NCBI GenBank assembly: GCA_041497675.1
Contig: JBGQGY010000052.1
Location: forward strand, 1 to 22,884
DNA: 22,884 nucleotides
DNA from: a bacterium
GTDB lineage: Bacteria; Sysuimicrobiota; Sysuimicrobiia; Sysuimicrobiales; Humicultoraceae
Direction of reading: 5' to 3'
Numbering within the stretch: position 1 is the first letter of the stretch; the number at the start of each line of letters is the position of its first letter. Position numbers and translations under genes: made by a program. The notes beneath the pieces were generated by a model. It was not told where the DNA came from, did no database searches, and saw only the letters and a program-made list of their open reading frames with translations. This document shows positions 1 to 22,884 of the stretch, in pieces.

Positions 1-702
1 CGAGAACCCGTTGATCACGATCGTACGCTCGCGCATGCCCGACAAGCCCGCGATCGAGTGATGCCGCGCCCCATCGTAGAGCGTGCGCTCGTAGATCTCG
101 TCGCTGATCACGATCAGATTCCGGCGCCGGGCGACATCGGCAAGCGCCTCCAGCGCGTTCGCGTCGAGCACCGCCCCCGTCGGGTTGTTGGGCGTAACAA
201 CGATCAGCGCTTTGGCGCGCGGCGAAATGCGGCGCTCGACCTCGTTGGCCTGCAGGACAAATCCGTCGGCCTCGCGCGCAGGAACGAACACCGGCGTGCC
301 GCCGGCCAGCGTCACCAGTTTGGGCACCGCATGAAAATAGGGATCCGCCATGAGGACCTCGTCGCCCGGTCCCACCAGGGCGGTCAGCGCGATGTAGAGA
401 GCCTCCTCGGCGCCCACCGTCACGATGACCTCATCGGGGCTGTAGTCGAGCCCGTTTTCGCGCTTCAGCTTCTCGGCAATCGCCACGCGCAGCTCGCGCA
501 GGCCCTGCCAGTGCGTGTATCGCGTGCGACCGGCATCCAGCGCGTCATGCGCGGCCCGAATCACGTGCGGCGGCGGCAGGTCGGGGTCGCCGACGCTCAG
601 GCTGACGACGTCACCCGGCGGGATCACCAGATAGGCGTCGGTCCCGCGGGCGGATTTCTGCCCGCGTAAACGGTCGGTCAGCCGTGCCGTGAGGTCACTC
701 AT
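1..702 (-). CDS. PLP-dependent aminotransferase class I/II (aspartate aminotransferase-like), 3' end outside window
   Basis: Not in the ORF track; manual translation from ATG at 702 gives MSDLTARL...SLSVGDPDLPPP...RYTHWQGLRELR...VTVGAEEA...TPNNPTGAV...ISDEIYE...VINGFS, ending just before the expected PLP lysine. GAAGG RBS upstream. Confidence 0.93.
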   Translation of the reverse strand, partial: MSDLTARLTDRLRGQKSARGTDAYLVIPPGDVVSLSVGDPDLPPPHVIRAAHDALDAGRTRYTHWQGLRELRVAIAEKLKRENGLDYSPDEVIVTVGAEEALYIALTALVGPGDEVLMADPYFHAVPKLVTLAGGTPVFVPAREADGFVLQANEVERRISPRAKALIVVTPNNPTGAVLDANALEALADVARRRNLIVISDEIYERTLYDGARHHSIAGLSGMRERTIVINGFS

Positions 703-766
703 CGACCTTCGGCGATTTCGATGCCCGCCAGGGCATCCCTCCCAATTCGACGAACATGCCCGCACA

Positions 767-1693
767 ATGAAAATTGCGGTTATCGGCGGCGGGCCCGGTG
801 GGTTCTTCTTCGCGGTCTTGATGAAGCGGGCCGATCCCTCGCATGACATCACCGTCTTCGAGCGCAACGCGCCGGGAGCCACATTTGGGTTCGGCGTGGT
901 CTTCCCCGAGCGCTCGATGCAGTATCTGCGCGACGCCGACCCGCATGTACACGCCGCGTTCGTGCAAACCATGATCCACTGGGACGCGCTCGAGTACCGG
1001 CACCGGGGCCGCATCCTCCGGTGCGGCGGGCACGTCTTCTCAGGGATCGCCCGCATGGATCTCCTGCGGATCTTACAGACACAGGCAGGTCGGCTCGGTG
1101 TGAATCTATGCTTTCACCAAGAGATCGCTAGTCTCTCCAACATATCTGGATACGATCTCATCGTGGCGGCCGACGGCATCCACAGCCTGGCCCGCCGCGA
1201 ACTGGCGGACCGGTTCCGTCCCTCAACCGATGTCGGAAAAAGCGAATACATCTGGCTCGGAATTTCCCCAACCGTATCGTGGCCACCCAATCCCCGTTTG
1301 ACGGTGCCGGCCTGATCATTACCGATCCCGGTGCCCCGATCTTCCTGCAACGGTCGTTCCTCGCGGCATGTGGCTGCAGCTGCCCAACGCCGCCCAGAAG
1401 CCCCTCGACAACATTGAGCTGTCAAACACGGCGGTGCTCCTGTTGGATGGCATCGCCGCCGCCAATCTCGACCTCGTCGAATCTGCCCGCGCGGCGTGGC
1501 CGCCCGCGACCCTGAACGCGCACGCGAGGCGCACGCGCACGCGAGCGATCTGATCCGCAACCTGACGGGAGTGCCGACGATGCTGCTTGGCGGCGACTAC
1601 AACGTGGGTGACGTCAACGCGTTGATCCTGGCCGGTCGGGCCGATCTCTGCGAGTGGCCGCGTCTGGCCTGGTCGGGGTGGCGACCTCACTAA
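767..1693 (+). pseudogene. Eroded bifunctional salicylyl-CoA 5-hydroxylase / 2-aminobenzoyl-CoA monooxygenase-reductase (FAD monooxygenase + OYE domain) remnant
   Basis: 767-1261 reads MKIAVIGGGPGG...FERN...TFGFGVVF...DLIVAADGIHS...YIWLG and stops at 1315. OYE-domain relics follow in three other segments/frames: FPNRIV...GAGLIIT (1264+), RAAWPP (about 1490), and SDLIRNLTGVPTM...VNALILAGRADLC (to 1693). Confidence 0.8.
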
Positions 1694-2888
1694 AATCCGC
1701 CCGCTCCGCCGCGAGTGCCACCGCTGCGCCGGCGACCAGCGCCCAGAACGGTGCGGCGATCCGAAAGAGCACGAGCCCGGAGACGGTCACCAGAAATGCC
1801 GCGAGCGCCCCCAAGCGGAAACGCCCGCCGAACGCCTGCTGGAAGAACTGCGTCATGGGAGGCAACAGCGCCAGACCCCCGAGGACATCGACCAGCGCGC
1901 GCGGCACGATGCGCGTGATCGCCGTGGCAGCCGGCGCGAGCAGCCCGGTGGCAATCCATACGACCCCCAAGACGACACTGGCCGCGTAGCGACCCTGCGG
2001 CGGTCCCGACGCGGGCCCCGAGACGATCGCGGTGGACGGACCCGCCAGACACGCCGAGTGGCCCCCCGCCACCGCGGACACCACCGACCCGAGCCCCGCC
2101 GCCACCGTGAGCCCACTGACCGGCGGGCGATACCCGGCCGCCCAGAGCGCCGCGAACCCCTGGACGTTCTGCACGGCGATGACCATCAGCACCAGGGGGA
2201 TCACGAGTTCCACCGAGGCCGTGACCGAAAACGCGGGCACAACCACGTGAGGGCGCGCCAGCGTGAACGTCATGGCACTCCAGTCGGCCTGGCCGAGCAC
2301 GGTGACCGTCACCAGTCCCGCTACCAGCGCCGTCAGCACCGGTGGAACGCGCCGCAGACCCGGCACTGCCGACGTTGCGAAGAACGCCGCCACCGTCACG
2401 CCGCACAGCAGCGGCGCCTGCTGCAGACCCCTCGGGATTGCAAGCACGAAGGGCAACAGCACGCCCGCCACCATGCCCATCATGATCGGGATGGGCAACC
2501 GCGCGGTCGCGCGGCCGATAAGACCGGTCGCCCCCAGCAACAGCACCGCCGCGCCGGTGAGCCAGTAGGTGCCGACCACCTGATCGAAGGGCAGGTGCGC
2601 CAGGGCCGCGCCCACGAGCACAACGCCCGGGATCGTGTACGCGCCGACGATCGGCAGTCGGTAGCGCAGGCTGAGGACGATGCTCAACACGCCGCCGACG
2701 ACGCTAACCGACAGGATCCACGACACCGCCGCGGCCTCGGGAAGATTCGCCTGCCGGGCCGCCGACAACGTGATCAGCAACGGGCTGATATTCCACAAGC
2801 CGGCAACCGCGGCGCTGGCAACCCCGCCGGCAGTGAGCACGCGCGGAAGGTCGCGGAGGTTGCGAAGGAAGCCGGGATTGTGCGCCAT
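1614..2888 (-). CDS. benE: Benzoate/H+ symporter BenE family transporter
   Basis: About 424 aa, multi-TM; SWILS..LSLRYRLPIVGAYTIPG, MGMVAGVLLPF, QNVQGFAAL..AGYRPP, FLVTVSG...IAAPFWAL. ATG at 2888 overlaps the upstream TGA (GTG at 2891 is an alternative start). Confidence 0.85.
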   Translation of the reverse strand: MAHNPGFLRNLRDLPRVLTAGGVASAAVAGLWNISPLLITLSAARQANLPEAAAVSWILSVSVVGGVLSIVLSLRYRLPIVGAYTIPGVVLVGAALAHLPFDQVVGTYWLTGAAVLLLGATGLIGRATARLPIPIMMGMVAGVLLPFVLAIPRGLQQAPLLCGVTVAAFFATSAVPGLRRVPPVLTALVAGLVTVTVLGQADWSAMTFTLARPHVVVPAFSVTASVELVIPLVLMVIAVQNVQGFAALWAAGYRPPVSGLTVAAGLGSVVSAVAGGHSACLAGPSTAIVSGPASGPPQGRYAASVVLGVVWIATGLLAPAATAITRIVPRALVDVLGGLALLPPMTQFFQQAFGGRFRLGALAAFLVTVSGLVLFRIAAPFWALVAGAAVALAAERADFSEVATPTRPDAATRRDRPDRPGSTR

Positions 2889-3616
2889 CACAGGATGACG
2901 CTCGCCATGCCCAGCACGCCCACCAGTGCAAGATACGCGAGCACAACCGTGTCAAAGGCCTGTGGGGCGAGTCGTCCTCCCAGATACGAGCCGGTCACGA
3001 ATCCCAGCAAGACTCCCGGTGTCAACTTCCAGGCGAGTGCCATCGTTGAAGGTGAAACCGCGCCGCCGGCCGCCATGACTACGATGCTCGCCAAGGTGGC
3101 CAGGAAGACGAACGCCACCATGTTGGCGCGAAATCGGTCCTTTGGGCAACCGCGTGCAATCAGGTAGAGCACCACCGGCGGGCCGTTGAGACTCGTGCTT
3201 GTGGAGAGAAAGCCGCTCACCGCTCCCACAGTGACCACGTCGAGGCGCCCGGCCGACCGACGGGGACGCACACGGAACAACATCAGCGCCGCAAACAGCG
3301 TGGTCAGCCCGGCGACGAGCGCCTTCAGCGCGCGTGCGTCGGCGTGCTGCAGCAGCAGAAGTCCCCCCGGCATCCCGACCACACTGGCAAGACACATCGG
3401 ACGCATCAGCGTCCAGTCGATCGCCCGACGGAGGTCGGCGTGCAGCAACAGGGCGCCACTGGCAAGCAATCCGAGCAGGAGGGTCAGGACCACCACATCC
3501 CGCGGAGGGTACAGGAACGTCAGCAACGGGGTACTCAGCAGGTTGAATCCAAACCCGGTTGCCGCCGTCCCCATTGCAGATAACAGCACAATGAGAAGGG
3601 CGAGGTACTCTTGCAC
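2888..3616 (-). CDS. Sulfite exporter TauE/SafE (TSUP) family membrane protein
   Basis: 242 aa hydrophobic protein; TGFGFNLLSTPLL and GAVSGFL..STSLNGPPVVLYL internal repeat motifs. Confidence 0.88.
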   Translation of the reverse strand: MQEYLALLIVLLSAMGTAATGFGFNLLSTPLLTFLYPPRDVVVLTLLLGLLASGALLLHADLRRAIDWTLMRPMCLASVVGMPGGLLLLQHADARALKALVAGLTTLFAALMLFRVRPRRSAGRLDVVTVGAVSGFLSTSTSLNGPPVVLYLIARGCPKDRFRANMVAFVFLATLASIVVMAAGGAVSPSTMALAWKLTPGVLLGFVTGSYLGGRLAPQAFDTVVLAYLALVGVLGMASVIL

Positions 3617-3628
3617 TACATGATACCG

Positions 3629-4405
3629 TCAGGCCAACTTGTTGAACTGCGGCTTGCGCTTCTCGACGAAGGCTTTCACGCCCTCGTGTCCGTCGGGGCT
3701 GCGAAACAGACTCTCCAGCATCTCGCGCTCGATGCGTAGCGCGTCGTCTAGCGGGCGGTCGCGCCCCTGTTGCACCGCGAGCTTGATCGCGCCGATGGCG
3801 CTCGCCGCGCCGTCGACGAGCCCCTGTACGTAGGCGCGCGTCTGCGTCTCGAGTTGATCGGCTGGGAACAACCGGTCCAGAATGCCCATCGCGAAGGCGT
3901 CCTTCGGCGACAGGCGCCGTCCCGTCACCATCAGGTCCAGCGCGCGGTTCCACCCGATCAGTCGAGGCAGCCGCTGCGTGCCGCCGTTGCCGGGCAGCAG
4001 CCCGAGCGTCACCTCGGGCACGCCGAGATAATATTCGCCTTCGGCCCCGAAGCGAAGGTCGCAGGCGAGCGCGATCTCGAGTCCGCCCCCGAGGGCGTGC
4101 CCACGAATCTGCGCAACAAACACTTTGGGGATCCCCGCAATCCGGCCCAACGTTTGGTGCGCCAGCCGGCACATCGCCATGTTTTGATCGGCCGAGTTCT
4201 CGCTGAACGCCTTGATGTCCGCGCCCCCACAAAAGAACCGGTCGAGGGCGCTGCGCACGATCACAGCCCTGGCAGCGCCGTCGGCAGCCGCCGCATTGAT
4301 GGCCGTCTGTAACTCGTCCATGAACCCGTAATCATAACTGTTCGCAGGTGGGCGGTTGAGCGTAATGAGTCCAATCGCGTCCTCACGTGCGTACTCGACC
4401 GGCAT
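3629..4405 (-). CDS. Enoyl-CoA hydratase/isomerase (crotonase) family protein, BoxC N-domain-like; candidate ring-cleaving epoxide/oxepin-CoA hydrolase
   Basis: LNRPPANSYD, FCGGADI, GHALGGGLEIALACDLR, PEVTLGLLPGNGGTQRLPR, EGVKAFVEKRKP. Both crotonase Glu residues present. GGAGG RBS. Confidence 0.92.
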   Translation of the reverse strand: MPVEYAREDAIGLITLNRPPANSYDYGFMDELQTAINAAAADGAARAVIVRSALDRFFCGGADIKAFSENSADQNMAMCRLAHQTLGRIAGIPKVFVAQIRGHALGGGLEIALACDLRFGAEGEYYLGVPEVTLGLLPGNGGTQRLPRLIGWNRALDLMVTGRRLSPKDAFAMGILDRLFPADQLETQTRAYVQGLVDGAASAIGAIKLAVQQGRDRPLDDALRIEREMLESLFRSPDGHEGVKAFVEKRKPQFNKLA

Positions 4406-4414
4406 GGCAGCCTC

Positions 4415-5866
4415 CTACTCTAGATCTCCGACCACAACCGACTTCGGCTCCACGTAGTAGTCCATCGCCTCGGGCCCGTGCTCGCGCCCGATCCCCGACG
4501 CTTTGACGCCTCCAAAAGGCAGTTCATCATACCCGTAGTGGATCTGGTTCACCCAGGTCATCCCGGCCTCCAGATCCTGCGCGGCCTTGTAGATCCATCG
4601 GACATTGTATGTCCAAATCGACGATCCCAGACCGTAGATCGAATCGTTGGCCATCGCAATCGCGTCGTCTATCCCCTTCACCTTGAAGACCGGCAGCAGC
4701 GGGCCAAACGTCTCTTCCTTGACGGCGCGGCTGTCGTGCGGCGCCCCCTCGATCACCGTCGGGGTGAAGAAGAAGCCGCGATGGCGTCCCTCGGGCACGC
4801 GGCCGCCGTAAGCGATGCGCGCGCCGCGGCCGACGGCGTCCTGGATCTGGTCGATGATCTCCTGGCGCTGCCCCGCGGAATGGATCGGCCCCACGCGGAT
4901 CTTGGGCCGCTCGGCCTTCACCCAGCCTTCGCCAGGTTCGTACCGCGCCACGCCGGCCAGCAGTTTTTCCATGAACTTATCGTAGACGTCCTCGAACACA
5001 TATAACCGTTTACATGCGAGACATGCTTGCCCCATATTCCAGAACCGCCCAATGAGCACGCCGCGCACCGCCTTGTCCAAATCCGCATCGGAACAGACGA
5101 TGGTCGGATCGGACCCGCCCAGCTCGAGGGTGATGCGTTTGAACTGCGGGCCGGCCACCTCCATGATCCGGCGACCGGTGCCGCTTTCACCCGTGAAGGC
5201 GACACGGCGCACGTCTGGATGCGCCGCCAGCGCCTCGCCGACCACGCGGCCAGGCCCCGTGATCACGTTGAGCACGCCCGGCGGCAGACCGCCTTCATTG
5301 AGCAGGGCGATCACCCGCAGCGTCGCCAGCGGCGTGGTGCTCGCGGGTTTCACGACAACGGTGTTTCCTGCCGAGAGCGCCGGACCGATCTTCGTGCCCA
5401 TCAGCGTCAGCGGGAAGTTCCACGGGACGATTGCCGCGCACACGCCGATCGGCCGAGGGATGACCATTCCATAGGCCTTGCCCAATGAGGACGGTAGTGC
5501 AGTATACGCGCCGCGCATCTTGCTGGCCAGTTCGGTGTAAAACTCCACGCCGTGGACGAAGTGGTTGATCTCGCCCAGCGCTTCGTGCATGGGCTTGCCC
5601 TGCTCGCGCACGAGCAGATCGGCGACCTCCTGCACCGCCGCACGTACTTTCGCCAGACCCTCGCGGATCTTGTGCGCGCGCTCTTCGGCGTCGGTCTTCG
5701 CCCAACCGGGAAACGCCTTGCGCGCGGCTGCCACCGCGGCGTCGACGTCCTCGGGCCCGGCCTTTGGCACCGAATCGACCACTTCTTCGGTCGCCGGATT
5801 GATGACGGGCATCTGCGCGCCCGACTTCGCCGCGACCGCCTCGCCGTTGATCAACTGCATCGCCAT
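4415..5866 (-). CDS. NAD(P)-dependent aldehyde dehydrogenase (candidate ring-cleavage semialdehyde-CoA dehydrogenase)
   Basis: PWNFP, KPASTTP, FTGE..TG, LELGG, GQAC catalytic Cys, EETFGP, PFGGVKASGIGRE. GGAGG RBS. Confidence 0.95.
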   Translation of the reverse strand: MAMQLINGEAVAAKSGAQMPVINPATEEVVDSVPKAGPEDVDAAVAAARKAFPGWAKTDAEERAHKIREGLAKVRAAVQEVADLLVREQGKPMHEALGEINHFVHGVEFYTELASKMRGAYTALPSSLGKAYGMVIPRPIGVCAAIVPWNFPLTLMGTKIGPALSAGNTVVVKPASTTPLATLRVIALLNEGGLPPGVLNVITGPGRVVGEALAAHPDVRRVAFTGESGTGRRIMEVAGPQFKRITLELGGSDPTIVCSDADLDKAVRGVLIGRFWNMGQACLACKRLYVFEDVYDKFMEKLLAGVARYEPGEGWVKAERPKIRVGPIHSAGQRQEIIDQIQDAVGRGARIAYGGRVPEGRHRGFFFTPTVIEGAPHDSRAVKEETFGPLLPVFKVKGIDDAIAMANDSIYGLGSSIWTYNVRWIYKAAQDLEAGMTWVNQIHYGYDELPFGGVKASGIGREHGPEAMDYYVEPKSVVVGDLE

Positions 5867-5879
5867 GATGTCCCCTCCG

Positions 5880-6065
5880 CTATTTCCGTATCCGCTCGAA
5901 CGGGCTCTTGCAGGCCAGACACATATACTGTTCGGACATCAACTGCGCCCCAAAGGCCGCGATACGCTCCACGCGCGCAGACCCGCACCAGGGGCACAGG
6001 AGGACGTCTCTGTCCCCGCTTACGCGGTCGTCGCGGCGTCCAGGCGGCGTTGGAGTTGATTCCAT
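5880..6065 (-). CDS. Stand-alone PaaD C-terminal zinc-ribbon protein
   Basis: CPWCGS...FGAQLMSEQYMCLACKSPFERIRK resembles the PaaD C-terminus (CPxCxS..FG..YxCxxCxEPFxxxK). Start uncertain (ATG 6065 or GTG 6074, both within the paaC 3' end). Confidence 0.78.
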   Translation of the reverse strand: MESTPTPPGRRDDRVSGDRDVLLCPWCGSARVERIAAFGAQLMSEQYMCLACKSPFERIRK

Positions 6066-6796
6066 CGATCCCACGGCAGGTCGTCATACTCCCAGGCGCC
6101 GGCTTCTAAGTTCCACCGCACCGGGAGCCTCACGCCGACTTCCAGCAGCAGGGGCGCCACGCGCACCAGATACCGCTGTCGAAGGTCTTCATTGGCCCGG
6201 CTCAAGATGCCCTCGGCAACGAGCGCCTCGACGCCAGCTTCCCCGGGAGGCCCAAACCAACACAGCATCTCCGGCAGCACTTCATCCACACGTCGCTGGA
6301 GCGCCGAGGCCCCCTGCGGCGTGGCGACGATGCGGCGGGTCAGGCTCTCGGCATAGCCCATGTGCGAGCGCTCTTCTTCCAGCGCGCGGCGGATGCGGCT
6401 CGCCAGCGACTCGAACCGCGCGTCGGCCAGCGCGTCGAACATGGTGTTCACGGCGGTGTCGATCAGCACGCAGGCCGCCACCACGTGGGACCAGCTTGGG
6501 AAGGGCCGATCGAGAAACACGGCGCTGTAGCGGCGCTCGCGGTCGCCCTCACGCTCGAGCGGCACCGGGTGGTTGGGCCAGGGCAGCTCTTCGAGCAACG
6601 GATAAATGGCGCGCGAGTGGCCGAGTTCTTCCTGCGCGATCGCGGCGCAGGCAACCGCGGCCTCGAGAAACGGCGCGCCCGGCGCCCACTCCGAGATCCG
6701 TCGTCCCAAGAAGTATTTGGTATCGGCCAGGACCACGATGAGATTGACCAGGGGCCCGAGCGCCCGCTCGTGCATCGAGACGGTGGCCTTGCTCAC
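6020..6796 (-). CDS. paaC: Aryl-CoA epoxidase structural subunit, PaaC-like (ferritin-like PaaA/PaaC family)
   Basis: LADTKYFLGRRISEWAPGAPFLE, QEELGHSR, EEERSH, WFG. GTG start overlaps the upstream TGA. Confidence 0.82.
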   Translation of the reverse strand: MSKATVSMHERALGPLVNLIVVLADTKYFLGRRISEWAPGAPFLEAAVACAAIAQEELGHSRAIYPLLEELPWPNHPVPLEREGDRERRYSAVFLDRPFPSWSHVVAACVLIDTAVNTMFDALADARFESLASRIRRALEEERSHMGYAESLTRRIVATPQGASALQRRVDEVLPEMLCWFGPPGEAGVEALVAEGILSRANEDLRQRYLVRVAPLLLEVGVRLPVRWNLEAGAWEYDDLPWDRWNQLQRRLDAATTA

Positions 6797-7005
6797 GGCT
6801 GCGGCTCGATGACCCAGTGGACCGACCCCGCCGGCGCCAGCACCATCTCCAGCCAGTCGCCGCCGAATCGCTGCGTGGCCAGCGCGGCCGGCTCCTCGCC
6901 CGAGCCAACCGCGATGATGCCCTGATAGGCCAACGATTCGGTGTAGGCCCGGCGGGCGAGCACCAGAAACCGGCGCGAACGTGGGTCCACGGCGGCGGGT
7001 CCCAT
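6793..7005 (-). CDS. Second PaaB-like small protein (70 aa)
   Basis: ATG at 7005 overlaps the upstream TGA. FLVLARRAYTESLAYQGII...WLEMVLAP...WVIEP aligns by eye with the adjacent PaaB-like YEVFAARAEGAEPVKNVGAV...WKEMFVIP...HVIRP. Confidence 0.65.
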   Translation of the reverse strand: MGPAAVDPRSRRFLVLARRAYTESLAYQGIIAVGSGEEPAALATQRFGGDWLEMVLAPAGSVHWVIEPQP

Positions 7006-7202
7006 CAGGCGGGCCGGATGACGTGGATCAGCGCGCTGCGGGGGATGACAAACATCTCTTTCCAGCGCCACTCATCGTAGAGTTTGTGCGCGAAGATCGC
7101 CGCCTCGCGCGAACTGCGGGCGCGGACCGCGCCCACGTTCTTGACCGGCTCCGCCCCTTCGGCCCGCGCCGCAAACACCTCATAGATCTCTTCGCCCTGC
7201 AC
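7005..7202 (-). CDS. paaB: PaaB-like small subunit of aryl-CoA epoxidase (65 aa)
   Basis: YEVF...VGAVRA...A...Y...FVIP pattern of PaaB. GTG start directly abuts the paaD TAA. Confidence 0.75.
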   Translation of the reverse strand: MQGEEIYEVFAARAEGAEPVKNVGAVRARSSREAAIFAHKLYDEWRWKEMFVIPRSALIHVIRPA

Positions 7203-7514
7203 TTAGACCACCCCGACCCCGCGTAGCTGTTTCCATCCCTCTGCGCTGATGTGCTCGCGAGTCCAGGGTTCCCACACGATCTCGATCACGACCCGCTCGA
7301 CGCCCGGCAGAGCGCGCAGACGCTCGCGGATGTCGTCCTGGATCATCTCCATGCACGGACAGCCCATCGACGTGTACGTCATGCGCACGCGTACTGTCGA
7401 GCCCTTAACCTCGACCCCGCGGATAAGTCCCAGATCAACGATGTTCACTGGATACTCGGGGTCGAGGATCTCATGCAGCGCTGCGTGGATGACGGCCTCG
7501 TCCAGGTCAGACAT
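7203..7514 (-). CDS. paaD: PaaD N-terminal domain / DUF59 (metal-sulfur cluster assembly factor)
   Basis: Start ATG at 7514 overlaps the paaA stop. LHEILDPEYPVNIVDLGLI, TYTSMGCPC, WEPWT motifs; 103 aa, lacks the zinc ribbon. Confidence 0.85.
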   Translation of the reverse strand: MSDLDEAVIHAALHEILDPEYPVNIVDLGLIRGVEVKGSTVRVRMTYTSMGCPCMEMIQDDIRERLRALPGVERVVIEIVWEPWTREHISAEGWKQLRGVGVV

Positions 7515-8442
7515 CAGCGTGTCGTCCCAGTTCCTTGTAGCCCCGCTGGATCTGATCGATGAACTCTCGGTTCGCGGGCCCGCGCTGCTTCCACCGAACC
7601 AGCACGTCATCCCAGGTGATCGCCCCTTGGTCCAGCAACCAGCGTTTCTGCCGCTCATCAAACCTGGCCGGGAACGGGCACGTGATCACCCACTCGTTGC
7701 GCTCGGCGGCGTGGCGCGCCGGCACGGTGAGCCCGACCTCCTGACACAATGGTACGGCCGTCGACATCCACTGCTGCCGCAACTGATCGTTGGTGTAGCC
7801 CTTGAGGCCGTACCCGATCTGTTCTTTGTGCCGCTTCAGGGTGTCGGGCAGGCCGAACCACTCGACCGTGAGCAAGAACATCCAGTCGACCGCATGCTGT
7901 AGGTCGGCCTTCCCCTGCGGATCCTGCGACAGCGTCCGCATCCACTTCTCGCCGTGGCGCAGGTGGAAGTTCTCCTCCCGGTCGACCTTCGCCAGCGCCC
8001 GCTTCCATGGTCCGTAGGACGTGTGCCGGAAGATATCGCCGAGTAACAAGAAACCTGCGCGATCGTAAAAGGCGTTGGCGACCACCAGTTCCGTCCAGGA
8101 GTCAAGCGGGACGTCAAACGCATACGGGTGCTTGAAGTCCTTGGGGTCGCGCTCGTAGACGAGGGTGTCCGTGTCGACGCCCAGGTCGCGCAGCATCCGG
8201 TAGGCGATGTGCGCATGTCCCAGTTCGTCCTGGATGATCCCGGTGGCGGAGATGTAACTGTTGATGCTCGGGGCGTCGCGCGCCGCGCGCAGGTAGGACG
8301 GCGCGCTGATCAGCTCGGTGTCCGCCGAGACAATCAGCGTCCGCTTGAGGGCATCGATGTATGGCTGCGTGGCGTATTCGGGGCCCTCGACCAGGTCGCC
8401 CCTCGCAATCCGCGCCAGCAGAGCCTCTTCTGTGACTGCCAT
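7507..8442 (-). CDS. paaA: Aryl-CoA ring epoxidase catalytic di-iron subunit, PaaA-like
   Basis: 311 aa; full carboxylate di-iron ligand set (DTE, DELGH, YDRAG, EENFH); TSYGPW, TNDQLRQQW. AGAGGAG RBS. Confidence 0.88.
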   Translation of the reverse strand: MAVTEEALLARIARGDLVEGPEYATQPYIDALKRTLIVSADTELISAPSYLRAARDAPSINSYISATGIIQDELGHAHIAYRMLRDLGVDTDTLVYERDPKDFKHPYAFDVPLDSWTELVVANAFYDRAGFLLLGDIFRHTSYGPWKRALAKVDREENFHLRHGEKWMRTLSQDPQGKADLQHAVDWMFLLTVEWFGLPDTLKRHKEQIGYGLKGYTNDQLRQQWMSTAVPLCQEVGLTVPARHAAERNEWVITCPFPARFDERQKRWLLDQGAITWDDVLVRWKQRGPANREFIDQIQRGYKELGRHADV

Positions 8443-8509
8443 CGCCGTTTCTCCTCTCGCGACTCCCTCACTCAGAACATTGGCTTCCGTCGCCGGGAGC
8501 CCTCCAGGA

Positions 8510-9406
8510 TCACGGCCGCCGCAACCGCGCCGCCGCTTCGACCAGGCCGCCGGGCAGCACGATCACCACCAGGATGAAAAGAATCCCGAAGATCAGGAGG
8601 TGCAGTTCCACCAGCGACCGCGCCAGGACTTCTCGCACCAGGACATAGAACAGCGCGCCCACGATCGGCCCCACCAGGGTCCCGACGCCCCCGATGAACG
8701 CGATGAGCAGCGCGTCAAAGGTCCAGGTGGGCGCAAACGGCAGCTGATGATAATAGCTAACGTGGTAGAAGGCAAACAACCCGCCGGCCAGCCCGGCAAA
8801 CGTGGTGCTGACCGCCAGGGCGATGAGCTTGTGTCGCAGCGCGTCGACCCCCGTGGCCTCCGCGGCGTCTTCGTCCTCGCGCAGCGCCTGCATCCCCAGA
8901 CCTATGCGCGAATGCACCAGCAGCCAGAGCGCCGCGACGGTGATGACGGCGAGCGCGAATGCGAGATAGTACCGGGTCGTCAGCGTGTAGCCGGAGATGT
9001 AGGACTCCGGGAGGGTCGAGACCACCGGCAACACGTTGCCCACCGTGATTCTCAAGATTTCCGCCAGCCCCAGCGTGCCGATGGCGAAGTAGGCGCCGCG
9101 CAGGCGAAACGCCGGCACGCCGATGATCAGGCCGAACAGACAGGCCAGGGCGCCTCCGGCCAGCATGCCGGCGATCGGGGAGACACCGGCAATCCACAGG
9201 TGCCGCGTCACGAAGGCGCCGATGCCGAAAAACGCGGCGTGCCCCAGGTTGATCTGACCGGCGTAGCCGGCCAGCATGTTCCACGACTGCGCGAGCGTCA
9301 CATAGAGGAACACCAGCACGCCGAGGTTCAAGATGTCGGCGCGGGTGGTCACCGCCGGCAGCAGGGCCAGGGCGGCGAGCGCGCCGATCACCGCTGCGCG
9401 TCTCAT
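8510..9406 (-). CDS. livM: Branched-chain amino acid-type ABC transporter permease (LivM)
   Basis: WNMLAGYAGQINLGHAAFFGIGA, LRGAYFAIGTL, REDEDAAEATGVD, IGGVGTLVGPIVGA. Confidence 0.93.
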   Translation of the reverse strand: MRRAAVIGALAALALLPAVTTRADILNLGVLVFLYVTLAQSWNMLAGYAGQINLGHAAFFGIGAFVTRHLWIAGVSPIAGMLAGGALACLFGLIIGVPAFRLRGAYFAIGTLGLAEILRITVGNVLPVVSTLPESYISGYTLTTRYYLAFALAVITVAALWLLVHSRIGLGMQALREDEDAAEATGVDALRHKLIALAVSTTFAGLAGGLFAFYHVSYYHQLPFAPTWTFDALLIAFIGGVGTLVGPIVGALFYVLVREVLARSLVELHLLIFGILFILVVIVLPGGLVEAAARLRRP

Positions 9407-10266
9407 CGCCCGAACAGCCCTTGCGGCCGAATCATGAGGACGAGCAGGAAAAGCACTAAGGAGACGACTTCACGGTAGGCGCTGCCCAAGACCAGCGCGC
9501 TGCACGCTTCGGCGAGCCCCAGCAGCAGCCCGGCGAGGAACGTCCCCGGCATGCTGCCCAACCCGGCCAGCACCACCACGATCAGCGCCTTTATCGTCCA
9601 CTCTGGGCCGATCGAGGGGTTGATGGAATACCCGACGCTGATCAGCGTCCCCGCCACCCCGGCGAGCGCGCTGCCGAGCGCAAAGGCGATCAGGTACATC
9701 CGCCGGACGTCGATGCCAGCGAGCAGGGCGGCTTCCCAATCCTCGGCGACTGCGCGGATCGCGCGCCCCGGGTAGGAATGACGCAGAAACAGGTGCGCGG
9801 CGACGATGACCACCACCGCAACCCCCAGCGCGCCCAGCCGAACCCAGGGGAAGACCAGGCCGCGCACTATCAGCACGGCGCCCGAGTAGGCCGTAGGGAT
9901 CGAGCGCTCATCGGCGGTCCACAGACGAACCGCCAGGTTGTGAAACGCCAATGCGAGGCCGAACCCGAGCAGCAGCGAGTTCTTGATCCGGGGTTCTTCG
10001 TCGAGTGTCTCGACGTGCGTAAAGATGCCCTGATGGACGCCCAATCCGATCACAAACATCAGCGGCGCGGTGATCACCAGCGACAGAAACGGATCCACGC
10101 CAAAACTGGCGAAGAGCCAGAAGGACGCATACCCGCCGATCATGATCAGCTCGCCGTGCGCCACGTTGAGCACGCGCAACACGCCAAACACCAGCGACAG
10201 CCCGGCCGCGGCCAGACCGTACAGCGCGCCGGTGAGCAGGCCAAAAATCAGGTTCTGCGCCACCAT
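9403..10266 (-). CDS. livH: Branched-chain amino acid-type ABC transporter permease (LivH)
   Basis: Start MVAQNLIFG at 10266; GLSLVFGVLRVLNVAHGE, GRAIRAVAED, LAGLGS, RPQGLFG. Confidence 0.93.
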   Translation of the reverse strand: MVAQNLIFGLLTGALYGLAAAGLSLVFGVLRVLNVAHGELIMIGGYASFWLFASFGVDPFLSLVITAPLMFVIGLGVHQGIFTHVETLDEEPRIKNSLLLGFGLALAFHNLAVRLWTADERSIPTAYSGAVLIVRGLVFPWVRLGALGVAVVVIVAAHLFLRHSYPGRAIRAVAEDWEAALLAGIDVRRMYLIAFALGSALAGVAGTLISVGYSINPSIGPEWTIKALIVVVLAGLGSMPGTFLAGLLLGLAEACSALVLGSAYREVVSLVLFLLVLMIRPQGLFGR

Positions 10267-10273
10267 CAGGGAC

Positions 10274-10990
10274 TCACCGCGCCGAAAAGTAGTCGAGAAA
10301 CGCGCTCTGCACCCGCGCATCGCGGAGCAGTTCTTGACTGGTCCCGGCACCGGTGATGCGCCCGCCTTCCAACAGATAGGCGCGTTGCGCCAGGTCGAGG
10401 GCCGACCGGACGTTCTGCTCCACGAGCAGGACGGTGACGCCCTCGGCATTGATCTGTCTGATCACGGCAAAGATGCGGCGCGCCGCGAGCGGCGCGAGTC
10501 CCAGCGACGGCTCGTCGAGCAGCAGGATCGTGGGGCGTCCCATCAGCGCCCGCCCGATGGCCAGCATCTGCTGCTCACCGCCCGACAGTGTGCCCGCCAC
10601 CTGGTGGCGCCGCTCGGCGAGCACCGGAAACATGTCGAAGATCCGTTGCTGCGTCTGCTCTCGCTCGGCGCGGGCGCGCGGCGTGAAGGCGCCGAGCAGC
10701 AGATTCTCGAGCACGCTCATACCCGAGAAGAGGCGGCGGCCCTCGGGCACCAGCGCGATGCCGTGTTCGACGATCCGGTGGGCCGGCTCGCGGTGCAACG
10801 GCCGGCCGTCGAACGTCACCGTCCCCGACGCGGGACGGCGCAACCCCGCGATCGTCCGTAAGAGCGTGCTCTTGCCGGCGCCGTTTGGGCCGAGCAGCGC
10901 GACGACCTCACGGGGCTCGACGCGGACGGATACCTGCCACAGCACCTGCAGGTCACCGTAGAACACGTCGATCCCGGCGACGTCAAGCAT
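10274..10990 (-). CDS. livF: ABC transporter ATP-binding protein (LivF)
   Basis: Walker A GPNGAGKS, VPEGRRLF, LSGGEQQMLAIGRALM, LLLDEPSLGLAP, LVEQN. Confidence 0.95.
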   Translation of the reverse strand: MLDVAGIDVFYGDLQVLWQVSVRVEPREVVALLGPNGAGKSTLLRTIAGLRRPASGTVTFDGRPLHREPAHRIVEHGIALVPEGRRLFSGMSVLENLLLGAFTPRARAEREQTQQRIFDMFPVLAERRHQVAGTLSGGEQQMLAIGRALMGRPTILLLDEPSLGLAPLAARRIFAVIRQINAEGVTVLLVEQNVRSALDLAQRAYLLEGGRITGAGTSQELLRDARVQSAFLDYFSAR

Positions 10991-11711
10991 CGTCGCCGGT
11001 CCCCAGATACGCCTCGATCACGCGTGGATCGCGCGAGATGACCCCGGGCGGCCCCTGAGCGATCGACTGTCCGGCGTTGAGCACCAGGATGCGGTCGGAG
11101 AGTCCCAACACGGCCTTGACCAGGTGCTCGATCATAATGATGGTGCACCCGGCGTCACGGATGCCGCGGATCATGACCATCGCGGCCTCGACTTCCTGCG
11201 GTGTGAGACCGGCCATGAACTCATCGAGCAACAACAGCCGCGGCCGCGTGGCCAGCGCCCGGGCCAGCTCCACCCGCTTGCGCTCGACGAGTGTCAGTTG
11301 CCTGGCCGGGACGCGGTCCTTCCCGCGCAATCCCACGGCGGCCAGGATCTCCCCGGCTTCGGCCTCGGCCGACCTCCGCGTGGCGCTGCGCTCGCGGCCG
11401 TACAACCGGCCGACCATCGCGTTCTCCAGCGCCGTCAGGTGCGCGAATGGCCTGACCAATTGAAATGTTCTCGCGATCCCCCTGACGCAAATGGCGTGAG
11501 GCCGGAGGCGCGTGATCTCTTTGCCGTCCAGATGGATGTGACCGGCGTCCGGGGTGATGAATCCGGTGATGAGGTTGAAGGCCGTGGTCTTCCCCGACCC
11601 GTTGGGTCCGATCAGGCCGAGAATCTCGCCCTGCTCTACCGTAAAGCTCAGGTCTTTGACCGCCGCCAGGCCGCCAAAGCGCCTGGTCAGCCCTTCGACC
11701 TCGAGAATCAT
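10983..11711 (-). CDS. livG: ABC transporter ATP-binding protein (LivG)
   Basis: FGGLAAV, GPNGSGKTT, GIARTFQ, LLLDE, IEH, DPRVIEAYLG. Confidence 0.95.
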   Translation of the reverse strand: MILEVEGLTRRFGGLAAVKDLSFTVEQGEILGLIGPNGSGKTTAFNLITGFITPDAGHIHLDGKEITRLRPHAICVRGIARTFQLVRPFAHLTALENAMVGRLYGRERSATRRSAEAEAGEILAAVGLRGKDRVPARQLTLVERKRVELARALATRPRLLLLDEFMAGLTPQEVEAAMVMIRGIRDAGCTIIMIEHLVKAVLGLSDRILVLNAGQSIAQGPPGVISRDPRVIEAYLGTGDDA

Positions 11712-12088
11712 TTGTACCGGCCCAGTTTCTCCAGGGCGGAGAGCACGAACCGATCGTCCACCACCAGGCTCAGGTTCACTTTTCGGGGGACGAACCCGTT
11801 CTTCTCGTACCAGTCCTGGTCGAAGCGCAGGCTTTGGCGATTGACGGCGCCGTTGGGATCGAGCCAGGGCATGATCATCTTGTTCGCCATCGCCGCCGGC
11901 ATGTCGGGGAACGCCATGGTCACGACTTCGACGTCGTCCAGCGTGAGGTTGCCGCGGGCGGCCAGCGCGATCTTCAACCCTTTGAGATCGGCCCGGGTCT
12001 TGAACCGGCCGCTGTCCACCAGGTCGCGGCGGATGACCAGCCCCTCATAACTGTAGCCGGTTCGAATCGGATCTTGTCCAATGGCCAT
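11708..12088 (-). pseudogene. Internally deleted NitT/TauT (NMT1/SsuA-like) ABC substrate-binding protein remnant, 126 aa open frame
   Basis: GYSYEGLVIRRDLVDSGRFKTRADLKGLKIA, LTLDDVEVVTMAFPDMPAAMANK and PWLDPNGAVNRQSLRFDQDWY...VVDDRFV..ALEKLGRYK are non-contiguous blocks of a roughly 330-aa SBP family. No signal peptide. GAGG RBS; stop overlaps livG ATG. Confidence 0.7.
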
Positions 12089-12114
12089 CCCGCCTCGGAG
12101 CGGCCGCCGTGCGG

Positions 12115-13329
12115 CTAGCGCTGTTCCCACGCCGGCGCCGGAAACTGGAACGGCGCGGTCGCGAACTCTTTGGGCCAGACCAGCTCCTGCTTGCCTCGTT
12201 GCCACTGGAGGAACACGACCGTGACCACGCCGGTGCCATCTGCCCGGAAGCGTACCTGGCCTTCCACAGTCATCATGTTGGTCGCGGCCATCGCGTCGCG
12301 GATCTTCGCGCGGTCCAGCGTACCGGCGCGCGCGATCGCGTCGGCCAGGATCTGGACGGCGGCGTACGAGGGCCCGGTGAGCACATCACCGGGGCGTCCA
12401 AACGCACGCTGGTGCTTGTCATTCAGTTCTTTCACGCCGGGGAACCGCATGGCGTTGTGCCAGCCGGGCGCCAGCATGACGTAGTCGCCGTCCTTGCCCA
12501 GGTTCTGGCTCCACACCACGGCGTCGGCCGCGCGGATGAGCATGTACATCTTGGCGTTGAACGCCAACTGCTTCATCTGGCGGACTAGGTTCAACCCGTC
12601 CGGCGGCGTGGGGACACCGAACACGGCCTCGGCACCGGCGGCTTTGGCGCGCAGGATGTTGTCCGAGAAGTCGCGCGCGCCGATCGCGTACTCTTCAATG
12701 GCGACGGCGCTATAGCCGAACTCCTTCGCGCGCGTCGCCCACAGCCCGCCAATTTCCTCGCCCCAGTCGGTCCGTTCCTTGAAGATGGCGATCCGCTTCG
12801 GCCGCTGCGCATCGGGGAGCGTCCCGTTCAAGAATAGGTAGGTTTCCTTGACAAGGTCGGGGGATTTCGGGAATGGGCTGAATAGATATTTGAAGCCCTG
12901 CTGGTGGATCTTGTGTAGGGCGAACGCCACGCCGAGGTAGGGGACCTTGTTCTTCTCGGCGATTGACGCGGCCGCGGCGTGCAGGTCGCTGCCAAACCCA
13001 CCCAGATAGGCTGTGACCCGATCGCTCGCGAACAGCGTCTCGAGCCTGGCCACGGTCTTAATGGGGTCGGACTCGTCATCCAGCAGGACCAGTGCCAGCG
13101 GCAGCTTCTTATTGAACTCCGGCACCATCACGCCGCCGGCGCGGTTGATGTCCTCGATCGCAAACTCGTAGCCGGCCTTCACCTGCGCGCCGCCCGCCGC
13201 GTAGCGTCCGGTCAGGGGCACCACTGCGCCCACCTTGATGCTCAAGGGCGCCTGCGCCACGCTCGGACTCGCGCCCAGTGTCATCCATGCCAGCACGGCG
13301 ACGATCACCAGCGCGATCACTGTCTTCAT
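12115..13329 (-). CDS. LivK-type (PBP1) ABC substrate-binding protein, probably for an aromatic acid
   Basis: Signal peptide MKTVIALVIVAVLAWMTLGASPSVAQA; IKVGAVVPLTGRYA, INRAGG, DDESDP, QWQRGKQELVWP. Confidence 0.9.
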   Translation of the reverse strand: MKTVIALVIVAVLAWMTLGASPSVAQAPLSIKVGAVVPLTGRYAAGGAQVKAGYEFAIEDINRAGGVMVPEFNKKLPLALVLLDDESDPIKTVARLETLFASDRVTAYLGGFGSDLHAAAASIAEKNKVPYLGVAFALHKIHQQGFKYLFSPFPKSPDLVKETYLFLNGTLPDAQRPKRIAIFKERTDWGEEIGGLWATRAKEFGYSAVAIEEYAIGARDFSDNILRAKAAGAEAVFGVPTPPDGLNLVRQMKQLAFNAKMYMLIRAADAVVWSQNLGKDGDYVMLAPGWHNAMRFPGVKELNDKHQRAFGRPGDVLTGPSYAAVQILADAIARAGTLDRAKIRDAMAATNMMTVEGQVRFRADGTGVVTVVFLQWQRGKQELVWPKEFATAPFQFPAPAWEQR

Positions 13330-13341
13330 CTGGTTTCCCCC

Positions 13342-13488
13342 CTAGTCGATCCTGGACTCGTCGCGATACATCACGCGTGCGCGTTCGTTTCTGATCCACT
13401 CATCGATCTGTTCGTCGGTCGGCCCATTGGCCGGAGTGAACCGGCTGACCCACCACACGCTGTAGCCGAGCGCCGCCGCGGGTGGCAT
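13342..13488 (-). CDS. Small hypothetical protein (48 aa)
   Basis: Manual translation MPPAAALGYSVWWVSRFTPANGPTDEQIDEWIRNERARVMYRDESRID*. ATG overlaps the ligase TGA and TAG abuts the livK RBS. Below the ORF-track size cutoff. Confidence 0.5.
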   Translation of the reverse strand: MPPAAALGYSVWWVSRFTPANGPTDEQIDEWIRNERARVMYRDESRID

Positions 13489-14831
13489 CACTGCGTCCCC
13501 TCCGCGTGCACCACGCGCCTGGCCTTCAATTCGAAACGCGGCAGCGTGCCGGCCGCGACCGCGGCCGTCTCGACCCGTAGTCCGACCGTATGGCGGACAT
13601 CGTCGCTGACCGCCGCCACCGTCCGGTCGCGCATCTCGCGGCCGTGCGTCGCCTCGTCGATTTCCAGCACGATCCGGATCTCGTGCATCTCGTGCCGCCT
13701 GGTCACCTCGATGCGGAACTCATCCACGGTCGGGTGGCGCCGCACGACGTCTTCGATGACGCTCGGAAACACGTTGACCCCGCGCACGATGAGCATGTCG
13801 TCGGCTCGGCCGAGGATACCGCCTTCGGCGCGCACGAACGTGCGGCCGCAGGCGCACGGCGAGGGGTTGAGACGCACCAGGTCGCCGGTCCGGTAGCGGA
13901 TCGCGGGTGACCCCCAGCGTCCCAGGTTCGTGACAACGAGCTCACCTTGCCCATCCCGAGCGGGCCTGCCGGTGGCGGGATCGATGACGTCGATGATAAA
14001 CTCGCTCTCGTTGAAGTGCAGACCGCCCGGCTGCACGATACACTCGAACCCCAGGGCGCCCACCTCGGTCATCCCACAGTGGTCGAAGCACTTCGCGCCC
14101 CAGGATTCCTCGATGCGGCGCTTCGTCCCTGGGATGTTTGCGCCCGGTTCTCCCGCGTGGATCGTGACCCGGATCGACGTAGTCGCAGGATCGATCCCCT
14201 GCTCTCTCGCGACCTGCGCCAAGCGCAGCGCGTAGGATGGCGTGCAGACCAGCACGGTGGTGCTGGCTTCGATGAGGGTTCGGAGCCGCAGGACCGAATC
14301 CTGGCCCCCGCCGGGGACGGTGAGTGCGCCAAGCCGCGTGGCGGCGTCGAATCCCGCCCAGAAGCCAATAAACGGGCCAAACGAGAAGGGAAAGAGGATC
14401 CGGTCTTCGGGGACGACCCCCGCCGCCCGGTACACGAACTCCCAACAGCGGGTCCACCAGTCCCATGAGTCGGGCGTATCCAACCAGCGCAGCGGCCGGC
14501 CGGTGGTCCCGGAGGTCATGTGATAACGATTATAACGTTCGACAGGATAGGTCAGGATGGTGCCAAACGGCGGGTGGGCCTGCTGATCGTCGACCAATTC
14601 CTGTTTCGTCGTCAAGGGGAGCCGGCGAAAGTCGTCCAGCGTTCGAATGGACGTCACGTCGCCGGCTCCGGCGGCCGCCCACTTACGCCGGTAGAAGACG
14701 TTATGCGCAGCGACTTCCGCCAACACGGCCCGGAGGCGCTCGACCTGCAGCCCGTCAAGCGCCGCGCGGTCGACCGTCTCCAGTTCGCGGTCAAAGAACG
14801 GGACCTCGGGGGGCGCGGCGCGGGCGCTCAT
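13488..14831 (-). CDS. paaK: Phenylacetate-CoA ligase (PaaK) family aryl-CoA ligase
   Basis: TSGTTGRP, CTPSYAL, AGEPG, GMTE, RYRTGD, GRADDMLIVRGVNVFPS, LPRFELKARR. Start 14831 (GAGG upstream) preferred over 14873. Confidence 0.88.
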   Translation of the reverse strand: MSARAAPPEVPFFDRELETVDRAALDGLQVERLRAVLAEVAAHNVFYRRKWAAAGAGDVTSIRTLDDFRRLPLTTKQELVDDQQAHPPFGTILTYPVERYNRYHMTSGTTGRPLRWLDTPDSWDWWTRCWEFVYRAAGVVPEDRILFPFSFGPFIGFWAGFDAATRLGALTVPGGGQDSVLRLRTLIEASTTVLVCTPSYALRLAQVAREQGIDPATTSIRVTIHAGEPGANIPGTKRRIEESWGAKCFDHCGMTEVGALGFECIVQPGGLHFNESEFIIDVIDPATGRPARDGQGELVVTNLGRWGSPAIRYRTGDLVRLNPSPCACGRTFVRAEGGILGRADDMLIVRGVNVFPSVIEDVVRRHPTVDEFRIEVTRRHEMHEIRIVLEIDEATHGREMRDRTVAAVSDDVRHTVGLRVETAAVAAGTLPRFELKARRVVHAEGTQ

Positions 14832-14844
14832 CCGGCGGATATCC

Positions 14845-15858
14845 TCATATGTGGGACGGAGGTTCTTCCGCATGGATGCCGGCGAGTTCCTTCAATGCCC
14901 GGCCGACGTACACGCGGACCATCTGTTTGCGGTAGCGCAGCGTGAGGTCGGTATTGTCGAGGGGTTTGGCCGGCTTGAAGGCCGCGTCGGCGGCCGCGTC
15001 GATCACCCCGGCGTCGAGCCTCTGCCCAATCAGCGCCTGCTCCGCGGCGCGCGCCCGCAGCGGCATCGACGCGACGGCGCCCAGGATCAGCCGCGCGTCG
15101 GCCACTGTTCCGCCGGCGTCGAGCCGCACCGCCGCGGCCACGCCGAGAATCGGAAAGTCGATGCTGCCGCGGCGCCGAAGTTTCCAGTATGTCGCCCGCC
15201 ACCCGTCGGCCGGCGGCACCTGGATGTCCACCAGGATCTCGTCGGGTCGTTTGCCGAGATAGGCGATCCCGTCATCCCGATATAGCTCGGCCGCGGTGAT
15301 GACGCGCTCGCCGGCCGCGCTCACCAAACGCACCTTCGCGTCGAGAGCGATGACGACCGGCGCCAGGTCCGAGGACGAGATGGCCCAGCACTTCGAGCCG
15401 CCCGGCGCCACCCAGCACACGTCGCCGTCCTTCTTCATGCAGAAGCTGATCGACTTCCGCCACCAGTACGGCATGTTGTAATAGTTGCAGCGCGTGTCGA
15501 CCAGCAGGTTGCCGCCGACCGTGCCCATGTGGCGGATCTGGGGATTTGAGATCAACTCCGCGGCGCGTCCGAGCACCGGGTACCACGCGGCCGCCAATGG
15601 GTGCGCGGTCAGGTGCCGCAGCACCGTCCCCGCACCGATCGTCAACCCGTCGCGCTCGTTGCCCCGGACACCCTGCAGTTCGCGCAACCCGCGCAGCCCC
15701 ACCAACACCTTTGGCTCGAACTGCCGGCGCTTCATGTTGGGGTAGAGGTCGGTCCCACCGGCGACGGCCATCGCACTGGGGCCGTGATCCGCCAGCATCC
15801 GCGCGGCCTCGTCGAGCGCGCGAGGCGCCAGATACGTGAACGCCGGCAAACGCATCAT
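14845..15858 (-). CDS. hcrB: 4-hydroxybenzoyl-CoA reductase beta-type FAD subunit with [4Fe-4S] insertion
   Basis: AGGTDL, QIRHMGTVGGNL, four-Cys insertion DTRCNYYN..WWR...FCMKKDGDVCWVAPGGSKC, KLRRRGSIDFP. Confidence 0.85.
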   Translation of the reverse strand: MMRLPAFTYLAPRALDEAARMLADHGPSAMAVAGGTDLYPNMKRRQFEPKVLVGLRGLRELQGVRGNERDGLTIGAGTVLRHLTAHPLAAAWYPVLGRAAELISNPQIRHMGTVGGNLLVDTRCNYYNMPYWWRKSISFCMKKDGDVCWVAPGGSKCWAISSSDLAPVVIALDAKVRLVSAAGERVITAAELYRDDGIAYLGKRPDEILVDIQVPPADGWRATYWKLRRRGSIDFPILGVAAAVRLDAGGTVADARLILGAVASMPLRARAAEQALIGQRLDAGVIDAAADAAFKPAKPLDNTDLTLRYRKQMVRVYVGRALKELAGIHAEEPPSHI

Positions 15859-18239
15859 CAGACCGTCACCTTGTGCCAGCCGGGCGGAAGCTCGACGCGG
15901 ATCGGGTCTTTGAACCGGATCGACGGCACCCGAGTGGGTCCGACCCGGCCGCTCCCGCCTTTGCGCACGTCGGCCAGCGCGGCCAGGATCTTGTCGGGCG
16001 TGATGGGGATCTCGTCGATCGCGATGCCCAGGGCGTCGCGCACGGCGTTGGCGACCGCCGGGATCACGGGCAGCAGCGGCCCTTGACCGACTTCCTTAGC
16101 GCCGAAGGGTCCCTCCGGATCGACCGACTCCACGATGAACGAGTGGATCTCCGGCATCTCCAACGTGGTCGGGCTCTTGTACTCCAGCATCGACGGAAAC
16201 TTGTGCACGCCGCGCCGGAAGACTTGCTCTTCCATTAAGACCTCTCCAAGACCCATGTACACGCTGCCCTCGATCTGTCCTTCGACGAGCAGCGGGTTGA
16301 TGGCACGGCCGACGTCGTGCGCGATCCAGACCTTCTCCACCTTCACCTCGCCGCTTTCCGGGTCGCACCGCACCTCGGCGACGCAGGCGGTGTAGGAGTA
16401 AGCAGGTGACGGTCCGACCCCCGACCCCTTGTACGGCCCCGATAGTTTCGGCGGGCGATAGCTGCCCGTCGTCGCCAGCAGGCCAACGCGCGCCTCGGCC
16501 GCGCGGACCGCCTCAGGCCAGGTGAGCCCGCGGTCGGGTGTCTCCTTCACGTAGATGCGGCGACCTTCCGCCACGAGGAGGTCCGGTGGGACCTCGAGTC
16601 TTTCCGCCACCGCCTTGAAGATGATCTCCCGCATTTTGGTGGCGGCTTCGAGCGCCGCGTTCCCGGCCATGAAGGTGACGCGGCTGGAATACGACCCGAG
16701 ATCGATAGGCGTGAGATCGGTGTCGGCCGTCACGAGCTTGATGTCGGACGGCTGGATCCCAAGCACCTCCGCGACGGTGTAGGCCAGCACCGAATCCGAG
16801 CCCTGACCGATATCGATCGCCATCGAGTACACTGTGACCCCGCCGCCACGGTCGATCTTGATCTGGACCTCTGATTGCGGCATGTCGTTCCAGTAGATCG
16901 GCAGCCCCGCGCCACACATGTACGCGCCGACCGCGACGCCGACCCCGCGCCCGCGGGGCAACCGGCCGCGCTTTTGGTGAAAACCCGAGGCGTCCACCAC
17001 GCGGTCGAGACACTCGCGCAACCCGCACGACGTGATGCGCAGGTAGTTGACCGTCATCGAGTTTGGCTCGACCAGGTTGCGGAGCCGCAGCGTCACGGGA
17101 TCGATGCCCAAATCCGCGGCAGCCTTGTCGAGCTGGCATTCCATGGCGTAACGCGGCTGCGGCGTGCCGTGGCCGCGTTTTGGCCCGCACGGCGGCTTGT
17201 TGGTGAAAACGCGGAGCCCCTCGAACTTGTAACGGGGGATCTTGTACGTCGTCGTCTGCAGCGCTCCAGTGTAGTAGGTGCTCGCAACCCCGTACGAACC
17301 GTACGCCCCGCCGTCCAAAAACGTCTTGAAGTGCATCGCGGTGATGCGGCCTTGGTGGCTAAACCCCGTCTTGACCCACATCAGCGTCGGGTGCCGGCCG
17401 CGGTGGATGTAAAACACTTCTTCCCGGGTGCACGTGATCTTGACGGGCCGCCCGGTGATCATCGAGAGTTTGGCCGCGGCGATCTCGTGCGAGAATGGAT
17501 CGGTCTTCCCGCCAAACCCGCCGCCGACCGGCGTCGCGATGACGCGGATCTGGCTGGCCGGGCGCTCCAGGACCTTCTCGAGCGCGCGGTGGACGTAGTG
17601 CGGCGTCTGTGTCGAGGTCCAGACGGTCAGCTTGCCGTCGGGCTCGTAGGAGGCCACGGCCGAGTGTTGCTCCATGGGGAGATGGGTGTTGCCTTCGAAA
17701 AAGAAGATGTCTTCGCGGACATGATCAGCCTCGCGAAACCCCTCCTCGACGTCGCCAAACTCCAGCGCCACCATCTTGTGGATGTTGGGCCCGTCGCCGT
17801 AGTCCTGGATGCGGACGTCCTCGCGTTTCAGCGCTTCGTCGATCGACATGATGGCGGGCAGCGGCTCGTACACGACGTCGATGAGCTCCAGCGCGCGATC
17901 GGCGGTCTCTTCGTCGATCGCTGCCACCGCCGCCACCGGATCGCCGACGTAGCGCACTTTGTGGATGGCCAGCGTCTCTTCATCCTGGCTGACGGGGAGG
18001 ATGCCAAACTTGATCGGGAGCGCCGTGCCGGTCAAGACCGCTACGACCCCGGGCAGCGCTTCCGCTCGGCTGGTATCGATCGATGTGATCAGGGCGTGCG
18101 CGTGGGTGCTGCGCAACAGCCGACCGTGCAGCATCCTCGGCAAATTGAGATCGTCCGCAAACTTTGTTTGCCCCGTGCACTTGCCCATCCCGTCGACGCG
18201 GGGCAGCGGTTTGCCGATGACCGAGAAGGTCCCGTGCAT
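15858..18239 (-). CDS. hcrA: 4-hydroxybenzoyl-CoA reductase alpha-type molybdopterin subunit (xanthine oxidase family)
   Basis: 793 aa; TQTPH, GGGFGGK, RGRHP, GGAYGSYG, PPCGPKRGHG, DIGQGS, GSYSSRVTFM, GPFGAKE. Confidence 0.85.
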   Translation of the reverse strand: MHGTFSVIGKPLPRVDGMGKCTGQTKFADDLNLPRMLHGRLLRSTHAHALITSIDTSRAEALPGVVAVLTGTALPIKFGILPVSQDEETLAIHKVRYVGDPVAAVAAIDEETADRALELIDVVYEPLPAIMSIDEALKREDVRIQDYGDGPNIHKMVALEFGDVEEGFREADHVREDIFFFEGNTHLPMEQHSAVASYEPDGKLTVWTSTQTPHYVHRALEKVLERPASQIRVIATPVGGGFGGKTDPFSHEIAAAKLSMITGRPVKITCTREEVFYIHRGRHPTLMWVKTGFSHQGRITAMHFKTFLDGGAYGSYGVASTYYTGALQTTTYKIPRYKFEGLRVFTNKPPCGPKRGHGTPQPRYAMECQLDKAAADLGIDPVTLRLRNLVEPNSMTVNYLRITSCGLRECLDRVVDASGFHQKRGRLPRGRGVGVAVGAYMCGAGLPIYWNDMPQSEVQIKIDRGGGVTVYSMAIDIGQGSDSVLAYTVAEVLGIQPSDIKLVTADTDLTPIDLGSYSSRVTFMAGNAALEAATKMREIIFKAVAERLEVPPDLLVAEGRRIYVKETPDRGLTWPEAVRAAEARVGLLATTGSYRPPKLSGPYKGSGVGPSPAYSYTACVAEVRCDPESGEVKVEKVWIAHDVGRAINPLLVEGQIEGSVYMGLGEVLMEEQVFRRGVHKFPSMLEYKSPTTLEMPEIHSFIVESVDPEGPFGAKEVGQGPLLPVIPAVANAVRDALGIAIDEIPITPDKILAALADVRKGGSGRVGPTRVPSIRFKDPIRVELPPGWHKVTV

Positions 18240-18240
18240 G

Positions 18241-18741
18241 CTAGCGCCCCCCGCCCGGCGTCCCGTTGCCGTTGCGCGCGCGGGCGGCCGCCAGTTCGAC
18301 GGCCTCGAAGATCTTCACGTATCCGGTGCACCGGCAGAGATTGCCCGCCAGCGCCTGCGCGATCCGCTCCCGCGTGGGATCGGGCTCCGCGTCGAGCAGC
18401 GCCTTGGCCGCCAGGAGAATCCCCGGCGTGCAATACCCGCACTGCGCCGCGCCAAGCTCGGTGAAGGTCATCTGTAGGTGGTGCGGCCGGCTCCCCTCCG
18501 CCAAACCTTCGACCGTCGTGATCTCGCGATTCTGCACCTCGACCGGCAGCGTCAGACACGAGAGCCACGGCTCGCCATCGATCAGCACCGTGCATGTGCC
18601 GCACTCGCCGAGCTCGCAGCCATGTTTGGTCCCGGTGAGGTTCATCTCTTCGCGCAAGACTTCGAGCAGCGTCTTGTGGATGGGCGCCGCAACTTCGTGG
18701 GTCTCCCCGTTCACGCGCAGCGTGAGCAGCGTCTTGGGCAT
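18241..18741 (-). CDS. hcrC: 2x[2Fe-2S] small subunit (HcrC/CoxS type)
   Basis: GTKHGCELGECGTCTV..SCL, QCGYCTPG, NLCRCTGY. ATG at 18741 overlaps the iclR TAA. Confidence 0.9.
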   Translation of the reverse strand: MPKTLLTLRVNGETHEVAAPIHKTLLEVLREEMNLTGTKHGCELGECGTCTVLIDGEPWLSCLTLPVEVQNREITTVEGLAEGSRPHHLQMTFTELGAAQCGYCTPGILLAAKALLDAEPDPTRERIAQALAGNLCRCTGYVKIFEAVELAAARARNGNGTPGGGR

Positions 18742-19580
18742 TAGACGCCGCCCGCCGCGGCCGCTTTGTCTCTCGCCCCGGCCCATGCCGCTCCGGTGCC
18801 GCCCAACCGCCGCGAGATATCTTGCGCCGCCTGCTTCACGGCCAACCCCGCGGCCTGGAGACGCGTCTCCGTAAGCCGCGCGCCGTACCCGACGATGGTC
18901 ACGGTGGCCGAGGGTCGTCCCCGCCCATCGAGCACGGGCGATGATGCGGCGCGGACACCGGGTAAATACTCTTCGCGATCGGCAGCGTACCCGAGCGTCC
19001 GGACCCGCGTCAATTCCTTGCGATAGCGACGTGGATCGGTGATCGACCTGGGCGTGAACGCCGGCAGCGTCCGGCCGCTCAACAGGCGGGTCACCTCGTC
19101 GTCAGGCAGCCAGGCCAGGAACGCCTTCGCCACGGCGCCCGCAAACGGCGGCAGCCGGTGCCCGATCGGCGCCGTCACCTTCAACTGGTGATCGGACTCC
19201 ACGCGGTCGACGATCACCGCGCCCTGATCGTTCGGGACGTGCAGCACCGCTGTCTCGCCAATGGCATCCCGAAGTCGCACGAGAAACGGCCGCGCGACCT
19301 GCCGCAGATCGAGGCCCCGCAGCACGGCGTTGCCCAGATCGAGCAGCGCGTAGCCCAAGCGGTAGACCCGCGACTCGTCGTCGCGTTCGACAAACCCGTA
19401 GTGCTCGAGGGTGCTGAGGAGTTCGGAGAGCGTGCTCTTGCTGACGCCGAGCGCGCGGCTGAGGTCAGACAGGCGGCGCGGCCCACCGTCCGCGCTCAGG
19501 GCCTGGAGGACGAGGACGGTCCGTTCGATGGCAGGCACGAGGCGCCGGGACCGCGTGGCAGAATCCTCCATGTTCGCCAT
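18741..19580 (-). CDS. IclR family transcriptional regulator
   Basis: N-terminal wHTH (LSDLSRALGVSKSTLSELLSTLEHYGFV..YRLG), GETAVL, GAVAKAFLA, LPAFTPRSITD, GYAADREEY. Start 19580 or 19571. Confidence 0.95.
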   Translation of the reverse strand: MANMEDSATRSRRLVPAIERTVLVLQALSADGGPRRLSDLSRALGVSKSTLSELLSTLEHYGFVERDDESRVYRLGYALLDLGNAVLRGLDLRQVARPFLVRLRDAIGETAVLHVPNDQGAVIVDRVESDHQLKVTAPIGHRLPPFAGAVAKAFLAWLPDDEVTRLLSGRTLPAFTPRSITDPRRYRKELTRVRTLGYAADREEYLPGVRAASSPVLDGRGRPSATVTIVGYGARLTETRLQAAGLAVKQAAQDISRRLGGTGAAWAGARDKAAAAGGV

Positions 19581-19607
19581 TTCGAACAGTGTTCGGTATG
19601 TAGGACA
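19571..19607. promoter_or_regulatory. Tandem IclR-type operators: TGTTCG-N6-CGAACA (19571-19588) and TGTTCG-N6-AGGACA (19590-19607)
   Basis: One perfect and one imperfect inverted repeat between the -10 box and the iclR start; GTTCG half-sites resemble PcaR/PobR-type boxes. Confidence 0.7.
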
Positions 19608-19636
19608 AACCTACCTGCCTGATCTTACCGTGTCAA
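19608..19636 (-). promoter_or_regulatory. Sigma70-type promoter for the catabolic cluster: TTGACA-N17-TAGGTT
   Basis: Minus-strand TTGACA at 19636-19631, 17-bp spacer, TAGGTT at 19613-19608. Confidence 0.78.
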
Positions 19637-19673
19637 GGCCTTCCCGCAGCAGCGAGCGTAGTAAGATACCGGT

Positions 19674-21197
19674 GTGAAATCGTCGCCGCCGGCGCGTCCC
19701 TTCCAGCCGTTCTGGCTGCTCGCCCTCGTGCCGTTGATCCTATGGCCGGTCGTGAGCGTCCGGGACCATTTCTTTCGCGACGAGCTCTACTACATCGCGT
19801 TGGGGCGGCAGCTCAACCTCGGCTACGTCGACATCCCGATGCTGACCGCCGCGCTCGCAGCGGTCAGCGGCACGCTGTTTGGCGGGTCACTGTTGGGGCT
19901 GCGAGTCTTCCCCGCACTCGCGGGCAGCGCCACGGTGGCGCTCACGGGATTGATCGCGAAAGAGATGGGCGGCGGGCGTCTGGCCCAGTTTCTCGCCACG
20001 CTCGCGGCCCTGGTCGCGCCCGTGTACCTGGCTACTAATGTGCTGTTCGGACCCGACATCTTCGACCGAGTACTTTGGACGGCCGGCGCGCTCGTGCTCG
20101 CGATGATGCTCCGCCGCGACGACCCAAGCCTGTGGCCGGTGTTCGGGCTGATCGCGGGTGTCGGCCTGCTGACCAAGCTCACGATCCTCTTTTGGGGATT
20201 AGCGGTCGTGCTGGGGTTGTTGCTCACCGGCCGCCGGCGTCTGCTGATCGACCGGTGGGTGCTCGCCGGGGGCGCAATCGCCTTCGCCGGGCTCGTGCCC
20301 TACCTGGTGTGGCAGATCACACACGGCTGGCCGTCGCTCGAGTTCTGGGCGCACTACGGTGCCAAACTGGCCAACCTGTCGCCGGCCGAGTTCGTACTGC
20401 AGCAGGTGCTCGGCATGAATCCCGCCACGCTGCCGCTCTGGGGCATCGGTCTCTACGCGCTGGTGGTGGGTCGCTCGGGCCGTCCGTTCCGGCCGCTCGG
20501 CGCGGCGTTTCTCATCTTGCTCGGCGCCTTCCTCGTGACGCGCGCGAAGTCATACTTCCTCGCGCCCGCGTATCCGGCGCTGCTTGCGGCCGGCGCCGTC
20601 ACCCTCGAAAGCTCGCGTCACGCGATTCGCCGGTACGTGCTCGTGCCCTACGCGGTCATCCTGGCCGTCACCGGGGCGCTGATGGCGGTCGTCGCGATGC
20701 CGTTGCTCCCGCCGGAGGTGACAGCCCGGGTCATGGGTGCGATGGGCCCCCAGACCATCAAACAGGAGCGCAACGCCGTCGCCGAGTTGCCGCAGTATCT
20801 GGCCGACCGGTACGGCTGGGAAGAGATGGTCGCGACCGTGGCAGGCGTCTATCGCGGGTTGCCGGCCAAAGAACGGCCGCAGGCGTGCATCTTTGTCATG
20901 AACTACGGCCGGGCCGCAGCGATCGACTTCTATGGACCGCGGTACGGACTGCCCAAGGCCATCAGCGGCCACAACACCTACTATCTCTGGGGACTACGCG
21001 GCTGCACGGGGCGAGTCGTCATCACCACGGGCTCAGGCAACCGGGTGCTTGAAGCCGCGTTCGAGCGCATCGAGCGCGTGGCGACCATCACCTGCGCCTA
21101 CTGCATGCCCTATGAGAACAACCTGCCGGTGTGGATAGCGCGAGATGCGAAACTGCCCGGGGAGTTGTTCTGGCCCAACCTCAAGCACTACGACTAG
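19674..21197 (+). CDS. GT-C fold membrane glycosyltransferase (GT39/ArnT-PMT-like)
   Basis: 507 aa polytopic; RDELYY, GYVDIP, GLLTKLT, PYLVWQ..HGWP, KSYFLAPAYP; soluble C-terminal domain with SGHNTYYLWG. Confidence 0.88.
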   Translation: MKSSPPARPFQPFWLLALVPLILWPVVSVRDHFFRDELYYIALGRQLNLGYVDIPMLTAALAAVSGTLFGGSLLGLRVFPALAGSATVALTGLIAKEMGGGRLAQFLATLAALVAPVYLATNVLFGPDIFDRVLWTAGALVLAMMLRRDDPSLWPVFGLIAGVGLLTKLTILFWGLAVVLGLLLTGRRRLLIDRWVLAGGAIAFAGLVPYLVWQITHGWPSLEFWAHYGAKLANLSPAEFVLQQVLGMNPATLPLWGIGLYALVVGRSGRPFRPLGAAFLILLGAFLVTRAKSYFLAPAYPALLAAGAVTLESSRHAIRRYVLVPYAVILAVTGALMAVVAMPLLPPEVTARVMGAMGPQTIKQERNAVAELPQYLADRYGWEEMVATVAGVYRGLPAKERPQACIFVMNYGRAAAIDFYGPRYGLPKAISGHNTYYLWGLRGCTGRVVITTGSGNRVLEAAFERIERVATITCAYCMPYENNLPVWIARDAKLPGELFWPNLKHYD

Positions 21198-21226
21198 GGA
21201 ACTTCGAGGCACGCTTCTCCGTCTAA
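21198..21226 (+). promoter_or_regulatory. ECF (sigmaE-type) promoter GGAACTT-N16-GTCTAA
   Basis: GGAACTT at 21198-21204, 16-bp spacer, GTCTAA at 21221-21226, upstream of a GGAGG RBS and ATG 21258. Confidence 0.7.
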
Positions 21227-21257
21227 CCCTCCAAAATCCCTCTCATGGGAGGCACCT

Positions 21258-22244
21258 ATGCTCCGGATCCTTCGACCGGTCGGCCTGGCCGTGCTGCTCG
21301 CGGCGGCCATCGCATCACCTGCCCTGGCATGCGCGGGGCTCATCGGCCCCAACGGCACGGTCAACCTGGTCAGAACGACCACGCTGGCCGCGCATCACGA
21401 CGGGGTCGAGCACTACATCACCGCCTTCTCTTTCCAGGGCGGTGGCGGTCGGTTCGGTTCGATCGTCCCACTGCCCGGCATCCCTACGAAAGTCGAGCGG
21501 GGCGGCGATTGGACGCTGCAGCGGCTGATCCGCGAGACGCAGCGCCCGCTCGAAGAGGCGCGGGCCCTGTTGCTCCCCGCCACGGCGCAGGATCAGGCCC
21601 GCGTCATCCTCGAGACCAGGATTGATGCGCTGGACATCACCATCCTCGAAGGCGGCGGCGCCGCGGTCGGCCGGTGGGCGCGCGAGCATGGCTTCGTCCT
21701 CCCGCCTGATGCGCCTGAAGTCCTCGATTACTACGCGAGCCGCAGCCCGATTTTCATGGCCGCCCGCTTCGATGCCGACGCCGCGCGGACGCGCGGGCAG
21801 CAAGTCGGCGACGGCACCCCAATCCATCTCACGATCCCGATGCAGAACCCGTGGGTGCCGCTGCGGATCCTGGCGCTCGGCAAGAAGAGCAGCGATGTGG
21901 TCCGGGCCGATGTCTATCTGTTGACCGACACCCGACCGGCCCTCTTTCCGCGCCTGCACGCCGGCCTGTCGCTTCGGCACAGCGCGCCCGCCTCAGCCGA
22001 GTTGATGCGAGACTTGCGCGCCGATAAGGGGATGGCCTGGATGCCCGCCGGCAAGATGTGGCTTACCCACCTGGCGATCAATGGCCCCGCCGGGGACCTG
22101 TCATATGACCTCGCGATCGATGCGGCCGGAGACGGTCGCCCCTCACGCCACCTGGCCGGTCTGGCAGGACTCCCCTTCCTCACGATCAGCGTCGTCCTCC
22201 TGTGGGGGGCGGGAGCTGCGGCGCTGGCGCGGCGAAGGCCATGA
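21258..22244 (+). CDS. Secreted/membrane-anchored DUF2330-like protein
   Basis: Signal peptide ending ALA-C; FGSIVPLP, W...HGF..P.....L..Y....PIFMA, PLR; C-terminal hydrophobic anchor plus RRP. Confidence 0.72.
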   Translation: MLRILRPVGLAVLLAAAIASPALACAGLIGPNGTVNLVRTTTLAAHHDGVEHYITAFSFQGGGGRFGSIVPLPGIPTKVERGGDWTLQRLIRETQRPLEEARALLLPATAQDQARVILETRIDALDITILEGGGAAVGRWAREHGFVLPPDAPEVLDYYASRSPIFMAARFDADAARTRGQQVGDGTPIHLTIPMQNPWVPLRILALGKKSSDVVRADVYLLTDTRPALFPRLHAGLSLRHSAPASAELMRDLRADKGMAWMPAGKMWLTHLAINGPAGDLSYDLAIDAAGDGRPSRHLAGLAGLPFLTISVVLLWGAGAAALARRRP

Positions 22245-22648
22245 CCATCGCGCGGGTGTCGCTGCTGGCGGCCACAGCCATCCTGATCGCGACGGTCCTC
22301 TCGACCCCGGGCAGCGCGTCGCCGCGGACGATCGAGGTGACCATGCGCCACTCGCGGTTCGGGCCATCGCACCTCGTCGTCCGGCGCGGCGTGACCGTGC
22401 GCTTCGTTATCGCGAATGTCGATCCGATCGACCATGAGTTCATCCTCGGCGACGAGGGGGTTCAGCGACGCCACGAGACCGGCACGGAGCCCGCGCACGG
22501 CTCGGTGCCCGGCGAGGTATCGGTGCCCGCCGGGACGGTCGGCGGGACGAGCTACACATTTTCCCGCGCGGGCATCGTGCTCATCGGGTGCCACGCTCGT
22601 GGGCACTACGACTACGGGATGCGGGGAGCGGTGCTGGTCGTGTATTAG
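22241..22648 (+). CDS. Secreted cupredoxin (plastocyanin/azurin, CopI-like) type-1 copper protein
   Basis: ATG at 22241 overlaps the upstream TGA; signal peptide; HEF and CHARGHYDYGM give His/Cys/His/Met ligands. Confidence 0.88.
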   Translation: MTIARVSLLAATAILIATVLSTPGSASPRTIEVTMRHSRFGPSHLVVRRGVTVRFVIANVDPIDHEFILGDEGVQRRHETGTEPAHGSVPGEVSVPAGTVGGTSYTFSRAGIVLIGCHARGHYDYGMRGAVLVVY

Positions 22649-22685
22649 AGCCCCTGGACGTCAGGCGCGCCGCAGGGTGCCGCGG

Positions 22686-22884
22686 TCAGAGGGTGATCGT
22701 CGGATCCAGCACGTCGCGCAGCCAGTCGCCGACGAAGTTGATCGCCATCACCGTCAGGAGAATCGCGATCCCCGGCAGCGTGCTGATCCACCACGCCGTA
22801 CCCAGCCAGTCACGGCCGTCGGCGGTGATCCCGCCCCACGTGGGCGCCGGCGGCTGGATCCCCAGACCCAGGAACGACAGCGCG
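22686..22884 (-). CDS. Peptide/nickel ABC transporter permease DppC/OppC, 3' part only
   Basis: Manual translation ALSFLGLGIQPPAPTWGGITADGRDWLGTAWWISTLPG...NFVGDWLRDVLDPTITL*; TGA at 22688-22686. Confidence 0.92.
   Translation of the reverse strand, partial: ALSFLGLGIQPPAPTWGGITADGRDWLGTAWWISTLPGIAILLTVMAINFVGDWLRDVLDPTITL

Follow-up and report, generated by a model that had tools for sequence, protein, structure and literature searches.

In the 22,884-nt stretch of DNA analysed here (the window), we identified a gene cluster that combines an 'anaerobic' Hcr-type molybdenum enzyme with an O2-dependent ring oxygenase. This gene content suggests an undescribed mixed route for aromatic acids, and our literature search found no published description of one. 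We see an even chance that the operon would serve as a single catabolic unit that breaks down a para-substituted benzoate, with 4-hydroxybenzoate the likeliest substrate. The host, an uncultured bacterium of the hot-spring type, is probably facultatively anaerobic and close to Candidatus Sysuimicrobiota; PMC11604079 describes the phylum to which its closest named relative belongs as facultatively anaerobic.

In the proposed pathway, homology and gene context suggest that a Liv-type ABC importer would bring in the acid, BenE would import benzoate itself, and a PaaK-family ligase would form the aryl-CoA thioester. The HcrCAB-like enzyme (Mo, FAD, Fe-S) would then reductively remove the para substituent to give benzoyl-CoA, a step proposed because of its homology to 4-hydroxybenzoyl-CoA reductase (4-HBCR), including a special [4Fe-4S] loop. 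With O2, a Paa-like diiron oxygenase would oxygenate and dearomatise benzoyl-CoA, since its diiron ligands are present and benzoate-CoA ligase genes adjoin the module in other genomes. This oxygenase would comprise PaaA-like and PaaC-like subunits and two PaaB-like ones, assisted by DUF59 and zinc-ribbon proteins, and its reductase would be encoded elsewhere in the genome. A crotonase would open the ring hydrolytically and an aldehyde dehydrogenase (ALDH) would oxidise the resulting aldehyde, a pair that would correspond to BoxC/BoxD or the two PaaZ halves by function but not by sequence. IclR would control the entire unit. Comparative support for the route, much as originally predicted, comes from the 4-HBCR-type loop, the pairing of the oxygenase with benzoate-CoA ligases (BCL) and co-location in two clades; against it stand a crotonase that is not BoxC-like and Hcr subunits that score below family cut-offs.

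Organisation of the gene cluster

The minus strand from 19580 to 1614 carries 21 closely packed ORFs and one 48-aa ORF, in the order iclR, hcrCAB-like, PaaK-family ligase, Liv-type importer, PaaA/DUF59/PaaB/PaaB/PaaC/Zn-ribbon oxygenase, ALDH, crotonase, TauE and BenE (all features below are on this strand). ORF, Pfam and NCBIfam scans recovered every gene listed in the original prediction. When 20 minus-strand ORFs were submitted to Pfam, 17 gave a family match; those at 11708-12205, 6793-7071 and 6549-6908 had none. The ORF at 6549-6908, which also overlaps PaaC out of frame, was dropped as spurious.

Given plausible starts, the junctions are overlaps, such as TAATG (iclR stop and hcrC start) and TGATG (PaaB1/PaaB2), or short gaps, the largest true gap being 67 bp between livM and paaA (8443-8509). 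The ligase and binding-protein genes lie 158 bp apart, with the 48-aa ORF (13342-13488) between them. A layout of about 22 ORFs with gaps of at most 67 bp had been predicted, which holds if this ORF is counted and fails at the 158-bp spacing otherwise. Such tight packing suggests that the genes are co-transcribed.

Two ORFs of the operon are gene remnants whose full-length counterparts survive in relatives, found among loci of the oxygenase family (labelled L). The 48-aa ORF corresponds to the C-terminus of a nitroreductase-family gene, sharing 69-73% identity across 33-35 aa with the end of the gene that, intact, precedes the binding-protein gene in L005 and L006. The ORF at 11708-12205, which had no NCBIfam match either, is a probably non-functional remnant of an NMT1-like binding-protein gene; its residues 58-165 align at 54% with the C-terminal portion of the L005/L006 gene and residues 105-165 at 85% with L002, and the remnant is absent from L001.

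IclR, the first gene (18741..19580; Pfam IclR_C 144 bits and HTH_IclR), had BhcR (174, cut-off 350) and PcaR/PcaU/PobR (143, cut-off 285) as its best NCBIfam models, both below cut-off. The iclR-hcrC order recurs in L064 and L075. The intergenic region 5′ of iclR (19581..19673), common to a divergent gene at 19674, is a plausible single promoter/operator for the whole operon. By eye, it contains TTGACA at 19636-19631 and the inverted repeats GTAGG-N5-CCTAC (19614-19600) and CGAAC-N3-GTTCG (19595-19583); a consensus promoter scan made no call there. The nine terminator-like sites found, against 10.0 expected, amount to no enrichment; three of them fall inside livM.

The Hcr-like enzyme, its ligase and the importer

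All three Hcr subunits had 4-HBCR models as their best NCBIfam matches, yet scored below the equivalog cut-offs. The HcrC-like [2Fe-2S] subunit (18241..18786; Pfam Fer2_2 and Fer2; likely start ATG at 18741) reached 180 against a cut-off of 258 for TIGR03193 (4-HBCR gamma). For the 793-aa HcrA-like molybdopterin subunit (15858..18239; Ald_Xan_dh_C, MoCoBD_1 and MoCoBD_2), TIGR03194 gave 889 (cut-off 995), with XdhA the next family at 534, and for the HcrB-like FAD subunit (14845..15858; FAD_binding_5 and CO_deh_flav_C), TIGR03195 gave 274 (cut-off 405). Among PDB entries, HcrA matched 1RM6_A with 648 bits over residues 3-758, and the next entry with 313. The HcrB-like protein has an extra four-Cys [4Fe-4S] insertion: its FAD_binding_5 match covers 211 residues over 168 profile positions, and in the alignment to 1RM6_B (191 bits) each of the loop's four Cys has its counterpart. 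This loop in the FAD subunit is the hallmark of 4-HBCR. Indeed, the enzyme is closest to Thauera 4-HBCR, which shares the four Cys.

The PaaK-family aryl/acyl-CoA ligase (13488..14873; Pfam AMP-binding_C_2) is, judged by gene neighbourhood, the partner of the Hcr genes, because it adjoins hcrB in all six loci that show hcrA (L003, L004, L007, L022, L064 and L075) and because at least 18 HcrA clusters of the 120 listed have a longest contig equal in size to that of a listed ligase cluster. Among the matches listed, such pairs extend to ∼70% (HcrA) and 61-63% (ligase) identity. The usual ligase partner of 4-HBCR is of the benzoate-CoA-ligase family, unlike the PaaK-family protein found here.

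Import would involve a Liv-type periplasmic substrate-binding protein (12115..13329; Peripla_BP_6, 174 bits), LivG-like and LivF-like ABC ATPases (10983..11711 and 10274..10990; Pfam ABC_tran and NCBIfam), and LivH-like (9403..10449; BPD_transp_2; likely start 10266) and LivM-like permeases (8510..9406; BPD_transp_2 and NCBIfam).

The Paa-like oxygenase and downstream genes

The PaaA-like catalytic subunit (7507..8442; Pfam PaaA_PaaC 200 bits) scored 106 against a cut-off of 280 for TIGR02156 and has 28% identity to E. coli PaaA, the ligand positions of the two lining up. Residues E43, E73, H76, D127, E157 and H160, which we take to be the PaaA diiron ligands, were invariant in 12 family members. 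PaaD is represented by two proteins. The DUF59 protein (7203..7514; FeS_assembly_P 77 bits; paad_haloarch 88, cut-off 180) equates to its N-terminal half, with 34% identity to E. coli PaaD, and the zinc-ribbon protein (5880..6074; PF23451 Zn_ribbon_PaaD, 48 bits), found in 71 of 80 loci, to its C-terminal half. Judged by profile comparison, two small subunits are remote PaaB relatives: the profile of the 65-aa PaaB1 (7005..7202; 75/80 loci) aligned with E. coli PaaB in hhalign (probability 92%, E 6.6e-7), and PaaB2 (6793..7071, likely start 7005; 47/80 loci) reached 98% with the PaaB1 profile and just 12% directly with E. coli PaaB. The PaaC-like subunit (6020..6796; PaaA_PaaC 117 bits; TIGR02158 80, cut-off 133) keeps five of six ligand positions.

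The oxygenase differs from canonical PaaABCDE in this low PaaA identity and in lacking PaaE, for which there were no matches in the window and 84 loci; by sequence, it is a family paralogous to canonical Paa. Neither the window nor the surroundings of the module contained an oxygenase reductase or a low-potential donor for Hcr. Canonical PaaABCE is inhibited by benzoyl-CoA, as stated in the accessible portion of PMC4498308.

The NAD(P)-dependent ALDH (4415..5866; Pfam Aldedh 519 bits) reached no NCBIfam equivalog cut-off and has orthologues (at least 55% identity) in 52/80 loci. The crotonase-family enzyme and proposed ring hydrolase (3629..4405; ECH_1 186 bits; orthologues of at least 50% identity in 50/80 loci) matched only generic hydratase models in NCBIfam (PaaG 131, cut-off 345; oxepin_alt 126, cut-off 300), and its top PDB match was 2PPY. 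Both enzymes are generic by sequence and unlike BoxC/BoxD, and the 'Box-like ring cleavage' first attributed to the operon is not supported at the sequence level, the crotonase looking like a generic enoyl-CoA hydratase by NCBIfam and PDB comparison. In agreement with the original prediction, the ORFs scanned in the window (Pfam, NCBIfam) included no BoxA/B, Bcr/Bam or ring-cleavage dioxygenase and no paaG or paaZ. The TauE/SafE-family anion transporter (2888..3616; TauE 104 bits) occurred among the 80 loci in L001 and L002 only. The last gene encodes a BenE-family benzoate transporter (1614..2891; BenE 238 bits; TIGR00843 191, cut-off 203). BenE genes likewise come after the module in L001, L002, L003 and L022, and Rubrobacter-type loci carry one too.

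The oxygenase family across genomes and alternative readings

A benzoate-CoA-ligase-family gene accompanied the oxygenase in 35/80 loci within the stretch examined, and in 20 of the 35 loci covering at least 20 kb. Because TIGR02262, the model used to call these genes, describes a subfamily, the BCL-type neighbours could act on a substituted benzoate. On Thermus thermophilus plasmids, the oxygenase is annotated paaA_2 and lies beside a 'benzoate-CoA ligase family protein', and on a haloarchaeal plasmid a long acyl-CoA synthetase adjoins the module. The Paa-like module seems to be a widespread hub through which benzoyl-CoA-type substrates are channelled independently of BoxAB.

Feeder ligases were of the Hcr type in 8/80 loci and of the BCL type in 35/80, never both (0/80). 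Searching for co-location of the hcrA and paaA clades, as originally proposed, found hcr and Paa-like blocks together in two well-separated PaaA clades of the tree, one Sysuimicrobiota-like and one Ardenticatenaceae; the root of this tree, which sits on the very long branch to E. coli, should not be relied on. Judged by gene content, the hcr-plus-ligase block replaces the benzoate-CoA ligase in both clades, i.e. a hub usually fed by benzoate-CoA ligase would here be fed by an iclR-hcrCAB-ligase block. The junction is ligase-paaA in L064 and L075 and ligase-importer-paaA in the window's clade, and a single ancient fusion combined with transfer, not two events, may account for the two clades. 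In L005 and L006, members of the window's own clade, hcr was not seen within 10 kb upstream; a listed ligase cluster has a longest contig equal in size to that of L005. Neither the ligase nor the HcrA gene of the hcr block is found in 72/80 loci, including L027, where an HcrB-like gene lies at the edge.

We consider it unlikely, if credible, that the halves became neighbours by recombination and work separately with the ligase as the sole shared part, Hcr and ligase feeding a benzoyl-CoA reductase encoded elsewhere without O2, and the Paa-like module and BenE handling benzoate or another acid with O2. 4-HBCR is oxygen-sensitive, which fits badly with co-expression of an oxygenase. Judged from the matches listed, the Hcr-ligase pair seems widespread without the oxygenase, and no distant HcrA cluster among them has a longest contig matching that of a PaaA-like cluster in size. 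The two remnants indicate that the cluster was rearranged, and the phylum noted above is described as facultatively anaerobic (PMC11604079). However, translational coupling or close spacing links the genes behind one upstream region, none of the nine terminator-like sites lies in the inter-module gaps (13342-13487 and 8443-8509), and scans of the window (Pfam, NCBIfam) found no alternative benzoate-CoA ligase. Moreover, the fusion is retained in relatives with ligases 71-80% identical and recurs in Ardenticatenaceae with another junction, which favours a single catabolic unit.

There is a slim chance that the architecture is as proposed with different chemistry at the Mo enzyme. A paralogue would fall below the 4-HBCR cut-offs, as all three subunits do, and the cluster holds a nitroreductase remnant whose counterpart is intact in relatives. 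In Desulfatiglans anilini, hcr-like genes were abundant on aniline or 4-aminobenzoate only and 4-aminobenzoyl-CoA deamination was proposed, according to an excerpt of PMC7500099, and 4-HBCR relatives also dehydroxylate other phenols, namely the urolithins (PMC11760930, as far as excerpted). The window, however, gives no specific pointer to an amino or catechol substrate, and the low scores may reflect mere phylogenetic distance from proteobacterial seeds.

Slimmer still is the chance of a (hydroxy)phenylacetate pathway, with the ligase forming (4-hydroxy)phenylacetyl-CoA, the Paa-like complex as a divergent phenylacetyl-CoA epoxidase, ALDH and crotonase as a split PaaZ, and Hcr either dehydroxylating 4-hydroxyphenylacetyl-CoA or a passenger. 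A PaaZ split into ALDH and crotonase is known from other bacteria, the oxygenase subunits match Paa families only, and in L037 and L039 the distance between the module and a PaaK-family gene is 5-6 kb. The ligase itself matches PaaK models best, and its relatives are labelled 'phenylacetate-CoA ligase' in the sources, but its scores of 243-251 fall short of the 646/700 cut-offs, and it shares only 34% identity with E. coli PaaK. For the 4-HBCR mechanism, the thioester carbonyl must be in conjugation with the ring, and phenylacetyl-CoA has no such conjugation. Furthermore, the window holds no second crotonase (PaaG) and no hot-dog domain, and none of the loci scanned had a canonical-scoring PaaK beside the module, against the 35/80 with a benzoate-CoA-ligase-family gene. 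On its chromosome, T. thermophilus HB8 carries paaABCD-paaZ-paaK as a distinct canonical set that is induced as the phenylacetate regulon (PMC6651687).

Finally, although PaaE is absent, it is very improbable that the Mo enzyme works oxidatively, hydroxylating an aryl- or heteroaryl-CoA like furoyl-CoA dehydrogenase or supplying the diiron oxygenase with electrons in place of PaaE, given its conserved four-Cys loop (a structure-paper title cited in the accessible text of PMC11760930 ties this [4Fe-4S] cluster to inverted electron flow in 4-HBCR), its far greater similarity to 4-HBCR than to hydroxylases of known structure (648 versus at most 313 bits), plasmid-borne relatives that are at best 37-39% identical, and BCL-type clusters that contain neither Hcr nor PaaE, which suggests that the reductase is generally unlinked.

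The Hcr-type reductase and its ligase

The minus-strand ORF chain is unbroken between 19580 and 1614, in a window of ~66% G+C. Pfam and NCBIfam gave the gene order as an IclR regulator, the [2Fe-2S], Mo and FAD subunits of a molybdenum enzyme, a PaaK-family ligase and a Liv-type importer (binding protein, two ATPases and two permeases), then PaaA-like and DUF59 proteins, two small proteins, a PaaC-like protein and a PaaD-type zinc ribbon, and finally an aldehyde dehydrogenase (ALDH), a crotonase and TauE- and BenE-family transporters. Given plausible starts, adjacent genes overlap or are separated by a few bases, and the largest true gap is the 67 bp between livM and paaA. The gene list and tight spacing of the original prediction were borne out, with the qualification that the 158-bp gap between the ligase and binding-protein genes is bridged only by a 48-aa ORF. 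Its claim that the window has no Box, Bcr/Bam, PaaZ or ring-cleavage dioxygenase gene also held, since none was found with Pfam and NCBIfam. A promoter/terminator scan made no call upstream of iclR or in either inter-module gap.

The subunits of a xanthine-oxidase-family enzyme (Mo, FAD and 2x[2Fe-2S]; Pfam) are encoded together at 18241-18786, 15858-18239 and 14845-15858. Models of 4-hydroxybenzoyl-CoA reductase (4-HBCR, Hcr) outscored every other NCBIfam family for all three subunits, but each missed its equivalog cut-off (889 vs 994.55, 274 vs 404.55 and 180 vs 257.8). The alpha subunit matched the Thauera aromatica 4-HBCR structure with 648 bits, the next PDB entry scoring 313, and the beta subunit matched 1RM6_B with 191 bits. 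We take the defining feature of 4-HBCR to be an insertion of ~40 residues with four Cys that holds an extra [4Fe-4S] cluster. The FAD subunit has this insertion, which was also visible against Pfam FAD_binding_5, and all four Cys align with 1RM6_B. Because of this loop, and because 4-HBCR is the best structural match, the enzyme is built like a reductive dehydroxylase and not like a hydroxylase. The title of the structure paper, as it appears in the reference list of PMC11760930, couples the extra [4Fe-4S] cluster with 'inverted electron flow'. The para substituent that it removes may be hydroxyl or another group: the available text of PMC7500099 proposes deamination of 4-aminobenzoyl-CoA for hcr-like paralogues, and that of PMC11760930 describes dehydroxylation of urolithins by 4-HBCR relatives.

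Neither large subunit has a closer relative of known structure than T. aromatica HcrCAB (1RM6/1SB3), which shares with the window enzyme three adjacent genes, the Mo, FAD and 2x[2Fe-2S] subunits and the four-Cys [4Fe-4S] loop. In contrast, the window subunits fall under the equivalog level, their partner is a PaaK-family ligase, and their genes are placed in one operon with an O2-dependent oxygenase, not in an anaerobic pathway built on benzoyl-CoA reductase. A search of plasmids with HcrA returned only relatives of at most 39% identity.

The ligase scored 243-251 bits against PaaK cut-offs of 646 and 700 (NCBIfam) and is 34% identical to E. coli PaaK. It adjoins hcrB in all six loci that show hcrA. 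Furthermore, for 18 of the 120 listed HcrA clusters the longest contig is of exactly the same size as that of a listed ligase cluster, including pairs whose HcrA is only ~70% and whose ligase is 61-63% identical to that of the window. This is an indirect sign that Hcr keeps company with this ligase clade far outside the loci compared, a pairing that fits a ligase making the CoA ester on which Hcr acts.

In two relatives, a gene resembling cobalamin-independent methionine synthase (Meth_synt_2) lies between hcrB and the ligase (L022, 2344-3861; L003, about 2600-3860), and in a third (L004) it is in pieces after the binding protein gene (5489-6675). Speculatively, it could provide a methyl-transfer (O-demethylation) step for methoxybenzoates. 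L004 also has a MazE-antitoxin/PIN-domain pair inserted between hcrB and the ligase (2250-2943).

The Paa-like oxygenase module and proposed ring cleavage

The PaaA-like protein matched Pfam PaaA_PaaC with 200 bits and is 28% identical to E. coli PaaA. Its diiron ligand positions, at residues which we presume to be the metal ligands, do not vary among 12 family members and can be aligned with E. coli PaaA. The PaaC-like protein (6020-6796, minus strand) keeps five of six ligand positions, the first Glu being replaced by Lys, whereas E. coli PaaC has lost three; this subunit may therefore not be purely structural. Two genes are PaaB-like. A BLAST search with E. coli PaaB did not find these small ORFs, and their homology comes from profile-versus-sequence comparison only (hhalign: 92% for the PaaB1 profile against E. 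coli PaaB and 98% for PaaB2 against PaaB1), with PaaB2 connected to PaaB via PaaB1 only. The PaaD equivalent is split into the DUF59 protein and the zinc ribbon.

The original prediction had called this module a Paa-type epoxidase. The subunit families and ligand positions agree with that name, but PaaA, PaaC and PaaD stayed below equivalog level (106 vs 280, 80 vs 133 and 64 vs 108; NCBIfam), and a search with E. coli PaaE (tblastn, E<=1e-8, at least 50% coverage) found no homologue in the window or 84 other loci. The phenylacetate context of PaaK, PaaG and PaaZ is also lacking in the window, which has one generic crotonase, no hot-dog domain and a ligase under the PaaK cut-offs. Judged by these sequence features, the module is predicted to be something other than a phenylacetate enzyme. 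It shares with the E. coli paa pathway the equivalents of PaaA, PaaB, PaaC and PaaD, the diiron ligand positions, the logic of a CoA-ester substrate and a downstream ALDH and crotonase. It differs from PaaABC(D)E in its divergent PaaA, doubled PaaB, split PaaD and better-preserved PaaC site, in the absence of PaaE, the PaaG/PaaZ pair and canonical PaaK, and in that the usual neighbour of its family is a benzoate-CoA-ligase-family (BCL) gene.

Ring cleavage had been described as Box-like. The best models for the crotonase were plain enoyl-CoA hydratases (PaaG 131 against a cut-off of 345, 'oxepin_alt' 126 against 300), and its top PDB match was 2PPY; BoxC (2W3P) was absent from its PDB matches at E<=1e-25. 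No Box model was found among the matches of the window ORFs (for the crotonase and ALDH, among the best 25 families). The proposed chemistry would nevertheless follow the Box pathway of Azoarcus/Aromatoleum, in which benzoyl-CoA passes through an O2-dependent diiron epoxidase, a crotonase-family hydrolase and an aldehyde dehydrogenase (steps as given in the available part of PMC4498308). Because the crotonase and ALDH are generic by sequence, and homologues of BoxA, BoxB and BoxC were not detected in the window, 'Box-like' stands as an analogy of function and falls as a statement of membership. In most loci both enzymes accompany the module as orthologues.

CoA-dependent 'hybrid' routes, namely Box for benzoate and Paa for phenylacetate, are the textbook bacterial way of handling aromatics at low oxygen. 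The parts of the operon come from known families and its architecture resembles these hybrid pathways, but it lies outside both memberships because their defining features were tested and are lacking.

The window also lacks an oxygenase reductase, an electron donor for Hcr and a beta-oxidation-like lower pathway. Elsewhere, PaaH-like genes lie near the module in 13 of the 80 genome loci compared, and PaaJ-like genes in eight loci, one of them a Thermus plasmid stretch. Hcr itself was considered as the missing oxygenase reductase and rejected as unlikely, because BCL-type clusters do without both Hcr and PaaE. Possible electron suppliers near the module in relatives are a 2Fe-2S ferredoxin in Halalkalicoccus (L085, 10910-11191) and a ferredoxin-reductase-type flavoprotein (Pyr_redox_2 and Reductase_C) in a Solirubrobacteraceae MAG (L023, 16887-18275).

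Neighbours of the module and the proposed pathway

The PaaA-like protein has 4373 database relatives at E<=0.001, the best 120 being 67-91% identical, and 512 stretches in a species-level genome collection encode one. We searched the best 80 of these 512 loci with the window proteins. All 80 have the PaaA-like protein, and DUF59 (78), PaaB1 (75), the PaaC-like protein (72), the zinc ribbon (71), PaaB2 (47), the ALDH orthologue (52) and the crotonase orthologue (50) accompany it, counts that are minimums because many loci are short contigs. By whole gene set and by 64-95% identity to members, the window fits a BCL-linked Paa-like family of the Thermus paaA_2 type.

Beside the module, Rubrobacter marinus (L077) and two other loci (L008, L024) encode a ligase that scored 542-633 bits with the benzoate-CoA-ligase-family model TIGR02262 (cut-off 375), together with PaaH- and PaaF-like genes and a BenE or aromatic-acid MFS transporter. 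With these three ligases as queries, a BCL gene was found within the fetched stretch in 35 of the 80 loci (35 instead of 36, as L019, at only 28-29% identity, was left out). Among the 35 loci of at least 20 kb, 20 have BCL, three have hcr and 12 have neither. Thermus thermophilus plasmids carry genes annotated 'paaA_2', 'paaC_2' and 'benzoate-CoA ligase family protein', accompanied by genes for a thiolase and a PaaI thioesterase, and on a haloarchaeal plasmid the neighbours of the module include a 2Fe-2S ferredoxin and an acyl-CoA synthetase of 546 aa. The clusters of Thermus (pHB5018c/pTF24b; PaaA-like 74% identical), Rubrobacter, Gaiellales and haloarchaea have the same module as the window, the same ALDH and crotonase partners and a Liv-type importer. 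Unlike the window, these clusters have no hcrCAB but do have the BCL gene, Amidohydro_2, a thiolase and a second ALDH with a second crotonase. In BCL-type clusters an Amidohydro_2 (PF04909) gene immediately precedes the PaaA-like gene (L077, 8994-9854; L024, 3906-4913); it is present in about 30 of the 80 loci and absent from the window.

The label 'paaA_2' suggests a second copy in the plasmid-bearing Thermus. According to the available text of PMC6651687, the T. thermophilus HB8 chromosome has a paaA-paaB-paaC-paaD-paaZ operon with paaI and paaK under PaaR control; if the plasmid strains share this set, the family would be a paralogue beside a phenylacetate system in one species. According to the accessible part of PMC4498308, benzoyl-CoA is an inhibitor of canonical PaaABCE and not one of its substrates. 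From the BCL neighbours, the separate paa set of HB8 and this inhibition, we infer that the substrate of the Paa-like module is benzoyl-CoA or a close analogue; the exact acid is left unfixed because TIGR02262 is a subfamily model.

HcrA-like proteins (at least 60% identity) lie beside the module in six of the 80 loci (L003, L004, L007, L022, L064 and L075), two of them cut by a contig end. The Hcr-type ligase occurs in eight, the additional two (L001 and L065) both ending inside the ligase gene. No locus among the 80 has Hcr-type and BCL-type ligases together. Among the 84 rows of a PaaA tree (quick IQ-TREE, SH-aLRT support), those linked to Hcr fall into two groups apart from each other. One comprises three Ardenticatenaceae loci set off by a branch of 0.61 with 100% support, where the order is iclR-hcrCAB-ligase-paaA; the other is a 9-row clade with the window and Candidatus Fervidifonticultor secundus (Sysuimicrobiota), where the importer lies between ligase and paaA. 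The rest of the tree consists of BCL-linked rows, including other Sysuimicrobiota (L008, L015). The tree, whose root is unreliable with its very long E. coli branch, fits two separate fusion events as well as a single old one that later spread by transfer; under either history, the adjacency of hcr and module was kept while the proteins diverged to 58-69% identity. Co-location of hcrA and paaA, put forward as a check, was therefore found in two separate clades with different junctions but is not universal, as the hcr block (ligase, HcrA) is missing from 72 of the 80 loci. Two members of the window's clade (L005 and L006) have glyoxalase-family and nitroreductase genes in place of hcr and ligase. 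A ligase cluster (P0273, 73% identical) may lie just beyond the fetched 10 kb of L005, because the longest contigs of the two are equal in size.

One locus without the block, an Actinomycetes locus of a BCL-poor Gaiellales-type group (L027), carries at its edge (18207-20925) an HcrB-like gene of 56% identity, with a phenol-hydroxylase-type flavoprotein and a MaoC dehydratase as neighbours and the module about 9 kb away. Two Thermoleophilia loci (L037 and L041) are flanked by hydantoinase A/B, a family III CoA-transferase, a methylmalonyl-CoA-mutase-like protein, a PaaK-family ligase (interrupted in L037), a cyclase and an Asp/Glu racemase. We take this set to resemble anaerobic indoleacetate (iaa) genes ending in (2-amino)benzoyl-CoA, and it may be a third type of feeder, that is, of genes supplying the module's substrate.

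Most economically, the iclR-hcrCAB-ligase block would stand in for benzoate-CoA ligase as supplier of the oxygenase substrate, in which case the product of Hcr would be that substrate, benzoyl-CoA. BenE would fit benzoate as a second entry. Taken overall, we give this mechanism an even chance of being right. 4-HBCR is oxygen-sensitive, and its predicted occurrence in one transcript with an oxygenase is the unusual point. As a genomic marker, the Mo-dependent reductive removal of the hydroxyl from 4-hydroxybenzoyl-CoA is taken to show anaerobic breakdown of aromatics, and to our knowledge 4-HBCR-type enzymes have until now been met in anaerobic metabolism only. The available part of PMC11604079 characterises the nearest named phylum as facultatively anaerobic.

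A wider and more tentative reading, which we consider possible but rather doubtful as a whole, is that the module represents a second, BoxAB-independent class of benzoyl-CoA oxygenase with interchangeable feeders. It would form an aerobic benzoyl-CoA hub in Actinomycetota, Chloroflexota, Deinococcota, Acidobacteriota, Sysuimicrobiota and haloarchaea, fed by benzoate-CoA ligase, by the iclR-hcrCAB-ligase block or perhaps, in Thermoleophilia, by indoleacetate-type genes. For the window, this reading would have a reductive dehydroxylase of 4-HBCR type transcribed along with the oxygenase and active in the same O2-exposed cells; such an enzyme would have to be an oxygen-tolerant or protected form. 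If true, this would be a third, widespread oxygenase system for benzoyl-CoA-type substrates. As the module is annotated everywhere as phenylacetate catabolism, benzoate and lignin-monomer turnover would then be misassigned in Actinomycetota, Chloroflexota, Thermus and haloarchaea. Reductive dehydroxylation of 4-hydroxybenzoyl-CoA could be wired directly to an O2-requiring step, which would bear on the reading of metagenome markers and on the oxygen tolerance of the enzyme class. Since the module lies on plasmids of cultivated T. thermophilus strains, its function should be genetically testable.

The combination had been thought to be without a characterised counterpart, and we likewise found no publication that reports an operon of hcr with an epoxidase, or a benzoyl-CoA oxygenase of Paa-like type, in literature that excludes most subscription journals and supplements. 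The literature found on phylum CSP1-3/Sysuimicrobiota makes no mention of benzo-, phenylacet-, aromatic or hydroxybenzoyl.

Remnants, additions and flanks

The 48-aa ORF between ligase and binding protein genes (13342-13488, minus strand) is the C-terminal remnant of a nitroreductase-family gene, with 69-73% identity over 33-35 aa to the gene of L005 and L006. There it is intact, upstream of the binding protein; it also occurs in L027. A second remnant, of 165 aa (11708-12205, minus strand), had no family match and derives from an NMT1-like binding protein. In the relatives the corresponding gene sits in a 3.7-kb insert between binding protein and livG (L002, L005 and L006), together with an ABC ATPase, a BPD_transp_1 permease and an Amidohydro_2 gene. 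The ORF at 6549-6908 was discarded, as it overlaps PaaC out of frame.

The TauE/SafE-family transporter gene (2888-3616, minus strand) was found only in the window and, among the 80 loci, in L001 and L002, and is a recent addition to the operon; in L003 and L022 the crotonase gene is followed directly by benE. Convergent with benE is a truncated-looking plus-strand ORF of 208 aa (689-1315) that matched NF006101, a bifunctional salicylyl-CoA 5-hydroxylase/oxidoreductase, with 191 bits over the first 168 of 768 profile positions only; a stretch 74% identical to it comes after benE in L001. At the other end, the divergent plus-strand neighbours (19674-22884) encode a PMT_2 glycosyltransferase, a DUF2330 protein and a cupredoxin-like protein, and are unrelated to the operon.

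Follow-up and report, generated by a model that had tools for sequence, protein, structure and literature searches.

An IclR-headed operon pairing an Hcr-like molybdenum enzyme with a PaaA-like diiron oxygenase: a candidate two-module route for para-substituted benzoates

Can a single operon join reductive removal of a ring substituent to oxygen-dependent opening of the ring? The stretch of DNA analysed here (the window, 22,884 nucleotides) raises this question, since a sequence-only reading had proposed that one promoter/operator region heads genes converting a substituted benzoate to its CoA ester, then to benzoyl-CoA, a ring epoxide and an open-chain product. Gene content, order, strand and coordinates all held on re-analysis (Table 1). 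The operon is real: a conserved promoter and operator stand ahead of 20 intact co-oriented genes, running from iclR to benE, and two deletion scars. The earlier count of about 22 ORFs is reached with the two small scar ORFs included; likewise, gaps stay at or below 67 bp if scars count as genes, but not between intact genes, where the ligase and livK lie 158 bp apart and livK and livG 403 bp apart. The genes then named are present, but the small PaaD zinc-ribbon gene had been overlooked. At the nitroreductase-like scar position, the gene of locus L006 scores highest against BluB/nitroreductase models, while the SsuA-type gene remains intact in L002, L005 and L006 and resembles TIGR01728.

Comparison with relatives reveals -35 and -10 elements plus tandem palindromes ahead of iclR. 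Comparable -35/-10 spacing precedes several iclR orthologues and occurs in genome G286; the tandem palindrome form is present in G286 and in relatives of families f1, f4 and f6, and promoter- or palindrome-like elements precede most iclR orthologues among those listed. A consensus promoter scan gave no site upstream of iclR (5 sites vs 1.8 +/- 1.3 in shuffles), and terminator-like sites were at chance level (9 vs 9.4 +/- 3.2). The palindromes are likely the operator that IclR would bind. The true iclR start is probably the ATG at 19571; an ATG lies directly 3' of the operator in several relatives.

Table 1. Features of the operon and its control region, in order of transcription (positions in the window).
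Feature	Position	Strand	Basis
Sigma70-type promoter: TTGACA (19636-19631), 17 bp, TAGGTT (19613-19608)	19608..19636	-	sequence; relatives
Tandem imperfect palindromes, GTTC-N8-GAAC type, overlapping start	19571..19607 (19590-19607, 19571-19588)	.	sequence; relatives
IclR-family regulator	18741..19580	-	PF01614, PF09339
HcrC-like 2x[2Fe-2S] subunit	18241..18741	-	TIGR03193 best family, 181 bits, cutoff 258
HcrA-like molybdopterin subunit	15858..18239	-	TIGR03194 889 bits, cutoff 995, next family 534
HcrB-like FAD subunit	14845..15858	-	TIGR03195 274 bits, cutoff 405
PaaK-fold CoA ligase	13488..14873	-	TIGR02155 243 bits, cutoff 646
Scar, 48 codons: C-terminal piece of nitroreductase-like gene	13342..13488	-	matches gene end at same position in L005, L006, L142
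Liv-type ABC substrate-binding protein (livK)	12115..13329	-	PF13458
Scar: two fused pieces of SsuA-type binding protein, from deleted cassette	11708..12076	-	two separate matches to intact gene
livG	10983..11711	-	family matches; importer block livG-livM 8510..11711
livF	10274..10990	-	
livH	9403..10266	-	
livM	8510..9406	-	
PaaA-like diiron catalytic subunit, distinct clade	7507..8442	-	PF05138; TIGR02156 106 bits, cutoff 280
PaaD N-terminal (DUF59/SufT) protein	7203..7514	-	PF01883; 78/80 loci
PaaB-like protein 1	7005..7202	-	Atlas feature match to PaaB-like clusters 0.92-0.94; 75/80 loci
Second small subunit	6793..7005	-	matched at same position in 44/80 loci
PaaC-like structural subunit	6020..6796	-	PF05138; TIGR02158 80 bits, cutoff 133
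PaaD zinc-ribbon, separate gene	5880..6065	-	PF23451 48 bits, cutoff 27; 68/80 loci
Aldehyde dehydrogenase (ALDH), candidate semialdehyde-oxidising step	4415..5866	-	PF00171; below each NCBIfam cutoff among matches listed
Single-domain crotonase, candidate ring-opening step	3629..4405	-	two Glu, NSYD motif
TauE/SafE-family membrane protein, accessory	2888..3616	-	PF01925; only 2/80 loci
BenE-family benzoate transporter	1614..2891	-	PF03594 238 bits; TIGR00843 191, cutoff 203; 9/80 loci

The three subunits after iclR resemble HcrCAB: each falls below its curated 4-hydroxybenzoyl-CoA reductase cutoff (TIGR03193/4/5), though this is the best family for each. The HcrA-like protein has 1rm6_A as its top PDB match (E 1e-193), and the HcrB-like protein best matches chain B of 1rm6, with which the four cysteines of the [4Fe-4S] insertion align; such a four-cysteine insertion is not unique to Hcr. 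At what we take to be the general-base position, HcrA carries Gln719 in place of Glu726 of 1rm6, the family's conserved active-site Glu. Gln occupies this column in 44/44 locus hits and in all 70 metagenome loci that cover it (of 78), and Glu in 13/13 other XDH-type hits of the host and 122 of 150 representatives, another 7 of which have Gln. The Gln clade forms a monophyletic group (FastTree 1.00) that lies within the Hcr-like representatives in a tree without named characterised Hcr. BcrBC-like genes adjoin its hcr genes in 12/78 metagenome loci, with representatives of both Had and Oah scoring above cutoff. In L176 the neighbors of hcr are true boxB and boxC together with a benzoate ligase; G091 and L146 have phenylphosphate-carboxylase-like UbiD genes alongside, and G332 a UbiX.

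The in-operon ligase probably starts at 14831. Membership in PaaK was rejected on its TIGR02155 score (Table 1), which compares with 579 for the host's C7 copy; the protein scores alike against phenylacetate and 2-hydroxyisobutyrate ligases, and hcr is also present in 21 of the 23 loci where a homologue reaches 48% identity or more. Its PaaK fold could also accompany an oxidative molybdenum enzyme, such as one turning phenylacetyl-CoA into phenylglyoxylate, or an aryl aldehyde into the acid, with benzoyl-CoA then arising through a 2-oxoacid dehydrogenase and the Box-like half unchanged. In family f4, hcrB is followed by PDH-E1-like genes, and many metagenome loci have 2-oxoacid:ferredoxin oxidoreductase genes close to hcrB, but these oxidoreductases could just as well provide reduced ferredoxin, and the operon itself contains no 2-oxoacid dehydrogenase. 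Furthermore, the closest characterised enzyme is a reductase whose [4Fe-4S] insertion is retained here, a sister protein from Pyrinomonas exceeds the TIGR03194 cutoff (1034 vs 995), and Gln at the presumed base position suits hydroxylation poorly. An oxidative role thus appears quite improbable, and we favor a reductive first module, which there is good reason to believe makes benzoyl-CoA.

The PaaA-like protein raises a different question of identity, since databases name it "PaaA". Its diiron ligands E43, E73, H76, D127, E157 and H160 (positions listed in PMC4498308) are invariant in 80/80 epoxidase loci, and its structure model superposes on E. coli PaaA (TM 0.83, ferritin-like fold, 25% identity in the structural alignment), keeping the equivalent of Phe108; against BoxB the TM is 0.60. 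However, the lysine bridge (Lys68, Glu49), retained in the host's canonical PaaA, is replaced by Ile69 and Tyr50 in all 80 loci, both the PaaA and PaaC models fail, and a true paa set stands apart on another contig of the host (PaaA 389 and PaaC 228, both above cutoff). Canonical PaaA/PaaC was therefore rejected. Neither small protein matched anything in the Pfam and NCBIfam scan; the second is probably a PaaB paralogue. The operon has no PaaE or BoxA reductase, and family scans of the window found no PaaE, PaaK, PaaG or PaaZ. As claimed earlier, none of the 26 ORFs scanned has bcr, paaG, paaZ, boxAB or a dioxygenase as its best family.

The fold, the subunit set and the database label would also be consistent with a divergent second pathway for phenylacetate or a substituted phenylacetate, in which crotonase and ALDH replace PaaG and PaaZ; PaaK models give the in-operon ligase its highest scores, and PaaY-like genes occur in 34/80 epoxidase loci. 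We consider this distinctly unlikely given the failed models and the host's canonical set. A homologue of the host PaaK is found in 0/80 loci, versus 32/80 (24/40 among loci of at least 17 kb) for one with 40% identity or more to the benzoate-CoA-family ligase of the host; the one representative of these 32 that was HMM-tested passes TIGR02262 (603 against 375). PaaG-like genes at 40% or above occur in 6/80 loci, and the operon's crotonase misses both the PaaG cutoff of 345, with a score of 131, and that of the alternative oxepin hydrolase (300), with 126. The second module is instead likely to act on benzoyl-CoA. Since characterised PaaABCE is inhibited by benzoyl-CoA and does not turn it over (PMC4498308), the specificity of this clade must, under our reading, have changed.

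How the ring would be opened is suggested by the crotonase and the ALDH. Two-domain BoxC (TIGR03222) was rejected for the crotonase, a single-domain protein of 258 aa that is 32% identical over 174 residues to the BoxC N-domain of L176 and 36% identical to host PaaF; its top PDB match is 2ppy (E 4e-63; 216 bits vs 178 for the next). Orthologues occur in 42/80 epoxidase loci, usually next to the ALDH, an arrangement consistent with CoA-level ring opening. Both Glu are kept in 42/42 and NSY[DE] in 39/42, compared with NSY in 0/27 other crotonases of the same loci; NSY is also found in the Oah-like protein of L169, and the Cys common to the crotonase and BoxC is kept in just 6/42. No PaaZ/BoxD-type model appears among the matches listed for the ALDH.

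Alternatively, the oxygenase may attack a substituted benzoyl-CoA directly or yield a re-aromatised hydroxybenzoyl-CoA, with the molybdenum enzyme a parallel branch rather than a feeder. The TIGR02262 subfamily presumably covers substituted benzoates, and haloarchaeal relatives at ~50% adjoin UbiD decarboxylases. CoA-dependent hydroxylation of 4-hydroxybenzoyl-CoA exists, according to the part of PMC11848710 consulted, in PhgABC, whose PhgA is a 4-hydroxybenzoyl-CoA 1-hydroxylase. This alternative is nonetheless fairly unlikely: the operon has no thioesterase, the host has no match to gentisate dioxygenase or LigB, and the recurrent crotonase-ALDH pair points the other way.

The two halves are co-conserved in two phyla. 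Among 94 genomes of the host phylum, 30 have both, 36 have hcr and 35 the epoxidase (co-occurrence 30/6/5/53), with both halves in 12 genera, of 15 and 13 respectively; in a second class, 299 genomes divide 4/4/1/290, all counts coming from kin, so that independence is overstated. Two Anaerolineae-class genomes repeat the order iclR-hcrCAB-ligase-paaA: G286 and G098, in the latter across a contig overlap of 250 bases. Of the 36 genomes with hcr in the host phylum, 35 carry this epoxidase or a BcrBC-like gene as well. At the same time, hcrB is found in just 6/80 epoxidase loci and most epoxidase relatives have no hcr nearby, indicating that hcr and epoxidase are separable modules.

In another reading, the halves are mere neighbors in an aromatic-catabolism island, Hcr serving or having served an anaerobic Bcr route uncoupled from the epoxidase in vivo. 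BcrBC-like genes occur in 16 of the 30 genomes that have hcr and the epoxidase and lie 7-9 kb from hcr in families f5 and f6, genes of opposite orientation stand between the halves in f4, gene order varies freely, and fresh deletion scars mark the window; some organisms are known to combine bcr and box routes, as stated in the portions consulted of PMC4453571 and PMC9765128. Yet the other 14, including the host, keep intact hcr with no PF06050 match, and more than one branch of the HcrA tree has tight co-oriented hcr-ligase-paaA or paa-hcr runs. Mere adjacency therefore seems unlikely, and functional coupling is preferred.

The host genome (98.6% complete) yielded no BcrBC-type or boxB gene, with no match to PF06050, BoxB (TIGR03225), LigB or gentisate dioxygenase. 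PobA is far below cutoff, two intradiol-dioxygenase-domain hits are weak, and COX1 and a 2-oxoacid:acceptor oxidoreductase are present. Contig C105, which joins the window through a unique exact 141-base overlap, carries a ligase that passes TIGR02262 (595 bits) ~13 kb upstream, of a subfamily that we take to cover substituted benzoates. This ligase and the separate canonical paa set make the case stronger than the earlier reading knew. A Thermus thermophilus plasmid (pHB5018c) has the same epoxidase module with an annotated benzoate-CoA ligase, its PaaA being 74% identical. Because the clade travels across phyla with benzoate-CoA ligases, ALDH and crotonase, it resembles a substitute for the Box pathway built on the Paa scaffold.

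Taken together, these patterns suggest an IclR-controlled operon for breakdown of para-substituted benzoates. In the first module, the PaaK-fold ligase would activate the acid and the HcrCAB-like enzyme would reductively remove the substituent, for which 4-OH is the likeliest candidate and 4-NH2 a possible one. In the second, the PaaA/B/B'/C/D-like oxygenase would epoxidise benzoyl-CoA with O2, after which the ring would be opened and the semialdehyde oxidised to a C6 dicarboxyl-CoA, Box-like chemistry on a Paa-type multi-subunit scaffold; plain benzoate would enter via the ligase on C105. We lean toward this complete scheme, in which substrates, direction of the molybdenum enzyme, co-transcription and both electron donors are inferred. 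The pathway first proposed is partly supported: it gains from co-conservation and from the searches that found no BcrBC-type or boxB gene in the host, but is weakened by the missed Hcr cutoffs and the Gln, a crotonase that is not BoxC, the modules' separability and the 16 genomes with BcrBC-like genes. The soil or sediment bacterium appears to combine anaerobe-type side-group removal with O2-using ring opening; members of two phyla share this combination, which may represent an undescribed route of aromatic breakdown.

Among known systems, PhgABC of Brevibacillus laterosporus (a 4-hydroxybenzoyl-CoA 1-hydroxylase with NIH shift) is alike, compared by reaction, in CoA-level O2-dependent attack on a para-substituted benzoate, but its route, as given in the part of PMC11848710 consulted, ends in gentisate via a thioesterase and has no reductase step. 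HcrCAB of Thauera aromatica (1rm6) is the best PDB and NCBIfam match of all three molybdenum enzyme subunits and shares the HcrB [4Fe-4S] cysteines, whereas here Gln replaces Glu, the cutoffs are missed, the partner ligase has a PaaK fold and an O2-dependent module follows in a host with no BcrBC-type gene found. PaaABC(D)E (3pw1, 4iit) has in common the fold, iron ligands, Phe108 equivalent and A/B/C/D subunit set; here the lysine bridge is lost, two small B-type genes and a split PaaD are present, PaaE, PaaG and PaaZ are missing from the operon, and benzoate-type ligases rather than PaaK accompany the oxygenase. The structural-genomics crotonase 2ppy, which we take to be Geobacillus kaustophilus GK1992 and whose PDB name gives no substrate, shares NSYD and the Cys with the operon crotonase. 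The Box pathway (BoxAB, BoxC, BoxD), which releases formate, differs in its BoxB, unmatched in the host and replaced here by a Paa-type multi-subunit oxygenase, in its BoxA and in its two-domain crotonase. It nevertheless shares the proposed chemistry (benzoyl-CoA epoxide, crotonase opening, ALDH), and a nearby benzoate-CoA ligase, and the active domain of BoxC has an NSYD motif and two Glu resembling those of the operon crotonase.

The window comprises all of contig C52 of the host genome (G000; 3.97 Mb in 272 contigs, 98.6% complete, 3.6% contamination), and its minus strand carries 20 intact genes in the order iclR, hcrC, hcrA, hcrB, a PaaK-fold ligase gene, livKGFHM and a paaA-like gene, followed by paaD (DUF59), two small B-type genes, a paaC-like gene, a separate PaaD zinc ribbon, and genes for an ALDH, a crotonase, tauE and benE. 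The majority of junctions overlap or are shorter than 15 bases. The single co-oriented run described in the sequence-only reading stands, but its gap ceiling of 67 bp does not: two gaps measure 158 and 403 bases, and both hold remnants of genes still complete in relatives. Loci L002, L005 and L006 retain the scarred cassette (ABC ATPase, permease, MetE-like, amidohydrolase-like and binding protein genes), while L001 has cleanly lost the second scar gene. A gene for a MetE catalytic domain (cobalamin-independent methionine-synthase-like) is repeatedly inserted in the operon (G001, G002, L002, L003). Misassembly is ruled out by identical gene order in several other genomes.

Upstream of iclR, TTGACA and TAGGTT elements spaced by 17 bp precede two imperfect palindromes arranged in tandem, which overlap the iclR start; comparable elements precede most iclR orthologues compared, as well as iclR in genome G286. 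This promoter was not among the sites returned by a generic promoter scan, and terminator-like sites in the window were at chance level (9 versus 9.4 expected). We infer one transcript for the operon. The flanking genes (PMT_2, DUF2330, cupredoxin, aminotransferase) do not recur beside the epoxidase, except for the aminotransferase in L001. The truncated salicylyl-CoA 5-hydroxylase-like piece has a 725-aa copy on C215 (902 bits, cutoff 1078), and a similar truncated piece occurs in L001.

Features flanking or interrupting the operon, and regions of other contigs and loci discussed in the text
Sequence	Positions	Strand	Feature	Remark
C52 (window)	1-702	-	class I/II aminotransferase	cut at contig end
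C52	767-1315	+	salicylyl-CoA 5-hydroxylase-like N-terminal piece, 182 aa	truncated; faces operon end
C52	11708-12076	-	deletion scar	two fused pieces of SsuA-type binding protein
C52	13342-13488	-	deletion scar	tail of nitroreductase-like gene
C52	19674-22648	+	PMT_2 glycosyltransferase, DUF2330 protein, cupredoxin	opposite strand to operon
C105 (L220)	1-4821		second ALDH, benzoate-CoA-family ligase, two-subunit CoA-transferase-like pair	host
C18	15574-15963		weak intradiol-dioxygenase-domain (PF00775) match	host
C89	15275-15517		weak intradiol-dioxygenase-domain (PF00775) match	host
G091 C2 (L125)	40000-60000		four UbiD-family genes in a row, hcrCAB, then BcrC-/BcrB-like genes	Bcr-like genes below cutoff
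L176	9500-21600		Gln-type hcrCAB, true boxB and boxC, benzoate-CoA ligase, BcrBC-like genes

On balance, we favor the explanation that the operon encodes reductive removal of a substituent to give benzoyl-CoA, followed by epoxidation and ring opening. Hcr is the top family for all three subunits of the molybdenum enzyme, each under its cutoff (889/995, 274/405 and 181/258 bits). HcrCAB of Thauera aromatica (PDB 1rm6) is the best structure match for the HcrA-like and HcrB-like subunits, and the latter retains the four [4Fe-4S] cysteines. A point overlooked by the sequence-only reading is that Gln719 of the HcrA-like subunit aligns with 1rm6 Glu726, which we take to be the catalytic acid/base. 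Gln occupies this column in 44/44 locus hits (redundant, about 31 genomes) and in all 70 metagenome loci covering it (78 loci in total), versus Glu in all 13 other XDH-type hits of the host; 150 representatives include 122 with Glu and 7 with Gln. The Gln proteins from these loci form a single clade (FastTree support 1.00) in a tree of 78 of 94 near-full-length locus sequences (near-duplicates removed) and 23 representatives, with no named reference Hcr among them. That the molybdenum enzyme instead runs oxidatively is very unlikely in our judgment.

Searches of plasmids found no HcrA above 60% identity (best matches 39%). An HcrA relative in Pyrinomonas methylaliphatogenes bears Glu, is 54% identical and exceeds the TIGR03194 cutoff, and strain K22 combines an above-cutoff HcrA with the PaaA-like epoxidase clade in one organism. 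In Desulfatiglans anilini, aniline and 4-aminobenzoate induce Hcr-like proteins (excerpt of PMC7500099), so the leaving group may also be an amino group.

BcrB- and BcrC-like genes lie near Gln-type hcr in 12/78 metagenome loci, where Had and Oah representatives score above cutoff and those of Dch and Bcr below; one locus (L176) unites the Gln-type enzyme with true boxB, boxC and a benzoate ligase. Parts of the paa-like module occur in 9/78 (L142, L144, L145, L146, L158, L164, L174, L180, L203), and many of the remaining loci matched zero query genes. Phenylphosphate-carboxylase-like UbiD genes flank hcr in two cases (G091, L146), and in G332 the neighbors are UbiX and a PEP-synthase-like gene; such flanking genes point to 4-hydroxybenzoate as a putative substrate. 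In G091, an epoxidase module lies ~24 kb downstream of the hcr/UbiD run. In family f4 (G059 C42, G062 C50, G077 C34), PDH-E1-like genes follow hcrB, and in some Thermoleophilia (L042, L045, L046) the epoxidase is flanked by PDH-E1-like and hydantoinase/caprolactamase-like genes; such neighbors are possibly other feeders to benzoyl-CoA. The in-operon PaaK-fold ligase belongs to the hcr module: hcr is present in 21 of the 23 loci with a homologue of at least 48% identity, and the remaining two loci end within the ligase gene.

The oxygenase is Paa-like but distinct from canonical PaaA: it reaches 106 bits against TIGR02156 (cutoff 280), and its predicted structure (pLDDT 93.7) aligns with E. coli PaaA at TM 0.83 and with BoxB at TM 0.60. 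Of 139 confirmed loci, the 80 best (62-95% identity) belong to the host phylum, Pyrinomonas, Chloroflexota, Rubrobacter, Gaiellales and Thermoleophilia. In all 80, the six iron ligands listed in PMC4498308 are invariant, and Ile and Tyr stand in place of the lysine bridge (Lys68, Glu49); PaaD accompanies the oxygenase in 78, B1 in 75, C in 73 and the zinc ribbon in 68. The operon set has a split PaaD and lacks PaaE, and the same gene order with close PaaA-like relatives occurs in Ca. Fervidifonticultor, Ca. Tepidifontimicrobium and Ca. Sysuimicrobiota. On haloarchaeal plasmids (L135, L136), an Agrobacterium plasmid (L137) and L138, more remote PaaA-like clades (about 50% and 37%) come with ligases, crotonases, UbiD genes or hydrolases of their own. 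The lysine bridge is missing from them as well, and in L138 one of the iron-ligand positions is occupied by Gln. Hcr is ruled out as a general electron donor to the epoxidase, since hcr is absent from most epoxidase loci.

A homologue (at least 40% identity) of the host benzoate-CoA-family ligase is found in 32 of these best 80 loci, and in 24 of the 40 among them that span at least 17 kb; a homologue of host PaaK is found in 0/80. The ligase cluster representative, which alone was scanned among the 32, exceeds the benzoate-CoA ligase model TIGR02262 (603 vs 375 bits). The module is also present on plasmid pHB5018c of Thermus thermophilus (PaaA 74%), where crotonases, two ALDHs, a thiolase and an annotated benzoate-CoA ligase accompany it. 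In the host, a TIGR02262 ligase (595 bits) on C105 lies ~13 kb upstream of iclR in the same direction, C105 joining the right end of the window through an exact and unique overlap of 141 bases, the length by which contigs of this assembly usually overlap. Over its first 400 bases, C105 is also a 98% match to the end of C73, which may represent a strain variant. In genome G001 (4 contigs), ALDH2, benzoate ligase, CoA-transferase pair, MaoC, iclR, hcrCAB, ligase, liv, paa-like, ALDH, crotonase and benE are contiguous. A second phenylacetate route would suit the Paa scaffold, but the host already holds canonical PaaA and PaaC on C96, above cutoff and with the lysine bridge retained (PaaK-, PaaF-, PaaG-, PaaH- and thiolase-like genes, each below cutoff, lie elsewhere), and with the ligase company described we consider such a duplicate highly improbable.

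Since benzoyl-CoA acts as an inhibitor of characterized PaaABCE and phenylacetyl-CoA is not accepted by BoxB (both from excerpts of PMC4498308), the proposed route requires a specificity change in the oxygenase, which the altered pocket residues of the PaaA-like protein allow but do not prove. We regard direct attack of the oxygenase on the substituted ester as unlikely.

The nearest solved structure to the crotonase is 2ppy (216 bits; next 178). The protein is not a BoxC member, because it is single-domain and, at 32% identity to the N-domain of true BoxC, no closer to it than to host PaaF (36%). Both catalytic Glu, also present in BoxC and PaaF (PMC4498308), are found in 42/42 orthologues within the best 80 of 139 loci, and an NSY[DE] motif common to BoxC is found in 39/42, against 0/27 other crotonases of these loci. 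Motif and Glu pair hint at, without proving, BoxC-like ring opening. A cysteine shared with BoxC was dropped as a diagnostic, being retained in just 6/42. The operon ALDH is generic by family scan.

Co-conservation of the two clades, a check proposed in the sequence-only reading, is seen in the host phylum: among 94 genomes, the HcrA clade (E 1e-150 or better) occurs in 36 and the PaaA-like clade (at least 59% identity) in 35, with both in 30, one alone in 6 and 5, and neither in 53 (counts that take in unpublished G024 and, among the 53, unpublished G017). By genus (31 genera), 12 have both halves, of 15 and 13. Half of the 30 genomes carry both on a single contig (13 within 14 kb, 2 within 24 kb) and 15 on different contigs. 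Among 301 genomes from the class of an Anaerolineales record, scored with up to three HcrA candidates per genome, the counts are 10, 7 and 6 with both, or 8, 5 and 4 (n=299) excluding two genomes reached via paaA. Fisher values for co-occurrence are overstated, kin genomes being non-independent.

Co-oriented iclR-hcrC-hcrA-hcrB-ligase-paaA-D-B-C-zinc ribbon recurs in G286, and also in G098 across a 250-base, 99.6% contig overlap within the ligase. L203 has the reverse order (ALDH-crotonase-paa-hcrCAB), and the halves are convergent in L017; these arrangements fall on different branches of the HcrA tree, in which deep nodes are weak. A single operon is not universal: in family f4, genes of opposite orientation lie between the halves. 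We find it unlikely that the halves are merely clustered.

The host has no match to PF06050 (BcrBC-type) or boxB, a gap that the earlier reading had suggested checking. PF06050 matches occur in 25/94 genomes and are absent from 14 of the 30 with both halves, the host included (several of the 14 are incomplete); an outlet of either kind, epoxidase or BcrBC-like, exists in 35/36 hcr genomes, the exception being 83% complete. LigB and gentisate dioxygenase have no match in the host genome, and PobA hits there reach at most 35 bits (cutoff 539); two weak intradiol-dioxygenase-domain matches are tabulated. Genes for COX1 and a 2-oxoacid:acceptor oxidoreductase score above cutoff in the host, and its phylum (probably Sysuimicrobiota, CSP1-3) comprises likely facultative anaerobes (excerpt of PMC11604079).

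Starting from the observed parts and their linkage, we infer substrates, direction and donors as follows. An aromatic acid would be imported through Liv and BenE and activated with CoA; the molybdenum enzyme would reductively remove the para substituent, probably with electrons from ferredoxin; the diiron enzyme, with some reductase as its partner, would epoxidize benzoyl-CoA; the crotonase would open the ring hydrolytically, the ALDH would oxidize the product, and genes elsewhere in the genome would complete beta-oxidation. More tentatively, in a proposal we hold to be possible rather than probable, this is a third CoA-epoxide aromatic route: a Paa-scaffold benzoyl-CoA epoxidase would replace BoxB in Thermus, Rubrobacter, Thermoleophilia, Chloroflexota, Acidobacteriota and the host phylum, and several lineages would have recruited, from the anaerobic pathway, a Gln-type molybdenum reductase with a distinct mechanism, making OH/NH2/halide removal obligatory before O2-dependent ring opening.

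If so, thousands of PaaA-labeled proteins (4280 clusters at E 1e-40 or better, which may include neighboring clades) would indicate that benzoate, not phenylacetate, is degraded, and surveys based on boxB would overlook CoA-dependent aerobic benzoate degraders in abundant soil and hot-spring groups. The clade would also offer candidate genes for the aerobic benzoate route that Zaar et al. reportedly described in Bacillus stearothermophilus in 2001. Hcr serves as a marker of anaerobic aromatic metabolism; in this operon it would feed an oxygenase. For the mechanism of molybdenum enzymes, the Gln-for-Glu clade provides a new test case. The hypothesis has good support from genomic context, is broad, and can be tested in cultured Thermus and Pyrinomonas, with the epoxidase half present in Thermus thermophilus HB5018.

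A literature search, outside which most subscription papers and supplements fell, found no description of the benzoate-ligase-linked PaaA clade, of Gln-type Hcr, or of Hcr sharing an operon with an epoxidase; 'paa' does not occur in PMC10803450, nor 'benzo' or 'phenyl' in PMC11604079. Organisms with both anaerobic and epoxide routes are known (excerpts of PMC4453571 and PMC9765128), and each half has a known counterpart; the combination therefore falls within the CoA-epoxide kind rather than being categorically new.

Follow-up and report, generated by a model that had tools for sequence, protein, structure and literature searches.

The single-domain crotonase ECH1, encoded in a stretch of 22,884 nucleotides analysed at its full length (the window), was read with moderate confidence as the putative hydrolase that opens the ring in an undescribed pathway of the Paa type acting on benzoyl-CoA-like substrates. 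Since its gene travelled with a divergent epoxidase and an aldehyde dehydrogenase (ALDH), the probable role of ECH1 is to open the ring of a benzoate-type CoA ester once that ring has been oxidised; its reaction and substrate were deduced from observed sequence features, conservation, linkage and co-occurrence. The substrate would most likely be benzoyl-CoA or a close ring-substituted analogue, made by a ligase of the benzoate-CoA-ligase or PaaK family and, in the window's own genome, also through an Hcr-like dehydroxylating reductase. The PaaA' complex would epoxidise the aryl-CoA ring to an epoxide or oxepin product, which ECH1 would hydrate, opening the ring to a CoA-bound semialdehyde. The ALDH encoded 9 nt upstream would oxidise this semialdehyde, and the product would be handed to PaaG/F/H/J-type enzymes encoded elsewhere.

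Table 1. Features of the window, with positions, strand and family scores.
Feature	Position	Strand	Details
BenE-family benzoate transporter	1614..2891	minus	overlaps TauE stop; PF03594 238.1 bits
TauE/SafE-family membrane protein	2888..3616	minus	PF01925 104.2 bits; start 12 nt past ECH1 stop
ECH1	3629..4405	minus	258 aa, ATG at 4405, stop at 3629; single-domain crotonase
Aldehyde dehydrogenase (ALDH)	4415..5866	minus	483 aa; Pfam Aldedh 518.8 bits
PaaC-like subunit (PaaC') of divergent epoxidase	6020..6796	minus	PF05138 117.2 bits; TIGR02158 79.8 bits, below cut-off 133.35
Small ORF	6793..7071	minus	C-terminal ~57 aa conserved, PaaB-like
PaaB-like ORF	7005..7202	minus	65 aa, GTG start at 7202; outside the list of ORFs of at least 80 aa
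DUF59/PaaD-like protein	7203..7661	minus	PF01883 76.7 bits; paad_haloarch 87.7 bits, below cut-off
PaaA-like catalytic diiron subunit (PaaA')	7507..8442	minus	PF05138 200.3 bits; TIGR02156 106.1 bits, cut-off 280
ABC uptake system, Liv/Urt type	8510..13329	minus	two permeases, two ATPases, solute-binding protein
PaaK-family aryl-acid CoA ligase (PaaK')	13488..14873	minus	34% identical to E. coli PaaK
Three-subunit molybdenum enzyme, closest to 4-hydroxybenzoyl-CoA reductase (Hcr-like)	14845..18786	minus	
Hcr-like beta subunit	14845..15858	minus	
Hcr-like alpha subunit	15858..18239	minus	
Hcr-like gamma subunit	18241..18786	minus	
IclR-family regulator	18741..19580	minus	

The ECH_1 domain (PF00378) covered residues 8-255 of ECH1 (186.4 bits; gathering score 27), and the motifs FFCGGADI, GGGLE and PE together with the crotonase fold placed the protein among enoyl-CoA hydratase-type crotonases. 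The AF2 model had a pLDDT of 86.6. The catalytic pair was E110 and E131 and the signatures were NSY and RS; the motifs quoted in the first-pass annotation (PANSYDYGFMDELQTAINAAAA, VIVRSALDRFFCGGADI, NMAMCRLAHQT, GGGLE and VPE) were all exact matches in the translation. N22-S23-Y24, R51-S52, E110 and E131 were invariant across 37 aligned orthologues, hand-picked among the 120 matches listed. At the equivalent columns of 80 generic crotonases neither NSY (NSF in 3) nor RS occurred (0/80 each). The two-Glu pattern was non-discriminating, because it was common to PaaF and to 46 of the 80 generic crotonases, and both cysteines were clade-specific, most orthologues having FFS for FFC and MI or LV for MC. 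Cluster proteins from cultured Rubrobacter and from MAGs with the labels Armatimonadota, Actinomycetota and Firmicutes were 65-97% identical, and on sequence grounds ECH1 is a member of a distinct, highly conserved orthologous group.

The stop codon of ALDH and the ATG of ECH1 were 9 nt apart in the window, with GGAGG between them, and all loci having ALDH upstream (14/14) had a gap of 9-42 nt that contained a GGAGG-type site. Orthologues of the ALDH (66-98% identical) immediately preceded ECH1 in 11 of 12 loci, and a BenE homologue was downstream of it in 6 of 12 and also in L124. The gene order PaaA'-D'-B'-C'-ALDH-ECH1 was common to the window, L007-L018, L121, L124 and L126. In L119 and L120 the order was BCL-ECH1-(PaaX-like, GNAT)-PaaA'-D'-B'-C'-CoA-transferase-ALDH, ECH1 adjoining the ligase and not ALDH; the linkage of ECH1 with PaaA' persists through rearrangement. 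One protein of 738 aa (P0423) was an in-frame fusion of an ALDH (60% identical to that of the window) and an ECH1-like domain (56%), and may reflect a stop-codon sequencing error because it formed a one-member cluster. Four further candidates for ALDH+ECH fusions (P0425, P0426, P0427 and P0431) were rejected; Arg-rich out-of-frame stretches parted their halves, and they looked like frame-shifted run-throughs. A search for longer proteins returned ALDH fusions only and no double-crotonase form of ECH1.

The PaaA' subunit retained both E-x-x-H motifs and was 25% identical to E. coli PaaA. The 65-aa PaaB-like ORF had counterparts (48-77% identical) in L119-L121, L124 and L126. The true start of the PaaD-like protein is probably later than listed, because conservation was limited to the last ~95 aa and the long ORF overlaps PaaA'. 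All three Hcr-like subunits scored below cut-off (TIGR03194 888.8/994.55, TIGR03195 274.3/404.55 and TIGR03193 180.3/257.8 bits), and the beta subunit had four cysteines at 124/140/148/157. The BenE-family protein was also below cut-off on TIGR00843 (190.8 vs 203.4 bits).

In a phylum-level set of 94 genomes related to that of the window, 35 had ECH1 (E<=1e-70), 34 had PaaA' (E<=1e-60), 33 had both and 58 lacked both, so that 33 of the 34 PaaA' genomes had ECH1; these genomes are related, and hence the counts are not independent. In 25 of the 33, ECH1 and PaaA' were on one contig and at most 4.2 kb apart, and in the remaining 8 they were split over short contigs. Canonical PaaA was present in 62 of the 94 genomes. 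ECH1 was in 1 of the 36 genomes with canonical PaaA but no PaaA', vs all 8 of those with PaaA' only. Members of the ECH1 group obligately accompany this second, divergent diiron aryl-CoA epoxidase of the PaaA/PaaC type; the same co-occurrence would be expected of any dedicated pathway step.

The first-pass annotation had proposed a half-size BoxC analogue, possibly a minimal ring-cleaving hydrolase, with benzoyl-CoA as the substrate of the epoxidase. The BoxC motifs that it cited were real: three reference BoxC proteins (976-990 bits on TIGR03222) read LNSYDLGVDIEL.DA, RVFC[AS]GANI and KVNFCKFTNET. NSYD and (R)S were common to ECH1 and BoxC and invariant in the ECH1 group, and E110 and E131 aligned with the GGGYE and LPE motifs of BoxC. 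The 'FC' Cys was not conserved in the ECH1 group, ECH1 had D where BoxC has N in the second motif, its second Cys (NMAMC) fell outside the BoxC Cys column in the MAFFT alignment, and the third BoxC motif was unaligned. Identity between ECH1 and BoxC was 27-36% over 134-201 aa. From sequence, the resemblance is judged to be beyond chance, because NSY and RS were invariant in the group, present in BoxC and absent from the 80 generic crotonases. ECH1 and the BoxC N-domain had the same best match among solved structures, 2PPY, with 216.5 and 80.1 bits, respectively (the next match of the BoxC N-domain having 62). That ECH1 is a true BoxC lacking the C-terminal domain would agree with these shared features, and was nevertheless extremely unlikely. 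On the BoxC model TIGR03222, ECH1 scored 53.9 bits vs a cut-off of 712.3, over model positions 42-174 of 548 only, and ordinary crotonases of other genomes scored up to 65.1 bits. Unlike BoxC, with its two tandem crotonase domains, ECH1 had one, flanked by ALDH and the TauE protein and complete with the full C-terminal helical region of a single-domain crotonase. The own genome had no BoxB. Family membership was consequently abandoned, but ring cleavage on a benzoyl-CoA-type substrate remained the best-supported reading, through the partnership with PaaA' and ALDH and the gene context. The BoxC structure 2W3P was outside the 60 best sequence and 50 best fold matches of ECH1 in the PDB (Foldseek, VIA-align); for the fold, this means no more than that many single-domain crotonases are a closer fit. 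Against a set of 5.8 billion proteins, only truncated BoxC fragments were among the matches of the BoxC N-domain.

Two quick trees with SH-aLRT support only were built, Tree 1 on 82 of 165 rows (the first 30 representatives and every fourth of the remainder, with 9 redundant family/ECH2 rows dropped) and Tree 2 on 79 hand-picked rows; AU tests were run in IQ-TREE (LG+F+G4) on 43 of the 79 rows. Clustering with PaaF was the outcome that the earlier annotation had set against its own proposal. A clade of ECH1 with PaaF was rejected (AU p = 0.016), and the PaaF clade (support 98; Tree 2) and the PaaG clade (support 96-97; Trees 1 and 2) both left ECH1 out. In the free ML tree, the BoxC N-domain fell inside the NSY clade, joined to P0160, P0151 and P0134 and not to the ECH1 family. 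The BoxC N-domain was adjacent to the ECH1 clade in the ML solution, but it shifted to FadB-type N-domains once these were added (Tree 2), and this alternative was not significantly worse (p-AU 0.39). The placement of BoxC in the trees is unstable.

From its gene surroundings, ECH1 is more likely to act on benzoyl-CoA-type substrates than on phenylacetyl-CoA: benzoate-CoA-ligase-family genes adjoined the cluster in five lineages, the window had the Hcr-like reductase and BenE, and a separate canonical PaaABCD was encoded elsewhere in the own genome. Genes of the TIGR02262 benzoate-CoA-ligase family (533-678 bits; cut-off 375) flanked the cluster in R. marinus, G067, G085, G099 and G009. The canonical PaaABCD of the own genome (388.7 bits) was on contig C96, and a PaaK 51% identical to that of E. 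coli was on another contig than PaaK'. The PaaK-family ligase of the window and the PaaX-like regulator of L119 would suggest a phenylacetate-like substrate. Searches of the own genome (98.6% complete) and of 3 Rubrobacter genomes gave no match to BoxB (TIGR03225), BcrB or the AOR family (BamB type); the BcrB search had a positive control, and the control for BoxB gave 894 bits, beside BoxC in Hydrogenophaga. A literature search, from which subscription journals were mostly outside coverage, returned neither a PaaA-type enzyme acting on benzoyl-CoA nor the ECH1 cluster.

The main rival, considered rather unlikely, assigned ECH1 to the beta-oxidation-like lower part of the pathway as a plain (S)-specific enoyl-CoA hydratase, analogous to PaaF and acting on 2,3-dehydroadipyl-CoA or similar, with the ring opened by a MaoC protein, by a second crotonase (ECH2) or spontaneously. 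By sequence, the catalytic residues of ECH1, with the full two-Glu set, are indistinguishable from those found in plain hydratases; its top family matches were 'enoyl-CoA hydratase' models (PRK07658, 203.5 bits), its nearest characterised relatives were hydratases (5ZAI 3-hydroxypropionyl-CoA dehydratase, LiuC), and its best match among the named references was E. coli PaaF (33% over 250 aa, 134 bits). Better PaaF candidates were encoded elsewhere: on NF007239 (cut-off 371) ECH1 had 150 bits, and in each of 4 genomes it had 149-156 bits vs 223-333 for another gene, so that by this score ECH1 is the best PaaF candidate in 0/4 genomes. L121 had a separate crotonase adjoining a 3-hydroxyacyl-CoA dehydrogenase. 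Other candidates to open the ring existed in part of the set. MaoC hydratases (47% identical to the C-domain of PaaZ) were encoded separately on contig C105 and, with a second ALDH, within the same island as the ECH1 cluster in G009, and the Rubrobacter clusters had ECH2. Nonetheless, a PaaZ-type MaoC hydratase was present in 12 of the 34 PaaA' genomes and, with the query used, absent from 22, and in the stretches of 14-17 kb fetched for L119 and L120 ECH1 was the sole match to two crotonase queries (ECH1 and Rubrobacter ECH2), with no match to the MaoC query. The tight coupling of ECH1 to ALDH, with one fusion, and the rejected PaaF clade also argue against a plain hydratase. An assignment of the MaoC protein on C105 to the canonical phenylacetate pathway was dropped; MaoC was in 15 of the 62 genomes having canonical PaaA vs 12 of the 34 with PaaA', tracking neither PaaA type.

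Crotonases are able to combine isomerase and hydratase activities, and ECH1 might take the role of PaaG, as an isomerase or as isomerase plus hydratase converting the epoxide to the oxepin and/or 3,4- to 2,3-dehydroadipyl-CoA. No PaaG-type gene was matched by the queries in the window cluster or in the L119 and L120 stretches, which would leave room for such a role. It was judged improbable from the residues and scores: PaaG has a catalytic Asp in IPD[CS]GG, whereas ECH1 reads LLPGNGG, with G-N there, and keeps both glutamates, a pattern that the first-pass annotation had correctly denied to PaaG as far as the E. coli protein goes. ECH1 scored 130.6 bits on TIGR02280 (PaaG; cut-off 345) and stood outside the PaaG clade, the own genome had a PaaG (49% identical to that of E. 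coli), and the Rubrobacter clusters had their own PaaG-clade paralogue next to ECH1. Even less probable was that ECH1 and ALDH are a split replacement of PaaZ in the canonical phenylacetate pathway. The own genome did have the canonical PaaABCD, PaaK and PaaG/F/H/J, and fused PaaZ was not found in it; the linkage of ECH1 was nevertheless with PaaA' each time and never with the canonical cluster on C96, and its near-absence from genomes with canonical PaaA only also spoke for the divergent epoxidase as its partner. Ring opening after PaaA' is the reading retained for ECH1.

Two aerobic pathways are known that open the ring hydrolytically after CoA-ester formation and epoxidation, Paa for phenylacetate and Box for benzoate. 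It is tentatively proposed that PaaA'B'C'D', ECH1 and ALDH could constitute a third aerobic 'CoA-epoxide' route beside them. Benzoyl-CoA would be dearomatised by a Paa-type epoxidase and its ring opened by a single-domain cousin of the BoxC N-domain (a minimal BoxC), in Rubrobacter and in poorly cultured lineages having benzoate-CoA ligases without BoxAB, Bcr or Bam; in the lineage of the window, an Hcr-type 4-hydroxybenzoyl-CoA reductase, at work alongside an O2-dependent enzyme, would supply the route. The cluster would thereby combine Paa and Box logic, with a Paa-type oxygenase, BoxC-like crotonase chemistry and benzoate-type ligases. If true, this would account for the fate of benzoyl-CoA in genomes with benzoate-CoA ligases but with none of the benzoyl-CoA dearomatising enzymes searched for, would offer a small hydrolase that opens the ring with one domain and whose mechanism could be compared with that of BoxC, and would correct the blanket annotation 'enoyl-CoA hydratase/carnithine racemase'.

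Among solved structures, enoyl-CoA hydratase GK1992 of Geobacillus kaustophilus (2PPY) was ~40% identical to ECH1 (Foldseek 42%) and was its best relative by Foldseek and VIA-align (Z 29.7, rmsd 2.6 over 250 residues); in the PDB search, no other single-domain protein came as close to the BoxC N-domain. A literature search with subscription journals mostly outside its coverage returned no published function for 2PPY/GK1992. PaaF resembled ECH1 as a single-domain, two-Glu crotonase of similar length, but had NAL and TG where ECH1 has NSY and RS, and the own genome had a closer PaaF homologue elsewhere. The crotonase-family protein H281DRAFT_04594 of Paraburkholderia bryophila is, according to Price et al. 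2022 (PMC9007349), an alternative oxepin-CoA hydrolase proposed to replace the hydratase of PaaZ where ALDH is a separate protein, and is described there as lacking the catalytic residues (S118, M135). ECH1, in contrast, retained both glutamates. On NF046063 'oxepin_alt', which bears the product name of H281DRAFT_04594 and was presumably built on that protein, ECH1 scored 126.4 bits vs a cut-off of 300.

The ring-opening step in phenylacetate catabolism belongs to the hot-dog hydratase domain of PaaZ, and BoxC does the same job in Box, as the dihydrolase that turns 2,3-epoxybenzoyl-CoA into 3,4-dehydroadipyl-CoA semialdehyde and formate. The C-terminal (R)-hydratase of PaaZ adds water to open an oxygenated ring and passes the semialdehyde to an ALDH, as would ECH1. 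PaaZ joins its ALDH and hydratase in one protein; the ECH1 gene lay 9-42 nt after that of ALDH, and the two were fused in P0423. The folds differed, the PaaZ hydratase being a MaoC hot-dog (PF01575-type) and ECH1 a crotonase, and the ALDH of the window was ~25% identical to the ALDH part of PaaZ and ~28% identical to the ALDH beside the Hydrogenophaga box genes. BoxC is described in PMC4498308 as a protein of ~550 aa that consists of two crotonase domains, with catalysis confined to the N-terminal one and its two catalytic glutamates. The oxygenase partner of BoxC is BoxAB, whereas that of ECH1 was of the PaaA/C type. Like ECH1, BoxC has the crotonase fold, two glutamates in the hydratase positions and the NSYD and (R)S signatures, with an ALDH next in the pathway and a benzoate-CoA ligase encoded nearby, and the role proposed for ECH1, hydrolytic opening of an epoxidised aryl-CoA ring, would be BoxC-like.

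Among 94 genomes forming the window's phylum-level set, the 258-aa crotonase ECH1 was present in 35 and PaaA', the divergent PaaA-type epoxidase subunit, in 34; 33 genomes had both and 58 had neither. ECH1 occurred without PaaA' in G027 and G042, and PaaA' without ECH1 in G082 (64% complete). With the unpublished G032 left out, the counts were 34, 33 and 32 (ECH1, PaaA' and both) of 93. Canonical PaaA was present in 62 genomes; ECH1 was found in 1 of the 36 genomes with canonical PaaA only and in all 8 with PaaA' only. A PaaZ-type MaoC hydratase was encoded in 12 of the 34 PaaA' genomes and in 10 of the remaining 60. Of the 33 genomes encoding ECH1 and PaaA' together, 25 had the two genes on one contig, at most 4.2 kb apart.

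Close ECH1 homologues formed at least 120 clusters at 65-97% identity; their sources were MAGs bearing the labels Armatimonadota, Actinomycetota and Firmicutes, together with 'bacterium HR24', Rubrobacter taiwanensis and R. marinus. Twelve orthologous loci were compared (L007-L018). Eleven had the aldehyde dehydrogenase gene (ALDH) immediately upstream of ECH1, and the twelfth began inside ECH1; PaaC' was found in 11 and PaaA' in 9, the remaining contigs being too short. The ALDH-ECH1 gap was 9-42 nt (14/14 loci). One 738-aa protein (P0423) joined an ALDH (60% identical to that of the window) and an ECH1-like domain (56%) in one reading frame, a fusion to be taken with caution as a one-member cluster. 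In another family of the same order (L119, L120; 14-17 kb fetched), the order was benzoate-CoA ligase (BCL)-ECH1-(PaaX-like, GNAT)-PaaA'D'B'C'-CoA-transferase-ALDH, ECH1 being the sole crotonase matched by two crotonase queries; the ECH1-epoxidase linkage therefore outlasts rearrangement. Rubrobacter clusters additionally had ECH2, a paralogue of the PaaG clade, as well as a PaaY-like gene, and in R. marinus a BCL (595.8 bits) was upstream. Three Rubrobacter genomes encoded PaaA' but not the canonical PaaA. All five ligase genes beside clusters exceeded the TIGR02262 cut-off (533-678 bits), with a similarity to the R. marinus BCL about that of genuine box-cluster ligases (47.5-47.8%). Metagenome crotonases 39-45% identical to ECH1 (P0428-P0434) included several with a PF05157 domain fused at the N-terminus. 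The Amidohydro_2 family, one gene of which lies in the R. marinus cluster, includes hydroxybenzoate decarboxylases and lactonases.

In the window, the genes from IclR to BenE were all on the minus strand, in the order IclR regulator, molybdenum enzyme of three subunits, most similar to 4-hydroxybenzoyl-CoA reductase (Hcr), PaaK-family ligase, ABC importer, PaaA' with a DUF59/PaaD-like protein and a pair of small PaaB-like ORFs, PaaC', ALDH, ECH1, TauE and BenE. Nine nucleotides, including GGAGG, separated the ALDH stop from the ECH1 start. All three molybdenum enzyme subunits scored below cut-off (alpha, 888.8 bits vs 994.55). A [4Fe-4S] loop separates Hcr from the rest of the xanthine oxidase family, and the four Cys of the FAD (beta) subunit presumably correspond to it; this subunit aligned continuously on the HcrB model and in two stretches on XdhB models. 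The Hcr-like enzyme with its putative extra loop is encoded alongside an O2-dependent epoxidase. Both PaaB-like ORFs were kept in relatives (48-82% identity) and may form a hetero-pair replacing the PaaB homodimer. The 208-aa ORF on the plus strand represents either an N-terminal fragment or a short FAD-binding protein that stands alone; locus L007, 96%-related, retains a counterpart (74% identity).

Location of ECH1 and of other features noted (window coordinates unless a fetched locus, L, is named)
Feature	Location	Strand	Remarks
ECH1	3629-4405	-	ATG at 4405, stop at 3629
Hcr-like FAD subunit	14845-15858	-	Cys 124, 140, 148, 157
PaaB-like ORFs, tandem	7005-7202; 6793-7071	-	between DUF59 gene and PaaC'; one 65 aa, missing from the list of ORFs of >=80 aa, the other made up by the C-terminal ~57 aa of 'orf92', which are conserved
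208-aa ORF	689-1315	+	bifunctional salicylyl-CoA 5-hydroxylase model NF006101, 190.9 bits, positions 1-168 of 768 only
Canonical PaaA-B-C-D, then PF12831 FAD-dependent oxidoreductase (333.7 bits)	L101:1106-5080		contig C96
Third crotonase	L102:6117-7073	-	contig C38; adjoins PaaF/PaaG/PaaH/PaaJ
ECH2 (Rubrobacter)	L010:7116-8006; L011:7059-7952		between PaaC' and PaaY-like gene; clusters with PaaG (96*-97*); IPSHGG at PaaG catalytic-Asp site (IPD[CS]GG), GAGTQ at first Glu position, FRE at second
Amidohydro_2 gene (R. marinus)	L011:2806-3666		PF04909, 139.3 bits; between BCL and PaaA'
PaaX-like regulator (three PaaX domains); GNAT acetyltransferase	L119:8224-9354; 7346-8425	-	divergent, between ECH1 and PaaA'

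The source assembly (98.6% complete, 272 contigs) carried canonical PaaABCD on another contig, C96 (PaaA 388.7 bits vs 280), which makes PaaA' (25% identity to E. coli PaaA) a second, divergent system. The canonical PaaD C-terminus matched the small haloarchaeal 'PaaE' model. PaaK was on C7 and PaaG/F/H/J on C38, where the third crotonase resembled BadI/MenB in its active-site residues (GGGNE, HVG) and carried a zinc-ribbon tail at its C-terminus. Searches of this assembly found no PaaE (TIGR02160), BoxB or BcrB and no member of the AOR family (BamB type). Contig C105 held an ALDH paralogue (53% identical), CoA-transferase-like genes, a thiolase, a benzoate-CoA-ligase-family gene (595 bits vs 375) and a MaoC hydratase (47% identity to the PaaZ C-domain). 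In the near-complete relative G009, a module of this type was directly upstream of IclR-Hcr-PaaK'-ABC-PaaA'...ALDH-ECH1-BenE, in a single island.

ECH1 matched Pfam ECH_1 over residues 8-255 (186.4 bits), and its translation contained all the strings quoted in the first-pass annotation. No curated NCBIfam model attained its cut-off: PRK07658 'enoyl-CoA hydratase' gave 203.5 bits (cut-off 313), PaaF 150 (371), PaaG 130.6 (345) and 'oxepin-CoA hydrolase, alternative type' 126.4 (300). An AlphaFold2 model from 37 orthologues (pLDDT 86.6) predicted a standard single-domain crotonase. Foldseek and VIA-align both ranked 2PPY (GK1992 of Geobacillus kaustophilus) as its top match, with 42% identity and with Z 29.7 and rmsd 2.6 across 250 residues, followed by the 3-hydroxypropionyl-CoA dehydratase 5ZAI and further hydratases.

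The first-pass annotation had stated the motifs of the 2,3-epoxybenzoyl-CoA dihydrolase BoxC correctly, as judged from three bona fide BoxC proteins, which scored 976-990 bits on TIGR03222 and were used as references with E. coli PaaF and PaaG. On the same model ECH1 scored 53.9 bits (cut-off 712.3), over positions 42-174 only, and ordinary crotonases from five proteobacterial genomes reached up to 65.1, 55.2 and 49.3 bits. By BLASTP, ECH1 was 27-36% identical to the three BoxC (134-201 aa aligned, 62-69 bits) and 33% to E. coli PaaF (250 aa, 134 bits). Because of this low model score, matched by ordinary crotonases, and of the BLASTP values, ECH1 falls outside the BoxC family; of the proposed half-size BoxC, family membership was lost and a resemblance kept. 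N22-S23-Y24, R51-S52, E110 and E131 were invariant across the 37 orthologues, in which the two Cys pointed out earlier were not conserved. NSY(D) and (R)S were found again in BoxC and in none of 80 generic crotonases (from loci L019-L086 and L106-L118); judged by these signatures, the resemblance is not due to chance. Against the PDB, the top non-BoxC match of the BoxC N-domain was 2PPY (80.1 bits), followed by FadB/trifunctional-type domains (62), 5ZAI (59.6) and PaaF (38.9), and the two best matches of ECH1 were 2PPY (216.5) and 5ZAI (177.9); this reciprocal search supports a real ECH1-BoxC kinship.

In a quick tree (82 rows), the long BoxC branch lay within a 40-row clade (SH-aLRT 94) comprising the ECH1 family along with the representatives nearest to it, with PaaF and PaaG outside. 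With FadB-type N-domains and other generic crotonases included (79 rows), BoxC shifted to the FadB-type domains (SH-aLRT 86), and the ECH1 family kept its own clade, separate from those of PaaF (98*) and PaaG (97*). With IQ-TREE (LG+F+G4, 43 rows, 259 columns), the tree constrained to BoxC plus the NSY clade (crotonases with the N-S-Y signature, ECH1 family included) was the free tree, in which BoxC grouped with the representatives P0160, P0151 and P0134 rather than with the ECH1 family. Joining BoxC with FadB-type domains cost 7.3 lnL and was not rejected (p-AU 0.39); joining the NSY and PaaF clades cost 54.9 lnL and was rejected (p-AU 0.016). The phylogeny proposed earlier thus set ECH1 apart from PaaF, ruling out a PaaF-type hydratase. 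On these alignments ECH1 is part of a separate and uncharacterised clade, which may have given rise to the BoxC N-domain.

With somewhat better than even probability, judging from sequence features and gene associations, ECH1 would be a ring-opening, water-adding enzyme acting after PaaA'B'C'D'; these features and associations are what is shown, and from them its reaction, its substrate and a release of formate, if any, are inferred. Uptake of an aromatic acid would go through BenE and the ABC system, and a ligase of the BCL or PaaK family would activate it; the Hcr-like enzyme of this lineage would dehydroxylate 4-hydroxybenzoyl-CoA. After ring epoxidation by PaaA'B'C'D', ECH1 would hydrate the conjugated epoxide or its oxepin tautomer, via two Glu and the oxyanion hole, and the hemiacetal product would collapse, opening the ring. 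ALDH would trap the semialdehyde, and PaaG/F/H/J-type enzymes would complete degradation. The main rival, a hydratase dedicated to the pathway but chemically ordinary, is rather unlikely.

A literature search, mainly of journals open without subscription, found no paper on a PaaA-type epoxidase for benzoyl-CoA or on the ECH1 gene cluster. As a ring-opening enzyme, ECH1 would resemble in action the PaaZ hydratase domain and BoxC, although it is of neither family. ECH1 is unlike the alternative oxepin-CoA hydrolase of crotonase type put forward by Price et al., which is reported to lack the catalytic residues (PMC9007349).
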